DNA of 64,000 nt from an uncultured virus (IMG/VR IMGVR_UViG_3300035698_024194) (lineage: Duplodnaviria; Heunggongvirae; Uroviricota; Caudoviricetes), in IMG/VR virus record IMGVR_UViG_3300035698_024194. One strand, written 5' to 3'. Positions 1-64,000 of the stretch are shown here, piece by piece. Every line of letters begins with the position of its first letter. The first letter of the stretch is position 1. The position numbers were made by a program, and so were the translations under genes. Under the pieces are notes generated by a model. It was not told the DNA's origin, searched no databases, and saw only the letters and a list, made by a program, of their open reading frames with translations.

Positions 1-95
1 TCAACTCCTCTCTTTTCACACCACTGTAACATTTTATGAATTATGATTGTATCTGGTACAGATTCTCTACAGAAAAATGCAGCAATTCCACACAT
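1..95 (-). CDS. Class II (Ntn) glutamine amidotransferase domain protein, 5' part only (runs off the window); possibly GAT-QueC or asparagine-synthase-like
   Basis: Not in the ORF track. ATG at 95 with a GAGGAG RBS upstream translates as MCGIAAFFCRESVPDTIIIHKMLQWCEKRGV(D), the Ntn-GAT N-terminus (M-C-G-I ... R-G-x-D). Confidence 0.8.
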   Translation of the reverse strand, partial: MCGIAAFFCRESVPDTIIIHKMLQWCEKRGV

Positions 96-97
96 AA

Positions 98-616
98 TTA
101 TATCTCCTCGTCTGGTAGTGATTCTTCAATTTCGTCTCCGTTCATTAACCAAATCTTTGGAGACATATGATCAAACAAATAGAATACTGGAGGATTATCC
201 GAATACAATGCAACTTCATCATCACATGCATATTCCAATAATACCATTCGTCTAATTTCATTTGGTTCCATTGTATTCGACATCATTTCCCATATTTTAT
301 CACGAACAGGACACAATTCATCATTCGGTTCCTTCCCATCAGGGTTAAGATGTGATGTGAATATCTGAAGCATAAAATCAAAATCTACTTTGAATTCAAA
401 TGATTCGTTTGTATTATTTCTCGTTATATGAGTTTTAATCTTCATCAATTCCGAATAATGATTCCATGAACCAATATTATGCTTTCTACAAAATTCTAAT
501 TGGAAACGGAGTGATTCATTCGATAAAGCAAAATCAGCCCGGCGAAAAGAGAAATTATGATTTTTCATAAGTTCCTCAATTATTTCATGTTTATCCATTT
601 TATTAACAGAAATCAT
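98..616 (-). CDS. Hypothetical protein
   Basis: 172-aa ORF, TAATG-coupled to the upstream gene. Confidence 0.7.
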   Translation of the reverse strand: MISVNKMDKHEIIEELMKNHNFSFRRADFALSNESLRFQLEFCRKHNIGSWNHYSELMKIKTHITRNNTNESFEFKVDFDFMLQIFTSHLNPDGKEPNDELCPVRDKIWEMMSNTMEPNEIRRMVLLEYACDDEVALYSDNPPVFYLFDHMSPKIWLMNGDEIEESLPDEEI

Positions 617-876
617 TATACACTTCCCCTTTCTTCAATTTTAAGAGCTTCCATTATGTCTTTAATACAATTAGTATGTCCATCTGTAAGTCTTAAAATT
701 TCTTTATCTCCAGGATCACTTTCACCATCCCAATCTTTTGTAATAAATAAAACTTCAGCTTCTCCTAATGAAAAAGTAACTTTATGTGGTCGATCTCTTA
801 AAATACGAGCTAACCTTTCTTCTTCAGGAAACTTCATAATAAATTTTCTAAACCCTTTAAAATTATCATTAGGCAT
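616..876 (-). CDS. Hypothetical protein
   Basis: 86-aa ORF with AGGAGG RBS. Confidence 0.7.
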   Translation of the reverse strand: MPNDNFKGFRKFIMKFPEEERLARILRDRPHKVTFSLGEAEVLFITKDWDGESDPGDKEILRLTDGHTNCIKDIMEALKIEERGSV

Positions 877-889
877 ATAAATACCTCCT

Positions 890-1075
890 TTACATTTGTC
901 TAAACTTTCCTTTATCTAACCAACAAACAGAATATTTGCTAGTTGCTGTATGACGAATCATAATATTACATTTTTTAGATTCAATGAGTTTTAATAATTC
1001 TTTACTTGTAATTATATCTCCTGATAATAAAGTTGAAATAAATGGGTCTCTCCAATATTGTATTTGATATTCCAT
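890..1075 (-). CDS. Hypothetical protein
   Basis: 61-aa ORF with AAGGAGG RBS. Confidence 0.65.
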   Translation of the reverse strand: MEYQIQYWRDPFISTLLSGDIITSKELLKLIESKKCNIMIRHTATSKYSVCWLDKGKFRQM

Positions 1076-1147
1076 TTTCCTCCTTAAAAAATTTTATAAT
1101 AAATACTTCGGTTCCACTTCCTTTTGCAGATCTCCTACTGTAAATTT

Positions 1148-1169
1148 ATATATTTACCAAGAAGTTGCC
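1148..1169 (-). promoter_or_regulatory. Putative early/middle phage promoter GGCAAC-N7-TAAATATAT
   Basis: Same bipartite motif and spacing at 18265-18286(-) and 45989-46010(+). Confidence 0.5.
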
Positions 1170-1177
1170 AAACAAAG

Positions 1178-1525
1178 TTAAAATGGAAGAGGTTCTCCTT
1201 TGTCTTTTGGGATTATAAGAGTCTTAACACGAGGAATTTTTTCCTGGTGAACTCTCCATACTCCACGCCTTATCTGGTGAGCATGTCCTGTATATGTTAG
1301 CATATCTCGGACAAATGATATTGATCCTTTACCTACAATGTTACATGATGCTTCAATTACTTGAGTCAACACCCTTCCTGAGATAAGTGTGTTTTTCTTA
1401 TACATTCTTGCAAGTACTTCAGCTACACCATCTGCTCGTGTTGATTTGATTTTGAGTTTAGATGTACGTGTTCCCATAAGATCTTTAACTTTATTTATTT
1501 TTACAAAATCAATTTCCCTTATCAT
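1178..1525 (-). CDS. Hypothetical basic protein (possible winged-helix DNA binder)
   Basis: 115-aa ORF, RBS present, ends in EPLPF. Confidence 0.6.
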   Translation of the reverse strand: MIREIDFVKINKVKDLMGTRTSKLKIKSTRADGVAEVLARMYKKNTLISGRVLTQVIEASCNIVGKGSISFVRDMLTYTGHAHQIRRGVWRVHQEKIPRVKTLIIPKDKGEPLPF

Positions 1526-2207
1526 CTTTTTTTTCCTCCTCTACAGGTTCACTTTTTTTATATAATTCAATTATCATATAACAATCACGATCATCCCACA
1601 TTACATCATGAATAATATCATTAATAACAAATGTCCCTTCTTGATGAATATACATGTTTGCTAATTCAGGGGTCCATATTGAACCATGGGGATCTAGCCG
1701 GGTATTACAAAGTTCAGTATTAATAATTAATGCTTGTTTCAAAGCAATTATAGGATTTTGCTGTGTCAAGATAGTCGGATTAGAAAGAGTCATTTCCATT
1801 ATCTTTTTATGATCAGGTACCATTATAACTAATATTCCCCCATCTGCTAACATTGAATGGCATCCTGATAATAATCGGCCTACTTCTCCTGCATCATAAA
1901 ACATATGTTCAAATATGCGATTTGCAATAATAAGATCAAACTTATAAGGATATACATCAATAAAATCAAAAATATCACAACTTATATTGAACATATGAGG
2001 TTCATCACATATCCTCATTGCCTTTTCATGAATTTTCATTATTTCTTGATCTTCAACGTTTCGTGAACAATCAGGATAACTACTATCCACATTTAAAATT
2101 AATTGATTTTTAACAGGCAACATCCAGTTATCAATTTTACCAGCACCCAAATTAAGTATTGTTTTTGCTTTAACTATCTTTTCTCTTAAAAATTCTTTCG
2201 CTATCAT
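1509..2207 (-). CDS. Class I SAM-dependent methyltransferase
   Basis: ILNLGAG motif I, NVD, FDLIIANRIFEH, LADGGILVIMVPD. Confidence 0.85.
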   Translation of the reverse strand: MIAKEFLREKIVKAKTILNLGAGKIDNWMLPVKNQLILNVDSSYPDCSRNVEDQEIMKIHEKAMRICDEPHMFNISCDIFDFIDVYPYKFDLIIANRIFEHMFYDAGEVGRLLSGCHSMLADGGILVIMVPDHKKIMEMTLSNPTILTQQNPIIALKQALIINTELCNTRLDPHGSIWTPELANMYIHQEGTFVINDIIHDVMWDDRDCYMIIELYKKSEPVEEEKKDDKGN

Positions 2208-2489
2208 GATAACATCTCCTCATCTAAAGATTCTTCGTTGTCTAAATACCATAAGGTATAACTAGTATTTTTCCACAATTTTTCAAACTTTTTGCAAAAT
2301 TTATTAAGTAATACAAAAGTCGCAGTTGTAGGTTTAAAATATTTTTTACTCCACCATGTTTCAAAATGATCTGAACATTTTAGAAATAACCAATCTAAAT
2401 TTCTTTAATCTTTTAACATCATATTTTCCATCATGTTCACACTTCTGCTTTCCATTTAACATTAAATCCACTTTTCCAATTTCAAACAT
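2204..2489 (-). pseudogene. Small gene apparently split by a +1 frameshift
   Basis: AAGGAG+ATG at 2489 opens 42 aa (MFEIGKV...FRSF, stop 2361-2363). The +1 frame continues (DWLFLKCSDHFETWW...DEEMLS) to a TGA overlapping the methyltransferase ATG (ATGA). Confidence 0.45.
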
Positions 2490-2500
2490 CCAATCTCCTT

Positions 2501-3214
2501 TCAAAAATAATAAAGTATTATAGGATCAATAAAATCTCTTATATACATATCATAATACTTTTGTTTATCAATTGACTTAGGATTAATGTCCCCCGTCTTT
2601 GCTTCAATCAAACCCATTCGCTTTGTCATTAATAATTTCTTATCTCCTTTTTCAATCAGGAATACATCAAGATCTTCTTCATTGAAGAAATCTTCTTTTA
2701 TTCTTTTGAGTTGTTTGAATAAACCTTTTTTGTTATAAAGATTTATTTTTTTAAATTTATCAAATACTTTTTCAATTCCAGGATATTTATTTCTCATGCC
2801 TCTTATAGATACGCCCTGTCGTGAAACTGTAATATATTTTTGTCTATCCAAAGCAATAATCATAAGATTAATATGTTCTCGCATATCAATTTTCATCATT
2901 GATTTATTATCATCAAGCATGCGTGAAATAATAAAACCATCTCGTTGTTTTAAAATGACTTCATCATTTAATATTCCATTTTGAAAAAGGTAATAATCAA
3001 CTAAAGAATCGGCACTGTCAGCTAAAAATTGTTGTAAAGCAGGATTGTCTATTTGTTGTTTACCTAAAGCAATATTTCTTTCTGCTTTATTTGTTTTATC
3101 TATTCCTTCCAAGTCATAATAAATTGACTCAGATAATTTATAATAACATGATTTAAAATCATAAGAAAATAAATCTGTTTGTATTAAATCACATGTTTGG
3201 TTTATATGCATCAT
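2501..3214 (-). CDS. Short divergent family-B DNA polymerase-like protein (palm/thumb fragment)
   Basis: YDFKSCY resembles motif A, KQRDGFII resembles motif C, and C-terminal IDKQKYY resembles the PolB IDxxYY; only 237 aa. Confidence 0.55.
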   Translation of the reverse strand: MMHINQTCDLIQTDLFSYDFKSCYYKLSESIYYDLEGIDKTNKAERNIALGKQQIDNPALQQFLADSADSLVDYYLFQNGILNDEVILKQRDGFIISRMLDDNKSMMKIDMREHINLMIIALDRQKYITVSRQGVSIRGMRNKYPGIEKVFDKFKKINLYNKKGLFKQLKRIKEDFFNEEDLDVFLIEKGDKKLLMTKRMGLIEAKTGDINPKSIDKQKYYDMYIRDFIDPIILYYF

Positions 3215-3228
3215 TCCTCCACTTTAAA

Positions 3229-3333
3229 AAAGGGTGAAATCTAATAATTAAGGACACTGCTTTCACACCGAGTTCGCATACTATCCCCTCACTGTTATGA
3301 CACCGCCCTTAATTATTTTAGATTTCACCCTTT
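3229..3333 (-). other. Long imperfect hairpin (~105 nt) followed by a U-tract; terminator, processing site or small RNA
   Basis: Arms aaagggtgaaatctaataattaagg (3229-3253) and ccttaattattttagatttcaccctt(t) (3307-3333), with further internal pairing. Confidence 0.7.
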
Positions 3334-3365
3334 CAGCATTTAAGTCGACAAATAGTTATTGCCTA

Positions 3366-4124
3366 CTATGCAGTTCTGATCATGATATTCTCAAGTTTGA
3401 TCAAATAGAGAATATCCTTTTTGGTTCTCATAAAAGTAAGAACTTCCTTCTTCATCTCATCGAGACTCTGGAAATCCTTGGTTGTCTCATATAAAGATTT
3501 TGCTTCTTTATTGAGTTCAGTTTTAAGTCTTTCAGTATCAGAAAATGTTACAGTTTCACCTTCCGGTGTAAATTCTTCTACCTTAGGATCGCCGCCCGAC
3601 ATTGGTACTTTTGAAATTGCAAACCGGGTTGTAGGAAATGAATCCTTATTTATTGCAAACTGCACACAATTGGTTTTCATTATATAAGTTCTGTGAGTAT
3701 CATTTTCTACCAGGATGCCTGATGGAAATATAACAATTGCTTTTGGTTCACTTGAGTGAAGAATTGCCAATTGTTTCGGATTTGCTATCTGTACTATTTC
3801 TGCTTTGCTCTCACAGGATCCAACAAAAAACATGTACTTATCTTCCGGTACATTCTTGAAGGTAATTGATTCAAGAGTAGCATTAAGAAGCTTATCCTTA
3901 TACATTGTCAGGTAATCAAATACATTTGTGAAATTGCCGGATACAACTGCTTCAGTAGGAATCTTCTCTTCTACTACATCAGTTTCTTCTACTTTGAGAG
4001 CAGCATTTGTTCCTGAATCAACTGGTATTGTTGGCGCTGCTTCGCCTTTAAGTTCATCTGAAATCAGATCACTCATTTTAACATTTTTGGGATCATTGTC
4101 CATTTGTAACTCCTTTACATTCAT
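3366..4124 (-). CDS. Hypothetical protein with acidic low-complexity N-terminus
   Basis: 252-aa ORF; start may be the second Met (AAGGAG RBS before MDNDPK). Confidence 0.75.
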   Translation of the reverse strand: MNVKELQMDNDPKNVKMSDLISDELKGEAAPTIPVDSGTNAALKVEETDVVEEKIPTEAVVSGNFTNVFDYLTMYKDKLLNATLESITFKNVPEDKYMFFVGSCESKAEIVQIANPKQLAILHSSEPKAIVIFPSGILVENDTHRTYIMKTNCVQFAINKDSFPTTRFAISKVPMSGGDPKVEEFTPEGETVTFSDTERLKTELNKEAKSLYETTKDFQSLDEMKKEVLTFMRTKKDILYLIKLENIMIRTA

Positions 4125-4193
4125 TGTTAGTTATTTTAGTTCCTTATAAAAATTACATCCTATTAAATATACTTGACCTCCTTCCTAAAAATA

Positions 4194-4250
4194 TTGGATG
4201 TATTAATGGTTACTATAAATTTATATTTTTAGTAACCATTAACCATCCAA
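4194..4250. repeat. Inverted repeat, ~22-bp arms
   Basis: ttggatgtattaatggttacta ... tagtaaccattaaccatccaa with an AT-rich loop. Confidence 0.75.
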
Positions 4251-4261
4251 GTTGTTTTAAA

Positions 4262-5044
4262 TTAACCTTTTATTATTGCTTCTGCTCTGTGCATATGAAT
4301 ACTTTCATCTGAAGCTACCTTAATTTTAAAATAATCAATATCATCAATAGCAGCTAATTTTTCATATACGCTTCTTGCTACATCCTCAACAAACATAGGA
4401 TTATCATATGCTCGTTCAGTTACAATCTTTTCATCAATACGTTTAAGAACTGAATATATTTCACATGAACATGATTGTTCACATATTTTTACAATATCTT
4501 CAATCCAAATCCATTTGCCATCATTCGGCCATATATCAGTTGTGATATAACACTTTTGATTATGAGCACCTGCAGTAGATATTTCTTTACTACAAGGGCA
4601 AAGTGATGTACCAACTGTCTCAACTGAGAACTTCCAGATATATGAAGATTCTGTTTTAGTACCATCAAATATTATTTTATGATCAATTAATCCTGGTTCC
4701 TTGCTTGCAGGAGCTAACTTCTCAATAAAATAATGAAACTCATAAATTACTTGACAAATTTCTGCTTTTGAAACTTGCCTGATATTTTCAGCAATATCCT
4801 TTATTATGGTACCATTTAATGACTGATTCAAATATTTATGAAGGCCAATGGGTAACCTACTCATATTAATACCTTTTTTATCACTAGCCAGGTCTACATA
4901 ACAAGAAACTTTTGCTACACTTGTTTGGATTTTGCCAGTTTCACTTTGAATTGAAATAGGAAGAGTTAAATGAGAAACCCCAACACGATTTAATTTAACT
5001 TTAACACGTGGGACACTTTGTTGCACATCAGGCATATTTTCCAT
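4262..5044 (-). CDS. folE2: GTP cyclohydrolase IB (FolE2)
   Basis: KGINMSR, TSLCPCSKEIS, GAHNQ, LKRIDEK, NPMFVEDVAR, ESIH motifs. Confidence 0.95.
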   Translation of the reverse strand: MENMPDVQQSVPRVKVKLNRVGVSHLTLPISIQSETGKIQTSVAKVSCYVDLASDKKGINMSRLPIGLHKYLNQSLNGTIIKDIAENIRQVSKAEICQVIYEFHYFIEKLAPASKEPGLIDHKIIFDGTKTESSYIWKFSVETVGTSLCPCSKEISTAGAHNQKCYITTDIWPNDGKWIWIEDIVKICEQSCSCEIYSVLKRIDEKIVTERAYDNPMFVEDVARSVYEKLAAIDDIDYFKIKVASDESIHMHRAEAIIKG

Positions 5045-8000
5045 TATTTGGATTCCTCCTTCTTACTATTTTGTTTTATCAATGCATCCAAAAGCTCAGA
5101 TTTAACTTCCACATCAGCAAAATCTGCTGCAGTTATACCCAAATCATATTCAGCTGGAGGAAGTTCTTGTTCATTGATTTTAAATCCAAGACCCATTGAT
5201 TGTTGCATACATTGAAATACTCTTAGTGATTGACTTACATGATCCTCTTTATGGTCATCCCATAAAAGGTCATCATTTTGTATCATCCCACCAATATAAT
5301 CATTTCTATATTTGATGGAATCCGATTTTGTAGTATTTATTTCTTGAAGATTTTCCATTGCATCATGAGCAATATATGACCACTCTTCCATTTCACCAAT
5401 TCTTTGTCCACCTTTTCTGATTTTACCATGAAGTGGTTGATTAGTTTTACTGGCATAAGGTCCTATACCTCTACAAGCGTGTTTATCTTTTGCAATATGA
5501 TTTAGTTTTTCAAAATACATAAATCCAAATGCTACATCATTTAAAGTATTCTGCCCTGAGATTGGCTCAAAGCAAGGATATTCATATTTAGATCCTGTAT
5601 ATTCCATTGCTAAATTTAAATCTTCAATCATTACAGACTGATATGGTGGCTGAATTAAATACCAATCATTAATTCTTTCTAGAAATTCATGAATTTTTAT
5701 GCTATTTAAATAAGCCTTCATCTGTTTTGTATAATTTTTTCTAGGTTGGGTAGTCTTATCAATTAACTCAATAAAACCAATAATATAATCATATATATGT
5801 ACCTGAAGTTCATTATACATTTCAACTTGTGATTCGTGTAGGTTATTGACATCAACATCAAGTTTCGTTTTCTCTACTATCAATTCTACACCGTCCACAA
5901 ATTTCTTTTTAATTGCTTCTTTCAAATCATAAAATGATTGAGATAAATGAAGCTCAAACAATTGCCCAACATTCATTCTTGATATAATACCTAATGGATT
6001 AATAATAATTTCTGCTGGTAACCCATCTGCACATAATGGCATTTTATCTTCTGGGACGATTATTGATATTACACCTTTGTTACCATGACGATTACCTAAC
6101 TTATCACCTATTTTCAAAGGCCTTTCATATATTGCAGTTATATTAATAAGTATACCATCAATGGTTTCACCTTTTATTTTATAGCGACCTTCTTCTTTAT
6201 TTGATTCATCAATTTCGAGATCAAGTAAAAATTGCTCTAACTCGTCTTTTGTTAAATGATGTCTCAAATTAGAAATAAGATCATTCTTCCTTTCATTTTG
6301 GGATTGTACTTTATTTTGTACCCAATTCTCAAATACCGGAAGAAGTTTATTTTTCTTGTGGACAAATATTTTTACATCAGCTACAATACAATTTTCATCC
6401 ACAGTCTTTTCACTTGGTAAATCAAATACACTATCATTATATCCATCTCTCTTATTACTTAAGGTTTTTATAATAGCATACACGTCTCCCTTTTTCATTC
6501 TATCTCCAACTACTGGGAGAGGTTTATAATTATCTGGATCTGTTTTAAGATCTAATAGCACTTTGTCTGTACCCAATTCAAATGTCAAATCAAGGTAATG
6601 AAGCGATGTAAACTTTTCCTGACATGCCTCATTTACAATTATACTATCTTCATAATTATACCCATACCACGGCATAATACAAGTTCTTAACTGACGACCA
6701 ATATTTAATCGCCCATCTTTTAAGAAATTACTTTCAGCTACAATATCACCCTTTTCAAATGTTTCAGGTAATTGTTCTTCAATTGGAAGCGATTTATTTA
6801 TTTCTTCTGAATTAAAATAAGTATTGTAATAATCTACAACACTTAGTCTACTCTTTTTAAATCCGATATTATATGCCCGGCATTTATTATTATCATACTG
6901 GACAATTACAACATCACGATCTTTAAATATAACTTTTCCATTTCGTTCTGCGTGAAATATAAAAGAAGTAAATTGAGTATACATACCTTCAACACCAGAT
7001 TGCATCCAAGGCACATCAAATTCCTTAAGCATAATAGAATGTCTCATTTGTGATGACGCCATCTGAAGTCTTGTAGGGTCATCATGCTCAAGAAAAGGAA
7101 TATGTGATATTGATAGTGATGTAATAACTGGACTCTTATTTTCTGGAAATAAACCATCTGAACACATTTCCATAGGAGGCACAATATATTGTAATGCTCC
7201 ACAATTTTCCCTATCACCTGTATCTGCAGGACAAATTCTTCCTCTCATACTAGGATGTATATCCCTTAAATAAGGAGGAATATTATCTTTCTTAAACCCT
7301 CCAGGTCCTGTTAAAGCAACACGACTCAATCTCGCTAATTCATCAAGAGGATTAAGAGGTGCTTCATATTGGATTACTGGAGAAGTATTGGCATTTACCA
7401 ATATTATCTTTGAGTTATTTGAAAATGTGTCTCTTCTTGATCTCTTAAGACTCATTATCATATTATAAAAATCTTTTGCTAAGAAATGATAAAGGAAATA
7501 TTCCATACATCTCAGACGTTTATTTGCAAGATTACAATCATCAATTGCAGGATTATTAACCGCCCATACCAATTCTTCAATAAGGTTATCACTGTGCATA
7601 TATTTCTTTGAAAATACATCTATCTCAGTAATAAGCAATATATTCTCAATTATTTCAGAATCAGTTTTACCTCTGAAATACTTATTGAATATTTTAGTTG
7701 TGTCAAGAACTTCATCATTGAGAAGTACAAACACATCCTCATATAATTGTTTCTGACTTTCATTTTCAAACACATCTCCGTCTTTTAATGTAAACCTTTC
7801 ACGAAGTGCGTCTGCTCCATATAGAGCATGTAAGAAAAACACAAGTGGTATTTTCTTATTGAATATATTTACTACGTAATAATATCCAGACCTTCTGTTA
7901 ACTACATAATCCATTTGGACTGTCTGGATATTGGTTCTGATTTTAAGAGTATTACCTCTTGTTATCAAAGGTTTATCAAACATCTGATAAATAGGAATTT

Positions 8001-8310
8001 TCCTATTCCCTCCAATATAAAAGTAATTACTCTGCAACCAAGGGATTTCATACTTTAACTCAATTGTTTTAGTACCCCCCTTGATTGAAAGCTCAATTTT
8101 CAAACTACGAGATATTGTTTTCTTTATCTCTGCCTGATCAGGTTTCTTCCGACTAGATAAAGAAATCTTTTGGATAATTATATCATACTTTTCAGCACAC
8201 TGCAACATGTCCTGAATAGTAGATACAATTTTAGCATCCTGGAATTCCTTTTGTCGGAAGTTGAAAACATTTTCTCTAGGTAATTTATACCTTGGTACAA
8301 TTAAATCCAT
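5044..8310 (-). CDS. rpoB: Multisubunit RNA polymerase beta subunit, set 1 (probably non-virion)
   Basis: RDIHPS..GRICP, HDD..R..M.S.QMR, GYNYEDS, GDKLGNRHGNKGVI, NPLGIISRMNVGQ, GGQRIGEME. Confidence 0.95.
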   Translation of the reverse strand: MDLIVPRYKLPRENVFNFRQKEFQDAKIVSTIQDMLQCAEKYDIIIQKISLSSRKKPDQAEIKKTISRSLKIELSIKGGTKTIELKYEIPWLQSNYFYIGGNRKIPIYQMFDKPLITRGNTLKIRTNIQTVQMDYVVNRRSGYYYVVNIFNKKIPLVFFLHALYGADALRERFTLKDGDVFENESQKQLYEDVFVLLNDEVLDTTKIFNKYFRGKTDSEIIENILLITEIDVFSKKYMHSDNLIEELVWAVNNPAIDDCNLANKRLRCMEYFLYHFLAKDFYNMIMSLKRSRRDTFSNNSKIILVNANTSPVIQYEAPLNPLDELARLSRVALTGPGGFKKDNIPPYLRDIHPSMRGRICPADTGDRENCGALQYIVPPMEMCSDGLFPENKSPVITSLSISHIPFLEHDDPTRLQMASSQMRHSIMLKEFDVPWMQSGVEGMYTQFTSFIFHAERNGKVIFKDRDVVIVQYDNNKCRAYNIGFKKSRLSVVDYYNTYFNSEEINKSLPIEEQLPETFEKGDIVAESNFLKDGRLNIGRQLRTCIMPWYGYNYEDSIIVNEACQEKFTSLHYLDLTFELGTDKVLLDLKTDPDNYKPLPVVGDRMKKGDVYAIIKTLSNKRDGYNDSVFDLPSEKTVDENCIVADVKIFVHKKNKLLPVFENWVQNKVQSQNERKNDLISNLRHHLTKDELEQFLLDLEIDESNKEEGRYKIKGETIDGILINITAIYERPLKIGDKLGNRHGNKGVISIIVPEDKMPLCADGLPAEIIINPLGIISRMNVGQLFELHLSQSFYDLKEAIKKKFVDGVELIVEKTKLDVDVNNLHESQVEMYNELQVHIYDYIIGFIELIDKTTQPRKNYTKQMKAYLNSIKIHEFLERINDWYLIQPPYQSVMIEDLNLAMEYTGSKYEYPCFEPISGQNTLNDVAFGFMYFEKLNHIAKDKHACRGIGPYASKTNQPLHGKIRKGGQRIGEMEEWSYIAHDAMENLQEINTTKSDSIKYRNDYIGGMIQNDDLLWDDHKEDHVSQSLRVFQCMQQSMGLGFKINEQELPPAEYDLGITAADFADVEVKSELLDALIKQNSKKEESK

Positions 8311-8327
8311 AATTCTACATCTCCCTT

Positions 8328-11081
8328 TTATTTTAGAGGTTGATTAGTCATTATTTTTTCCAATATCCCATTCTGTTTTCCTGGACGTAGAATACCTTCA
8401 ATTATATAATCTCTCGGTTTATGAAATGCTAATGCAAGAAGCCAACTCTCCCGATCAGGTACACTCAAAATAGATACCAATTCAGGATTAATGTCATCTC
8501 TCTCAGGCATAAGTCTCCAAAGTTCATTTTTACATCTCATCATTTGAGAAACTACACATTCAAAATGTACCATCAACAAATTCCTATGTTTGGAATATAT
8601 TCTATAAAGATCAAGAACAAGTCCATCATAAGAACATTTAGTATTACAGTGTAACAAATTACGAACAGAAGTTAAATCAGAAACAATATCTTCTTGCTTT
8701 CCCCCTGTCGCTTTTGTTGTTGTTTGAGCAACACCTGATGTATGGAATGTTCTCATTACTAACTGAGTACCAACTTCACCCAAAGCCTGACCTGCAATAA
8801 TACCAATATATCTCGACTTAGTTATTTCATAAAGTTTCCCATAACAAGTTTTACACAATTTTCTTGATTTACAAAAGATAGGAGATCTTAGATGGACAGT
8901 TTTACCTTCATCTGTTTTAACATCATAATAACTCATATAATTTGCCAAAGTTATTAATACTAATTTTCCATCAATAACATCATATCTTCCTACTAGAGAT
9001 CGAGCCATCTTCTGACTTATAACTTTAAAATTTAATGTATCCTTTGTTCCACAATTATCAACAGATTCATCAATTTCTAGTTTAGAAGAACTGTATACGA
9101 TTTTTCTTGTTAGATATCCTGATACTCCAGTATTTAGTGCAGTATCAAGCAATCCTTTACGTGTACCATAAGAAGAATTAAAGAATTCTTCTTCATTCAA
9201 CCCATGAACATAATTATTCTTTATAGGTTCTTGAATAATATCTCCTGATGAATTAGAAACATATCCACGAGTCAATATAATCTGTGTAGCTTGATCCCAT
9301 GATCCACGTGAACCAGATTCAATAAAAGCAGAATATCCAAAATGCGATTTTACTTCGTCCATCATTTCTTTGCTTTTGAGGGCATTTATTTTATCATTGA
9401 TGGTCATTTCAGTATTCTCATAAATCTTGCTGGCTAGTTCAACTGCTTTGGGAAGATGCATTCCTTTTAAAGAAATAGTACTTCCGTGTATTGTTGTTTG
9501 TTTAAACCCTAACTGTTTAACTTTGTCTAGACATTCCCTTACTTCAATAGGATAAATTCTAGCAACGTCATTTAAAATAACTGTTAAGAGTTTCTTTGTT
9601 ATTGCCCGATTAAATAATTTCAATCCCTTTTCAGACAATAATTGTTTAATATATACATCAGGAAGAGTATTGAAGAATTTGATTCTTCCTTCAGTTGTCA
9701 TTATACCATTATACTCGGCTGGAGGGGTTTCACCATCAAGAGTAAGAAGATATATACCAAGAACAATATCTTGATTAACTCCTATAATTAAATCTCCAGT
9801 AGAAGGAGAAATTAAATTTTGTGATAATGAAAGCTTTTCTACACATTCCTTTTCTGCAGCTTTTGATAATGCTCTATAAATAGCCATCTGATCACCATCA
9901 AAGTCAGCATTAAAAGGTTCACAAGCCATTGGAGGAATTTGGATTACATATTCTTTATTAGGGAATATTTTAAATCCAAGGACACCCATTCTGTGAAGTG
10001 TAGGTTGTCTGTTTAGAGTAACCGATTTGCCTGTACATACTTTACATACAGCTTCCCAAAGACAAAAATCTTCTTTCTTAATACAATCATCAATATGACT
10101 CAAAGCCATATCATAAGTTTTAAATTTTCTCTTTGCATGAAGATAATTTGCTAGCTCAAGTTTATATAACTCAAGAAGCATAATATAAGGTACTCTACAC
10201 TCGTCAATCTTCAAAGGAGGATCAGGAGTAATAACTGCTCTACCAGAAAAATCATTTCTTTTTCCTAAAATAGAGTCTCTAATAATCCCTGTCTTTTTAC
10301 TAAATTTATCAAGAATAAAATCATACAACTGGAATACAAACCTTTGGAGGTTTCTTGTATTCACAGCAAGTATTTTTGGATCTTGATCGGATTCCAGAAG
10401 TTCATCATTTTTAGTTAAAGCGAAATTCAAAATTGTCAATATATAATCATTCAATTGATCTCGCTTCTGGACATCTTTTGTTTTACTTATTGGTCGAAAT
10501 GCAGGAGGACATACAATGACATATTGCATAAAGAATTTGCTCATGTTATCATAAATATATTGCCAATCCTCTTCCTCATCCTTTCTTTCATTTGCACGAT
10601 TTAAAACAATGTCATATATTCCTTTTAAGCCGGAATATAAAATAACCCCTTCAGGCATGGTAGCAAGTTTTTCCTCATCTACCATAACAAACTTTTTAAT
10701 CTCTTCACTCCAGTATGTACCAATTATCGTTTCGGAATACATCAATTTATCAAGTACATCCTTCAATGTAATCTTTCCAATTTTAATAATAAGATAATAC
10801 ATAATAGGATTCATTATTGCTAAGGGTAGACGAATTTTAGCATATCGTTTTCGTCTTTCGCTTGAGTGAGCAATTTCAACATCACATATACTACATACAG
10901 TTCCTTTTTTAGCTCGACCCATATAATTACCGCATGCGCAAGTATAATTTTTTACAGGTCCAAATATTTTTTGTGAAAACAACCCTTCTTCATGAAAATC
11001 TCTTCTCGAATACAATTTATTTGATGTTACCTCGGGAAGAGATTTACATACTTCATCTACATTTTGAAATTCGATCCTCAT
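8328..11081 (-). CDS. rpoC: Multisubunit RNA polymerase beta' subunit, set 1 (probably non-virion)
   Basis: GLFSQKIFGP with CxC..CxxC zinc finger, LGKRNDFSGR, NRQPTLH, catalytic NADFDGDQM, GYLTRK, TQLVMRTFH. Confidence 0.97.
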   Translation of the reverse strand: MRIEFQNVDEVCKSLPEVTSNKLYSRRDFHEEGLFSQKIFGPVKNYTCACGNYMGRAKKGTVCSICDVEIAHSSERRKRYAKIRLPLAIMNPIMYYLIIKIGKITLKDVLDKLMYSETIIGTYWSEEIKKFVMVDEEKLATMPEGVILYSGLKGIYDIVLNRANERKDEEEDWQYIYDNMSKFFMQYVIVCPPAFRPISKTKDVQKRDQLNDYILTILNFALTKNDELLESDQDPKILAVNTRNLQRFVFQLYDFILDKFSKKTGIIRDSILGKRNDFSGRAVITPDPPLKIDECRVPYIMLLELYKLELANYLHAKRKFKTYDMALSHIDDCIKKEDFCLWEAVCKVCTGKSVTLNRQPTLHRMGVLGFKIFPNKEYVIQIPPMACEPFNADFDGDQMAIYRALSKAAEKECVEKLSLSQNLISPSTGDLIIGVNQDIVLGIYLLTLDGETPPAEYNGIMTTEGRIKFFNTLPDVYIKQLLSEKGLKLFNRAITKKLLTVILNDVARIYPIEVRECLDKVKQLGFKQTTIHGSTISLKGMHLPKAVELASKIYENTEMTINDKINALKSKEMMDEVKSHFGYSAFIESGSRGSWDQATQIILTRGYVSNSSGDIIQEPIKNNYVHGLNEEEFFNSSYGTRKGLLDTALNTGVSGYLTRKIVYSSSKLEIDESVDNCGTKDTLNFKVISQKMARSLVGRYDVIDGKLVLITLANYMSYYDVKTDEGKTVHLRSPIFCKSRKLCKTCYGKLYEITKSRYIGIIAGQALGEVGTQLVMRTFHTSGVAQTTTKATGGKQEDIVSDLTSVRNLLHCNTKCSYDGLVLDLYRIYSKHRNLLMVHFECVVSQMMRCKNELWRLMPERDDINPELVSILSVPDRESWLLALAFHKPRDYIIEGILRPGKQNGILEKIMTNQPLK

Positions 11082-11124
11082 CTAATGGTCTCCCTTTGTG
11101 ATGGGGCAATTTATATTTCGGAGA

Positions 11125-11802
11125 TTATTCTCCTGATTTCATAAAAGGTTTTGTTAATAGGCCAAACCCTTGTAATACCTTTTCTACTGCTCTGAACTTT
11201 GTAAATAAGAATCTAATCTGTTTATTCAAAGAAACAGTAGATTTCATATATTTTTGCATTTTCTCCATTTTTTCGGCTTCGACTGCTTCAACTTTATCAG
11301 CAATCAATCTTACTATTGCAGGTTTTACTTCCAATTTAAATTCTTCCGCACATTTTTCTTTTACTGATTCAATAATTAAATCATGATATGACGTTTGAAC
11401 GTTATGCTTGATTGCATCTTTCACCATTATATCTACAACTTTCTGGAAAGTTTGTACCATATACAATTCAGGACTACTTAACATCTTGTCTTTTTCCTCA
11501 ATTAATTCTTTCGCTTTTGAAATTTTATTGAATACACTTTCATTTACGGTCCAGAATTTTGAGCCAGAATTATAACTTATAAACTTTCTTTTCTTCAACT
11601 GTTGTAAAGCAGTTCCTACAGTCTTATATACTACATTTAACTTTTGGGATTTAAGACCTAAGTATATTGCTTTCTTAGTATAAAACTGTTGTGGAGTAAG
11701 TGAATTTTCCAATAATTTAATTACTTCAACTAACTTTAGTTGGTGGTCTGTACAGTTTTTCTTAACCATGTTCAATCTCCTTTTCTTTTTTAAGTCTTTC
11801 AA
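11125..11802 (-). CDS. Hypothetical protein, possible N-terminal winged HTH plus coiled coil
   Basis: VYKTVGTALQQLKKRKFISY..GSKFWTV wing pattern; real start probably MVKKN. Confidence 0.55.
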   Translation of the reverse strand: MKDLKKKRRLNMVKKNCTDHQLKLVEVIKLLENSLTPQQFYTKKAIYLGLKSQKLNVVYKTVGTALQQLKKRKFISYNSGSKFWTVNESVFNKISKAKELIEEKDKMLSSPELYMVQTFQKVVDIMVKDAIKHNVQTSYHDLIIESVKEKCAEEFKLEVKPAIVRLIADKVEAVEAEKMEKMQKYMKSTVSLNKQIRFLFTKFRAVEKVLQGFGLLTKPFMKSGE

Positions 11803-12226
11803 AATATGGTTCGTTATCAGGATCCATAACAGTTATAATACTTTTATGTCGTGTTAGATCAGCTTCTTTAAAATGAGGTTGTTCAATTGATATAATTGTT
11901 TCATCAAATGTTTCTTTTGAAAAAGGCTTATTGTAACAAGTACTACGACAGTAGTTATCATCTGCTATAATGGGATGTAATCCTTTAGCATCAATTGTTT
12001 TTATATTTCCTTCTTCATCAAGTATTATTATACAAGACGTAATTCCATATCCTAATGCTTTTACAATTTCCCATCTATCATCATCTGCTAATCCGCATAG
12101 ACCATATTTACCATTAGCGTCATATGTAAATCCATACCATCTAATAGGGGAATTAATAATAATTAATGAAATTTCATCTTTAGCTATATATTCCCACAAC
12201 GCATACGTTTTAACTAAATCCTTCAA
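11762..12226 (-). CDS. Hypothetical protein, candidate E2 (ubiquitin-conjugating)-like fold
   Basis: TTG start with AAGGAG RBS; beta strands followed by LHPIIADDNYC (HPx...C), next to a ThiF gene. Confidence 0.4.
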   Translation of the reverse strand: MKDLVKTYALWEYIAKDEISLIIINSPIRWYGFTYDANGKYGLCGLADDDRWEIVKALGYGITSCIIILDEEGNIKTIDAKGLHPIIADDNYCRSTCYNKPFSKETFDETIISIEQPHFKEADLTRHKSIITVMDPDNEPYFERLKKEKEIEHG

Positions 12227-12236
12227 TATAATCTCC

Positions 12237-13103
12237 TTAAGCAGCAGTAGTTATTGGATAAATAAATGCTTCAATATATTTTAAATTATTTCTATAATCT
12301 ACAACACTTTTATTAAATTGAATTAAAAAGTATGTAGTGCCAAAATATTTTAAAATTTTACATACCTCCTTATTGTTCCTGACGTTTGTTAGTTGGTTAA
12401 TTATTCCATCTGGCAATTTAAATAAAATCTTCCCTTCAAAAGGAAAATTCTCAGAAGAATATTTGCCCATTATATTAACAAAATTTTTCTTATGATATGC
12501 TATCTCATTATCATATAGTGGATAACACGCCATATCTTTTTTATTACCATTAAATAATATAGTATTCTTTTTATTTGTTATCATATAGGTTTTATTTTTC
12601 TTTCCTATATAACACTTAGGATATCTTATTGCATGTTCAACAACATCAGCTGCTTTTCGGATTAACTTTTTATCTACAAAAGGATAAATCGAAATAGAAC
12701 TTCCCACAAATGATTTAATTTTCCCATCTTGTAAAATCAAAATATTACCATCAAAAGATACAGCAAGAGTACATTTTATATTTCGTTTTGCTTTATCATC
12801 AAGACAATTGATAATAACCTGTTTATTATTACATTTAAAAGTATCACTAGATGCTTTTTTATTATGGATTTCAACATAATTATTAACAGCATAATTATTA
12901 GTTTCTCGTACCAACATATCTCTGAATGCTTCTACTCTTGGTTTTCCCATATATCTTTTGGGAAATATCAAATCCCCTTGTTTTACAATATTATGGTCCC
13001 ATACATGTAGTTTCTTCAAAGATTTAAAATTTTTAAACAGTTTTCTTGCAACTTCAATTCCAATTGCTCCACATCCTACAACATGATACTCTTTTCTTGT
13101 CAT
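12237..13103 (-). CDS. ThiF/E1-like adenylyltransferase-domain protein with possible C-terminal ubiquitin-like segment
   Basis: VVGCGAIG, WDHNIV, GKPRVEA, IINCLDD; C-terminus LIQFNKSVV...FIYPITTAA. Confidence 0.75.
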   Translation of the reverse strand: MTRKEYHVVGCGAIGIEVARKLFKNFKSLKKLHVWDHNIVKQGDLIFPKRYMGKPRVEAFRDMLVRETNNYAVNNYVEIHNKKASSDTFKCNNKQVIINCLDDKAKRNIKCTLAVSFDGNILILQDGKIKSFVGSSISIYPFVDKKLIRKAADVVEHAIRYPKCYIGKKNKTYMITNKKNTILFNGNKKDMACYPLYDNEIAYHKKNFVNIMGKYSSENFPFEGKILFKLPDGIINQLTNVRNNKEVCKILKYFGTTYFLIQFNKSVVDYRNNLKYIEAFIYPITTAA

Positions 13104-13495
13104 GCACCCTCCTTAATAGTTGATATTTGAATAAACACTCTAGTAACATTTGTATTATCTGAATACAAATAACTTTGAGCTACAAATACTTTTACTCCTT
13201 TCCCTTCTAATAATTTAATAACTTCTTCTGTAGTTTTATCTTCGAGTTTTTGAAATTCAATTATTCCTACATCGACCATCATTTTATCTGTAACTCCTGG
13301 TATTGATAACCCTTTTTCATCAACTCGTAAACTGGTACCTGTGGATATTAATCTTATAGGATAACCTAATTCTTTAAACATGGAACTAATATGCAATAAC
13401 TTTCTGCCATTATCCCGATTAATATTATCTTCTTTAAGATCATATGTTAACCACGGTTTTTTATTTTGTCCTCTTGCTCCTGTTTGTCTAGCCAT
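13100..13495 (-). CDS. Hypothetical protein
   Basis: 131-aa ORF, ATGA-coupled to the ThiF gene. Confidence 0.7.
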   Translation of the reverse strand: MARQTGARGQNKKPWLTYDLKEDNINRDNGRKLLHISSMFKELGYPIRLISTGTSLRVDEKGLSIPGVTDKMMVDVGIIEFQKLEDKTTEEVIKLLEGKGVKVFVAQSYLYSDNTNVTRVFIQISTIKEGA

Positions 13496-13508
13496 TTAAA
13501 ATTCCTTT

Positions 13509-13784
13509 CTATAAGTCAATGTTAAATGTTCCTACTTCAGTTGTTCTCATTTTAATTCCTCCTACTTCAGGAAAAGCCATAACTGACGCTTTTTGAGAAG
13601 GAGTAAGATTACATTTCAATAACTTTTGTTTTGTTGTTATAAAAATTGCTCCTGACCTATAATATATATCTCCGGGATTTGGAACTATTTTTGCTACATC
13701 TTCCAATGTTAATGTAAGTGGTGATATCTGCATTTTAGTATTCCTTTCATAAAAGAAAATTATATGTTTGTTGAATGAAATCAT
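13509..13784 (-). CDS. Hypothetical protein
   Basis: ORF in operon; likely start MQISPL after AAGGA. Confidence 0.65.
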   Translation of the reverse strand: MISFNKHIIFFYERNTKMQISPLTLTLEDVAKIVPNPGDIYYRSGAIFITTKQKLLKCNLTPSQKASVMAFPEVGGIKMRTTEVGTFNIDL

Positions 13785-14229
13785 TTACTGTTACAGCTAC
13801 AAACGATCTACCATGTCTGTATTTATTTATATAATCGATAGTAGGTAAATCATTATCGACATATACAATATTAGTAATTTTTCTTTCAATCGTTCCTGCT
13901 TTTGCATCTTTCAGGATTTTAGTAATTACTTCAACTTTCCACGACCACTTGGCTTCATCATCTTCAAAAGGATATGTCCATGTAGGAATTGTAAAAATTC
14001 TTTCTGGGAATAATCCATAAATATTACAACAAAGCCAGACAGGAAATTTATCAATTTTAGGTCTACCTGTCAAGACCGACCATCTTATATCATACATAGC
14101 TGGATTAAGATAAGGCCCTTTTTGAAAATTCAATTTCCAGTTTTTCCAAATTCCTAGCCAATGTTCCTGCCCAAAAAGTGTACCATCAAAATCGAATAAG
14201 TATAACATGTTTCCATTTTTCATAAACAC
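13747..14229 (-). CDS. HAD-superfamily phosphatase
   Basis: LFDFDGTL (motif I), LTGR (II), K (III), YVDND (IV). Confidence 0.85.
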   Translation of the reverse strand: MFMKNGNMLYLFDFDGTLFGQEHWLGIWKNWKLNFQKGPYLNPAMYDIRWSVLTGRPKIDKFPVWLCCNIYGLFPERIFTIPTWTYPFEDDEAKWSWKVEVITKILKDAKAGTIERKITNIVYVDNDLPTIDYINKYRHGRSFVAVTVNDFIQQTYNFLL

Positions 14230-14241
14230 AATATTCTCTAA

Positions 14242-16638
14242 TTATAATTGAAATACCCTGTCACAGTACGCTGCACATTCTTTACTGTGAGTAACCAAAG
14301 TAACTGAAAGATCATCCGATATTTTTTTCAATATTTTCAAATACGCAACAGAATTATCACTATCAAGGGAATCTAAAACTTCATCAAGTAAAAATATATT
14401 AAAACTTTTACCATGAAGTTTTTCTGTTAATTTCCTTAATGATGATATGGTACATACATCAATCATTCTCTTTTCACCACCTGAAAGGAGTTTATAATTA
14501 TCTGCACCTGTTTCTGTATTTAAAACATTTACTGAAAATTTATCTCGTATGTCTCCTGCTCCAGTTGTAGATAAAGTATCAAACGTCAATATAAATCTAC
14601 CTGTCGCAAGTCTTTCAAGTTCCTCTCTTACACATTCATTCAGATAAGGTAACGCATCATCTATCAACATTGATTTAATACCCCTATCACTAAACCCCTC
14701 TTTCCAAAATTCTAGGATTGTAATAAGTTCATTAAAATGATCCTCATCTTTTTTAAGATTTTTCTCCTGTTTAACCAATTCTTTAATAGTATTTCCTACA
14801 GTATGAATTTCACTGTCATCAACTACAGGTTGAGATTTCAATTCTACCAACTCCTCATCCTTAGTTTTGATCAAATCGTGTTTAACTGAAAGAGTTCCCG
14901 AGATAGTATTTATCTGTTTTAATTGTTCATCGAACACAGAGCACTTATCTTGTAACTCATTAAGGGTATTATATAATACATTCTCCCTCTTTTCCAGTGA
15001 TATTTGTATTTCCTTTACAGAATTATCTTTATTAACTATTTGTTCATTAATCTTTTGTTTGTAATCTTTTTCTACTTGACTTTTAGATACAAGAATTTCA
15101 GCATCTTTTTTAGTATTCAAGTCTTCTAGTTGAGTCGTAATATTAATTTGTTTTTCAGAGATACTAGAAATTTTTTCATCTCTTTTTTGTTCAATTACTT
15201 TAACCTTTGTACTACAAGATTTCTTTTCCTTGTCAGCTTTCTTTTGAACTTTATCAAGTTTAGATTGTGATTCAGATACTTCTGTTTGAAGTGTCTTACC
15301 TTCCTCTCTTAATTTAGTTAATTCATTTCGACAAATATCTTGTTCTAAACCAATGTCTTTAATTACTTTGTCTCTCTCAACAATTCCCAATGGTTGACCA
15401 CATTTAGTACAATCAATTTCGGGTTGTTCTTTTGTTTTAAATGACTCTTTATCTAATTCATGAACTTTTGATTCTATCTCCGCCCCAGTAGTTACTATTT
15501 GATCTACTTTACGAAGTTCCTGAGTCAATATATTATTTAATTTATTACATTCCCCCTCATGTTTAGATATTATTTTATTACTCGCTTCAACTAATGAAAG
15601 GATATCAGAAGCTGCTTCGAGTCGAAGATTTGAAATATCATCATTATTCTGGTTTTCTTCACCAGTCAATTTTTCAATTTCTTCATTATATTTATTTGAT
15701 ATGTTTACTGAATTTTCTGTGTATTCCTGTTTGGCTTGTACCTTTAACATTTCAACATTAGAATTGCATTGACTGACAGTAAATTCAGTTTTCTTTTCTG
15801 AATCTTCTTTTGTGTTAGTTTGTTCAACTTCAAGTTTAGTAATCTCAGTTTTCATTTCATCATGAGGAACTGGATCATATTTGATATGTTCCTTCTCATT
15901 ATCGAGATTGACTATATCCCCTTTTAACTTATTAATATCTTCATCAAGATCAAATCCCCTTTGTTTTAACACTTCTTCCTTTTCTTTTTTAGTTTTAAGA
16001 AGAAGAGCTAAATACATTTTCTTTTCAGGAATTTGATTTGTGATTTTAATTCTTTCAATCTTAAATGAATCTAATTTCTGAATAGCTAACTTCAATTGAC
16101 TATCAGTAAATTTATATCTTTCAAGCCATTCCTCAAATGCAAAAATAGCATTAAATATTAATTTTTGTTCTGAATTAGTCAATGCTGTAAAGAAATCCTT
16201 TATTTGTTGTCCAAAATAAACTGTATTCCTGAACACGCCTTTACTAACAAGTATCGACTCTATTTTCTTATGAGTCTCAGTAACACTTTTCCCAGATATA
16301 TCATTATCATTTTTCAGCAGAATTGTTTTATTGCTGTGTTGAGAATGTTTTTGATATTTCCTTATTTCATACTTATCGTCATTTACAAGAAAGAATATAT
16401 TAATAAGTAAATTCTTAGGTGATTTTCTATTAAGTAAATCACTTACCCTAAGACTTGGTCCTGTTGCTTCTCCTGTATCTCCAAATAAACCGATCACCAT
16501 TGAATTGAAGATTGTTGATTTTCCCTTACCATTTTTACCTGTTATTGCTGTAAGAGTCTTCTCGACAAAATCAATATCAATTTCATGATGACATCCACAA
16601 TTTTCTAAATGGACTTTTTGAAATTTAATAATATCCAT
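14242..16638 (-). CDS. sbcC: SbcC/Rad50/gp46-like SMC ATPase
   Basis: Walker A GKNGKGKST, Q-loop FGQ, coiled coil with CTKC hook, LSGGE signature, LLDE Walker B, VTH. Confidence 0.95.
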   Translation of the reverse strand: MDIIKFQKVHLENCGCHHEIDIDFVEKTLTAITGKNGKGKSTIFNSMVIGLFGDTGEATGPSLRVSDLLNRKSPKNLLINIFFLVNDDKYEIRKYQKHSQHSNKTILLKNDNDISGKSVTETHKKIESILVSKGVFRNTVYFGQQIKDFFTALTNSEQKLIFNAIFAFEEWLERYKFTDSQLKLAIQKLDSFKIERIKITNQIPEKKMYLALLLKTKKEKEEVLKQRGFDLDEDINKLKGDIVNLDNEKEHIKYDPVPHDEMKTEITKLEVEQTNTKEDSEKKTEFTVSQCNSNVEMLKVQAKQEYTENSVNISNKYNEEIEKLTGEENQNNDDISNLRLEAASDILSLVEASNKIISKHEGECNKLNNILTQELRKVDQIVTTGAEIESKVHELDKESFKTKEQPEIDCTKCGQPLGIVERDKVIKDIGLEQDICRNELTKLREEGKTLQTEVSESQSKLDKVQKKADKEKKSCSTKVKVIEQKRDEKISSISEKQINITTQLEDLNTKKDAEILVSKSQVEKDYKQKINEQIVNKDNSVKEIQISLEKRENVLYNTLNELQDKCSVFDEQLKQINTISGTLSVKHDLIKTKDEELVELKSQPVVDDSEIHTVGNTIKELVKQEKNLKKDEDHFNELITILEFWKEGFSDRGIKSMLIDDALPYLNECVREELERLATGRFILTFDTLSTTGAGDIRDKFSVNVLNTETGADNYKLLSGGEKRMIDVCTISSLRKLTEKLHGKSFNIFLLDEVLDSLDSDNSVAYLKILKKISDDLSVTLVTHSKECAAYCDRVFQL

Positions 16639-16648
16639 ATGTTACCTT

Positions 16649-16888
16649 TCAATTGTAATAAATTTTATCGGGTTTTGATCTACTTACCATCAAAAACACA
16701 ATCTTTTCAAACTTTTCTTTGTCTTCTGGTAAAGAGAAGTTGCTACAATATACTTGATCATAATCTAAACTATATACAGAAGCAAAATCCCCGGCGGGTG
16801 ATAATATAACATGAGCTTTAACATTTATATCACCTATGCTATATGTATTAACTACTTCTTCAACTTCTTTTGGATATATCTAGTCCAT
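16649..16888 (-). pseudogene. 80-codon reading frame with an in-frame TAG at codon 3
   Basis: GAGGA RBS and TAATG coupling; reads MD*IYPKEVEEVVNTYSIGD...KIYYN then TGA just before sbcC. Confidence 0.55.
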
Positions 16889-17250
16889 TATAAATCCTCT
16901 TGTTCAAGTTTCCACATTATCAAATCTACATCTGAATGAACTGTTATATTTGAAATTTTATCAATAAAATAAATCCTTCCAAACTTACTAGTGTATGTTT
17001 CTTCTACATCAATAATAGCAATTAACCTATGATCAGTATGATGTTCTGCAACAGCTGAAAGTATCCCTTTATACCTTCTATCAACAGAATGAAAGGAAAT
17101 CAAAGATCCAGTTCGAAAAGACCAGGTTCTGAATTCTTTGTTTCTTCTGATGGCTTCTTGATTAGCGATGGAGATATATCCTTTTGGGGTGTTGACTTTG
17201 TCGTTGTAGTAGGGGAGTCCTTCAAATCGGGTATCTCTTCCATATTGCAT
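16888..17250 (-). CDS. Small hypothetical protein of the IM[FW]KL C-terminal motif family
   Basis: AGGGAGG RBS; ends SDVDLIMWKLEQEDL; overlaps the 3' end of sbcD by 151 bp. Confidence 0.7.
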   Translation of the reverse strand: MQYGRDTRFEGLPYYNDKVNTPKGYISIANQEAIRRNKEFRTWSFRTGSLISFHSVDRRYKGILSAVAEHHTDHRLIAIIDVEETYTSKFGRIYFIDKISNITVHSDVDLIMWKLEQEDL

Positions 17251-18221
17251 AACAACCTCCCTATTTCAAGATATTTTTCTTTATTTTCAACTTCATTAAT
17301 TTCAAGATATTTTTCTAATTTTTCTCCAGTAGACATTCCAAGGGAAACTCCTCTGTTAGTAATATCTTTTTCAATTTTACTTATTATATGTGATCCTTCA
17401 TTTAAAAGTTCTTTGCCTGTTAAGTTACGAATTCTTACTTTATGACCAAGATCTTTCATCTGTTTCTCTGATTCGAATATAGATTGAGCTTCTGCTTTGT
17501 CATTAATAATCAATTCAATATGTCTAGTATAACCAACAAAAGGAATTGATTCTACTTCTAATGAGTCGATATCATAAAGAAGAAATCTTTTTTCTTCATT
17601 CTTCTCATCCCAACCCAACTGACAAGGATCACCTACATAATGAGTATTTCCAATTTGCTGAGGTTTATGATAATGCCCTAATAAGACAAGTTTATACTTA
17701 TTCAAATCTCTTGCCTTTATATCAGATACAATTGATATACCTGAACTCAATAGGGCTTCTGATACACCAAAATGTGAAAGAAGAATATTAGCAGGGAGAT
17801 CATCATGAACATCTTTCACAATATGTTTTGAAAATGGTACCCATGAAATACCCATCCCTTCTTCAATCCATTTCTCAGTAATTACTCTAACATTATTCAT
17901 TCCCTTGAATCCTTCAATTGACGATACTTGATCATCCCCAGCAGTATCCATATCATGATTCCCGGACAAAAGAGTAAAATATATATCACAATTCCTTTCC
18001 ATCCAATCTTTAAAAAGTATAAACGGTTTAGTGTAGAAAATATTTTTATCATTATTAATATCACCGAGTATATCAATAAATTTAATATTATTTTCCATTG
18101 CAAACATTGCTACTTGTTCACATGAAGACATTATATCGGCTAGCCTTTGGGGGAGCCCATTTTTATCAGCATCCCCACTATAAGCAGACAAATGAATATC
18201 TGCAATTGCAATTCTTTTCAT
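17100..18221 (-). CDS. sbcD: SbcD/Mre11/gp47-like nuclease
   Basis: ADIHL, LGD, GNHD, SHF, GHYH metallophosphoesterase motifs; near sbcC. Confidence 0.93.
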   Translation of the reverse strand: MKRIAIADIHLSAYSGDADKNGLPQRLADIMSSCEQVAMFAMENNIKFIDILGDINNDKNIFYTKPFILFKDWMERNCDIYFTLLSGNHDMDTAGDDQVSSIEGFKGMNNVRVITEKWIEEGMGISWVPFSKHIVKDVHDDLPANILLSHFGVSEALLSSGISIVSDIKARDLNKYKLVLLGHYHKPQQIGNTHYVGDPCQLGWDEKNEEKRFLLYDIDSLEVESIPFVGYTRHIELIINDKAEAQSIFESEKQMKDLGHKVRIRNLTGKELLNEGSHIISKIEKDITNRGVSLGMSTGEKLEKYLEINEVENKEKYLEIGRLLCNMEEIPDLKDSPTTTTKSTPQKDISPSLIKKPSEETKNSEPGLFELDL

Positions 18222-18264
18222 TCAATCTCCTTTAAAATCGACTCAAATTAACTATCATAAATTA

Positions 18265-18286
18265 ATATATTTAGGTCCGCGTTGCC
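18265..18286 (-). promoter_or_regulatory. Putative early/middle phage promoter GGCAAC-N7-TAAATATAT
   Basis: Intergenic, upstream of sbcD; matches 1148-1169. Confidence 0.5.
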
Positions 18287-18300
18287 TACCAAACTTCGAC

Positions 18301-18621
18301 TCAACCGATCGCCAACGGGTCCTGACCTTCTATAACAGGTACCGGTTTGTCTCGTTCAGCTTTAGCTTTATCAATAGGAGCAGCTACTTTAGCAACTTTT
18401 TCTTTCTTTTGTGTTTCATGCCATTCCTTATCAATTTCGATACTAACAGGCGCTTTTGGAATTGGAGTGATTTTCATAAGATTTTTAATTTCTCGTTTAA
18501 AGTATCTTGCTTGTTCACCTGTAATTGTACTGTTCATGTCCTTATTTGAAAGAGTTTTGTCAAAATCCTTTGGTGCCAGCTTCTCCCCAGTTTCAGTATT
18601 CTTGATAAAAATCTTGTACAT
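18301..18621 (-). CDS. Hypothetical protein
   Basis: 106-aa ORF with AAGGAGG RBS. Confidence 0.75.
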   Translation of the reverse strand: MYKIFIKNTETGEKLAPKDFDKTLSNKDMNSTITGEQARYFKREIKNLMKITPIPKAPVSIEIDKEWHETQKKEKVAKVAAPIDKAKAERDKPVPVIEGQDPLAIG

Positions 18622-18636
18622 TATAACCTCCTTAAA

Positions 18637-18651
18637 TTTTATTATATGTTC
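18637..18651 (-). promoter_or_regulatory. Putative late promoter GAACA-N4/5-TAAA
   Basis: GAACATATAATAAAA; one of seven similar motifs upstream of start codons. Confidence 0.45.
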
Positions 18652-18653
18652 TT

Positions 18654-19412
18654 TTATAAAACTTCCGTTATCTTTTTAGAATATCTATTAAATGTCAACA
18701 TTACCTTTTCAACATACTTGCAAGTCTCAGTACTTAGTTTAGGATCACCATTTTTAAAATATCGGGCATTTCGAGGACCTCCATTATACTCTGCTAACAT
18801 CAAAGGAATTTGTCCTTTATATGTAACATATAATATATCTAAATAACTACATGCTAAATGAGTATTTTTCTCAAGGTCAAGCAAAATTTCAGGATCATAT
18901 TCCCATCCAAGAAATTTACAAAGCATTCGACCAGTAGAAGGCCATATTTGGTTTAATCCCGTTGCTCCTTGTTTACTAACTGCATTTGATTTAAAACTAC
19001 TTTCAACTTGTTGAATTGCAGTTAATAATATAACATCCACTCTTTTATATCTATCACAAAAGTCTAAATTGTTTTCAGCTATTGCATATGCTTTAGCCTC
19101 AGTTAATTCAATACTATCATTTACAATTATGTCTCTAAGTTTAAGTAATAACCTTTTCCTTTTTTGGTCAAATGATACTCCAGCTGAAATAACGGTTAGT
19201 TGTTCTGAAATTTTCATTTGAAATTGTTTTGATTGATATTCTAATTTGTTTACTTGTTTTTTCAAATCAGCATTTCTTTTAGAAAGATTATTCCCATTTA
19301 TAACAATAGTAACCCCTAAAATTATTGCCACAACAAATATTATTATAATAACAACGGGTACTGTAAAACCCATCTCAATTTTTTTGCGTTTGGGTGTTTC
19401 ATAATGTTCCAT
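18654..19412 (-). CDS. Lytic transglycosylase (SLT domain) with N-terminal transmembrane helix and coiled coil
   Basis: IQQVESSF catalytic Glu, GATGLNQI, LAEYNGG, ETCKYV; hydrophobic VPVVIIIIFVVAIILGV. Confidence 0.9.
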   Translation of the reverse strand: MEHYETPKRKKIEMGFTVPVVIIIIFVVAIILGVTIVINGNNLSKRNADLKKQVNKLEYQSKQFQMKISEQLTVISAGVSFDQKRKRLLLKLRDIIVNDSIELTEAKAYAIAENNLDFCDRYKRVDVILLTAIQQVESSFKSNAVSKQGATGLNQIWPSTGRMLCKFLGWEYDPEILLDLEKNTHLACSYLDILYVTYKGQIPLMLAEYNGGPRNARYFKNGDPKLSTETCKYVEKVMLTFNRYSKKITEVL

Positions 19413-19423
19413 GTTACCCTCCT

Positions 19424-19822
19424 TTATAAGTCATGTTCAATTTTAAACATTAATGCATCTACCTCTGGTAATATTCTAACAATCTTAGCTCTCTTTTGAC
19501 AATTATATAATCCAGATGAATTATAATGATTAACCCTCCCCTTCATTGCATCAAATCCTATTTTTTTAGAATAAGTAAAATAAAAGTTAACCATTTCATT
19601 AGGAGTTATCAAATCAAGTCTAGCATATAAAACATTAGGCATCCACATACTAACGGTAAAATTATCTACATATCCTATATACAACTCTCTTTCAAATTTA
19701 ACTTCAATTATTTTTTCCTTAAGCTCACTGAACTTATACCCGTTATATATAAAATCTTTTACTAATTCTTTCTTCTTCTTTTTACGGTTTATTGCTTTAC
19801 GCTTTTCTCTCCCTTTTTTCAT
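19424..19822 (-). CDS. Small hypothetical protein of the IM[FW]KL motif family
   Basis: Ends PEVDALMFKIEHDL. Confidence 0.7.
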   Translation of the reverse strand: MKKGREKRKAINRKKKKKELVKDFIYNGYKFSELKEKIIEVKFERELYIGYVDNFTVSMWMPNVLYARLDLITPNEMVNFYFTYSKKIGFDAMKGRVNHYNSSGLYNCQKRAKIVRILPEVDALMFKIEHDL

Positions 19823-19834
19823 TTAATATACACC

Positions 19835-21223
19835 TTATAATTCTTTTACTTCAATTGGCCACCCGGTATTATCATAAAATGTTTTCCTGTATTTTGATCT
19901 GTCGACCATATCTTTACATCCGCTATCTACAAGGTCGATTATTACTGGTTGTTGTTTACCTTCCAGTATCCTTTGAACTCTTCCTGCAGCTTGTTTTAAA
20001 TTTGAAGGAGGAGTTAAAAATATAATACTGTCCATTCTAGGAACATCAAACCCATCTCTCCCTTTTTGATAAGTGGCTAAAATTATTTGTTTTTCTAAAA
20101 TACTTTCTCTTTTTTCTGCTTTCTTTTTTGTACCATTTTTACCATCTCCCATAAATCTTCCATAAGCATTAGGGGGAAGAACAGCTGCACATTCATCAAG
20201 CAAATTTATTCTATCAGATAATACAAGAGCATTCCTGTTATTCTCATGTACCTGTTTAATAATTTGCTTAATATATTTCATTAATGATTCTGATTTAATC
20301 ATTTTGGAAAGATAAACTCCTTTATTAAACCTTCCTCGATTTGAATCTTCTCTGTATAATTGATATATTAAATATTTAAACTTAGGTAAAAGTCCAAAAT
20401 CAAAATATATCATTATAACTTTACATCCAAGAGTATCTGATTCGCCTTCTGGTTCAAACACTCCTTTAACATGATAATTTATAATATCAGTATTACCATC
20501 TAATCTTGATGGGGTTGCACTTAATCCAAAGGTCCTTGTTGCATAAGTATGTAAAGAAGATCTTGAAAATTGCTCAGCTGAAACAGATGTATGACATTCA
20601 TCCCAAATGGCAATTCCAAAGTTAGCATTTCTTGCAGCATCAATAAATTCCTTACCTTTAGTATTAACGAGACTAACATAAGTTTGAACAGTAGATAAAA
20701 CAATGGGCTTATCCAAATCCCTTTGATAAGTTCCTGATTTGAGCATACCGATTTGATCTCGACTTAAATCAGTATGCTCAGAAAACCTATCTGCCCATTG
20801 CTCATATAATGTACTTGTGTGAACGAAGATAATTGCTTTTTTACCTAGTGTACATATTGCCTTAATGGTTATCACGGTTTTGCCATCACCCGGTCCCATA
20901 CAAAGCACTCCACATGTATTTTCTACCAACCAATCAATTGCACTTTTCTGACGCACATTTCTTGGTTTAATGTGATCACCTATATCAATGTCTTTACCGG
21001 GATGAATTGCCCCAGCAGAACTATGACCGTGTTCACTAAGTGGATAAAATCTAGGTATTAAAATTTCAGTATCAGTTTCGTCGTAGTATTTTTTAATTTC
21101 AATTTGTTCACTATCGGCGAATGATTCTGATTTCCTCGTCAAATGTTTAAGTACATTCTTGCACCAGAGGTGATCCTTATACTTCAAAGGAATTCTGATA
21201 CAACTGTCTACCGTGAATATCAT
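19835..21223 (-). CDS. uvsW: Superfamily 2 DNA helicase (UvsW-like)
   Basis: GPGDGKT, DECH, SAT, DGFDVP, QAAGRVQR. Confidence 0.9.
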   Translation of the reverse strand: MIFTVDSCIRIPLKYKDHLWCKNVLKHLTRKSESFADSEQIEIKKYYDETDTEILIPRFYPLSEHGHSSAGAIHPGKDIDIGDHIKPRNVRQKSAIDWLVENTCGVLCMGPGDGKTVITIKAICTLGKKAIIFVHTSTLYEQWADRFSEHTDLSRDQIGMLKSGTYQRDLDKPIVLSTVQTYVSLVNTKGKEFIDAARNANFGIAIWDECHTSVSAEQFSRSSLHTYATRTFGLSATPSRLDGNTDIINYHVKGVFEPEGESDTLGCKVIMIYFDFGLLPKFKYLIYQLYREDSNRGRFNKGVYLSKMIKSESLMKYIKQIIKQVHENNRNALVLSDRINLLDECAAVLPPNAYGRFMGDGKNGTKKKAEKRESILEKQIILATYQKGRDGFDVPRMDSIIFLTPPSNLKQAAGRVQRILEGKQQPVIIDLVDSGCKDMVDRSKYRKTFYDNTGWPIEVKEL

Positions 21224-21247
21224 GTTACATTACTCCTTAATAATTTA

Positions 21248-21589
21248 TTATAAATGCTTAATTTCATCTTCAATTTCTAATTTAAAACATATTTCATCTG
21301 CTTCTTCACACAATTCAAGGCTATTTAAATTAATCCAACCAAAAGGAATTGTGGCCACAGCCTCCTTATATTTAAGTAATACATCTACTGTAATACCAGG
21401 TTGAATTGAACTATATGTATATATGATATTATGAACTCTAACTAATCCCATCAATTCTTGGGACCCTTTAATCGAAAACATATGTTCAATATTATGCCTA
21501 TTACCTGGATTAACATGAAATCGTATTACTTTGCCATTGAATAATTTAGCTACTGTTTGATTTGTCATATTATTCCCTCTCGGGTCCAA
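21248..21589 (-). CDS. Small hypothetical protein of the IM[FW]KL motif family
   Basis: Ends EEADEICFKLEIEDEIKHL; likely start MTNQT. Confidence 0.7.
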   Translation of the reverse strand: MDPRGNNMTNQTVAKLFNGKVIRFHVNPGNRHNIEHMFSIKGSQELMGLVRVHNIIYTYSSIQPGITVDVLLKYKEAVATIPFGWINLNSLELCEEADEICFKLEIEDEIKHL

Positions 21590-22043
21590 CTCTTACCCAT
21601 TCAGCAAATGAATCTTCTGTTTCCCATATCTTAATTGAATGAAGAAATCCTCTTAATTGAGTTGCTTCTGCTATATCTTCAATTAAAGGTAATGTGTTTA
21701 AAATAAACATCAACATATTTTCAACTGTACAAGGCCAATATTCGCTTGGCATTATATTATTTAAACACTCATGATCAAGTTTGTTAACAACTAAATTATT
21801 AACAATCTTTTTCAAATTAACAAAATTTATTAGAAATCCTGTTCTAGAATCTATTTCGCCCTTTACAGTAATTTCCATTTTATATGAGTGTCCATGATAT
21901 TTTCTTGGAGACTTCTTAGCTTGCTTTAATGATCTAAATCCTGAACAAGCACCAAATTCTTCTATATTAGCTTTCACACTAAGTTCAGGATTTTCTAAAT
22001 AATGTGATGCCTCAAATTTAAATCTCTTCGTCACTGATATCAT
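21570..22043 (-). CDS. queD: 6-carboxy-5,6,7,8-tetrahydropterin synthase (QueD/PTPS)
   Basis: FEASH, C, HGHSY, LDH, TVEN, IWET motifs. Confidence 0.92.
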   Translation of the reverse strand: MISVTKRFKFEASHYLENPELSVKANIEEFGACSGFRSLKQAKKSPRKYHGHSYKMEITVKGEIDSRTGFLINFVNLKKIVNNLVVNKLDHECLNNIMPSEYWPCTVENMLMFILNTLPLIEDIAEATQLRGFLHSIKIWETEDSFAEWVRVGPERE

Positions 22044-22491
22044 CTTTGATTTCCTTTCTTATTTTGAAATCATCTTCTGTTATTTTTCTCCCATCATATT
22101 TACATTTTCTTTTTAAATATATATTGACATGAGCAATATCTGTTAATACTGCTTCATTCGGAGAACACACCGAATGGGAAGATACTCGATTCCCATTATC
22201 ATCAAGAGATACCCATTTTAATATCCACACTGATGGAAAAGATGGATGAATCATTTTAATAACATTATATAAAGTATCTTCGTTATGCAACAGTTCAGCA
22301 TCCCAGAATTCAGCTCTTAATGATATATTCCAATTGTATTTTTCCTTTTCATATAATGATTCAATTTCATAATTACAAATTGCACATTTAGTAGTATCGT
22401 CATTATAATATTTACAAGATGGACTACAATCTTGTAACTCGATCGGTCTCATTCCTGTTTCTGCATATAAAGCATGTAATTTACAAAACAT
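22018..22491 (-). CDS. Hypothetical protein with N-terminal Cys cluster
   Basis: 157-aa ORF with AGGAGG RBS. Confidence 0.7.
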   Translation of the reverse strand: MFCKLHALYAETGMRPIELQDCSPSCKYYNDDTTKCAICNYEIESLYEKEKYNWNISLRAEFWDAELLHNEDTLYNVIKMIHPSFPSVWILKWVSLDDNGNRVSSHSVCSPNEAVLTDIAHVNIYLKRKCKYDGRKITEDDFKIRKEIKDDISDEEI

Positions 22492-22502
22492 TAAAACCTC
22501 CT

Positions 22503-24845
22503 TTATTTATACTTATTAGCCCATATATAATCGGCAGAATTCTTCAAGTTGTCTTGTAATTCCTTTCGTTTCAAAGCATGTGTATCAGTTTCAGTTTTAA
22601 TCCTAAACAAACGAGCAATAGTATATTTTTCAAATAATGCTTTTAAAACTTCTTCTTCTACCTTGGCCGCCACAGATATATTATTTATTACTAAAGGTAA
22701 ATCGTCTGGGTTCTTTTTTAACTCGACTGATAAATGAGGCCGAATTGTTTTTATAATATTTAGTTCATTTATTGTCTTAGTCAAATCTTCAATTTGACTT
22801 TGTAAAACTGATTCGACAACTTTCTTATAAATATTATAAGTAGTTATTAACATTTCATCAGGAGAAACTAATTGAACTTTGCCTTTTACATTAACCATAT
22901 TACATTCAAATGTAATAGGTCCTACTAACAATTCTTCTAATCTCTCTGTTAATTTAGATATAGGATATCCTCGTTGCCTTTTAATTAATAATCTTATTTG
23001 ACAACCATTTTTTAAATTTGTTTCATCTGTAATTCCAATTGATTTTTCTACTTCTATATCCTTTTGGAATTTTTTCTCGATTGCGCTCCATTGTTTTGAT
23101 TCAGGCCAATTTCTTATAATTACACTTTTTCCATCAACTTCATACTTCCCTTTAAATAATAACTTCCCTTTACCTGTAGTCAGCAATTCTTTAAATTCAG
23201 CATCTTTAGATAAATGTGTACATTTAGTTAACGGCCTAATGATCGGTTCAGTTTTTCGATATCCTAATAACCATTCCAATCTTTTAGTAAGATCTTTATA
23301 AGAATATGCAGGGATCATTGTCCTATAACCAAAACCAATTCCTTGTGTATATTCATTTCCTAATAAACAAAGAGGAAATTTAATGGGTATAAGAGGAGGC
23401 TCAGGATAATATTCTAGTTCTTGCCTCTCAATATAATTAATATATTCAAATGCCATTTTTGACATATGAGGAGTCATTCTTGTTTCAGTATATCTCATGG
23501 CGGCAGGTTTTTCTTTCATGATACCCAATTTTAAACCCCAGTTTCCTTGAGTATCATCAAGATGCCCATTATTAACTAACCGAATAAGAACTTCATAACA
23601 AGAATTATGGACAAATATCCCACTAGCAAGTCCAAAGTTATTCCATTTATCAACAGATATATCATAAAAGTTTTCAGATTCATCCAATTCAATCTTTTCT
23701 ACCTTTACCACTTTATGATTATAATCTTGTGATTGTTTAATTGCTTCTACATGACTTCCAAAATAATAAGGAATTCTTTCCCATTTTACATAATTATAAT
23801 ATTTATCAGATGATCTTTGTAATCCATAATTAGTAGAATTAATTTCTATTTTATTATAAATCATATCATTTAATATTCTCATAATTTTTATCTTAGGAAG
23901 ATCTTTATTAACTTTTGTAATCAATTTAGAATTTTTTTCCTGAATTTTTTTCCTGAATTTACCGCCAGAAGAAAACATTTCATTCCTTCCTTTTTCAAGA
24001 CCAAAAAGTGCAGATTTTCTAAAACTTAAATCTGAAATATATTTTTGTTTTATTTTTTTAGATTGTTTTTCTTTTAACTCAGGAGTCCACGCTTTAGTCA
24101 ATTTTATAGACATATCATTTCTAAAATCTGCACTTTTCCAATTATTTTTAGATGTAATACTAGCATGCTCATTTGGAGTTAAAACTTTTATATTTGATGG
24201 AACATCATTGTTTCTATTAGAATCTATATGATGAACATGATGTTTTGAAGAATCATAATCATATAAATTTTCTGCTACTATTACTGATGTCTTCTTCATT
24301 CCATTTCCTGAAGAACAAAGTACATATCCATCATCTTCACTTAATTTTAAAGGCATTAATGAATCGCCTTCTTTTAAATCTTTTGCTTTGATATAATGGC
24401 CCTCTCTAGCCATAAAAGGATGATTTTCTGTAAAATCATCATGTTTACCATTATCAAGTGTAATTCGATATTTTATTTTTGATGTTTTTGTTATTCTAGG
24501 ATGATGAGCAAGACCAGGTACAATTGTACCGTTTGGTTTACATGAATAAACCCAAAATTCTTTGTCTGCCCAATTTTCCGCTAACCAACCAATAGTTTTA
24601 ATTGTACCATCTAATAGCGGAATTTCTGTATTCACGCTTATACATTCTCCGTGAGGATGATATTCTTTAATTGCATGTCCTATCACACCTGCACTTTTAA
24701 CAAACTTTTTAGGAGCTACTTCATATGTAGAAAGAAGTAATCTGCGTTCAACCAGTTTACATCCATCAAGAATAAATGGAAAACTTCTAAATTCATTAAT
24801 ATATCTCCCATATATCCCATACAACTCAGGTAACAGCTTTTGCAT
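22503..24845 (-). CDS. gyrA: Type IIA topoisomerase subunit A (GyrA/ParC/gp52-like, no C-terminal pinwheel), intein-containing
   Basis: DGCKLVERR, KSA, YHPHG, QGNWG, AAMRYTE catalytic Tyr, GIGFG; AAGGAG RBS favours the ATG at 24845. Confidence 0.93.
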   Translation of the reverse strand: MQKLLPELYGIYGRYINEFRSFPFILDGCKLVERRLLLSTYEVAPKKFVKSAGVIGHAIKEYHPHGECISVNTEIPLLDGTIKTIGWLAENWADKEFWVYSCKPNGTIVPGLAHHPRITKTSKIKYRITLDNGKHDDFTENHPFMAREGHYIKAKDLKEGDSLMPLKLSEDDGYVLCSSGNGMKKTSVIVAENLYDYDSSKHHVHHIDSNRNNDVPSNIKVLTPNEHASITSKNNWKSADFRNDMSIKLTKAWTPELKEKQSKKIKQKYISDLSFRKSALFGLEKGRNEMFSSGGKFRKKIQEKNSKLITKVNKDLPKIKIMRILNDMIYNKIEINSTNYGLQRSSDKYYNYVKWERIPYYFGSHVEAIKQSQDYNHKVVKVEKIELDESENFYDISVDKWNNFGLASGIFVHNSCYEVLIRLVNNGHLDDTQGNWGLKLGIMKEKPAAMRYTETRMTPHMSKMAFEYINYIERQELEYYPEPPLIPIKFPLCLLGNEYTQGIGFGYRTMIPAYSYKDLTKRLEWLLGYRKTEPIIRPLTKCTHLSKDAEFKELLTTGKGKLLFKGKYEVDGKSVIIRNWPESKQWSAIEKKFQKDIEVEKSIGITDETNLKNGCQIRLLIKRQRGYPISKLTERLEELLVGPITFECNMVNVKGKVQLVSPDEMLITTYNIYKKVVESVLQSQIEDLTKTINELNIIKTIRPHLSVELKKNPDDLPLVINNISVAAKVEEEVLKALFEKYTIARLFRIKTETDTHALKRKELQDNLKNSADYIWANKYK
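23604..24644 (-). mobile_element. Intein (347 aa) with HNH homing endonuclease
   Basis: Starts CISVNTEIPLLDG, block B FTENHPF, HNH motif HHIDSNRNNDVPSNI, ends YDISV..NNF....IFVHN|S. Confidence 0.93.
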
Positions 24846-24876
24846 ACAACTCTCCTTAAATAAGTTAACTTTTAAA

Positions 24877-25119
24877 CTATTCAAATATTGGTATCAATTT
24901 CCATTCGCTTGAGTTATCTTTTCGCCCTACAATAAGAGTATCAATTTTTCCATTAAGAGCATCTACCTGTCCACGATGGTAAGATTTGTCTATAAAAATA
25001 ACAATCCATAACATAAGAAAACAACCAACAAAAACTCCACAAAGAAATTTCATATATATATCTCCTTTAATCGTTGAATAATTTATCATAATTAGTGGAC
25101 ATATCATCATTTTCCTCAT
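24877..25119 (-). CDS. Small membrane protein
   Basis: Likely start MKFLCGVFVGCFLMLWIVIFI after AAGGAGA; one TM helix. Confidence 0.6.
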   Translation of the reverse strand: MRKMMICPLIMINYSTIKGDIYMKFLCGVFVGCFLMLWIVIFIDKSYHRGQVDALNGKIDTLIVGRKDNSSEWKLIPIFE

Positions 25120-25399
25120 TTGCTAAATTCCACATAATTGATTTTGATTCGATTGCCCTTCTTATTCCATCAATTTCAATTTGTTTCAAATCAATAGTTG
25201 TTGTAGTAACCCCGCTCGAAATTACAATTGCAGTGATATTCTCGTCGAGAAGTCTCATGGTTCTAATTCTTTTAAATGCTCCAATCTTAGTTATTGCAAG
25301 CGTTGTTTTATGTTTCAAATTAATTACTAAAACATCTCCCTCCTTATAATTTAAAAAATCATCTAATTCCTCTTGTTCATTCATTTGATAAATCCTCAT
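25067..25399 (-). CDS. Small hypothetical protein of the IM[FW]KL motif family
   Basis: EGDVLVI near the N-terminus; IESKSIMWNLANEE near the C-terminus. Confidence 0.7.
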   Translation of the reverse strand: MRIYQMNEQEELDDFLNYKEGDVLVINLKHKTTLAITKIGAFKRIRTMRLLDENITAIVISSGVTTTTIDLKQIEIDGIRRAIESKSIMWNLANEENDDMSTNYDKLFND

Positions 25400-25676
25400 T
25401 ATCTAATTTGAACATGATTACCTCAGCATCACTTGCTGATTTAACTTTCTCAATATCTCGAATACAAAAACTTGTATTCCAATCACCGCGTACGGTAGGT
25501 CCAATAAATTTATCTGTTTCAAGATAACGAAAATCTAAATACCAATCACGAGCACGTGTATGATAACTGATCCCTCTGAGTTCGACAAAATGCCAAATGG
25601 TGGAAGGGGATTTTTTATCTAGACTAATATAAATTAAATCCCCTTCATTAAATTTACCAAACTCCTCTCGTGTCAT
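25377..25676 (-). CDS. Small hypothetical protein of the IM[FW]KL motif family
   Basis: EGDLIYI near the N-terminus; ends SDAEVIMFKLDNEDLSNE. Confidence 0.7.
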   Translation of the reverse strand: MTREEFGKFNEGDLIYISLDKKSPSTIWHFVELRGISYHTRARDWYLDFRYLETDKFIGPTVRGDWNTSFCIRDIEKVKSASDAEVIMFKLDNEDLSNE

Positions 25677-27517
25677 ACAAGTGTCCTTTTTAAACTTGAG
25701 TCAACCATAAGATTAAATAATTTTTCAGGATCTTTAGGATATTGAATTTGAACTAGCCTTCTTGTTTTTATATCAAGCATACATGTAGCTAGTTGTGTAA
25801 CATTCATTTCACCCAATCCTTTGAATCTCAAAACATGTTCTTTTGGATTTTGTTTTTTATATACTTCCATTTCACTTTCTTCATAAAAAGGTATAAATTT
25901 ATTTTTTCCTCTAACACCAAACAAAGGCATCTGACAAATATATAAATATCCTTTTTTAATAATTTCAGGCATTAACTTAAGAAATGCCATCATTGTGATA
26001 GAAGCAATATGGGCACCATCAGCATCAGCATCAGTACCAATAATTATTTTACCATATCTAACACCATTAATATGAAAATCAGGTTCCATCCCTGTACCAC
26101 AAGCATTAATCAATTCAACCAATTCAGATTTTGTCTCAGTTGATTTTCCTTTGCCTTTCTTTTTAAGGATTTGACTTGTATCTTTTAATGCTGCAACATT
26201 AGGAATACTTTTACCCTTTAAAGGTAATACTGCATGAATCTGAGGATCCCTAGCTGCTATCAAATTTCCTGCAGCTGATTCCCCCTCAACAATAAACAAT
26301 TCTGATTCATCAACCGAGTGAGTAATACAATCCCTAAGTTTACCACCAAGGGTTGAACTCGCCCGTGTAACTGTACCTCCTGATTTAATAATATTCTTTG
26401 TTGAATCAAGCCTCTTCCTATATTGTTCAAAGTGCAATAAAATTGAAGCTAATAACTCTTCATCTTTAGTTAATAATTTAATTAACTCTGCTTCAGCTTT
26501 AGTATATAAGAAATCTAATTCACCTTTATTTTTATGGAATTTTATTTTATCCTGTGAATTAAATTTAATATTATACAACATCAATGAAGTCAAACATCTA
26601 AACCCTACTAAACAATCTTGTTTATTTACACTCATTTTCTTTTTCTTAGCAAGATCGAAAAGTATATTTTTAAACATATCATTCGTTGTTTGAATATGTG
26701 TGCCTGTATCAGTTGATAATATATTTACTGTACCATGATGTCTAGGAGTAGGTGATCCATCAAGCGAATAACACCATCTTATAAGAAGTTCCTCTTCTCC
26801 AATTTTAACAATAATATCTTTAATAGGAGTTGTTGCTTCCTTCTCCTGTTTTAAAATATCATCTCTAAAATATTCATCCATGTTACAAGTAATAACTTCC
26901 TGTACATCATCAATTTTCAAGGCCAATTTTAACTTCGGAATATAAACTGATGCCAATTTCATTCTTTTACGAATGTAATCAATATCAACAGCAGCAGATG
27001 CAAAATATTTCTTTTTGGGTTTAAAAACAACTCTAGTTGAAAATGGTGTTTCCCCTGTATGGTTTGTTATTTCATTTCTAACTACCTTACAATCTTTCCA
27101 TTCAACTACAGCATGCTTATTATTTCGGAAAACATCAATTGTCATTGTTTCACTTAATGCTGCAATTGCCACAATTCCTACACCGTGTAGACCTGTTGCA
27201 ATACCATAAGATTCTTCCTGCCCTTTTTTAAATTTGCCTCCAGAGAAAAGTTCTGAAGCAACCCTTACTATTGTATCATTTTTAATAGGAATACCTCGCC
27301 CATTATCCATTATGAGATATTCTTTCTTTTTAGTATCAATTATAACAGCAACCAATGAAGCATGCCCTGCTTTCGCTTCATCCTGAGCATTATCAAATGC
27401 TTCGATTAAAAGATGTGTAGCATATTCAGTACTCCCAATAAACATTCCGGGATTTTCTTGAATTGGTTCAAATTTTTTCAGATAAGTCATACTTTCGCTA
27501 TCATACTTTTTAGACAT
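25673..27517 (-). CDS. gyrB: Type IIA topoisomerase subunit B (GyrB/ParE-like)
   Basis: E..DN..DE, DNGRGIP, GLHGVG, EGESA, PLKGK, TDADADG, RFKGLGEM. Confidence 0.95.
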   Translation of the reverse strand: MSKKYDSESMTYLKKFEPIQENPGMFIGSTEYATHLLIEAFDNAQDEAKAGHASLVAVIIDTKKKEYLIMDNGRGIPIKNDTIVRVASELFSGGKFKKGQEESYGIATGLHGVGIVAIAALSETMTIDVFRNNKHAVVEWKDCKVVRNEITNHTGETPFSTRVVFKPKKKYFASAAVDIDYIRKRMKLASVYIPKLKLALKIDDVQEVITCNMDEYFRDDILKQEKEATTPIKDIIVKIGEEELLIRWCYSLDGSPTPRHHGTVNILSTDTGTHIQTTNDMFKNILFDLAKKKKMSVNKQDCLVGFRCLTSLMLYNIKFNSQDKIKFHKNKGELDFLYTKAEAELIKLLTKDEELLASILLHFEQYRKRLDSTKNIIKSGGTVTRASSTLGGKLRDCITHSVDESELFIVEGESAAGNLIAARDPQIHAVLPLKGKSIPNVAALKDTSQILKKKGKGKSTETKSELVELINACGTGMEPDFHINGVRYGKIIIGTDADADGAHIASITMMAFLKLMPEIIKKGYLYICQMPLFGVRGKNKFIPFYEESEMEVYKKQNPKEHVLRFKGLGEMNVTQLATCMLDIKTRRLVQIQYPKDPEKLFNLMVDSSLKRTLV

Positions 27518-28197
27518 ATTATCTCCTTTTTAATTCCATGATTTATTACATCTTCAATTCTAAAAGTTTTATTTAATTGAACAGTAGTGGCTTTTTTTAA
27601 TGCAAGATCAACTTCAACATCTGTAGGAATATCGTTTATAAATCTAATAAATAACCATCCTAAAGATTCTATTTCAGTTTGCCTAAATAAATCTTTTTTC
27701 TTATTGAAATGAGTTTTCGTTTCATCATGTTCAATTGCAATTTTCAAATCTAGAATTGCAATATCGATGAAGTAATTTTTTCCTGTATTTGATATCACAT
27801 GATATTCAAATAGGGCTCCTGGTATAATTTTTTTAATAATGTCGAATAATTTCTTTTGTTTATGCGGAAACTTGATTAATCCTTTTCTTGCTGTGACTAC
27901 TCCTCCATTCGACATATATAATTTTGCTTTTTCCCTATTTTCTGGTCGTTTCATAACATTATGTTTAGTTTGTCCACATGATGAACAAAATTTCATACTT
28001 CTAGGATCCTTCAAAGCAACTCCACATTCTTCGCATACTCGTAAATTTAAATGTGTTTTAGAAGGCCATAATCGTCTATCATTTCCAAATTTTTGATTAT
28101 AACCTTCTAAACATTTTTTTGAATGTTGGAGTACATGATGTGATATTCCTCTTTGACCTTTAAAAAGTCGATCACATATTTCACATTTAATCAACAT
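27487..28197 (-). CDS. Free-standing endonuclease, C2H2 zinc finger plus Vsr/DUF559-like PD-(D/E)xK domain (putative homing endonuclease)
   Basis: CEIC..H...H, CEEC..CSSC, FEY...YFIDIA..KIAIEHD..H...D..R...LGW.FIRF. Confidence 0.8.
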   Translation of the reverse strand: MLIKCEICDRLFKGQRGISHHVLQHSKKCLEGYNQKFGNDRRLWPSKTHLNLRVCEECGVALKDPRSMKFCSSCGQTKHNVMKRPENREKAKLYMSNGGVVTARKGLIKFPHKQKKLFDIIKKIIPGALFEYHVISNTGKNYFIDIAILDLKIAIEHDETKTHFNKKKDLFRQTEIESLGWLFIRFINDIPTDVEVDLALKKATTVQLNKTFRIEDVINHGIKKEIICLKSMIAKV

Positions 28198-29209
28198 GAT
28201 TTGACACCTTATCAGAATAATATCTACTCATCAAAGTACAAGTCCAATTACAACCCTGACAACAATTCATATAATCCATATGAAGATCTTTATTGAATTT
28301 TGTTTTTATCACTCCTGCTGAAGTAAATAAATCATCCAATTTACATTTTGGTATTTCAATCCCTCTTATTCTAAGACAAAGTCTAAAATTCCCATCAGGT
28401 GATATTGTTACATTATGAATATCTTTATAAATTTCACACATCATATCACAAGGTAAGTTACTATAAAGAGTATCCAAAAGTTGTGGTATATGTACTAAGA
28501 GTGGAGTTTTTGATTTAATAACTTTATCAAAATAACTTCTAGTTTCTATTGTGGGTTTAACTAAATAACTATCATCAAATTCACTAGCGAAATCATAATA
28601 ATTAGTTTTCTTTTTGTCTATCATTGTAATTGATGACCATATACCCCTACCTGTTAAAAGAGATACTGTATCATATAAAAGATGAATATTACGAGAATCA
28701 CAAGTAATCTCTGCTACTATATCATCCGCAATATTATCTTTTTTCATTTGAGTAAGACGAGATAATCCATCAAAACTTTTTTGAAGAATATGATCATCTA
28801 CATCTTCCTTATTAGTTCCTGCTACCCAAGGATCAACACTTGAAGTAAATCCCTTAAATTTTCCAACGCGACCAGCAATATTAAATATTTTTGTTTGAAG
28901 TCTTGCTGCATTATTACTAATAATAGTATAATTCATTTCTTCCTTATGCATTTCAACAAGAAGGTCTGCCAACTCGTTATAAAGAAAGGGTTCGCCGCCA
29001 TATAAAATAAAAAATACATCAGGATTGTTTTTCTTTAATCTTCCAAATATTTCCATCCACTCTTTAGCAGACAATTCATTATCAGCATAATATTTCATAT
29101 CAGGATATTCGGAGGGTTTGCTTCTGTAATCTTTTACGATATGACAATATGAACATGCTCGATTACACCTCTGTGTCAATAATATATTTGCTATTTGTAT
29201 CTTATTCAC
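28187..29209 (-). CDS. Radical SAM enzyme with C-terminal Cys-rich (SPASM/twitch-like) domain
   Basis: CNRACSYC, GGEP, C...ISPDG..LC, CQGCNWTC. Confidence 0.9.
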   Translation of the reverse strand: MNKIQIANILLTQRCNRACSYCHIVKDYRSKPSEYPDMKYYADNELSAKEWMEIFGRLKKNNPDVFFILYGGEPFLYNELADLLVEMHKEEMNYTIISNNAARLQTKIFNIAGRVGKFKGFTSSVDPWVAGTNKEDVDDHILQKSFDGLSRLTQMKKDNIADDIVAEITCDSRNIHLLYDTVSLLTGRGIWSSITMIDKKKTNYYDFASEFDDSYLVKPTIETRSYFDKVIKSKTPLLVHIPQLLDTLYSNLPCDMMCEIYKDIHNVTISPDGNFRLCLRIRGIEIPKCKLDDLFTSAGVIKTKFNKDLHMDYMNCCQGCNWTCTLMSRYYSDKVSNHVD

Positions 29210-29409
29210 TTTGCCTCCTTTAATTTTTTACACTTATCAGACTTTATAACACCGTACCCCTGTTTGTCATATGTCTGACCATAAAAATTAAGTTCACAGT
29301 GGGCATGTCCGCCTTCATTATCAAAAAACTGACATGCACGATTTCCATCCCAACAATAATCACCTTCAGGTACTATAATTGGATAATTAACTATTTTACT
29401 TCCTGCCAT
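29206..29409 (-). CDS. Small Cys-rich protein
   Basis: 67 aa, 4 Cys, GTGA overlap with the radical SAM gene. Confidence 0.65.
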   Translation of the reverse strand: MAGSKIVNYPIIVPEGDYCWDGNRACQFFDNEGGHAHCELNFYGQTYDKQGYGVIKSDKCKKLKEAK

Positions 29410-29471
29410 TAATTAGTTCCTTTCTGTATTCCGTAATTCCGACGTAGATTTATTAATTACCAAATTTAAAG

Positions 29472-29510
29472 AAAAAATCCAGGAAGAGGAATCAATATCC
29501 CCTTCCCAGA
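29472..29510 (-). terminator. Rho-independent terminator after ssb
   Basis: tctgggaagggga-loop-tcctcttcctgga followed by T6 on the minus strand. Confidence 0.75.
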
Positions 29511-29531
29511 TATAAACTACAATGTACTACT

Positions 29532-30470
29532 TTAAAATCCGAGATCAATTTCTCCAGCAAGGTCATCAGATGATACATCAGACGGTTTATCCTTGGGAAG
29601 TGCTGATTCAGTTGTTACATCTTCTTTCTTTTCTTCATCAGTAGAAAAAGGAATTGAGTCTGCTGGAGGGGCTGATGCTACTCCGCCACCACCTCTAATA
29701 TATTTACTTACATCAAACTGTTTCTCAAAATCACCAGCAAACTGAGATGAATCTTCAATTATCTTTTCAACTGCTTTATCAGGAAGTAACTGAATAGGAT
29801 TATAATTAAATACAGTTATATCTCCCCATTTTTCACTTTCCTTTTTACCAGGTGTTACTTCAATAATAAATCTTCTTGGAAGTACAACATTCTTTTCATA
29901 ATCTTCATCATCAGAAAGAGGAGCCAAATCTTTTCCTTTTATTTCTAATTCCTGAAGAAAATCAATTGTAGCAGAAAACTTCATTCCAGCATTACGAAAA
30001 TAAATAAAACAAGTTTCATCTTCTCCTGCTTCATTTTTAATTTTTACTGCTTTGCTGTTTTCATCCAAAAGGACTCCTGCAAAAATATACTGAAACTTAC
30101 ATTCATTACACCAGCCATTTTTACGCTCAGGACCTGGAGGACATTCACGCCCAGATGAAGAAACTGCTCCGTCTTCTCCAGAAAATGAAAAGCATACAGT
30201 CTTATCTCTACCTGATTCTTTTTTATTCATCTGACGAATACGTTTCATAAACATCATAATGAATCGAAGTTTACCTGCATTGTTTATTACAAAGTCTGCA
30301 GCGCCTTCTTGTTTATATTCTTTAACAACTTGTAATTTTCCTACTTCTTCACCCTCTCTTGATTTACCTGTAATGTGTACACACTTAAATCTTCCAGGAC
30401 CTCTTTGACTACCACCGGTATTACTGTAATCGTTTAACCCAGCATGTTTAGATGAACTGATTAATGCCAT
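29532..30470 (-). CDS. ssb: Putative single-stranded DNA-binding protein
   Basis: Beta-rich core with C...C...CxxC cluster, Gly/Pro linker and acidic tail ending DDLAGEIDLGF; own promoter-like motif and terminator. Confidence 0.6.
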   Translation of the reverse strand: MALISSSKHAGLNDYSNTGGSQRGPGRFKCVHITGKSREGEEVGKLQVVKEYKQEGAADFVINNAGKLRFIMMFMKRIRQMNKKESGRDKTVCFSFSGEDGAVSSSGRECPPGPERKNGWCNECKFQYIFAGVLLDENSKAVKIKNEAGEDETCFIYFRNAGMKFSATIDFLQELEIKGKDLAPLSDDEDYEKNVVLPRRFIIEVTPGKKESEKWGDITVFNYNPIQLLPDKAVEKIIEDSSQFAGDFEKQFDVSKYIRGGGGVASAPPADSIPFSTDEEKKEDVTTESALPKDKPSDVSSDDLAGEIDLGF

Positions 30471-30530
30471 AACTTAAAACCTCCTTTAAAAAATTTAATA
30501 AAAACAATAATTAATACCTTAACATTAATA

Positions 30531-30544
30531 TATATATTTACCAA
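30531..30544 (-). promoter_or_regulatory. Putative promoter element TTGGTAAATATATA
   Basis: 14-mer identical to 1147-1160, upstream of ssb. Confidence 0.5.
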
Positions 30545-30563
30545 ACGGCAATGATTCAAATAA

Positions 30564-30803
30564 CTAAGTCATATCTAACTTTACAGGGTTTGCTAAATCA
30601 TTTAAATCAATAGTCATATTAGACGCATTAATTCTTGCCGCAGTCATAATTGTAGCTTTCTGAGATACAGTCAATTCAATAGGAATAATTAGTTCAACAT
30701 CATCCATAAATTTAATATAAATACCATCTGATGTATCAGTTAGCTGTTTAAGATCGCCTGTTGTTCTTGTTACTACCATTGGGCCTTTTATAATCGTTAT
30801 CAT
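30564..30803 (-). CDS. Hypothetical protein
   Basis: 79-aa ORF with AGGAGG RBS. Confidence 0.7.
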   Translation of the reverse strand: MITIIKGPMVVTRTTGDLKQLTDTSDGIYIKFMDDVELIIPIELTVSQKATIMTAARINASNMTIDLNDLANPVKLDMT

Positions 30804-31407
30804 TTTGGTTCCTCCTATAATTCTGTAATATACATTCTGTATTAAAAGTAGTTATATCCTTCATCATTAATTGATATAAAAAATTGACAATATTATCTAA
30901 AGATCCAAAGTAAAAAAAGTATTTAATTAAATAAGGCTCAGATTTTACAAACCTCTTTACACGAGGCAAAAGAATCTCCTGATATTTATCATTTATTATT
31001 TGTTCAGTAATATTTTGGTCGATATCGAAGAGTGGAAGTAATACGTTTGACACGAAGTTTTTATATTTATTCTCAGCAAATAAAAGTGCTTTCTTTACTT
31101 CTTTTTTATATGGCATTTCAACTTTATTATCTCGATGTTCACCTAATGCATTAAGCGAATATACTTCAATCAGTTTTGAAATTATATCATAATAAAAATC
31201 AAATAAAGCTTGGTCATCTAATTGATTTTCAATTTCCTTTAAAAATAACGCTATATTAATTTTACATTCAGGAGTTCCAATTGATTCAATAATAGTATCA
31301 CATTTATATTGAAGATTCCATCTTTGTGTTATATCAGCTTGATCCACTATTGCGTCATCTGAATGCGGATCTACCATATGTGATTGATAATAAAACAGTT
31401 CTTTCAT
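30748..31407 (-). CDS. Hypothetical protein
   Basis: 219-aa ORF, TAATG coupling. Confidence 0.75.
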   Translation of the reverse strand: MKELFYYQSHMVDPHSDDAIVDQADITQRWNLQYKCDTIIESIGTPECKINIALFLKEIENQLDDQALFDFYYDIISKLIEVYSLNALGEHRDNKVEMPYKKEVKKALLFAENKYKNFVSNVLLPLFDIDQNITEQIINDKYQEILLPRVKRFVKSEPYLIKYFFYFGSLDNIVNFLYQLMMKDITTFNTECILQNYRRNQNDNDYKRPNGSNKNNRRS

Positions 31408-31982
31408 TATTTCCCTCTTATCATATAAGGACTTATAAAATTACAATCTACTTGATTTCTCATTTCAATTACTCCGGTATATGTATTTATTATTTCATCC
31501 CAGCAAATATTTCCAATTTTAACTCTTCGATATAAGTAAACATTATTTATCCATCGTTGATATAATACTTTATATCGTATACCACTATTAAAAGCATATG
31601 CTTCTTTAGTTTTAAATATATTAAATAAAGATGATATTTTATTTGTTGAATTAAATGTGTCAAATGCAATCCATCTAACAGTTTTTTTACCATCAGAATA
31701 ATCAACTTCTACAATTATATCCCCTGTATCATTACATGCAGCAACTTTAACAATATCATTACTACAAGTTTTAACAGTATATACATCATTATCACACCTG
31801 ATACATTCGATATTGCGTTCCCATAATTTTCTTTGCTCCTTTGCACTACTTAGTTTACTAACAGGAATACCTAGTTGCCATGCTTGTACCGCGTCTATTC
31901 CTTGTGGAATATTTGCTATAAGAGCAATAAATAATGTAGGATATACTAATACCCATTGCCACCATCTTTTAAGAATAATCAT
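31407..31982 (-). CDS. Hypothetical membrane-anchored protein
   Basis: N-terminal WWQWVLVYPTLFIALIA hydrophobic segment. Confidence 0.7.
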   Translation of the reverse strand: MIILKRWWQWVLVYPTLFIALIANIPQGIDAVQAWQLGIPVSKLSSAKEQRKLWERNIECIRCDNDVYTVKTCSNDIVKVAACNDTGDIIVEVDYSDGKKTVRWIAFDTFNSTNKISSLFNIFKTKEAYAFNSGIRYKVLYQRWINNVYLYRRVKIGNICWDEIINTYTGVIEMRNQVDCNFISPYMIRGK

Positions 31983-31996
31983 AATAACACCTCTAT

Positions 31997-32428
31997 TTAT
32001 ATACCAAATTCGCTCATAGTTTTTTCAATTGCTCCATCAGCCTTTACTTCAATCTTCTTAAAATCATTTGAAAGATTAGTTGTTAGTTTCTCTGCATATT
32101 TAACACTAGCTTCTCGTGAAGCTGCTTCCGATTCAGGAATTTTAGCAAAATTAACATCTTTAAATTTGTTTAATCTTCCATCAATTTTTTCACTTCTTTT
32201 TAATAAATCAGATAATTGTTTCACTTCAGTAACTTCACTTTTAACTGGAAACAATTTAGAATTCTTTGTAGCACTTGATATCTCTCTTATTTTATTTCTA
32301 ATATCAGTTTGTAAATTTCGATTTGTTATTTTAATTCTTGATACTAATGATTTAAGTTTATTTGCAAATAATACATTAGGAAATTTTAATAAACTTCCCT
32401 CACGTAAATAATAATTTAATACTTTCAT
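31997..32428 (-). CDS. Hypothetical protein (possible virion protein)
   Basis: ATGA-coupled to rpoB set 2; N-terminal YYLREG. Confidence 0.65.
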   Translation of the reverse strand: MKVLNYYLREGSLLKFPNVLFANKLKSLVSRIKITNRNLQTDIRNKIREISSATKNSKLFPVKSEVTEVKQLSDLLKRSEKIDGRLNKFKDVNFAKIPESEAASREASVKYAEKLTTNLSNDFKKIEVKADGAIEKTMSEFGI

Positions 32429-35400
32429 TCGCTTAACCCCAAAGATGTCATATAAACAGATAGTAAATTTCTAGTTGGAGAAGTTCTAGGCTCTCTATAT
32501 GAAGCACTTCCCGTTTGAATAATTTCAGATATTATTTCATTTTTAGTAGACTGATCATCACTTAATGGTCCTAGAAATTCTTTTAGAACATGTGTAGCTC
32601 CGTGAGACAATATCATATTAACATCAGCTTCTCCCGCTCGTTGCCCACCATCTCTTTTTTTACCTGCAGTTGGCTGAAGAGTTTTACTTTGATACATTGC
32701 TGTAGAACGAGCACCCATTTTAATTGATGCTTGTTGTTCTAGTTTATTAAAATACATATAACCTACTGATGCTTTTCTCAATGTCTTTTTGCCACCATAT
32801 TCTGGAAGAGCAAGGTTATAGGAAGATTTAACTCCAACAAATTTCATAACATCTTGAATTTGTTTTCTTGTAGGAGTTTTAAATTGAGGAACAATAATAG
32901 GAAGAAAATAATTTCTTGCTTCGATATCTTTAATAAAGTTTGAATATTTTAAGGCAGACATTGAATTAAATAATTTAGCAATATCAGAACTATATTTCTT
33001 TCCTTTTGTATTATCAAGTCCCCTATATATTTTAACAATATAATCAACGGCCTTTTTAGTTTTCTTAGAACCCCAAGCAACTAATTGTTTAGCTGCAAAT
33101 TTAGCAATTGTACTTACATACATTTCATATAACTGACCAGGATTCATTCTATTTACAACACTTAATGGATTATAAATAATTTGAATTCTTTCTCCCCACG
33201 GAGACATAGGCATGTTTTCTTCTTTTTCAACATAAGTAATAACGCCTTTATTCCCATGTCTATTTGCTAATTTGTCTCCAAGTTCAGCAGGATAATGATC
33301 TTCCAATTTAAAAACAATTATAACCCCTGATGGTATCATTTTTTCAAATCCTACTTTTTTAGTAAACTTAGCTGGGAACTCTCCATATTGTTCTTCATAT
33401 TTCTTTTTAAATACAACAAATGGTTCTTGTAATACTGGAAAAGATCTAAGTGAAATATTAGGATATATTTCAACTGATAAAATTTTACCTCCAGGAGACT
33501 TTGTTTTTATTTCTCCTCCCTCAATTTCATCTTCTCCTAAGCCAATAAGTTCTTCAATCTCGGAAGATGTTCTTATTATAAGAGGTTCGCCTTTTAAAGT
33601 ATCTTTACCTTCAGTGGCAATATATCTGATTTTATCGCCCTTTTTAACAATTATAGTTTTTTCGAAATAATGATTTGATGCGAGTTTATTATTTACAAGA
33701 GCATCTGAAATAACATACCCATCCTCAAAAACATATCCTTTCCAACCCATAATTGCAACAAGCAAATTTGTACCAGTAGAAATTGTTCCATTTACAATAT
33801 GTTTTCCTTCAGCTAATATTTTACCAGCCTTTACATTTTGACCTCTTTTAACAACTGTTTTAAATGGAGATATAGCATCTTGTCCCTGAGCAGAATTTAA
33901 TAATTGAGGTTTTAATGATTCTTTATATAATTTTCCATTTTTACCTTTTATAATTATAACATTTTCATTTGTCTCTACTACAACGCCATCTACTGGAGCC
34001 TTTTTAATATAACTATCAGAAAGCATATTAGTCAAAATAGTTTCATATCCTGTTTGACATAATGCTGGTTCATTTCCTACAACAGATACGGCTTGTCGTG
34101 ATTGAGAACAACTAAATTGAACACGATTTCCATCATCTGAATTAACAAATGGGGTTAATATTGATGATGTACCTAATACGTCTACCCCTTTATCAAATGT
34201 CACATCAGATATAAATGATCCTCGAGCATTAGTAACTGCTGCTCCTATTGCTAATTGGTTAATAACACCTATTGTATCACCTTCTGGAGTATCCATTGGA
34301 TCAAGATTGCCATAGTACGATTCGTGAGTACCTCTTGCTGGTTCAGTAATTGCAACTTTATTAGGAACCCCGCCTGGGCCAATCGGGGTAGTACGAGTAA
34401 GACAAGACAATTCTTCAAGAGGATTAACATTTTCAAGATTCCTAACAAGTTTTGAATTAGTGATTTCTTTTATAACCCTATCAGTATCACATCTATATTC
34501 AGCATTTTTATCCCCTGATACTCGTTGTAGTCTGTAAGTATTATAGGATTTCAAAACTTGTTTTAATATCTGATGGTTAAACACTTCACTACTTCTTACT
34601 CTTTGCCCAGTAAGATCATTTCTTTTATCAACACGACCTTCCACAACACGTTCAGTCATATATACTACACAATCCTCAAATGTAAAAGGTAACATTTTAG
34701 ATTTAAGAACCTGTACTGCTACTGGTTCCATAATATTCTTTAATACTTCTCCGATACTATATGGAGAATTTAGATTACGAGTTTGTTTTACAATTGCTTT
34801 TTCAAATATTCCAGTCTCTAATATATTTTCTACTGTAAATGGAAAATCTATCTCATTGAAAGACATTAAATATTGTCTAGCATGCTCGGTTGTATACTCG
34901 GGAACAATATATCCTCCACCCTTCATTTCCAGACTGAAAACGTCCTTTTCGGGTTTTTCATTTTGAAGCTTATACTTTATATTGAATTTTTTACATGCTT
35001 CGTTAAACCCTAAATAATACCCCATTAATAACATCAAAGGAAGTTCTTGCCCCGCAATATATATTTTTAGGTACTGCTTGGCTTTAAGTCTCTTCGATTC
35101 AATTGTAGCAGCTGCATATAGTGTTTCGAGCTTAACCATCCATTTTTTAAGAAAGAAAATTGGATCAAGAATAATTTGATACATAAGGTATTTCTTTTTA
35201 CCATTTATTAAAAATGTACCATCTTTCGTAAGCATCGGTATTCTAATTTCAACATTATGCTTTTTATTTCTTTCATCTTTTAAAACAATTGTATATAACT
35301 TTTCCTGAGTAGGATCTAAATCACCAGGATCAGAAGCTATTTTTTCACTTTTAATTGATTCAATTTTTAAAGGAAAATCTTTTTTCTTTGCTAAAAGACT

Positions 35401-36558
35401 AAATGTAGATCTCAAATCTTTTTCAAATGAGTTTTCAAAATCTTGAGTTCTTTTATTTAATATATGACTAGGATCTTTATAGTTATTAAGAGCTGATATA
35501 TTAACTGCTGAATTTACAATTTCTCTAGATACATTTACAGGTTTATCACTTAGAACAATATCACGTATCAATTCTTGTCTAGTTATTTTTAATGCTTGTT
35601 CTTTATTTTTTATTGGATTTATTTGTTTATTGGCAACTTCAGTTTTACCAGTAAGATTATAAATAATAGATTTAGAAGCCACTTCAGATTTTTGCTGTCT
35701 ATTCAATATCTTTGTTTTAATTATCTTTTTTAAATCAGGTTTAGCATTAACATATTTTCTTACTGATTGCCTTATTACTTCTTTTTGTTTACTTTCAGAT
35801 TCAGGAGGAGCAACATTAGGATCATCTGATATTTCAGGAATCAAATCAATATCATTTACAATTTCTTCAGCTGCCTCATCCGCTTCATTAAAATTATCTT
35901 CATCTGTTTTTAATGATTGTATATTCTTTAAAAACATATACATTCTATTATACGGAACTGAATTTTCTTCTGTTATAAATGCTGTATAAATTAATTTGCC
36001 TTTTCTTTTCAATGCAAGTATAAAATATTCAAACATAAATTTTCCATCTTTTTTATATTTAAGTAAAAGAGGAAATACTTTACGTTTGAATACACTAGGA
36101 GCTAAATCTTTATCAAGATCAACATAATACATAAATATTCGTTTAGTACCTTGTGTAACTTCTGATACTTGATCCATATATCTTAACACACTTGTATATG
36201 GTAATGCTGACCGATAATGTTTAGGTTTGAATTGTTTTTCTAATGATATAAGAAAAGGAGAAACATCAACAAAGAAATTTTTCTTTAATTTATCAACTTT
36301 CATCCTTGGCATTAACTTAAGATATTTTCGATATGGAATTAAAATATTTGCTTTTATAATTAATCGAGGACGCTTACTTGGTTGAATGTGAACATTTCTT
36401 GCATCTTGTCTAAGAATTCCTAAATTATGATACGCAGCAATTAAACTTGAATTTTCAGGAAAAAATATAATTGAATATTTTTCACCTGAAGAAATCTCCG
36501 GAATACGGATTCGTTTGGTTTTAAACGGATAGCTACGTAACTTATCAATTCTTATCAT
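32425..36558 (-). CDS. rpoB: Multisubunit RNA polymerase beta subunit, set 2 (probably virion), with long N-terminal extension
   Basis: GTFLINGK, NPLEELS, GPGG, H.SYYG..DP.DTPEG, DDGNR, GYVFEDG, GDKLANRHGNKGVI, NRMNPGQ, GGQRAGE. Confidence 0.95.
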   Translation of the reverse strand: MIRIDKLRSYPFKTKRIRIPEISSGEKYSIIFFPENSSLIAAYHNLGILRQDARNVHIQPSKRPRLIIKANILIPYRKYLKLMPRMKVDKLKKNFFVDVSPFLISLEKQFKPKHYRSALPYTSVLRYMDQVSEVTQGTKRIFMYYVDLDKDLAPSVFKRKVFPLLLKYKKDGKFMFEYFILALKRKGKLIYTAFITEENSVPYNRMYMFLKNIQSLKTDEDNFNEADEAAEEIVNDIDLIPEISDDPNVAPPESESKQKEVIRQSVRKYVNAKPDLKKIIKTKILNRQQKSEVASKSIIYNLTGKTEVANKQINPIKNKEQALKITRQELIRDIVLSDKPVNVSREIVNSAVNISALNNYKDPSHILNKRTQDFENSFEKDLRSTFSLLAKKKDFPLKIESIKSEKIASDPGDLDPTQEKLYTIVLKDERNKKHNVEIRIPMLTKDGTFLINGKKKYLMYQIILDPIFFLKKWMVKLETLYAAATIESKRLKAKQYLKIYIAGQELPLMLLMGYYLGFNEACKKFNIKYKLQNEKPEKDVFSLEMKGGGYIVPEYTTEHARQYLMSFNEIDFPFTVENILETGIFEKAIVKQTRNLNSPYSIGEVLKNIMEPVAVQVLKSKMLPFTFEDCVVYMTERVVEGRVDKRNDLTGQRVRSSEVFNHQILKQVLKSYNTYRLQRVSGDKNAEYRCDTDRVIKEITNSKLVRNLENVNPLEELSCLTRTTPIGPGGVPNKVAITEPARGTHESYYGNLDPMDTPEGDTIGVINQLAIGAAVTNARGSFISDVTFDKGVDVLGTSSILTPFVNSDDGNRVQFSCSQSRQAVSVVGNEPALCQTGYETILTNMLSDSYIKKAPVDGVVVETNENVIIIKGKNGKLYKESLKPQLLNSAQGQDAISPFKTVVKRGQNVKAGKILAEGKHIVNGTISTGTNLLVAIMGWKGYVFEDGYVISDALVNNKLASNHYFEKTIIVKKGDKIRYIATEGKDTLKGEPLIIRTSSEIEELIGLGEDEIEGGEIKTKSPGGKILSVEIYPNISLRSFPVLQEPFVVFKKKYEEQYGEFPAKFTKKVGFEKMIPSGVIIVFKLEDHYPAELGDKLANRHGNKGVITYVEKEENMPMSPWGERIQIIYNPLSVVNRMNPGQLYEMYVSTIAKFAAKQLVAWGSKKTKKAVDYIVKIYRGLDNTKGKKYSSDIAKLFNSMSALKYSNFIKDIEARNYFLPIIVPQFKTPTRKQIQDVMKFVGVKSSYNLALPEYGGKKTLRKASVGYMYFNKLEQQASIKMGARSTAMYQSKTLQPTAGKKRDGGQRAGEADVNMILSHGATHVLKEFLGPLSDDQSTKNEIISEIIQTGSASYREPRTSPTRNLLSVYMTSLGLSE

Positions 36559-36576
36559 TTAATTTCCTATCATTTC

Positions 36577-37323
36577 TTAATATGAATATGCTATTTGTAA
36601 CTTATCTCCTACTTCGAGAACCCCATCAATTGAAGTTCCATTCCATGATAATATAGTACCTGTAACATTAAAATCTACCCCTTCATCTTGTGTGACTCCG
36701 CCATAAACAGTCATTATCACATATGCATCATTTTCTGGTATTTGTGATAATGTTACCTCTGCTGCCACTATACTAGTAGAATCTAATGTAAATTTATCAA
36801 CTACAACTGTAGATGTCCCCCCAATCCCCCCGTCTGATAATTTAGCTCCTATATAGCTAAATATATCACATTTAGCATTTGAATCTAAACCTAGACTATC
36901 TTCAGATGTAATTATACCCACAGCAGGATCAATAACCCAATCAGCGGTATCCCCTGCATATATTCTTGTTGACGTTCCTTTATTTCTCCAAAATATAGCT
37001 TCATAAGCCACGCCAACAGCATCAGGAATGATGTCGTATACTCTTTCACCTGCGTTTGCATGTCCCGTTGGATATTTTAAATAATAAGCTTTTCCATTTG
37101 ATGTAACATCTAATTCAAGATCACATTCTACTGCTTCAGCAACAGAAGCAAGAACAGCAGTAGTAGAATCGCTTGATATTGCATCAGTCCATACATTATC
37201 AGATAGTGTGATAATCCAACTAGGATTAGCTTCGTTAGAAATCTCTTTGTCATTAGAAGTATGACTTTTACCATATATTTTTTTTACCGCCATGTTGGTT
37301 TTACTATCAATTGTTAATGGCAT
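36577..37323 (-). CDS. Putative virion structural protein
   Basis: Acidic, Ser/Thr/Gly-rich; C-terminal GVTQDEGVDFNV...GDKLQIAY beta-sandwich pattern common in phage structural proteins. Confidence 0.65.
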   Translation of the reverse strand: MPLTIDSKTNMAVKKIYGKSHTSNDKEISNEANPSWIITLSDNVWTDAISSDSTTAVLASVAEAVECDLELDVTSNGKAYYLKYPTGHANAGERVYDIIPDAVGVAYEAIFWRNKGTSTRIYAGDTADWVIDPAVGIITSEDSLGLDSNAKCDIFSYIGAKLSDGGIGGTSTVVVDKFTLDSTSIVAAEVTLSQIPENDAYVIMTVYGGVTQDEGVDFNVTGTILSWNGTSIDGVLEVGDKLQIAYSY

Positions 37324-38341
37324 TCAATTTCTCCTTACATATTATTTTTTCTACTTTTATTCCATTTTTATGTATACAATTTCCATTATTTAAATAAGTC
37401 CACCCTTTAGTTAAATTATTTTGTCGACAAAATCTAGAAAAATTTTTTATAATTTCATAATGAGAATCATTAAAAATAATTTTATATTCTTTTCCTAGAT
37501 TTCTAGATAAATGATCTCTCTCATCGTCAGAATAAATATGTCCATACATTCCATTATTTTTTCCACTATTTTTAACACCTATTTTCTTTTTTACTTCATT
37601 AGTATGGGTGAATTTTCTTCCTCTAATAGAAGCTTCTTCCCTTAATTCTTTTGCGCGTTCTTCTCCATACATCCCCACCCATGTCTTCCCTTTTCTTGAA
37701 ACTGACATTAAATACTTCGTCTTTTCAGATTGATGTTTTCCATATAAATAATGATTTTCTCCACTAATTGACTTACTTTGTTTTCTTTTTGATTCTTCGC
37801 TTCTACAAATACCTTTGTGTTTATCGCTCATTTTCTTTAAAGAAAATTTAGTATGTTTATGACCATAATAAGGATTATTAAAACCTGTAACATCTCTATT
37901 TTTAGCCAATTCAATACATTGTATTTTTCTTTTTCGTTTTTGTTCTTCATTATATTTATAACCTGATGTACCTTCTCCTCCATCAGTCATATTTGTTAAA
38001 GGTCCTAATTTTAAATCATTTCTACCTATCATCCATATTAACCAAATCTCTAAATCAAAAGTTACTTGTTCTTTTAAATTATCTTCAACTTTTAAAATTA
38101 TAGGTTCTAAATTTTCTTTTAAAATTTTTCTAATCTTATTTAATTTATGAGGATTACATACACATTTCATATTTATATGATCATTTAAAGCTTCTTTTAA
38201 ATGAGCAGCGTGTTGATTATTTTTACCTTTACCAACATAAAAAGGTTCATATTCAAATGTATATTCCCCATATGTAAAAGATCCTTTTTTACGAGGATCT
38301 AAATAAATGTAAGTATAAAATCGATTTATATTTTTTTCCAT
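37307..38341 (-). CDS. Homing endonuclease (GIY-YIG-like catalytic domain plus NUMOD3 repeats)
   Basis: FYTYIYLDP..EPFYVGKG, LE..LI..IGR....GPLTNMTDGGEG, repeated NPYYGHKH/LYGKH/MYGH; TAATG start at 38341. Confidence 0.85.
   Translation of the reverse strand: MEKNINRFYTYIYLDPRKKGSFTYGEYTFEYEPFYVGKGKNNQHAAHLKEALNDHINMKCVCNPHKLNKIRKILKENLEPIILKVEDNLKEQVTFDLEIWLIWMIGRNDLKLGPLTNMTDGGEGTSGYKYNEEQKRKRKIQCIELAKNRDVTGFNNPYYGHKHTKFSLKKMSDKHKGICRSEESKRKQSKSISGENHYLYGKHQSEKTKYLMSVSRKGKTWVGMYGEERAKELREEASIRGRKFTHTNEVKKKIGVKNSGKNNGMYGHIYSDDERDHLSRNLGKEYKIIFNDSHYEIIKNFSRFCRQNNLTKGWTYLNNGNCIHKNGIKVEKIICKEKLNAINN
37927..38149. repeat. 223-bp direct repeat, copy 1 (shared homing endonuclease core)
   Basis: About 9 mismatches versus 62124-62346 by manual comparison. 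Confidence 0.9.
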
Positions 38342-40305
38342 TAACTTGCATTCCAAGTAATACTTATTTGAGTTAAATATCCTGTCCAAGATGCTCCTGC
38401 CGCGATTCTAAAATACATTCTATCACCAGAATTTGCAGAACTTTTAGTTCCAACCGTTATACCAAGATTAACTGTAGGGATTGTAATATCATTACCTAAT
38501 GTAGCAGAATAAGCTCCATCTCCATCATCCCATTTATTAGTTTCAAATGCTTTTATAACATCTAACCAGCCAGTTGAATTCCCTGAACTTGGTGGAGTTG
38601 ATCCTGGTAATTTAATTTCCATTGATATATGATTGGCTCCAGTAAAACTAGCTACATTTACTAAAGTAGCTGATCCTTGAATGTTTAATCTAAAGTTAGA
38701 AGCTGCTGTAGCATTATTAAAATACCCATAAAAATATCTTGTACCCGATGCAGATGAATAATCAGGATTGCCAGCAGGAGCTTCTCCTATTGAGCTAAAA
38801 TCATATGTAGGATATATTAATCGTGAATTATAACATTGTAACTCAGATGTATATGTTCCAACCAATGATGTAGCACTATTATAATTAACTACAAGAGTTG
38901 TATTATTAAAATCACTAGTTGCTTCAAATCTTCTATCTTCACCAGTAAAATATTGAGCAGGGGCAGTAGCTGAATCACTATTTGAATCAAGTAAAAGATT
39001 ATAATTATTAGTGATACTTGATGTTTCAGTACCTTGTAATGTCCTATATATTCTTGTACTTATACCAAGTTGATTTCCTGATCCTCCTTGATATAAAGGT
39101 AAAATTCTATTAGAATCAACTGTAACTATTTTATTTGTAATTGCAATAGTATCTGTTTCAGTTGCCATGACAGGTATTGATGAAGAAGCTACTGCACAAT
39201 TAGTTGTCGTAGGATGACTAATAGCTGAAGAATTTGAACTATATGTATTTAAATATGCATTATTAACTATAACATCATATCTAGCACTTCCTGCTGTATG
39301 ATATTCAATACCAGAAATATCATTTGATCCAGTCATTGCAAGCGTATCAATAATAGGAGAAGAAAATGTTGTATCAGTTATCTCATCATCAACAACCCAT
39401 GTAAATATATTTGTAACTAATCCGCCTTCGCTATGTTTAATTTGAATTGTATTATATCCATCTACAAGGTCAGCATTATCTACAACATATGTTCCTATTC
39501 TATATTTTCTTCCTGGAAATGTTCCACCAGCTGAAAATTCTACTGCCGTGGCTGCTCCTAAAATAAATCCTGTACCATTTCCATTTGTTGTAGTTCCTGA
39601 ACTATATGTAGTCAAGTCGACTGTGTGCTCAAGTGAACCATTTACCCATATAGTTAAAGAACCTTTATCACCACCACCAAATGCGTCGGCAGGATAAGCA
39701 TAAGCATGAGCAGGTATATCATCATTTAATGTACCTGTTAAACCTTGACTAGCTGTTATTATACCGCCATTATTTCCTGATTGAGTATAAGTATTATTTA
39801 TATCAAGTGATGGATGATCAGTATATCCTGAAATAGTATTACTTATACCAAATGAAAGTTTACCAGTTACACCAGATTCATTCCTTGATATTTGATCCAA
39901 ATTAGGTGCTGCTGGGGGAACTAATTCACCTAATACAGCATTCATTTCTTCTACTATGTTTGCCGCATTTGAAGTACTATCAATTGAAACTGCTCCAGGA
40001 TCAATATCACCAGATGAAGTTGTTCCAAATTCAAATGATGTAAAATCTAAATCACCCAGTGCAGTATTTATTTCTTCTACTACATCCGCCGCATTTGAAG
40101 TACTATCAATTGAAACTGCTCCAGGATCAATATTACCAGATGAAGTTGGTCCAAATTGTAATGATGTAAGACTTGAGGCAGTAGTTACTTGACGTTTAGT
40201 AACGAGATCAGTAGGGTTAATTGCATCTGCAGCATTAGTAAACCGCTTTGAATTACAATCTACATCTTCTGTAATTTCTAACCATCTTGAATTTAATTTA
40301 GTCAT
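38341..40305 (-). CDS. Putative virion structural (tail/fibre-like) protein with a 42-aa tandem duplication
   Basis: Ser/Thr/Gly/Asn-rich 654 aa; N-terminal ADAINPTDLVTKRQV; preceded by a late-type motif. Confidence 0.7.
   Translation of the reverse strand: MTKLNSRWLEITEDVDCNSKRFTNAADAINPTDLVTKRQVTTASSLTSLQFGPTSSGNIDPGAVSIDSTSNAADVVEEINTALGDLDFTSFEFGTTSSGDIDPGAVSIDSTSNAANIVEEMNAVLGELVPPAAPNLDQISRNESGVTGKLSFGISNTISGYTDHPSLDINNTYTQSGNNGGIITASQGLTGTLNDDIPAHAYAYPADAFGGGDKGSLTIWVNGSLEHTVDLTTYSSGTTTNGNGTGFILGAATAVEFSAGGTFPGRKYRIGTYVVDNADLVDGYNTIQIKHSEGGLVTNIFTWVVDDEITDTTFSSPIIDTLAMTGSNDISGIEYHTAGSARYDVIVNNAYLNTYSSNSSAISHPTTTNCAVASSSIPVMATETDTIAITNKIVTVDSNRILPLYQGGSGNQLGISTRIYRTLQGTETSSITNNYNLLLDSNSDSATAPAQYFTGEDRRFEATSDFNNTTLVVNYNSATSLVGTYTSELQCYNSRLIYPTYDFSSIGEAPAGNPDYSSASGTRYFYGYFNNATAASNFRLNIQGSATLVNVASFTGANHISMEIKLPGSTPPSSGNSTGWLDVIKAFETNKWDDGDGAYSATLGNDITIPTVNLGITVGTKSSANSGDRMYFRIAAGASWTGYLTQISITWNAS
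39927..40175. repeat. 126-bp tandem duplication inside structural gene
   Basis: gccgcatttgaagtactatcaattgaaactgctccaggatcaata at 39962 and 40088; encodes TSSG[ND]IDPGAVSIDSTSNAA twice. Confidence 0.9.
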
Positions 40306-40335
40306 TCATAAAACCCCTTTAAACAAGGAATATAC

Positions 40336-40349
40336 TTTTATTTTTGTTC
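40336..40349 (-). promoter_or_regulatory. Putative late promoter GAACAAAAATAAAA
   Basis: About 30 bp upstream of the 40305 start. Confidence 0.5.
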
Positions 40350-40407
40350 TAGTTATATTTATAGGTTGCTTGTCGCGCTTCACTTATTTTTTTCTTAGTT
40401 TCTTCCA

Positions 40408-43400
40408 CTAAAGATTCCCAGTAACAAGCCTTTCTAATATTGACTCATCAGGAGGTCTCGGGTAAATCATAGCTGTTTCAATACTTTTATTAAAATTCTC
40501 AAATTCTAATGATGATAACCAAGATTCATATACTGGTATATTTTTAATATTAGTAACAATTGCATCATATTTACCAGGATTCAATCTTGCAGGCATTCTT
40601 GGATTAATTTTATCTCTTAATAAATTACTAACCACTGTTTCAAAATGTACAAGATCTGCATCACTTTCAGAAGCATATTGATCAAATACCTTCATAAAAA
40701 AATGTTGTTCATCTTTCCACGCTTTTCTTCCTGATAAAAGAGCAGTTGTAACTTTAACTGCTTGTGTAAAATCTGTAGATGTTGGTTTAGCAGTCAATAC
40801 AGTATTTCCTTTTTTAACAGGTATAATTATAGTATTTTCATCTTCATCATACCCATCAGGAATATTTATATCAATTTCATAATCTAAAGTAATGTCAAAC
40901 TCTTTTCCCCCTGATCGTAATATAAAATAACCATAAGCTAGTTTAACAGTATCATTTATTTGGATATCAGCTTTGGGATCCATGAAGTCTGATTTTTTAA
41001 TTTCAATTGTGCAATCATTATTTGCAATCAATTGACTATCTTTATCAATGAATAACTTTTTAAATTCTTTTTTAGTCATTTCATCATAATTGTCAGTTGT
41101 TTGACTTATCAAATCAATTGAGTCAATTCCTACAGCCCCCCCTGTATGGAAAGTTCTCATAATTAACTGAGTACCTTTTTCACCTATAATACTTGCAGCA
41201 ATAATCCCAACATATGGAGAATCATTTCTAAGAGCTAATTGTCCATAACATGTAAGACAAAGTTTTCTTGATTTACAATATAAAGGAGATCTTAAAAGAA
41301 TTTTCTTATTTGTATCTGTCTTAGGATTAAATAAACGAAGTATTCCTTTTTTAGTCATTATTACTCTGCCTTCAAGCCTTTTAGCTATATCAGGTTTTGC
41401 AATTATTTCAAGATATTTTTTTGTTTTACAATCTTTAATCCTTGTATCAACTTCAACACTTTGACAAGCATAAATTAATTGTCTTGCAAGATACCCAGTA
41501 GTAGCAGTATTTAATGCTCTATTAACAATACCTTTTCTTGTTCCTGGTGATAATTCAAAGTATTGTTTTGAATCCATTCCGTCTGCAAATGCTGTGTCAA
41601 ATGGAGGTAACACATTACCTTCCACATCAGCAATTAATCCTTTAGCTACAAGTACTTGCCTTAGCTGACCATATCCACCTTTAGTAACTCCAGCTTGTGC
41701 TAGAATTGATAATCCATTATCAGGTTGAGTTTTTAAGAATTTCTCTAATTCTTTTTCCATTTGATCTAAAATCTTTTGAGCTGTTTCTGGGTCGGTACCT
41801 TTAAGTTGTTTTTTTAATTTAATTAATGAAGGCGGTATATCAAGATCGTTAATTGCAAATGATCCAGGAGCGATAGTATAATATTTAAATCCCAACCTTA
41901 ACATATCATCACAAAATTTACGATACACTTCTTCATTATATTTTCTAAATACTTGATTCTGAATAGATTTGAATTTACTTTTAGTTATTGGTTCATTTAC
42001 AAACGGATATGATTTAGGTAAATTTTGATTAAATAATACTCTACCTATTGTTGTTTTTTCTCCGTTATATGTTACCCCTTCATAAATTTTAAAATCATCA
42101 ATTTCTCTTTCATCCTTTAATACAGGGAAAGATTTAGGTAAAGGCTTTGGTGTACGAGTAGCCGCAAACATACCCGCAATTGAGTCTGCTGAGAAACTAA
42201 GTGATGTTTTTCCCATACCATCTTTAGATTCAGTAGTCATCATCTTGTCTTTAGCTTCTTGTATTGCTTCGTTTGTTACAGGTACAAAAAGAGCCATTTG
42301 ATCGCCATCAAAATCAGCATTATATCCATCACAAAGTAAAGGATTTAGTTTTAAAACTTTTCCCTCTACTAAAATAGGATAAAATGCTAATGTACCTTCT
42401 GAATGTAAAACAGGATCTCGTTTTGCAACAACTACTTTATCAGTTAATGCATATGAAATAGCTCGTCTTATATTATCTTCCAATTCTTTAGGAATTTCAT
42501 CCCCTTTATATATTCCATCAAGCAATGTACGAATACTACTAACTGATAATTCAGTTTTATTATATTCATACACAAGTGATTTAAGATTGTCTTTATCAAT
42601 TGATTTGCTATTGAGTAATTGAAATACAATAAATGGTTCAAATAATTTAACAGCAATTTGCATAGGAACTCCTATTTCATTGCTCTTTAATTCATTACCT
42701 GATCCCACAACAACTGCTCGGGCTGAATAATCAACTCTTTTTCCTAAAATATCATGTCTAATTAAACCTTCCTTCTTTGATATCTTAGAAGATATATATG
42801 AATATAAATCCTGAACCTTTTGTTGCATATTAGATGATAAAATATCAAATATAGTACCTTCTGGGATCATTGTTAGCTGTAAAGACAATCTAAGAATTTC
42901 TAAATAATAATCATTAATTTCATCATATTCTGCTACTCCACCCCCCTCTACACGAATATCTCTAAAGGCTACAGGCATTACAGGATATTTAGATATAAAA
43001 AATAAATCTTTTCTGATAAATTCATTTATTTTTTTTACAAGTCTATCTCGTTGTTCTGTCCCACCACGAAATTTTATTTTATCCATATTCTCAATAACAC
43101 TTGAAATCCCATGTATTATTCCTTCTTTATCAGGAACTAATGTACCAGCAGCATCAATATTATATCGTCCTTCCCTATTAATTGCATTTAATATATTTCT
43201 ACTAAGTCTTTTTAAGATAGCTATCAATGAAGGGTGTATAACTTTTGTATTCAAATCAATAAATCCAAAAGTAGTTGATCTTTCCTTTGTTTCAATTGGC
43301 CCAAATATAACTTCTGAAAACAATCCATCAGGATGAAAAGTTCCTTTTGTTATATGGATTTCAGTTGATGATACTTCCTTTAATTGACTTGCAAATTTTT

Positions 43401-43428
43401 CAACATCTAAAAGTTTAATAACTGACAT
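40408..43428 (-). CDS. rpoC: Multisubunit RNA polymerase beta' subunit, set 2 (probably virion)
   Basis: GLFSEVIFGP, LGKRVDYSAR, KRDPVLH, NADFDGDQMA, TGYLAR, TQLIMRTFHTGG; N-terminal zinc-finger Cys absent. Confidence 0.97.
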   Translation of the reverse strand: MSVIKLLDVEKFASQLKEVSSTEIHITKGTFHPDGLFSEVIFGPIETKERSTTFGFIDLNTKVIHPSLIAILKRLSRNILNAINREGRYNIDAAGTLVPDKEGIIHGISSVIENMDKIKFRGGTEQRDRLVKKINEFIRKDLFFISKYPVMPVAFRDIRVEGGGVAEYDEINDYYLEILRLSLQLTMIPEGTIFDILSSNMQQKVQDLYSYISSKISKKEGLIRHDILGKRVDYSARAVVVGSGNELKSNEIGVPMQIAVKLFEPFIVFQLLNSKSIDKDNLKSLVYEYNKTELSVSSIRTLLDGIYKGDEIPKELEDNIRRAISYALTDKVVVAKRDPVLHSEGTLAFYPILVEGKVLKLNPLLCDGYNADFDGDQMALFVPVTNEAIQEAKDKMMTTESKDGMGKTSLSFSADSIAGMFAATRTPKPLPKSFPVLKDEREIDDFKIYEGVTYNGEKTTIGRVLFNQNLPKSYPFVNEPITKSKFKSIQNQVFRKYNEEVYRKFCDDMLRLGFKYYTIAPGSFAINDLDIPPSLIKLKKQLKGTDPETAQKILDQMEKELEKFLKTQPDNGLSILAQAGVTKGGYGQLRQVLVAKGLIADVEGNVLPPFDTAFADGMDSKQYFELSPGTRKGIVNRALNTATTGYLARQLIYACQSVEVDTRIKDCKTKKYLEIIAKPDIAKRLEGRVIMTKKGILRLFNPKTDTNKKILLRSPLYCKSRKLCLTCYGQLALRNDSPYVGIIAASIIGEKGTQLIMRTFHTGGAVGIDSIDLISQTTDNYDEMTKKEFKKLFIDKDSQLIANNDCTIEIKKSDFMDPKADIQINDTVKLAYGYFILRSGGKEFDITLDYEIDINIPDGYDEDENTIIIPVKKGNTVLTAKPTSTDFTQAVKVTTALLSGRKAWKDEQHFFMKVFDQYASESDADLVHFETVVSNLLRDKINPRMPARLNPGKYDAIVTNIKNIPVYESWLSSLEFENFNKSIETAMIYPRPPDESILERLVTGNL

Positions 43429-43442
43429 TCAATTTCCCCCTG

Positions 43443-44249
43443 TTATACTTCATGAGTAGGAGATTCACCTTTTCTTAATATCATTTGGTCAATCACTGAT
43501 AAAAATAAATATATAATTAAAGCTATTGAAAAAACTATAAATACTTTTTTAAGAGTAACTCCTTTTAATTTGTCTGCTGCTACATCTGTTGCGGTTTTTC
43601 CAAAAGTGTTAGCAAATTCGCCTTTTATAGTAGTAATCTTAGCCATGTCTTGTAATATATCCCCTATCTTATTAGTTCCACAATATTTAATTAACCACGC
43701 ACACATTGAAACAATTATAATTGGAAAGAATGCAAAACTTTTTTCTTTCTTTGTAAAATTATTTCTAGTCATAAATTCTTTAAAACTTCTTTTAAAATTC
43801 GCTGTTGCTTGATTAGTAGAAATTCCATGGGTAGAAGCATTTGTCATAACTGCGATTGCACATATTGCTGCAATAGGAACAATAAACATTCCAGCAGCAG
43901 ATGTTATAACTGCTGTACTTCCTATTGTATTCCCTATAACAAGAGTTCTTACTAAATAAGGATATAATTGTTTAAATATATCTTTAAGATCTTTATATGA
44001 AATAAGTACATTCATTTTACTATGAGCTATATTTACATATTGCTTTAAAATCATCTCGCCACTTTTGGGTTTATTTAATTTTTTAGTTTGAAATTTTTTT
44101 AGGCTGGGAAATGATCTAGACAACATACTCATTAAAGAGCTTCTATTTTCAATTATTTTGTTTTGTGTTTTGCTCTTAGTAACTGAATTTAATAAATTCA
44201 TAAACCTTGAGACAACACCAGCTTTCTTTTTTATTTCATTAGTTTTCAT
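43443..44249 (-). CDS. Basic protein with several hydrophobic segments (putative virion/membrane protein)
   Basis: Three hydrophobic stretches; in a late operon ahead of rpoC set 2. Confidence 0.65.
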   Translation of the reverse strand: MKTNEIKKKAGVVSRFMNLLNSVTKSKTQNKIIENRSSLMSMLSRSFPSLKKFQTKKLNKPKSGEMILKQYVNIAHSKMNVLISYKDLKDIFKQLYPYLVRTLVIGNTIGSTAVITSAAGMFIVPIAAICAIAVMTNASTHGISTNQATANFKRSFKEFMTRNNFTKKEKSFAFFPIIIVSMCAWLIKYCGTNKIGDILQDMAKITTIKGEFANTFGKTATDVAADKLKGVTLKKVFIVFSIALIIYLFLSVIDQMILRKGESPTHEV

Positions 44250-45124
44250 AATACATTGCCTTTATTATATGAAGTAGATGAAGTGGAAGTACTTGATGTC
44301 CCACTAGCGGATGCTGTATTACTAGGAGTAGGAGTAGGAGTTTTAGCACCTCTTAATTTTAAATTTAATTTCTGTAATTTTTCTTTTTCTTTATTTATCA
44401 TGTCTCTAAATTGTCCCATAGTTTTCATCAATCCTTGTTTACATTTTTCAGGATTTTTAACATCTGGTGAATTACATTGTGTCATTTGACCATTAAGTTT
44501 ACTCATACCTCTTTGATAGTCTGTTATTTTACATCGACTTATACATATGTTTGTACTAATTTTTCTTTGAGGAGCAGATTTCATTCGCATTGTACAATTT
44601 TGAACACATTGTTTATTAACTTTTCTTAATGTTCCAAAAATTGCTTTTTTTGCTATCCATACTAAAATGCCAGGAATTATAAACCAACCTACACCAATAC
44701 GTGTTGCTCCCCATGCCGCTTTTCTTCCAAATGTTTTTGCTCCTTGTTTAAAAGCCGATTTTCCTGCTGCTTTTGCTGTTGCTGCTTTTGCTATTCCTTG
44801 GGCTTTTAATGCAGCATGATTTACTCCGTGTTTTGCTGCAACTTGTTCGTTAACAAACCCACCAAAAAGGAAACCTAATATATCCATAAATATACTAGAT
44901 TTTTCTTCAACTTTTTGAATCCTTAATGCCCTTGAATTTTTAGTTTCATTTGTTTGTTCAAAGAAAGGTTTTTTATCTATTACTGCTAATATTACATCTT
45001 CATACGAAGCTTCATGTACAATAAAATGTTTCAATTTTTTATTGTCTTTATATTTAGATTCATATAACCATTCTAAAAGAGTAGCTCGATAAAATCCATC
45101 AGTTAAATCTCTATCTCGTTTCAT
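44246..45124 (-). CDS. Cys-rich basic putative virion protein (paralog family)
   Basis: HEASYED, hydrophobic segment, C..C...C...C...QC....NPEKC. Confidence 0.7.
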   Translation of the reverse strand: MKRDRDLTDGFYRATLLEWLYESKYKDNKKLKHFIVHEASYEDVILAVIDKKPFFEQTNETKNSRALRIQKVEEKSSIFMDILGFLFGGFVNEQVAAKHGVNHAALKAQGIAKAATAKAAGKSAFKQGAKTFGRKAAWGATRIGVGWFIIPGILVWIAKKAIFGTLRKVNKQCVQNCTMRMKSAPQRKISTNICISRCKITDYQRGMSKLNGQMTQCNSPDVKNPEKCKQGLMKTMGQFRDMINKEKEKLQKLNLKLRGAKTPTPTPSNTASASGTSSTSTSSTSYNKGNVL

Positions 45125-45918
45125 TTATTATCTCTCTTTCTTTTTTCTATTATTTTTTCTCTTAATTTTCTTTTGAGAGTAATATTCCTTTTTAATTCTT
45201 TTTTCTCTAAATCAACTAACTTCCCTACCATTGTTGTAAGAGATCCTTTACATCTATCTGGATTTTCAATTTTAGGAGAATCACATTTTGATATTTCACT
45301 TCTTAATTTAGAAACAGTTTTCTTAAAATCAATAATTTTACAATCAGAAGAACATATTTCAATAGTCAATGGTTTATAATCAATTGTCGAATTAGCATAT
45401 TTTTTTTGACATGTTTTTCTACATTTGCTCATTGTATTTCTTAAATATGAAAAAGTAGCTTTTGATAATAAAGCAAATCCCCAAGTTAAACCAAATAAAC
45501 TTACAACTGGAGTAATAGCCCACGCTGTTTTGCCAGCTCCTCGTATTATTTTACTTGCTGATTTGAATTTTGGTTTATCCTTTGAAGTCATGCTTACTCC
45601 ACCAGGAAATAACCTTTTAATCAATTTCCTGATAGTATTATCACTTGTTCCCCCTGCTAAAATTGCTCCACCAATTGCAAATATTTCAGTAAAATCATTT
45701 TCTATTTTAGCAAGTTTTACTCTATTGCTAGCATCTTCTTTAAAGAAGGATTTCTTTTCAACTACTGCTAATACTACTTGTTGATAAGATGCTTCTCTTA
45801 TAATATAATTTTCAAGTACTTCAGACTGATCATATTTAGATTGTTTTAACCAGTCAAGTAATATAAGACGACAAAGTCCATCCATTATAACTCTGTCATT
45901 ATCTGTAATGTTTGCCAT
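45121..45918 (-). CDS. Cys-rich basic putative virion protein (paralog family)
   Basis: REASYQQ, hydrophobic segment, KC....NPDRC; clear paralog of 44246-45124. Confidence 0.7.
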   Translation of the reverse strand: MANITDNDRVIMDGLCRLILLDWLKQSKYDQSEVLENYIIREASYQQVVLAVVEKKSFFKEDASNRVKLAKIENDFTEIFAIGGAILAGGTSDNTIRKLIKRLFPGGVSMTSKDKPKFKSASKIIRGAGKTAWAITPVVSLFGLTWGFALLSKATFSYLRNTMSKCRKTCQKKYANSTIDYKPLTIEICSSDCKIIDFKKTVSKLRSEISKCDSPKIENPDRCKGSLTTMVGKLVDLEKKELKRNITLKRKLREKIIEKRKRDNK

Positions 45919-45948
45919 ATATTCCTCTCATAAATGAGTATGTACTAC

Positions 45949-45962
45949 TTTATATTTTGTTC
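45949..45962 (-). promoter_or_regulatory. Putative late promoter GAACAAAATATAAA
   Basis: Divergent intergenic region, ~30 bp upstream of 45918. Confidence 0.5.
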
Positions 45963-45988
45963 TATATTTCCATTGGGTGATCTGGGAT

Positions 45989-46010
45989 AGTAACAGTATT
46001 TTATATATAT
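45989..46010 (+). promoter_or_regulatory. Putative early/middle promoter AGTAAC-N7-TATATATAT
   Basis: Same spacing as the 1148 and 18265 motifs; precedes the plus-strand operon. Confidence 0.45.
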
Positions 46011-46060
46011 TTATTTATGATAAAAGTAAATTCTAAACTAATTTTTAAAGGAGATTTAAA

Positions 46061-46276
46061 ATGAATGAACAATTTCCAAATAATAAAGTAAAACGTATAG
46101 ACGAAATTGATGCAACCGAATCTCTAAATGACGGCGAGTTCGGGTTTGTTATGTTGATAGCAAAAAGATTAAATCAAGTTATAGACATAATTAATACCAA
46201 AAAATTATTACCTAAAATCGAAAAACTCAAAGTAGAAGAAACAACTTCCTATGATGATATAGACTTAGGATTTTAA
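46061..46276 (+). CDS. Small protein with SSB-like acidic tail
   Basis: AAGGAGA RBS; ends YDDIDLGF. Confidence 0.7.
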   Translation: MNEQFPNNKVKRIDEIDATESLNDGEFGFVMLIAKRLNQVIDIINTKKLLPKIEKLKVEETTSYDDIDLGF

Positions 46277-46338
46277 AGATACTTTCTTGAATAACAATTG
46301 CTACTAAATATATTTAATATTGTAAAGGAGAGTTATAA

Positions 46339-47103
46339 ATGAAAGAATGTAGTTTATTAGAAATTGGTACAAATCCGTTCACTACTAAATATTTATCTCA
46401 AGAAATCAAATGGTACGATACAAAAGATTATGAGAAAGACGGACTTACAATTAAATCAAGACAGCTCAAAGGAAGATGCGATGATTTCTTCAATAAGAAT
46501 TTTAGAATTGCAGATAATTCATCACCTTTTTGTCCTATATTACTTGTTGATAACCAAATATGGATGAGCTTGACTTATATGGAAACTCAATCAATGTTTT
46601 TGCCTATTTTTCTAGCTGAAGGTAAAATAGCAACTTCAGGATTAGGATTAGGATATTTTCCAATGCGAGTTGCAGAAAAGGATGAATGTGATTCAATTGA
46701 TGTTTATGAAATTGACCAAAGAGTTATCGATTATTTTAATCAACATTTTTCAAATAGGAAAGGATTTGACAAGATTAATATAATCAAAGGTGATGTAATG
46801 GGAACATTAAAAGATAAACAATATGATTTTATGTTTGCAGATCATTATCCTGATATGCTAGATGATGTTGTATTAGACGATTTTAAACATTTTAACAAAG
46901 TGAATGATATATCTAATTATTATTTTTGGGGACAGGAAAGAATCATTCTTCAGTATAAAATGGATGGATATGACCTTGATATACAATGGTATGAAAGAGA
47001 ATTATTTAAATGGTGGATACAAGGTGAAGATCATGAAATGTATAATCCTGTTAATGGAGATGAATTTATTGAAGACGCTCTTATCTTAATGAAAAGAATT
47101 TAA
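46339..47103 (+). CDS. SAM-binding Rossmann protein (spermidine-synthase/methyltransferase-like)
   Basis: WMS, SGLGLGY, VYEID, IIKGD, YDFMFAD. Confidence 0.8.
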   Translation: MKECSLLEIGTNPFTTKYLSQEIKWYDTKDYEKDGLTIKSRQLKGRCDDFFNKNFRIADNSSPFCPILLVDNQIWMSLTYMETQSMFLPIFLAEGKIATSGLGLGYFPMRVAEKDECDSIDVYEIDQRVIDYFNQHFSNRKGFDKINIIKGDVMGTLKDKQYDFMFADHYPDMLDDVVLDDFKHFNKVNDISNYYFWGQERIILQYKMDGYDLDIQWYERELFKWWIQGEDHEMYNPVNGDEFIEDALILMKRI

Positions 47104-47112
47104 AGGAGGAAC

Positions 47113-47523
47113 ATGAAAGACCCTAAAAATGAATTTGTAGGGTATAAAAAGATTTGGCTTAATCATTCTAAATACAAGCAAATTAAAAAATATGAAAATA
47201 AATTTATATATTTAAAATATCTTGCTTGGAACGGAAATACTCCTATACTTGCTTATATTGAAAATGTTAAATTAGATGAACCTATGATATGGATAGGCAA
47301 TGGGTCTAAAAGAGACCCCCCTCAATATATAGAACTTCAATATCTAGATATGACAGGATATAATCGTCCAGGATATGAAACTCAAATAATTCGTGTATGC
47401 ATGAACCAAAAGGAATATAATAATATATGGGTTAAACCATTATCAGTAACAGATCAAATATTAATGAAACTTAAATATGAGGAGGTAATTGATGGGTTTG
47501 ATAAAAGTAGTACTAACAGATAA
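47113..47523 (+). CDS. Small hypothetical protein of the IM[FW]KL motif family
   Basis: SVTDQILMKLKYEE near the C-terminus. Confidence 0.65.
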   Translation: MKDPKNEFVGYKKIWLNHSKYKQIKKYENKFIYLKYLAWNGNTPILAYIENVKLDEPMIWIGNGSKRDPPQYIELQYLDMTGYNRPGYETQIIRVCMNQKEYNNIWVKPLSVTDQILMKLKYEEVIDGFDKSSTNR

Positions 47524-48916
47524 GAGGAAGTATGATATAATGTATGGCGAAGAGAAAATTATTAATTTACATTTAATATTTTCTCCAGTAGCAAACAAGT
47601 TTAATTGCATAATTACATTTATTGAAGATATATCAGATGCACTCGGGAAAGAATTTGATGAATGGTTTGTTAAATATCTCAAAGATTATCAAAAAAGCGA
47701 GTATGACGTTTCTGTTATACAAGGCAATCTTGATAGATCAATGGAATTGTGTGACAAATACTTAATACATAGACAGGAAACAAACCCAGATTTCAGATTT
47801 AGTAATTATGTTCAAAGAGAAAAAGCATCCAAGAATTCAATATTTTTCGATGCTGAAGAACTTGAAAAATTAATAAAGACATCTAATTATTTAAAGATGT
47901 ATTTTATTATCTCTCAGGATGCTCGAATGAAGCCCCCTCCTAAGTTTCACAGGGAAATATATAATAAACTTGTAAAATTAATTTCAGACCAAAACGAAGA
48001 AATCATATTTAAACTTTACAAGTTAGTTAGTAGTAAAACCCATAGATATAACATATCAGATAAAACAATGTGGGATTTTATTAAAATCGTTCACTGTAAA
48101 ACAACTGATATGCATATCAATGCAATTTTCAATTTCCTTTTAAATAATATCCTTGTGACCTGTAATACTGAAAATAATCCTATCCCCTATTTCTCATCTG
48201 TTATTGATCAAAGTATAAAATGGATACTTGGTGGGGTTTATAAGGAATGTATTATTTACTCAGATACAATTAATACTGAAGATATTCATACTATTCCAGG
48301 AAAGGATAATTTACTCTCTTATTGTTATAATGACACAATAGGAAAACTTGTTGGGATTGCAACAAATTATCTTGAAGAAATAGGAATTGGAGATATCCCG
48401 AGATTCAACGCAACTGTCAGTACTTTAAAAGAACCATCATTGATAGCAATGTATGTGTCGTATCCAATATTAAGTAAAGTATTCAATATACCTTACAGAT
48501 ATTTAAGACCTATTCAAGTAGAACATTCATATCTACTTAATATATTAACTTACTACTATTTACCAAAAGAAATGAAAGAAGATCTTCAGGTTATTACGAA
48601 GTTACTTATTCATTACTCTACTCAGAAGCCAATTCTGAAAACAACTTATAAGATAAAAAATACTGATATATTCTTTAAGACATTTAATTCCTTTTTAGGA
48701 TTTAAAAATATGGTATTTCCAAGCAACTTATATTCTGACTTTATAGGAAGATTAGCAAGGAATGAATATTTGAGTCTTATTACAGATAAGAAAATCGCTA
48801 ATTTTCCTTTAGCAAAATTGGAAGATGATATGGTTGTCTTTTATAATAAATACTTTGCTGGCGAATTGGATGATCAATTCCAGGAAATGAGAAAAGCAAT
48901 AGAAATCCATTTATAA
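47489..48916 (+). CDS. Putative sigma-like promoter-specificity subunit of the non-virion RNAP (AR9 gp226/phiKZ gp68-like)
   Basis: 475-aa helical protein; segments SIFFDAEELEKLIKTSNYLK, FKLYKLVSSK...DKTMWD and NNPIPYFSSVIDQSIKW resemble this family from memory, not searched. Confidence 0.55.
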   Translation: MMGLIKVVLTDKRKYDIMYGEEKIINLHLIFSPVANKFNCIITFIEDISDALGKEFDEWFVKYLKDYQKSEYDVSVIQGNLDRSMELCDKYLIHRQETNPDFRFSNYVQREKASKNSIFFDAEELEKLIKTSNYLKMYFIISQDARMKPPPKFHREIYNKLVKLISDQNEEIIFKLYKLVSSKTHRYNISDKTMWDFIKIVHCKTTDMHINAIFNFLLNNILVTCNTENNPIPYFSSVIDQSIKWILGGVYKECIIYSDTINTEDIHTIPGKDNLLSYCYNDTIGKLVGIATNYLEEIGIGDIPRFNATVSTLKEPSLIAMYVSYPILSKVFNIPYRYLRPIQVEHSYLLNILTYYYLPKEMKEDLQVITKLLIHYSTQKPILKTTYKIKNTDIFFKTFNSFLGFKNMVFPSNLYSDFIGRLARNEYLSLITDKKIANFPLAKLEDDMVVFYNKYFAGELDDQFQEMRKAIEIHL

Positions 48917-48930
48917 AAGTTCGACGGAAG

Positions 48931-48971
48931 CAAAGAGGGATAGGTATCTTGCGATAGTCTATCCCTCTTTG
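48931..48971. terminator. Bidirectional terminator between convergent genes
   Basis: caaagagggatag ... ctatccctctttg hairpin. Confidence 0.8.
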
Positions 48972-48998
48972 TTCAGCGAAAGGAATTGCCGGGTCCCT

Positions 48999-49508
48999 TT
49001 ATTTTTTCTTTTTCCTTGTTGCTCCTGGAATTTTAGATAATGCTTTTTTAACATGTGGTTTAATATATTTTCCAGCAACAAGTCCTGCTGCTACTCCCCC
49101 ACCTACAGCCAGCGCTATTTGAGCTTTCTTACTTTTAGAGATGGCATCAACAACTTGTTTTTTCATTTTTTTAGCTTTATCAGAAATTTGACCATATTGT
49201 TTTGTAAGCCATACCCTAAGTTCTTTAATTTTTTTATTCAATTTATCAATTTGTTTTTTTAATGCTGATTTTTCTTTGGGCGTATCAACTTTCTTTACTT
49301 TTGCTCGCATCTTATCAATTTGTTTTCTTAATGATGCTACTTGTTTATTATATTGAGATTTTGCTGATTCTTTTTTCTTCTTCATCCAGTCAGTAACAGT
49401 TTTCAATTTTGCTGACGCTTCAGTTAAAACTTCTGTTCTTCCCTCAATTACTAGGTTTCCGAAAATAGCCATTTCTAATATTTGACTATTATGTGTAGAT
49501 AATTGCAT
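48999..49508 (-). CDS. Lys-rich putative internal head protein
   Basis: Leader with ILE/VIE/LTE, coiled coil, ALAVGGGVAAGLVAG segment. Confidence 0.6.
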   Translation of the reverse strand: MQLSTHNSQILEMAIFGNLVIEGRTEVLTEASAKLKTVTDWMKKKKESAKSQYNKQVASLRKQIDKMRAKVKKVDTPKEKSALKKQIDKLNKKIKELRVWLTKQYGQISDKAKKMKKQVVDAISKSKKAQIALAVGGGVAAGLVAGKYIKPHVKKALSKIPGATRKKKK

Positions 49509-49517
49509 TTTTTCCTC

Positions 49518-50036
49518 CTATACGATTCTAAGATTTTTCATGTAAGAAATTAATAATTTTTTATCAAAAAAGGTACCAGGACAATTTAATTCTTTATTGG
49601 TACTTATTTCGCTATGTAATAAAATTCTTGGTGGCGGTATTTTAAATGTTCTCATTAAAGGAGCTAATATACTATAAGCTATCTTTTGATACATTCTTCT
49701 ATCAGGAATATCATAATCATAATTACCCATAACACATATATGAAAAGCAAAATTATATGGGTTTATAATATCATCATATTCACAATGGACTGCAAACGGC
49801 CTACCTAATAAAACCTCATAATCCGTTTTAATTTTTTCTACAATAAAATGATAATTAAGATCGGGTTGCATTACTTCCGTATATTCCCTTGTTCTCAACT
49901 CATTTGTTTGAAACTTCTCATTGTCGATTCTTAATTCTGCAGCATCCGCTACCTGACAACTTACATCATGTATAATTATATATCTCGGACGCTTAACAAA
50001 TTTATTAAAGAGTCGGATTTTAAAAGGTATACGCAT
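49518..50036 (-). CDS. N-acetylmuramoyl-L-alanine amidase (Amidase_2)
   Basis: IIIHD, YHFIV, ICVMGNY, LLHSE, CPG zinc-ligand pattern. Confidence 0.85.
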   Translation of the reverse strand: MRIPFKIRLFNKFVKRPRYIIIHDVSCQVADAAELRIDNEKFQTNELRTREYTEVMQPDLNYHFIVEKIKTDYEVLLGRPFAVHCEYDDIINPYNFAFHICVMGNYDYDIPDRRMYQKIAYSILAPLMRTFKIPPPRILLHSEISTNKELNCPGTFFDKKLLISYMKNLRIV

Positions 50037-50326
50037 TACGCTATATTATATTTTTTAAATTGAGATTTTGCATAATTAGGATTTTTAAATAGTCTTCTAT
50101 AAAAAGATTGATATTCTCTGTTTGCCATAGCTTTCCCATTAGGAGATTTGGCTAATTGACTAATAGTCATTCCTTGCTTCGTAGCCTTACCTTGAAGTGA
50201 TCTTCCTGTCATTTTCTTGGCAAGTAACTTAATTTTAGGTATTAATCCCGCTTCTGCAGTTGCTGCAAGAGCCCGACCAACTTGGTCGCTTAAAAAACTT
50301 TCTAAAAGATAATATGAATTGGTCAT
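50036..50326 (-). CDS. Small basic putative internal head protein
   Basis: YLLESFLSD leader followed by a basic body; late motif upstream. Confidence 0.6.
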   Translation of the reverse strand: MTNSYYLLESFLSDQVGRALAATAEAGLIPKIKLLAKKMTGRSLQGKATKQGMTISQLAKSPNGKAMANREYQSFYRRLFKNPNYAKSQFKKYNIA

Positions 50327-50354
50327 TTTTATATCTCCAAGTGAAACTTTAATA

Positions 50355-50368
50355 TTTATTATTTGTTC
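50355..50368 (-). promoter_or_regulatory. Putative late promoter GAACAAATAATAAA
   Basis: About 30 bp upstream of 50326. Confidence 0.45.
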
Positions 50369-51170
50369 ATAACTCTACCCTACCTAAAGCACTATCCATT
50401 ATATCCCCAGCTGTAGATTTTACATAATCAAGATTAGTAGACACCCCCGGAATAATATCCAAATCATCCTTAAATAAATCAAAATCAAAACTATAATCAT
50501 CATTAAGAGGCATTACATCTATATATGATCCTAATTGCCCCGACATTGATATCCCCTTTTCTTCACTACATCCCATACTAGCATATCCACTTATAGCATC
50601 TTGTATGCTTTTAATAAATTCACTTATATCTCCAAATTGGTTTGTTAATTTAGACATATCTAAATATAATTTCATTTCAGGACAATTATATGAATCCACA
50701 AGATCATCTAAACATTCAGCTTGTGGACTCGACGAAGTTCCCCTAAATTTATTAGTAAAACCTGAACCTACATTTTGCATGCCTGCTAATCCAATTCGGG
50801 TAATATTATTAAGTGATAACGAGTCAGAATAATCTCTTGCTGTTTTATGATAATTATTATAACTAGTTTGCATACCTGCTTGTACTTGTACAGGTGATCC
50901 TATTCCAGGAACCTTATCATTTAAACGTCCTGCAGCATCATTAATATACATCATTAAATCATCTTCTGGAGTTGCTATAATAGAGGAAGAATATAAATTA
51001 ATTCCAGTAACTTCTTCAATATATTGGCTTGAATATACCCTCATCATATTTAAATCACGATCAAGAGTATTTTCCAATGTCTTACATAATACACAATAAA
51101 AAAAAGATTGAGCCTTCTGTGAAATAGCAGGGCTTAAACTATCACATTCAAATTCATATTCCCAAGACAT
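50367..51170 (-). CDS. Hypothetical protein (baseplate region)
   Basis: 267-aa acidic ORF downstream of the PAAR gene. Confidence 0.7.
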   Translation of the reverse strand: MSWEYEFECDSLSPAISQKAQSFFYCVLCKTLENTLDRDLNMMRVYSSQYIEEVTGINLYSSSIIATPEDDLMMYINDAAGRLNDKVPGIGSPVQVQAGMQTSYNNYHKTARDYSDSLSLNNITRIGLAGMQNVGSGFTNKFRGTSSSPQAECLDDLVDSYNCPEMKLYLDMSKLTNQFGDISEFIKSIQDAISGYASMGCSEEKGISMSGQLGSYIDVMPLNDDYSFDFDLFKDDLDIIPGVSTNLDYVKSTAGDIMDSALGRVEL

Positions 51171-51182
51171 TATATATCTCCT

Positions 51183-51935
51183 TTAAGGTAGTGAAGGGAT
51201 TCCAATTCCCTCACCTTTAAGTGTTACCTGCTGTACTTCTTGATCAGGAGCAGAATATATATCAATATACATTGTTTTAATCCCTGCTGATTCAGGGACA
51301 AAATTTACATAAAATACTGTAGTTTCAGATGATTTTAAAACCACCGGCATACAATGCCCTTTAAAAAGAAAATCTGGATATTCTGGTCCAGCTATAATTC
51401 CTGATGGATTACATGGAATTACATTATCACCAGGATTAATAGGACCGTATTTTGAATATTGAATTATTAAATTACTTCCTCCAGTATTTGTTATTGTAAT
51501 AGGAATAAATGGCAAAGTAATTGATTCTAATATCCCTCCAATATCAACAGGTCCACTAGATTCCACTCCTACTAACCTTTTTCCAAAATCAATAACTTCT
51601 GGAGCAACTGTAATTTTTGGTTTAAGCATAGGCATTGCTTCACTACAACAATCCCATTTAGGATCTCCTGTTGCTACAGTATCTCCACAACTAAGAGGAT
51701 CCCCTATTAATTGAATATATTGTTCATTCACAAATACTTCACACTTATGACCTATGTATATAGCACCATGTGTTTCAGGTATTGAAGGACATATATGTGG
51801 TATTCTTTTATCCCCATATCTTACAACATTAAGTCCACCTGTTCCAAATGTATTAGGTGACCATTCTTGTGGTTGTTGAGGTACCCAACAATCTTCACCT
51901 ACTGTCCAATCAGTTCTCCTATGTACTTTAGGCAT
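51183..51935 (-). CDS. PAAR/gp5.4-like spike tip protein fused to an Ig-like domain
   Basis: MPKVHRRTD...VVRYGD...HIC...H...VFVN...IGDPLSCGD; C-terminal PEVIDFG..ITITNTGGSNL..VNFVP..G.K....I.S....VTLKGEG. Confidence 0.8.
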   Translation of the reverse strand: MPKVHRRTDWTVGEDCWVPQQPQEWSPNTFGTGGLNVVRYGDKRIPHICPSIPETHGAIYIGHKCEVFVNEQYIQLIGDPLSCGDTVATGDPKWDCCSEAMPMLKPKITVAPEVIDFGKRLVGVESSGPVDIGGILESITLPFIPITITNTGGSNLIIQYSKYGPINPGDNVIPCNPSGIIAGPEYPDFLFKGHCMPVVLKSSETTVFYVNFVPESAGIKTMYIDIYSAPDQEVQQVTLKGEGIGIPSLP

Positions 51936-53065
51936 TAGTCGTCTCTAAGGCCTGTTGGTATCACAGGACCTAAACAAGGAGAAGGTGCAACTATAGGACC
52001 AATAGGAAGTCTAGATAAAATAGTACTAGGTAATTGAGGAATTGAAGGAGAAGCTGGAATTGCAGGAATAGTCATTGTAGCAGGAAAAGCTTTATTTGAA
52101 TTAATATTAGTTGCTGCTGAATCTAAATTATAATTAATTGCAATTTTATTAATATCTTGTCCAGCCATTTCATTTGAAACTGTTCCTATATACCTATTAT
52201 ATTCTTGTCCTGTAAGAAGAAATTTAGTTTGTCCAATTGTTTGATGCTCATTCAATACTACATTTGTATGTTTCATCATTCCAACTGTAGTATGATGATT
52301 CATTGCACATTGTTGAACAATACTTCCTCCAGCATTTACAATTATATTTTCAGTTGCCATTAAATGTAAATTAGCTCCTGTTTGGATTCTTATATCATTT
52401 TGAAAATACGCCTGTAACATCTGTTGATCAATATCAATATGAAGATAATCACCTTTAACAGTACGTATTAAAAGTTTTTCTTTTCCTAGTCTCTCATCTA
52501 AAAGAATTGTAGTCATATTAGTATCAATTTGATATACTGAAGCATCATCCCCATCAGGAGGAATACTAATTCCTCTTTTCTTACCCGTCAGCTCAACTCT
52601 TTCATCATGAACATCATCTGATATTACTATTGTTCTTCCCATACGAGTTTTAATAGGTACCCATTTTTTCCAATATTCTCCACCTTGACGACATTCAGCA
52701 GGGACCGAAGGTTCTTCATCTGCACCAGGTTTAGTGACAATATCACATGCTCCAAAATATCGAGGTTCCGCAGGATCCCCATTTTCAAAGAATATATAAA
52801 GCCAACTTCCTTTTGGGGGAATCATACAAGATCCTTGATAATCATGATCATCCCCGTATGTTGCATCCAAATTCCTACCACCTAATGGATTATTAGCTGG
52901 CCTAGCCCAAATTCCTTGTCCTGAATCTGGTTCAATTCCAGGCATCACATCAGGAATCCAAACCTTAATACGAGCTTGAATACGCTCATCATCATCTTTT
53001 ACACATAGTGCCCTGTACATTCCATCCCAATTGAATTTTTTATCTTCCTCCAGTGTATCCCGCAT
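51935..53065 (-). CDS. Baseplate central spike (gp5/VgrG-like, OB-fold plus beta-helix)
   Basis: YRALCV..DD...ARIKVWIP, WARP, PPKGSWLYIFFENGDP..P.YFG; repeated 8-residue beta-helix tail; next to PAAR gene. Confidence 0.85.
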   Translation of the reverse strand: MRDTLEEDKKFNWDGMYRALCVKDDDERIQARIKVWIPDVMPGIEPDSGQGIWARPANNPLGGRNLDATYGDDHDYQGSCMIPPKGSWLYIFFENGDPAEPRYFGACDIVTKPGADEEPSVPAECRQGGEYWKKWVPIKTRMGRTIVISDDVHDERVELTGKKRGISIPPDGDDASVYQIDTNMTTILLDERLGKEKLLIRTVKGDYLHIDIDQQMLQAYFQNDIRIQTGANLHLMATENIIVNAGGSIVQQCAMNHHTTVGMMKHTNVVLNEHQTIGQTKFLLTGQEYNRYIGTVSNEMAGQDINKIAINYNLDSAATNINSNKAFPATMTIPAIPASPSIPQLPSTILSRLPIGPIVAPSPCLGPVIPTGLRDD

Positions 53066-53092
53066 TCCATTAACCTCCAAAATATGTAAAGG

Positions 53093-53127
53093 AAAAGGAA
53101 GGGTAGAAATTAATCCACCCTTCCTTT
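53093..53127 (-). terminator. Rho-independent terminator
   Basis: aaaggaagggtgga-loop-tctacccttcctttt on the minus strand. Confidence 0.7.
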
Positions 53128-53146
53128 ATTACTTACTTATGGGATG

Positions 53147-54136
53147 TTACTTTGATAATTTTTTATATCCTATCACTGCTGCTGTTCCCACTGCTGCTGT
53201 TCCTCCACCATGTTTAGCTATTTTAGCCATTTTTTGTTTCAACCATATCATTCTTTGTTTTGCGGAATCTTTTGATGATTGATTGGCTTTAGGATTATTT
53301 AAAATTTTTCTGAGTTCACGATATTCTTTTGCCATTTGTTGTGGAGTTAATACTATTTGTTTTATTTTTGCTCCTGCTGCCTTAGCGCCTTTAATTGTAG
53401 CTGCTCCTATTTCTTGACCATGTCCTTTTACTCCCTGAGCTATACCAGCCATTTTGGCTCCAAGCTGTTCTTGTACTTCAGCTTCAAGAATCATTTCATC
53501 CATCTTAACAATCAATGAAACGGCTTCTTTTCTTAATGCTTTATATCCAGCTGCACCAGCTCCAACTGCTGCAACTCCAGCTCCAACTGCCAATGCTTTT
53601 TTAGGCAACGTCCTAATGCTAGCATTATTGACTTTTTTAGCTTTATCTTTAATTGCATCTTTAGCTTTTCCTGCTGCAATTTTTGCACCAATAGCTGTTC
53701 CTGCTGTTTTATTTCTCACCACATTTTTAGCTTTTACAATATTCTTACCAGCTTTCTTAAGTTTTTTCACAGTTGCAGCTTTTGCTGTTCCTGCAGCTGC
53801 TTTTGCACCCATTGCTGCGCCTGCTACTTTATCGCTTATTTTACCTTCTGCTATTAATTTATCTGTATCAACAATAAGTTTATCGGCTTCTTTAATTAAC
53901 TGTCTTACATTTGCCATTGATTTTCCTCCATCCATTTTAGCTTCATCGGAAGAAGCCATATTTTTAATTTTCATTTCTTTTATATAATTAACAAGTTTAT
54001 TTAATCTACCCACTTGTTCTTGTGTCCCATGAGATTCAGCCAATCTAATTTTTTCTAAAAGACTTACCAATGCATCATCAGGATTTATTTCACCTTCAAA
54101 TATATTTTCCAACCAAGATAATTGATTACCCATCAC
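53147..54136 (-). CDS. Ala/Lys/Gly-rich putative internal head protein
   Basis: Alternating acidic segments ending in xxE and basic AK-rich segments with AVGAGVAAVGAG-type helices. Confidence 0.65.
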   Translation of the reverse strand: MMGNQLSWLENIFEGEINPDDALVSLLEKIRLAESHGTQEQVGRLNKLVNYIKEMKIKNMASSDEAKMDGGKSMANVRQLIKEADKLIVDTDKLIAEGKISDKVAGAAMGAKAAAGTAKAATVKKLKKAGKNIVKAKNVVRNKTAGTAIGAKIAAGKAKDAIKDKAKKVNNASIRTLPKKALAVGAGVAAVGAGAAGYKALRKEAVSLIVKMDEMILEAEVQEQLGAKMAGIAQGVKGHGQEIGAATIKGAKAAGAKIKQIVLTPQQMAKEYRELRKILNNPKANQSSKDSAKQRMIWLKQKMAKIAKHGGGTAAVGTAAVIGYKKLSK

Positions 54137-54160
54137 GGGATCTCCTTCTTACTAGATTAT

Positions 54161-54174
54161 TTTTATATTTGTTC
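54161..54174 (-). promoter_or_regulatory. Putative late promoter GAACAAATATAAAA
   Basis: Intergenic, ~25 bp upstream of 54136. Confidence 0.5.
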
Positions 54175-54194
54175 CATCTAAAACCTAAAACATA

Positions 54195-55079
54195 CTACAT
54201 GTATGGATGGATCATCATTACTATTTTTCTATGTAATGATGCATTAAAAGCTTCTAAATATGGAGGAAACAATCCTCCCGATGGGAGAGTAGAAGCCCCT
54301 AATGTTGCCATAAATCTCATTTCATCTTCAAACATTGGAATAGAAGATAATCCTAGATTTCGATTCTTTAAAACATACCCTATAAAAAAAGATAAATCTA
54401 TTCCAGGAAATACACCTGATTCAGAAAGTATCTTAATAAAATCTCGAGCATTACTTAAATCATAATCATCAAAATCAATATTAAAGTCTTTTTGTGTTAC
54501 ACGACTTCTTACTGCTTTCTTATAAGATACCTTTTGAGGTATTCCATAAAAAGATGTAAGTATATATGTTATACATATAAATCTCAATTTAGGAATCATC
54601 TCTTGATAAGAAGCCATTATACCATATTTCTTGCCAAATAATTTCATAAGAAGATCTGTAAAATAATCAGATACTTCAATTTGAGTATTTATTTTAAGGG
54701 GTTTCAATGTATAAAGTTTACACAAATACCCATAGAATATAACTGAATATAATGTTCTAGGATCAATATTAGTAATTTCTTTTTTACCAAGTACCTGTAA
54801 ATTAATGAGAACACGTTTTGTTTTTATATTAAATGCAGCAGGTAAAGGATATTTAATAAGGCGTACAAAATCAACATCATCAAAGTTATCTTCAATTTTT
54901 CTTACCATTAAAGATGTAGAAAAATGATTTATCCTATGAAGTAATAACTTAATTGTTCTTATAATATTCTCGTGATCATATTCATCGACTTTAAAAGCAT
55001 CAATTGTTGATTGCGACTGAGTAAATACATTAGGAATATTATTTAATAAATTTAATTTTAGTTTTGGAATATCCTTCAT
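54195..55079 (-). CDS. Hypothetical protein
   Basis: 294-aa ORF, TAATG coupling. Confidence 0.75.
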   Translation of the reverse strand: MKDIPKLKLNLLNNIPNVFTQSQSTIDAFKVDEYDHENIIRTIKLLLHRINHFSTSLMVRKIEDNFDDVDFVRLIKYPLPAAFNIKTKRVLINLQVLGKKEITNIDPRTLYSVIFYGYLCKLYTLKPLKINTQIEVSDYFTDLLMKLFGKKYGIMASYQEMIPKLRFICITYILTSFYGIPQKVSYKKAVRSRVTQKDFNIDFDDYDLSNARDFIKILSESGVFPGIDLSFFIGYVLKNRNLGLSSIPMFEDEMRFMATLGASTLPSGGLFPPYLEAFNASLHRKIVMMIHPYM

Positions 55080-55852
55080 TATTCAGTTGAATCCTTAGCA
55101 TATTGTACTTCTAATACCATATCAGTTTTAATAAACCCAAGAAGCCCAGGACCTTCATCACAATCATCATCTTTCCATGATATCCTACGAAGTACTCCAT
55201 CATATGAGGCAATCACATTATAATCAATATCATGAATAAAATTACCACCATGTTCAATTTTAAATGAAACAGTTTCTTCGATTACTTTATGTGCTAGATC
55301 TACTATCCCAGCAGCTTCCATCCCCGCATCAACTTCAAATTTTTGTCTAACCCAATATTTAGCTTCTATATCTGTAGCCACGGTTCCCTCCTCGTCAACT
55401 GATGTTGGCGGTTTAATTTTAGATTCATATAAAGCAAGTAACTTTTCAGATACTAATTCATCATTATTTAATAAAGTAAATTCATTATTAACACTACATT
55501 TCGCTAATTCTAAAATAGATGAATATGAAGGGACCAATACTTCATATGTATTAAATTGCTCAATACAAGACATATCGTTTACAAATAATATTATATACCA
55601 TAAAGTTTCAGTTCCATATTCTTTTTCAGATAAATAATCAGGTCTAAATTGAAACTTAGAATCCAATATAATTTTTTTACTTTCTTTCATTAAGAAAAAA
55701 CGATTTTTCTCTAATGTATATAAAGAAGGAGATGAGAATACTACTTCTAATCCAGTAGAATCATCTATTTCTTTATATTTCTTACGGAATTTATCTTCAT
55801 CTGTAGCGAGTAATCTGTTAACATTGGATTCTTGATCAATTCTTGCTGCCAC
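55079..55852 (-). CDS. Baseplate wedge protein (T4 gp53/LysM-like domain)
   Basis: FRPDYLSEKEYGTETLWYIILFVN ... VLVP motif. Confidence 0.75.
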   Translation of the reverse strand: MAARIDQESNVNRLLATDEDKFRKKYKEIDDSTGLEVVFSSPSLYTLEKNRFFLMKESKKIILDSKFQFRPDYLSEKEYGTETLWYIILFVNDMSCIEQFNTYEVLVPSYSSILELAKCSVNNEFTLLNNDELVSEKLLALYESKIKPPTSVDEEGTVATDIEAKYWVRQKFEVDAGMEAAGIVDLAHKVIEETVSFKIEHGGNFIHDIDYNVIASYDGVLRRISWKDDDCDEGPGLLGFIKTDMVLEVQYAKDSTE

Positions 55853-55855
55853 GGT

Positions 55856-56071
55856 TTATTTACTCTTAGTATATGGTGCTTCATATCCGGTCATTTTAGT
55901 GCCACATTTTGGACATTTTTTAGTTATACAAGGAACGTTTCTTACATGTTTTACTTTAGTTCCACAACTAGGACATACACACTGATCGGTTCCACCTTGA
56001 CCCATACGAGTCCCACCTTGTCCCTGTTGTTCATTCAAATAATTTTCAAGTATTTTCATTTTATTTCCCAT
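55856..56071 (-). CDS. Small zinc-ribbon protein
   Basis: GQGG...CVCPSCG..VKH.RNVPC...KCPKCGTKM. Confidence 0.75.
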   Translation of the reverse strand: MGNKMKILENYLNEQQGQGGTRMGQGGTDQCVCPSCGTKVKHVRNVPCITKKCPKCGTKMTGYEAPYTKSK

Positions 56072-56079
56072 TAAAAATG

Positions 56080-56712
56080 TTATCCGTTAGATATTGCATC
56101 ATAATTATTTCTTGACCAATCTTGTTTTAGTTGGTCAAGTTGTACCATTGACATATCACTTATCATTTGAACATCAACATCTTCCATAGGATAATTATTA
56201 AGAACATGTTTCCATTCACCATGAACAAAATCGATAGGTATCTTTAAAAACCCATTATGAAACTTCTCATGGATACTTGACACAAGTGGAATATAACCTA
56301 CTTGGTTTTTATAGTGGAGTTCAAGGCACTCTAAAGCAATATCAACCGAACAAAACTGTTTTTCTTTATTAATATAAGAAGTAATAATAGCCTTACATAT
56401 AGTGTATAAATTGATAGGGTGATGATGTATTTCAATTGTTACTTCAGCTGATTTTTCTTCTGTTATAGCACAAGTTGAATATCCGAGTGTATCTTTTACA
56501 AATGTAGACCATTCACGATACTCGGCACTTGATCTAACCATTCGTTCAATATTTTTAATAAATTTTTGATATTCTTTATCTTCATCAAATCCTGCTCGCC
56601 TAAGAGGGAGAGTCATCATTGTATTGTCTTCTTCCCCCTCGATCATAAGTGCAAGATTTTGATGATTACTAGCTAAAGAAGGTTCTTTGTCTTTCATATT
56701 TTTGCTTTCCAA
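56080..56712 (-). CDS. Jumbo-phage HNH-like protein
   Basis: KFIKNIERMVRSS.EY, C, IEIHHHP, H...VGYIPL...HEKFHNG. Confidence 0.65.
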   Translation of the reverse strand: MESKNMKDKEPSLASNHQNLALMIEGEEDNTMMTLPLRRAGFDEDKEYQKFIKNIERMVRSSAEYREWSTFVKDTLGYSTCAITEEKSAEVTIEIHHHPINLYTICKAIITSYINKEKQFCSVDIALECLELHYKNQVGYIPLVSSIHEKFHNGFLKIPIDFVHGEWKHVLNNYPMEDVDVQMISDMSMVQLDQLKQDWSRNNYDAISNG

Positions 56713-56981
56713 GAAGCTAAAGTTGTTCTAGCTGATTTAAGGTTAAGTGCAGATATTTTGACCTCAAGTTTTGCTCCATTCAAAGTGAGTTTGTCTGGAA
56801 AATATTTTTTCGCATCTTTATATTTTTTCATTGCCTGAAGCAATTCATTTTTCCAATAATTTATTTGTTTTCTAGAATCTATTAACCCTTTTTTAACTGT
56901 AACACTTACTGCTTCTTTTAATTGTATATTTTCTAATTTTAATTGAATGTTTTCTACCATTAAATTTTCTTGTGATTTCAT
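56694..56981 (-). CDS. Small basic putative internal head protein
   Basis: Leader VENIQLKLENIQLKE followed by a basic body. Confidence 0.6.
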   Translation of the reverse strand: MKSQENLMVENIQLKLENIQLKEAVSVTVKKGLIDSRKQINYWKNELLQAMKKYKDAKKYFPDKLTLNGAKLEVKISALNLKSARTTLASWKAKI

Positions 56982-58357
56982 TTATTTATCCCTACTAGAG
57001 TTTCATTATATTCTTTGAATTTTTCATTTATATATTGCTCGGATTCACGAGCTAATCTTTTCATTTTAAACCCACCCTTCATCTTTCTGAAGAAGGCCCC
57101 TCTTCCTTTACTATTAAGTTCTTCATAATCTTTATATATTTGATCAGCATCAATTTGCCTATAAATAAAGCTATAAGGAACAGTAGTACATTTTCCCCTA
57201 TCATAAGCTGAACACATTGTTACTTGTTTTTCTCTGTCATCCATTATTATAAATGTATTCCATCCCATTAAAAATAATCTATGTACCTTTTTAGGATCTG
57301 CAAACATATCTTCTTTTTCATCTTTATTCATTACTGCAATTGCCGCAGCATATTGTTTAGTAGGTAATCCTGTAGGCATCTTCTTAAAAGATCCTGCATT
57401 TATCAAAGCTTTCTTTGAAAGTAATATTGAAAAATACCAATCAGACTTTGTATTTCCTATTTCATCTGGAGATAATGTTCCAAATATATATTCATAATAT
57501 TTCTTTAAAGTTTTTGTAACATATGTGCTATATAATGCTCGTAATATACCACGAGACATTGCTTTAAATAAATATCTCAATGTATTAGAATAATAATCAT
57601 CACGAAGAACTTGATACATTGAACCAAAATTCTTTGCTATAACTGGAAGTATTTTAACTCCAATTGTCATCGGGCGTGCTTGATAATAAGTTTCATTCAA
57701 TCGATAATCATGAATTTCAATACTTGGAGCCATTTGAATCATTGTAGGAACAAACCCCATATCCATTATTGGTTTAAGTCCTGCTTTCCCCACTGTAGCA
57801 GGAACATTGGCTACAGCTTTTTCAATACGAGAATCTAATTCTCGTTGGTAATTAACTATTTCTTCTTTTCCTGATTTATAACTATCAATATTATATTTTG
57901 CCTGTAATTTACCTATATCTGTATATAACATTGCTTGTTGGTCTCTTTGATCTTTCTTCCACCTTTGTAAATCCTTTACTTCCGATGTAGTAGGAGTAGT
58001 GTTCTTATTAGAAACTAACATTATATTCTGCTCGAGTTTATCTAACCTATCCAACTGGAGTCTTATATTATTATCACTTTTAATTCGAGAGTCGACTGCT
58101 TTTGAATTTCTTATTATGTCTGTTAACCCGTTATTTGCTTCAGTTAATAATTCTTTACTTCCATCAAATAATGTATTTTCTATACGTATATTGCTCGCTT
58201 TGCCTGAACTACTTAAATCAATTTTAAACTTTAAATCTCCACTTAATATAGCATCACTAATATGATGTAAATAATAAGCCTCTAAAGTTTTTAAAATACC
58301 AGGCAATAGTCTCTTATCAACATTTTCAGACACCAATGCTGGAAAAGTAAAAATCAT
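56978..58357 (-). CDS. Putative virion structural protein
   Basis: 459 aa in the late cluster; LLTEA-type site. Confidence 0.65.
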   Translation of the reverse strand: MIFTFPALVSENVDKRLLPGILKTLEAYYLHHISDAILSGDLKFKIDLSSSGKASNIRIENTLFDGSKELLTEANNGLTDIIRNSKAVDSRIKSDNNIRLQLDRLDKLEQNIMLVSNKNTTPTTSEVKDLQRWKKDQRDQQAMLYTDIGKLQAKYNIDSYKSGKEEIVNYQRELDSRIEKAVANVPATVGKAGLKPIMDMGFVPTMIQMAPSIEIHDYRLNETYYQARPMTIGVKILPVIAKNFGSMYQVLRDDYYSNTLRYLFKAMSRGILRALYSTYVTKTLKKYYEYIFGTLSPDEIGNTKSDWYFSILLSKKALINAGSFKKMPTGLPTKQYAAAIAVMNKDEKEDMFADPKKVHRLFLMGWNTFIIMDDREKQVTMCSAYDRGKCTTVPYSFIYRQIDADQIYKDYEELNSKGRGAFFRKMKGGFKMKRLARESEQYINEKFKEYNETLVGINK

Positions 58358-58374
58358 TATTTTCTCCTTACATC

Positions 58375-58659
58375 TTAGAGCCAGCTAACCCCATCACCAA
58401 AATCAACATGTTTTGTAGGATATCTGCTTTTGTTCTTTTTCTTGGCAGGAGATATAGGAATTTTATGACTTTTATTTATATCTTCTTTAACAGACGCGAT
58501 AACTTCGGATTTGGTTATTATAGGCTCTTCTAGTAATTCTTTTGGATTTGAAAGTATTTTAGCTGATTTCTTGGCTAATTGAACTTTAACTTTAGGAACA
58601 CTTTTTCTTGAAACCTTATTAGATTCATTTACAATTTTCTCAATTATACTTTGGTACAT
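58375..58659 (-). CDS. Small basic protein
   Basis: 94-aa ORF, IIEKIVNES leader. Confidence 0.6.
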   Translation of the reverse strand: MYQSIIEKIVNESNKVSRKSVPKVKVQLAKKSAKILSNPKELLEEPIITKSEVIASVKEDINKSHKIPISPAKKKNKSRYPTKHVDFGDGVSWL

Positions 58660-59180
58660 GTCTTAGCCAAACGAATAATGGCAGTTCTCATTTGCTTATA
58701 TGAATCTTCTAACATCTGTCCTGTAAAATCATCACATGCAGTTTTCATTGTAGCTTCAATAACAGGAATCCCTATAAGTGCATTATCAAGAGCTAATTGA
58801 GTAAATTTTTCCTTGATAACTTTATCTGCAAATTTATCCATGTTAGAAGTATTTCTTCCTTCACGAACAATTTTCTTTTTCAATGCTTCACGTACTCTAG
58901 CTTCGGCCATAATATTAGTAGCCATTTTTCTAGCAAAGATTGCATTTTTCTGAGCTGCTTCAGTTAATGTTTTAACTGATGTTGGTTGTATTTCATATTT
59001 TGGTACATATTTAATATGATTATAGTACTCAAATAATGAACTTAAAAAAGCACCTTTCAAAGAAATATATTGTTCAAACTTCTTTGCTTCTTTAATAACC
59101 TTTTTTGCATGGTCATTAAATAAAATACTATCAATTACATACCAGTCTTCTAAAATTTTTACCTTAATAGGACTTAACAT
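58644..59180 (-). CDS. Hypothetical (putative head) protein
   Basis: 178 aa, AGGAGG RBS, late motif upstream. Confidence 0.7.
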   Translation of the reverse strand: MLSPIKVKILEDWYVIDSILFNDHAKKVIKEAKKFEQYISLKGAFLSSLFEYYNHIKYVPKYEIQPTSVKTLTEAAQKNAIFARKMATNIMAEARVREALKKKIVREGRNTSNMDKFADKVIKEKFTQLALDNALIGIPVIEATMKTACDDFTGQMLEDSYKQMRTAIIRLAKTCTKV

Positions 59181-59220
59181 ATCACAAGCCTCCTGATTAT
59201 TTTTATCATAAAGTTAATTC

Positions 59221-59234
59221 TTTTATTTTTGTTC
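59221..59234 (-). promoter_or_regulatory. Putative late promoter GAACAAAAATAAAA
   Basis: Identical 14-mer to 40336-40349; overlaps the recA stop codon. Confidence 0.45.
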
Positions 59235-60611
59235 TATTATACTTTCTAACCTCTCCTCAATTTCAGAAACTACCTTCTCAGTAGAGAATTTATCAATATA
59301 TTCAGTTTTAATAACATCTTTTACTGAATCATCAAATGCCTTTTTAAATTCTTCATTTTCAGCATATTTAGCAGGCAATTCTTTTTTCCTACATTTAACA
59401 TTTGGCAATATTGCTAATTTAGCCCACCCACCTGCTGCGTCTGCTCTCTTAAATGTATTAAGAAGATGCCAATTAGTCCAGAAATTACTTACACCTTTAT
59501 TGAAATCTACTATCAACTGAATAGGTATTTTTGGTGGAAATAATTTATTCTTGACAAACATTGCTTCAAGCATTACTCCATTAAATCCCCATTCCTCTAC
59601 CTTTAAATCGCCCTTAACCTTAAGTAAAAGCATATGGAAAGCATTATATTTAAGTGCATTACCACCAGGCATCGTCTTATCACCAATCCATCTCAGGTCG
59701 TTGGCAGTTTTAAACATACCCATATCAATCTTTTCTCGTAACTGATTTACTACTATAAGACCAATATTATATTCTTCAAGTTTAGCAACATACTTTGGAA
59801 GAAGTGTTGATATTACACGAGCACGTAATCCGATGAATTTATTAATATCCATCTCTGTACTCTCTTTTTCTTTTTCAGTTATTGTATTAGCAATTGAATC
59901 CCATGCAATTATACTAGGATTCTCTTGAAGATTTTTAAGTTCTTTAAAAGCACTTACTGCTTCAATTGTCTTAAATACACTTTCAACTGATTTAGCTGGA
60001 TGTGGAGTAACAGGTGGATTTTGAACACCTAAACTGATAAGTCTTTGTTTTGTTGTTGCTTCTTCAGAATCCATATAAACATTTAATACTCTACCACGAT
60101 ATTTCTTTTGATTGGTAGCAATTGTTTGTCCTAATAATGCACTTTTAAATGTTCCAGGATTACCTATAATAAGAGTAACTGCTCCAGCTGCAAATCCGCC
60201 ACCTGCTATTATATCAAGTAAATCCACACCAGTAGGAAGAAGATACTTCGTACCACTACCTTGTGATATTTCAGCTTTTTCTTTTATAAACCCAAGAAGT
60301 TCTTTTTGAAGTTCTGCAGATGATATCAATTCTGCATTAGACAATTCATCTTTATCATATTCCAATTCATCTTCAACTGTTTTCTTCTTTTCCTTTTCTT
60401 TTTCCTTTTCTTTTATATTTTTTGTTTCATCATGTTTCTTTTTATTATCTCTTATTTGTTTCTTTTCCTCTGCAGTCAAATTTTTAGCAATTGCATCTGC
60501 GATTCCTGCTGGAGTCTTTTCTACTTCTTTCTCCAAAGCAGCATCATTAATTTCAGTGCTATCTCCCTCAATGCCAGTATCATCATCTAAATTCAATTCA
60601 TCTTTACCCAT
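59223..60611 (-). CDS. recA: RecA/UvsX-like recombinase with charged N-terminal extension
   Basis: LPTGVDLLDII.GGG, GNPGTFKS, MDSE, WDS, VNQLR, PGGNALKY, KNK. Confidence 0.92.
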   Translation of the reverse strand: MGKDELNLDDDTGIEGDSTEINDAALEKEVEKTPAGIADAIAKNLTAEEKKQIRDNKKKHDETKNIKEKEKEKEKKKTVEDELEYDKDELSNAELISSAELQKELLGFIKEKAEISQGSGTKYLLPTGVDLLDIIAGGGFAAGAVTLIIGNPGTFKSALLGQTIATNQKKYRGRVLNVYMDSEEATTKQRLISLGVQNPPVTPHPAKSVESVFKTIEAVSAFKELKNLQENPSIIAWDSIANTITEKEKESTEMDINKFIGLRARVISTLLPKYVAKLEEYNIGLIVVNQLREKIDMGMFKTANDLRWIGDKTMPGGNALKYNAFHMLLLKVKGDLKVEEWGFNGVMLEAMFVKNKLFPPKIPIQLIVDFNKGVSNFWTNWHLLNTFKRADAAGGWAKLAILPNVKCRKKELPAKYAENEEFKKAFDDSVKDVIKTEYIDKFSTEKVVSEIEERLESIIEQK

Positions 60612-60636
60612 TATACAACCTCCTTTAAAAACGTTA

Positions 60637-61020
60637 TTATACTTTTATATTTTGTTCAGGTTCCGGCGTTTCTTTATCAGCACTTTTACTAGTTAGTTCA
60701 GTTAGTTCAACTGCTAACTTCCTTACATCAGCGGGTTTCATTACTCCCTCTTCAGTTTTATCTTGACGTCTTAATGTAATTTCATCTTTTATTACTTTAT
60801 TCAATTCCTGTTTTAGTCTAAGTTTACTATTTAAAAATTCTGTTATAGCTTTTACTTTTTCTTGAACAGCCCACTTATTTCTATAATTGGCTTCCGTAGG
60901 AAATATTGCATCTATTTTAGTTTCATATGATACAAGTTTTGTAATATCTAATTTTATTGACTCTCTAGATTCGCCTAACTGTTTCAATAAATCATCAACA
61001 ATTACATCATGTTTTGCCAT
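60637..61020 (-). CDS. Hypothetical coiled-coil protein
   Basis: 127-aa ORF in operon. Confidence 0.7.
   Translation of the reverse strand: MAKHDVIVDDLLKQLGESRESIKLDITKLVSYETKIDAIFPTEANYRNKWAVQEKVKAITEFLNSKLRLKQELNKVIKDEITLRRQDKTEEGVMKPADVRKLAVELTELTSKSADKETPEPEQNIKV
60643..60657 (-). promoter_or_regulatory. Putative late promoter GAACAAAATATAAAA
   Basis: About 30 bp upstream of recA, inside the 3' end of the previous gene. Confidence 0.4.
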
Positions 61021-61021
61021 T

Positions 61022-61723
61022 TTATTTACCTATCTTCAGAAAGAATACTTTATTTTTTGTACGAAAAATCCCATTATCAATATAGAAAAATTTATCTTTA
61101 AGTATCACTGGTGGCTCATTTACTCTTGATATATTCTCCACTGGCGTGTGTCCAAATACAAAAGTTGTGTTTTTATAAATAGGAAGAATTTTAGGTTGAT
61201 AATCAGACTTCTTTAATTTTTGAAGAAAATTGTCAGAATCATATATTAGATTGAGTTTACTTTGTGCTTGAGGAGATTTGTTTGTTTGCCATGAAGCGTG
61301 CGACATGATCCAATCAATAGTACCTATCTTTTCGTGATAATACCACCTCAATTTTTCAGTCATATCAATAAATTGTTTATATGTATATGTACCATTTTCA
61401 ATTTCTTCTATAACAATATTAGCTATATTTTTATTTTTTGTGTATCCCGCATGTCCACCAAACCACGCCCACATTTTATTAGTATTTCCTGAATCAAATC
61501 TCCTCAAAACCTCATTTCTCATTCGCGCTTCACTGTTCCCGATTACAAATACATATTTTGGATTATCAATATTATCAAACATAAATTTTAGGCATTCTCG
61601 TTGCTCTCTGCCTTTATTAAAAAAATCACCAAGAATAATAAGTTTTTTAAATCCACTAGGAATACTTCTTTTGAATTTTGTAAAACATGCGTGTACATCA
61701 CTAATTACAAAAATTCCACCCAT
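61022..61723 (-). CDS. Calcineurin-like metallophosphoesterase (Ser/Thr phosphatase-like)
   Basis: SDVHA, LGDFFNKG, GNSE, SHA, FGHTP, IDNG. Confidence 0.88.
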   Translation of the reverse strand: MGGIFVISDVHACFTKFKRSIPSGFKKLIILGDFFNKGREQRECLKFMFDNIDNPKYVFVIGNSEARMRNEVLRRFDSGNTNKMWAWFGGHAGYTKNKNIANIVIEEIENGTYTYKQFIDMTEKLRWYYHEKIGTIDWIMSHASWQTNKSPQAQSKLNLIYDSDNFLQKLKKSDYQPKILPIYKNTTFVFGHTPVENISRVNEPPVILKDKFFYIDNGIFRTKNKVFFLKIGK

Positions 61724-62523
61724 TATATATACGCCTTAATAAGAGTTAAATTTAATTTTCTTATTTTCCAAGCATCTTTCATTTTTTGTCGAATTGTCTC
61801 AGTATGTTTTTTACCATAATATCCATTTTTTTCACCCATTATACTTTTACTTATATTATTTCTCCATTCAATTGTAATTTTTCGATTTTTAAGTTTTTTA
61901 CATGTTTCTTTTGAAATAATACGAGTCTTCTGAAATTCAGAATTTTGTTTTCTTGTTTCTTTTGAATGGTGTTTTCCATAAAATGAATTTTTTTCTCCTA
62001 CACGTAATTTAGCAGCATCACTACATTTTTTCTTAGTTTCTTCTGAAAGAATTCTACCTGTAGAAGCAATACTTATTTTTTCCCGAGTTTCAATACTTAA
62101 TTTACGACCTGTGCAGCTTCTGCTTCTTTTTCGTTTTTGTTCTTCATTATATTTATAACCTGATGTACCTTCTCCTCCATCAGTCATATTTGTTAAAGAT
62201 CCTAATTTTAAATCATTTCTACCTATCATCCATATTAACCATATTTCAAGATCAAAAGCTTCTTGTTCTTTTAAATCTTCTTCAACTTTTAAAATTATAG
62301 GTTCTAAATTTTCTTTTAAAATTTTTCTAATCTTATTTAATTTATGTTGATTATATTTTTCAAAATTGGTTTTAGCTTCCCTCAAATGAGCACTTGATTG
62401 TATCCCTTTTCCTTTACCTACATAGAAAGGTTCATATTCAAACTTATATTTTCCATATGTAAATATCCCCTTACATCGAGGATCTAAATAAATATAAGTA
62501 TAAAATTTCCTTTCCTCGCTCAT
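61723..62523 (-). CDS. Homing endonuclease (GIY-YIG-like plus NUMOD3), paralog of 37307-38341
   Basis: FYTYIYLDP..EPFYVGKG, NMTDGGEG, NSFYGKHHS; RBS favours the ATG at 62523. Confidence 0.85.
   Translation of the reverse strand: MSEERKFYTYIYLDPRCKGIFTYGKYKFEYEPFYVGKGKGIQSSAHLREAKTNFEKYNQHKLNKIRKILKENLEPIILKVEEDLKEQEAFDLEIWLIWMIGRNDLKLGSLTNMTDGGEGTSGYKYNEEQKRKRSRSCTGRKLSIETREKISIASTGRILSEETKKKCSDAAKLRVGEKNSFYGKHHSKETRKQNSEFQKTRIISKETCKKLKNRKITIEWRNNISKSIMGEKNGYYGKKHTETIRQKMKDAWKIRKLNLTLIKAYI
62124..62346. repeat. 223-bp direct repeat, copy 2
   Basis: Near-identical to 37927-38149. Confidence 0.9.
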
Positions 62524-62530
62524 AACTCCC

Positions 62531-63076
62531 TTATACACTTTTTTGAAGAAGTTTAACTTTATCTTTAATTTTTCGTATTTCAATTTTATAATCATTTTTA
62601 CAAGAAACAGGATTAATATGACGATTACATTTATTCATTCTATTTCCAAGAGCAATCATTGTATCTTGATATGCTTTTATTTTTGTTTTAACAAGACATT
62701 TTGTTAAGGCGTCTCCACGAAATCTTTTACATCCATCAATATATTTTTTAGCAATCATTTTATAAAACATCACAGACAACGTACCTGCCGCCATTATACC
62801 TGCTCCAACTTTTCCTGTTTTTGCAGTTTTTGGATACTTAACAGCAGCATCTCTTATTTTATTATTTATATTTTTATATGCTCCATATAATGTCTGCTCA
62901 TCTAATTTATGTAATTTATTTTTACCGCCTGTAATCACACGAATTAATTGTTCATCCGTTGCTTCATTTAAAACAAATAATTTCAATCCACAGGGATCTG
63001 ATTTTTCTTCTATTATATCTACAAGTGTTGATCTTATAATAGGAATAAGATCAACACCATCAATTATTAAATTCAT
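62531..63076 (-). CDS. Cys-rich basic putative virion protein (paralog family)
   Basis: NEATDEQ, GAGIMAAG segment, C...KC...KC....NPVSC. Confidence 0.7.
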   Translation of the reverse strand: MNLIIDGVDLIPIIRSTLVDIIEEKSDPCGLKLFVLNEATDEQLIRVITGGKNKLHKLDEQTLYGAYKNINNKIRDAAVKYPKTAKTGKVGAGIMAAGTLSVMFYKMIAKKYIDGCKRFRGDALTKCLVKTKIKAYQDTMIALGNRMNKCNRHINPVSCKNDYKIEIRKIKDKVKLLQKSV

Positions 63077-63088
63077 AATAAAATCTTC

Positions 63089-63565
63089 TTAATTCAATTG
63101 AGCTTTAGCGTCTATTATTGTACCTTTGTTTTGAGCTATCTTTACCTTACATGCTCCCATTTTCTTAATAACAAGTTTTCTACATTTTTCAGGATCTTTA
63201 GTATTTTTACATTTAGCAAGCATTGGTTTATAAAGTTTTAATTGTGCAATTTGTTCTTTCATTTTACAACTAGCAACACATAATTGTTTTCCAGCAGTAT
63301 TAACTACAGCATCCATAACATTATAACTACATTTACGAACACATTTACTTGCAGCTATTTGAATACCTTTATATAATGCCCAAGCACTAGGAAAAAATAA
63401 AAATAATCCAACAACACTCCATACGGTATTTGAAGTTACACTTTCTTTTAATATAAGTTTTCTAATTTCTTTCTCGTTCATTGAATGAAGACGTTCTAAT
63501 AATGTAACATTAGGATTATCTTTAAGAGATATATATTCTACTAACAACTTTTTTATGCTTGCCAT
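63089..63565 (-). CDS. Cys-rich basic putative virion protein (paralog family)
   Basis: LKES, hydrophobic VWSVVGLFLFF, KCVRKC...CVASC...KC...DPEKC. Confidence 0.7.
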   Translation of the reverse strand: MASIKKLLVEYISLKDNPNVTLLERLHSMNEKEIRKLILKESVTSNTVWSVVGLFLFFPSAWALYKGIQIAASKCVRKCSYNVMDAVVNTAGKQLCVASCKMKEQIAQLKLYKPMLAKCKNTKDPEKCRKLVIKKMGACKVKIAQNKGTIIDAKAQLN

Positions 63566-63589
63566 TTTAAATACTCCTTATTTAATTTA

Positions 63590-64000
63590 CTATTCTTTTA
63601 ATTTGGCCATATTAGCTTCATGTTTACTTATAGCCTTTGAGTATCTAGATTTGCAGTCCATAGGATTTCCTGCTCTATTACATTGGCTAACAGCTGTTCT
63701 TAATGCTCGTACAGCTTCTCTTTCAGCATTTAATTTTATATTTGTTATACATTGTTTAAAATCACTACCAATTTTACCAGCACATCTTTTAGCATTAGCT
63801 GATAAGAATTTTTTATAAACCCAAGAAGAAGCTCCAGCTACTGCTACTGATCCAGCTACCCACTTACCATATTTAGAAACATTAGGATGAGATTTTAAAT
63901 AAGATTTAACTCCACTATTCATTCTATTATACATTTTCAAGAAAGATGCTTTTGCTTCCGCAGATTTTTCTTTTACTCCTTCTTCAAGCAATTCATCGAC
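63590..64000 (-). CDS. Cys-rich basic putative virion protein (paralog family), probably 5'-truncated by the window edge
   Basis: Frame open to the window end; VAGSVAVAG segment, RC...QC...QC...NPMDC. Confidence 0.7.
   Translation of the reverse strand, partial: VDELLEEGVKEKSAEAKASFLKMYNRMNSGVKSYLKSHPNVSKYGKWVAGSVAVAGASSWVYKKFLSANAKRCAGKIGSDFKQCITNIKLNAEREAVRALRTAVSQCNRAGNPMDCKSRYSKAISKHEANMAKLKE

Follow-up and report, generated by a model that had tools for sequence, protein, structure and literature searches.

Two undivided multisubunit RNA polymerases in an uncultured phage related to the mReC lineage, and their probable correspondence to the virion and non-virion enzymes of phiKZ/AR9-type phages

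The stretch of DNA analysed here (the window) covers 64,000 nucleotides of an uncultured virus (IMG/VR record IMGVR_UViG_3300035698_024194). Its minus strand holds four undivided genes for RNA polymerase (RNAP) subunits, two encoding beta and two encoding beta', as had been claimed in an earlier note made from the letters of this DNA alone (Table 1). The Rpb2_6 domain was detected in the two beta proteins with E-values of 6.6e-49 and 2.2e-34, and Rpb1_2 in the two beta' proteins with E-values of 4.2e-26 and 9.9e-29. Both beta retain the motif GDKxxNRHGNKG, and an intact NADFDGD is located at residue 391 of beta'1 and at residue 370 of beta'2; judging from these sequences, both cores are probably catalytically intact. 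The zinc ribbon formed by C48, C50, C63 and C66 is found in beta'1 only, these cysteines being absent from set 2, while a second zinc site is kept in both proteins (C677, C737, C743 and C746 in beta'1; C667, C718, C724 and C727 in beta'2). Identity between the two sets amounts to 24% for beta and 28% for beta'.

Table 1. Features of the window discussed in the text
Feature	Coordinates	Strand	Description
beta1	5044..8310	-	1088 aa; Pfam Rpb2_6/3/7; GDKLGNRHGNKG at residue 735; set 1, non-virion-like
beta'1	8328..11081	-	917 aa; Pfam Rpb1_2/5/3; 17 bp upstream of beta1; set 1
beta2	32425..36558	-	1377 aa; Pfam Rpb2_6/3/7; GDKLANRHGNKG at residue 1094; set 2, virion-like
248-aa ORF	36577-37323	-	between beta'2 and beta2
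GIY-YIG/NUMOD3 homing endonuclease	37307-38389	-	between beta'2 and beta2; Pfam and PHROG
654-aa ORF	38341-40305	-	between beta'2 and beta2
beta'2	40408..43428	-	1006 aa; Pfam Rpb1_2/5/3; no N-terminal zinc ribbon; set 2
Candidate promoter region	45919..46060	.	142 bp, divergent intergenic; based on gene layout
Sigma-like promoter-specificity subunit homologue (AR9 gp226/phiKZ gp68 family)	47489..48916	+	475 aa; PHROG, family profile, fold

The window also lacks an alpha or omega gene, as the same note had observed. No match to an alpha, omega or sigma family was found among its 71 ORFs of at least 70 aa. The alpha N-terminal domain (PF01193) and sigma70_r2 (PF04542) were present in none of the five relatives searched, positive controls being included. 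These data support the view that both enzymes are whole, alpha-less and of phage type.

The earlier description of set 2 as lying among virion genes is correct in part. ORFs next to the set have no annotation, and tail/baseplate-like genes (for PAAR, baseplate wedge and amidase proteins) begin approximately 5.5 kb away, at 49-56 kb. Among the three ORFs that separate beta'2 from beta2 (36577..40305), Pfam and PHROG identify the endonuclease only, and the 654-aa ORF gave no lead in Pfam, PHROG or Atlas. When the 654-aa and 248-aa ORFs were used as tblastn queries, no counterpart was found in the RNAP loci of four relatives (G001-G004), in which beta2 comes approximately 0-900 bp after beta'2. 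Upstream of set 2, the minus-strand block of the set-2 genes and a plus-strand block whose last gene is the sigma-like one diverge from a gap that, by this layout, is a candidate promoter region. From 18 intergenic gaps, a k-mer search returned AT-rich words and ribosome-binding sites only, with no promoter classes and no decisive motif.

The 475-aa ORF at the end of this plus-strand block has been assigned to the family of AR9 gp226 and phiKZ gp68 by three approaches. It matches phrog_25005, which corresponds to AR9 gp226, at an E-value of 1e-6. A profile built from 44 of its homologues had a sole match among 177,635 PDB sequences, namely 7S01_A (AR9 gp226, E 1.1e-5); the ORF alone as a query gave no match in a direct PDB sequence search. 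Finally, its AF2 model (pLDDT 89.9) retrieved three PDB structures in all with Foldseek at E <= 0.001, which are AR9 gp226 (twice) and phiKZ gp68.

Scanning IMG/VR with single sequences revealed no close relatives of the window, and the relatives described here were recovered with an alignment query. Two beta' loci are present in six of the nine IMG/VR relatives searched (G001, G002, G004, G005, G006 and G008), the remaining three being fragments rated 58, 33 and 48% complete, and two beta loci are present in three of the four relatives searched for beta. The dual RNAP architecture is therefore conserved among relatives. The metagenomic homologues nearest to beta'1 and those nearest to beta'2 have longest contigs of the same lengths, 104,052 and 330,572 bp. 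Two relatives, G003 (179,636 bp) and G005 (149,482 bp), agree in metagenome number and length with contigs listed in the tables of the paper that described the mReC, the multi-subunit-RNAP-encoding Caudovirales (Weinheimer & Aylward 2020, PMC7481178), which bears out the earlier guess that this phage is a relative of that group. In a tree of the N-terminal region of beta' (beta'-N tree), both contigs group with the window in a set-1 clade (support 100/99) and in a set-2 clade (98/90). Both beta' of the window fall outside the NCLDV (100/100) as well as outside the bacteria, and clustering apart from cellular and NCLDV sequences is one criterion used for mReC. PMC7481178 reports a capsid of the T4 gp23 type for mReC phages; a major capsid protein of this type (PF07068/VOG11186) and a PF03237-type terminase are further characters of the lineage. 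The window itself carries no capsid gene, and relative G002 encodes a 'major head protein' (phrog_20655/138), a portal (phrog_213) and TerL (phrog_2). The window is best explained as probably part of the genome of an uncultured mReC jumbo phage, a lineage with T4-like capsid and replication modules.

The position of the bacterial sequences also bears on an alternative origin of the duplication, in which one of the sets would be a captured host rpoB/rpoC pair or the product of a chimeric phage-bacterium assembly. Even though the best PDB scores of both sets are to bacterial beta and beta', identity to any bacterial beta' (80 loci) is only 27-32%, and neither set nests inside bacterial RpoB/RpoC, the bacteria being monophyletic (98/99) to the exclusion of both. 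In addition, GC content is even along the full length of the window, at approximately 30% (0.286-0.323), and the two-set layout is repeated in six independent contigs. This origin, which we consider extremely improbable, has been rejected on the basis of the low identity and the bacterial monophyly.

Dual undivided sets had in fact been tabulated before. The supplementary table of PMC7481178 includes beta of approximately 1000-1050 residues with beta' of approximately 900-975, and beta of approximately 1360-1386 with beta' of approximately 1004-1017, and contigs having both types of pair are labelled _a_/_b_. No discussion accompanies these pairs: sections of the main text handle the mReC RNAP as a single marker and, supplementary figures aside, contain no mention of RNAP duplication, of phiKZ/AR9 or of a sigma-like subunit. 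The duplication is also undiscussed in the other literature searched. What is new here is the pairing of the sets with the virion and non-virion enzymes, the gp226/gp68 homologue, and a beta' split site common to relatives and phiKZ-type phages.

The phages phiKZ and AR9 likewise possess two paralogous beta/beta' enzymes devoid of alpha and sigma70, together with a gp68/gp226-type subunit (PMC7598289; KU878088). Pfam models barely detect the pieces of these enzymes, so clade HMMs and PHROGs were used for the comparison, the PHROG families being labelled through the annotated virion and non-virion pieces of AR9. With PHROGs, the matching AR9 paralogue is preferred by beta1, by both halves of beta'1, by beta2 and by the N-terminal half of beta'2. 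Among split-phage families, beta1 scores best with PHROG 3295 (AR9 non-virion beta-C; 162 bits, compared with 64 for PHROG 3148, of virion type), and beta'1 has higher scores with PHROGs 2987 and 3015 (AR9 non-virion beta'-N and beta'-C) than with 2986 and 2962. Conversely, the best split-phage matches of beta2 are PHROGs 3148, 14872 and 38251 (AR9 virion beta), and beta'2 matches PHROG 2986 (AR9 virion beta'-N) with 147 bits versus 72 for 2987. The clade HMMs gave similar preferences. Virion beta'-N pieces scored 94-184 bits with set 2 versus 19-43 with set 1 in all five phages, and set 1 was preferred by three of the four non-virion beta'-N pieces detected; beta'-C pieces did not discriminate between the sets with these HMMs. 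For beta, the virion proteins scored 66-89 on set 2 versus 0-20 on set 1 (4/4), and the AR9 non-virion pieces favoured set 1 (beta-C, 155 versus 111; beta-N, 82 versus 0).

The zinc ribbon follows the same division. A segment of approximately 28 residues that contains it is missing at an identical position from all 11 set-2 proteins, from the G008_a protein and from the five virion pieces, and is present in all 10 set-1 proteins, in four of the five non-virion pieces and in 18 of 19 bacteria. Set 1 therefore retains the ribbon like most non-virion enzymes.

The beta'-N tree (65 rows x 482 columns, LG+C20+F+G4) separates both sets plus the phiKZ-type enzymes from bacteria, other phages and NCLDV (100/100). 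Within this clade, set 2 groups with the virion pieces and G008_a (98/96), and set 1 with the non-virion pieces and G008_b (87/87). Two other regions are uninformative on the pairing of the sets. The tree of the beta DPBB region is poorly resolved, its ML topology weakly uniting set 1 and set 2 (66/20), and in the tree of the beta' middle region the virion pieces adjoin set 1 (87/57); constraining virion pieces and set 2 to group costs only 2.6 lnL in the former (p 0.141) and 2.4 lnL in the latter (p 0.422). Merging N- and C-terminal pieces as single rows produced 50-168 clashing columns per phiKZ-type row, so this alignment was dropped and no tree was built from it.

Independent duplications in mReC and in phiKZ/AR9 have to be weighed against this pairing. 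In that case, the resemblance of set 2 to the virion enzymes in its zinc ribbon and long beta N-terminus would result from convergence or from a long-branch or rate artefact, and both enzymes would be intracellular, used for instance at different times, with neither of them packaged. An AU test does not reject virion and non-virion pieces as one clade (delta lnL 13.2, p 0.233), and the two regions just described either weakly unite the sets or fail to place the virion pieces with set 2. Moreover, the other modules of this phage are T4-like and not phiKZ-like, and the zinc ribbon, being absent also from fused single-set phage RNAPs, can evidently be lost more than once. Nevertheless, the best-resolved region pairs the sets with their phiKZ-type counterparts, although long-branch attraction would tend to unite the phiKZ-type branches with each other; the ribbon gap of set 2 coincides in position with that of the virion pieces; profile preferences are consistent over five phages; and a gp226/gp68-type subunit is common to both lineages. 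For these reasons, independent duplication is regarded as unlikely, even if it deserves serious attention. The correspondence of set 2 to the virion RNAP and of set 1 to the non-virion RNAP of phiKZ/AR9 is moderately supported by the beta'-N tree, the zinc-ribbon deletion and the reciprocity of the profiles. The link to the two-enzyme phages drawn in the earlier note stands at that same strength, the sigma-like subunit adding to it and the AU test leaving the rival topology in place. The pre-split state suggested in that note remains a hypothesis, given that the rival topology survives the AU tests and that the other two regions are uninformative.

A further resemblance to the virion enzyme concerns the N-terminal extension of beta2, which had been noticed from the sequence and is real: beta2 is homologous to beta1 and phiKZ-type beta from near residue 351-363 onwards, leaving approximately 360 residues. 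A comparison of beta2 with phiKZ-type virion beta by hhalign gave a probability of 99.7 over columns 363-1126, and the extension itself had no match to the virion beta N-terminus at the sequence level. Segment HMMs of residues 1-226, 1-380 and 227-480 matched only members of the window's own clade. A fold model of residues 1-400, of mediocre quality (pLDDT 66.7), had two BFVD matches with E <= 0.001, one to a PBS1 protein of 921 aa and one to an unnamed protein of 1393 aa. The possible tie between the extension and the N-terminus of virion beta comes from this fold match of a mediocre model.

According to the explanation that we favour, with a probability of roughly 0.55 for the whole, set 2 corresponds in undivided form to the virion RNAP and set 1 to the non-virion RNAP, and the duplication that gave rise to them preceded the fragmentation of the phiKZ/AR9 genes. 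The genome would be transcribed by the phage's own multisubunit RNAPs, lacking alpha and sigma70 and composed of two cores and one gp226/gp68-type subunit. By analogy, set 2 would be made late, packaged in the virion and injected to read the early genes, and set 1 together with the sigma-like subunit would then read the middle and late genes.

The position of the sigma-like gene fits this scheme less well. In AR9 and phiKZ, the subunit belongs to the non-virion enzyme, according to the KU878088 annotation and the relevant parts of PMC9209446. In all four close relatives that have the gene (G001, G002, G004 and G005) it occurs as a single copy directly upstream of beta'2 and in the same orientation, and in the window the two genes are 4 kb apart with the divergent intergenic region in between. 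It thus adjoins set 2 and not set 1 in relatives, the opposite of what a non-virion role would lead one to expect. The orthology could then be right and the roles different, with the sigma-like subunit serving set 2 as part of a promoter-specific intracellular holoenzyme and set 1 having some other role or factor. The proximity of genes carries little weight in phages, and given the membership of the subunit in the non-virion enzyme of AR9 and phiKZ, this distribution of roles is considered improbable.

Under the favoured explanation, the splitting of RNAP genes would be secondary and ongoing in the lineage. In some relatives beta'2 is divided, with an additional ORF between the parts, and the cut is at the same site as in phiKZ-type virion beta': in five of five phages the virion beta'-middle piece stops at beta'2 residue ~765, where the cuts in G001 and G008 also fall. 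Passages of reviews up to 2026 (PMC13282480, PMC7598289) call it unknown whether the two RNAPs of jumbo phages, virion and non-virion, go back to duplication or to two separate acquisitions, and one analysis contains an argument for a primordial split state (PMC7824862). Tentatively, and with somewhat less than even confidence, we propose that both mReC RNAPs are slowly evolving undivided sisters of the phiKZ/AR9 enzymes; that a single ancestral phage RNAP, by then different from the bacterial enzyme and equipped with a sigma-like gp68/gp226 factor, duplicated into virion-type and non-virion-type enzymes before the divergence of mReC phages, with their T4-like capsid, and phiKZ-type phages, or that the pair was transferred as a unit; and that fragmentation was not primordial but secondary, via insertion of mobile elements, still visible in G001 and G008.

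Despite these similarities, clear differences from phiKZ/AR9 exist. Each subunit of their enzymes consists of two to three pieces, in contrast to the single polypeptides of the window, which is also far closer to cellular RNAP (Rpb1_2 scores of 93-101 bits versus 30 or less, or none, in five phiKZ-type genomes). The T4-like capsid and replication modules of the window's lineage set it further apart, and core genes of the phiKZ type were not found. A phmmer comparison with phiKZ, SPN3US, RSL2 and Goslar recovered approximately four common genes beyond RNAP and no match to the shell protein. The lineage falls outside the core-gene definition of the phiKZ-like jumbo phages (group 1 of Iyer et al./Chimalliviridae), which comprises among others a phiKZ-type capsid, a split family-B polymerase and the shell protein, since relative G002 has an unsplit PolB of 1079 aa and T4-like head, portal and baseplate matches. 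Undivided, cell-like counterparts of both enzymes and of the sigma-like subunit provide a much less divergent anchor for rooting trees, and the mReC enzymes also supply natural intermediates of gene splitting. With two polypeptides per core, they are simpler targets for expression, structural and promoter studies of alpha-less RNAPs.

Cultured single-set phages offer another comparison; a collection of 50,697 phage records contains no cultured mReC phage. Like the window, RHph_TM30 (Rhizobium), 1.031.O (Vibrio) and Carin-5 (Cobetia) have a whole beta' (1083-1288 aa) and a zinc ribbon, and Carin-5 shares the gene order of beta' followed by beta. They differ in having one beta' locus per record (tblastn), with 23-28% identity, and they branch outside the clade of the window sets and the phiKZ-type enzymes (100/100). 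In Carin-5, an annotated sigma factor adjoins the pair.

The two RNAP cores of the window phage, set 1 (β1 and β′1) and set 2 (β2 and β′2), are encoded by unsplit genes: the four ORFs named in the earlier note are present on the minus strand, which holds nearly all genes of the window, and each subunit is a single ORF with Pfam RNAP domains. The GC content is ~30% from end to end. Among solved structures (PDB), the top matches are bacterial β and β′ (E 4e-70 and 2.3e-63), with β1 also matched by the AR9 non-virion RNAP chain 7S00_C. As that note had claimed, NADFDGD is intact in both β′ subunits, which also share the second zinc site, and the N-terminal zinc ribbon (CxC...CxxC) is found in β′1 only. 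The motif GDKxxNRHGNKG appears in β1 and β2 alike. The two sets are 24% (β) and 28% (β′) identical, and both show the gene order β′→β. A Pfam scan of 71 window ORFs revealed no alpha, omega or sigma families, in agreement with the lack of alpha and omega noted before. Regarding gene context, set 1 does lie by replication-type genes (helicase and topoisomerase II, together with FolE2 and SbcCD), but the virion genes claimed around set 2 are not its immediate neighbours: its flanking ORFs are unannotated, and tail-like genes (PAAR, baseplate-wedge, amidase) start ~5.5 kb away. Three ORFs separate β′2 from β2, one of them being a GIY-YIG homing endonuclease with a paralogue elsewhere in the window (both GIY-YIG/NUMOD3); the other two have no tblastn match in the RNAP loci of relatives.

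Table. Coordinates of the features discussed in the window
Feature	Position	Strand	Details
β1	5044-8310	minus	1088 aa; Pfam Rpb2_6, Rpb2_3, Rpb2_7
β′1	8328-11081	minus	917 aa; Pfam Rpb1_2, Rpb1_5, Rpb1_3
β2	32425-36558	minus	1377 aa; Pfam Rpb2_6, Rpb2_3, Rpb2_7
β′2	40408-43428	minus	1006 aa; Pfam Rpb1_2, Rpb1_5, Rpb1_3
Sigma-like homologue (AR9 gp226/phiKZ gp68 family)	47489-48916		475 aa; phrog_25005 match, profile and fold
7-deazaguanine pathway genes	4262-5044, 21570-22043, 28187-29209, 12237-13103		FolE2 GTP cyclohydrolase, QueD-like PTPS, radical-SAM enzyme, ThiF-like protein
Homing endonucleases	37307-38389 (within the set-2 gene block), 61723-62595		GIY-YIG/NUMOD3
Topoisomerase II A subunit	22503-24884		Pfam Intein_splicing, residues 88-427
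ORF of unknown function	56080-56712		210 aa; phrog_12252, E 3e-38

Among 50,697 phage genomes no record is close to this phage, every match being below 30% identity. Large metagenomic families exist for both β′ types, on contigs of up to 330 kb; some homologues of both types (P0065, P0370) are filed as archaeal MAGs (Heimdallarchaeaceae, Pacearchaeota), and are probably phage contigs misplaced in cellular bins. Two β′ loci occur in six of the nine IMG/VR relatives searched (G001, G002, G004, G005, G006 and G008), the remaining three, with one locus each, being fragments (58%, 33% and 48% complete). Of four relatives screened for β, three have two loci, and a search run with positive controls detected neither the alpha NTD nor sigma70 region 2 in any of five relatives. 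This layout of two intact catalytic cores without alpha or sigma70 is kept across a wide clade. The T4-like modules of G002 comprise a major head protein, a portal, a terminase and a baseplate wedge, as well as an unsplit family-B polymerase of 1079 aa, a clamp loader, a Dda-like helicase and UvsX. A phmmer comparison with phiKZ, SPN3US, RSL2 and Goslar shows only ~4 genes in common beyond those of the RNAPs.

The window belongs to the published lineage of metagenomic Caudovirales that encode a multi-subunit RNAP (mReC; Weinheimer & Aylward 2020), a kinship guessed in the earlier note, since the supplement of that study (PMC7481178) includes contigs matching G003 (179,636 bp) and G005 (149,482 bp). 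Its tables list exactly the window's two pair sizes, with _a_ and _b_ labels where one contig has both, so those data already contain the dual sets implicitly. The two-set observation is confirmed; duplication and phiKZ are not mentioned in the available main text.

Several lines of evidence suggest, with moderate support, that set 2 corresponds to the virion RNAP, and set 1 to the non-virion RNAP, of phiKZ/AR9-type phages. PHROG families, labelled through the annotated pieces of AR9, score β1 as non-virion (β-C, 162 bits vs 64) and β′1 likewise (β′-N 134 and β′-C 112 vs 69 and 64), whereas β2 (178 vs 117) and the N half of β′2 (147 vs 72) score as virion; the C half of β′2 is ambiguous. With HMMs built from 24 set-2 and 27 set-1 β′ homologues, all five virion β′-N pieces (phiKZ, SPN3US, RSL2, Goslar and AR9) obtained 94-184 bits with the set-2 HMM and 19-43 with the set-1 HMM, and three of the four non-virion β′-N pieces detected preferred set 1; β′-C pieces are not told apart. 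The β HMMs concur for virion β (4/4) and both AR9 non-virion pieces, the non-virion β-C of SPN3US and RSL2 being ambiguous. In the β′ N-terminal ML tree (65 rows x 482 columns, LG+C20+F+G4 by PMSF), set 2 groups with the virion pieces and G008_a, one of the two β′ copies of G008 (98/96), and set 1 with the non-virion pieces and the other copy, G008_b (87/87). The union of both clades is separated from bacteria, other phage RNAPs and NCLDV (100/100); bacteria are monophyletic (98/99), and both window sets stay outside them, without the nesting in bacterial RpoB/RpoC that the earlier note had named as a refutation. In addition, a zinc ribbon of ~28 residues is absent at the same alignment position from 11/11 set-2 proteins, G008_a and 5/5 virion pieces, and present in 10/10 set-1 proteins, G008_b, 4/5 non-virion pieces, 3/3 cultured single-set phages and 18/19 bacteria. 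Many other phage contigs (IMG/VR loci L014-L043) encode a single β-β′ fusion protein of 2000-2500 aa, without zinc ribbon, which branches outside the clade of the window sets.

Two other regions carry little information and do not contradict this. The tree of the β DPBB (44 rows x 396 columns) does not resolve and weakly joins set 1 with set 2 (66/20), and that of the β′ middle region (49 rows x 276 columns) places virion pieces beside set 1 (87/57); constraining virion pieces with set 2 costs just 2.6 lnL (p 0.141) and 2.4 lnL (p 0.422), respectively. A single clade of virion and non-virion enzymes is not rejected by the AU test (delta lnL 13.2, p 0.233).

Within this lineage, gene splitting appears to be in progress. 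In G001 (L117 8126-12059), the two parts of β′2, 783 aa and 230 aa long, flank a 295-aa ORF that belongs to no known family; both β′ of G008 (356 kb, complete; L284, L285) are split (770+138 and 658+332 aa), and many metagenomic set-2 β′ are ~780 aa long. The virion β′-middle pieces of 5/5 phiKZ-type phages end at the same place, around β′2 residue 765. At least the G001 split is derived, because the β′-N tree places its piece within the unsplit set-2 group. In Iyer et al. (PMC7824862), the split state is argued to be ancestral.

The window phage also appears to encode a sigma-like subunit of the gp226/gp68 type, again with moderate support. The 475-aa ORF matches phrog_25005, the AR9 gp226 family, weakly (E 1e-6). 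A library-wide search gave 131 homologues; of 44 of these, 5 also match phrog_25005, and a profile of the 44 matched a single PDB sequence, AR9 gp226 (E 1.1e-5). The three Foldseek PDB matches of its AF2 model (pLDDT 89.9) at E <= 0.001 are AR9 gp226 (twice) and phiKZ gp68. The gene is single-copy and directly upstream of β′2 in G001, G002, G004 and G005; none was detected in the complete G008 genome. This position is a puzzle, since in AR9 and phiKZ the factor is part of the non-virion enzyme (PMC9209446). By analogy with these phages, set 2 would be packaged in the virion, injected and used for early transcription, and set 1 with the sigma-like factor would transcribe later genes; given the synteny of the factor with set 2, the assignment may instead be reversed or shared.

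The novelty lies in this subunit and in the link to virion and non-virion RNAPs. Sokolova's review (PMC7598289) handles mReC as a separate group and considers the origin of both enzymes untraceable, and a 2026 review (PMC13282480) again gives it as unknown. The former alone combines the mReC title phrase with virion/non-virion terms, and no paper linking mReC pairs to these RNAPs was found in the openly available full-text literature.

As for the β2 N-terminal extension, hhalign pairs columns 363-1126 of the β2 family with 526-1425 of phiKZ-type virion β (probability 99.7), but not their N-terminal regions, and segment HMMs of the extension match nothing beyond their own clade. Just two BFVD entries match the AF2 model of residues 1-400 (pLDDT 66.7) at E <= 0.001: one is a Bacillus phage PBS1 protein of 921 aa, the other an unnamed 1393-aa protein. 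AR9 is classified in its record under Takahashivirus PBS1 at species level, and its virion β has a first exon ORF of 932 aa; these fold matches are only suggestive of a link to the virion β N-terminus. Segment HMMs for β2 residues ~66-192 match the same proteins again at ~545-627 (~545-650; one also at 1175-1203), a hint that the extension arose in part by internal duplication of a β lobe region.

The 7-deazaguanine (queuosine-type) pathway genes of the window, together with QueC in G002 (L177:5555-6460), suggest that the phage DNA may contain a modified guanine, with a possible effect on promoter recognition. An intein that includes an HNH endonuclease lies within the topoisomerase II A-subunit gene; the 432-aa counterpart of this gene in G002 is intein-free. 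Finally, the ORF strongly matching phrog_12252 sits between baseplate-like and recombination genes.
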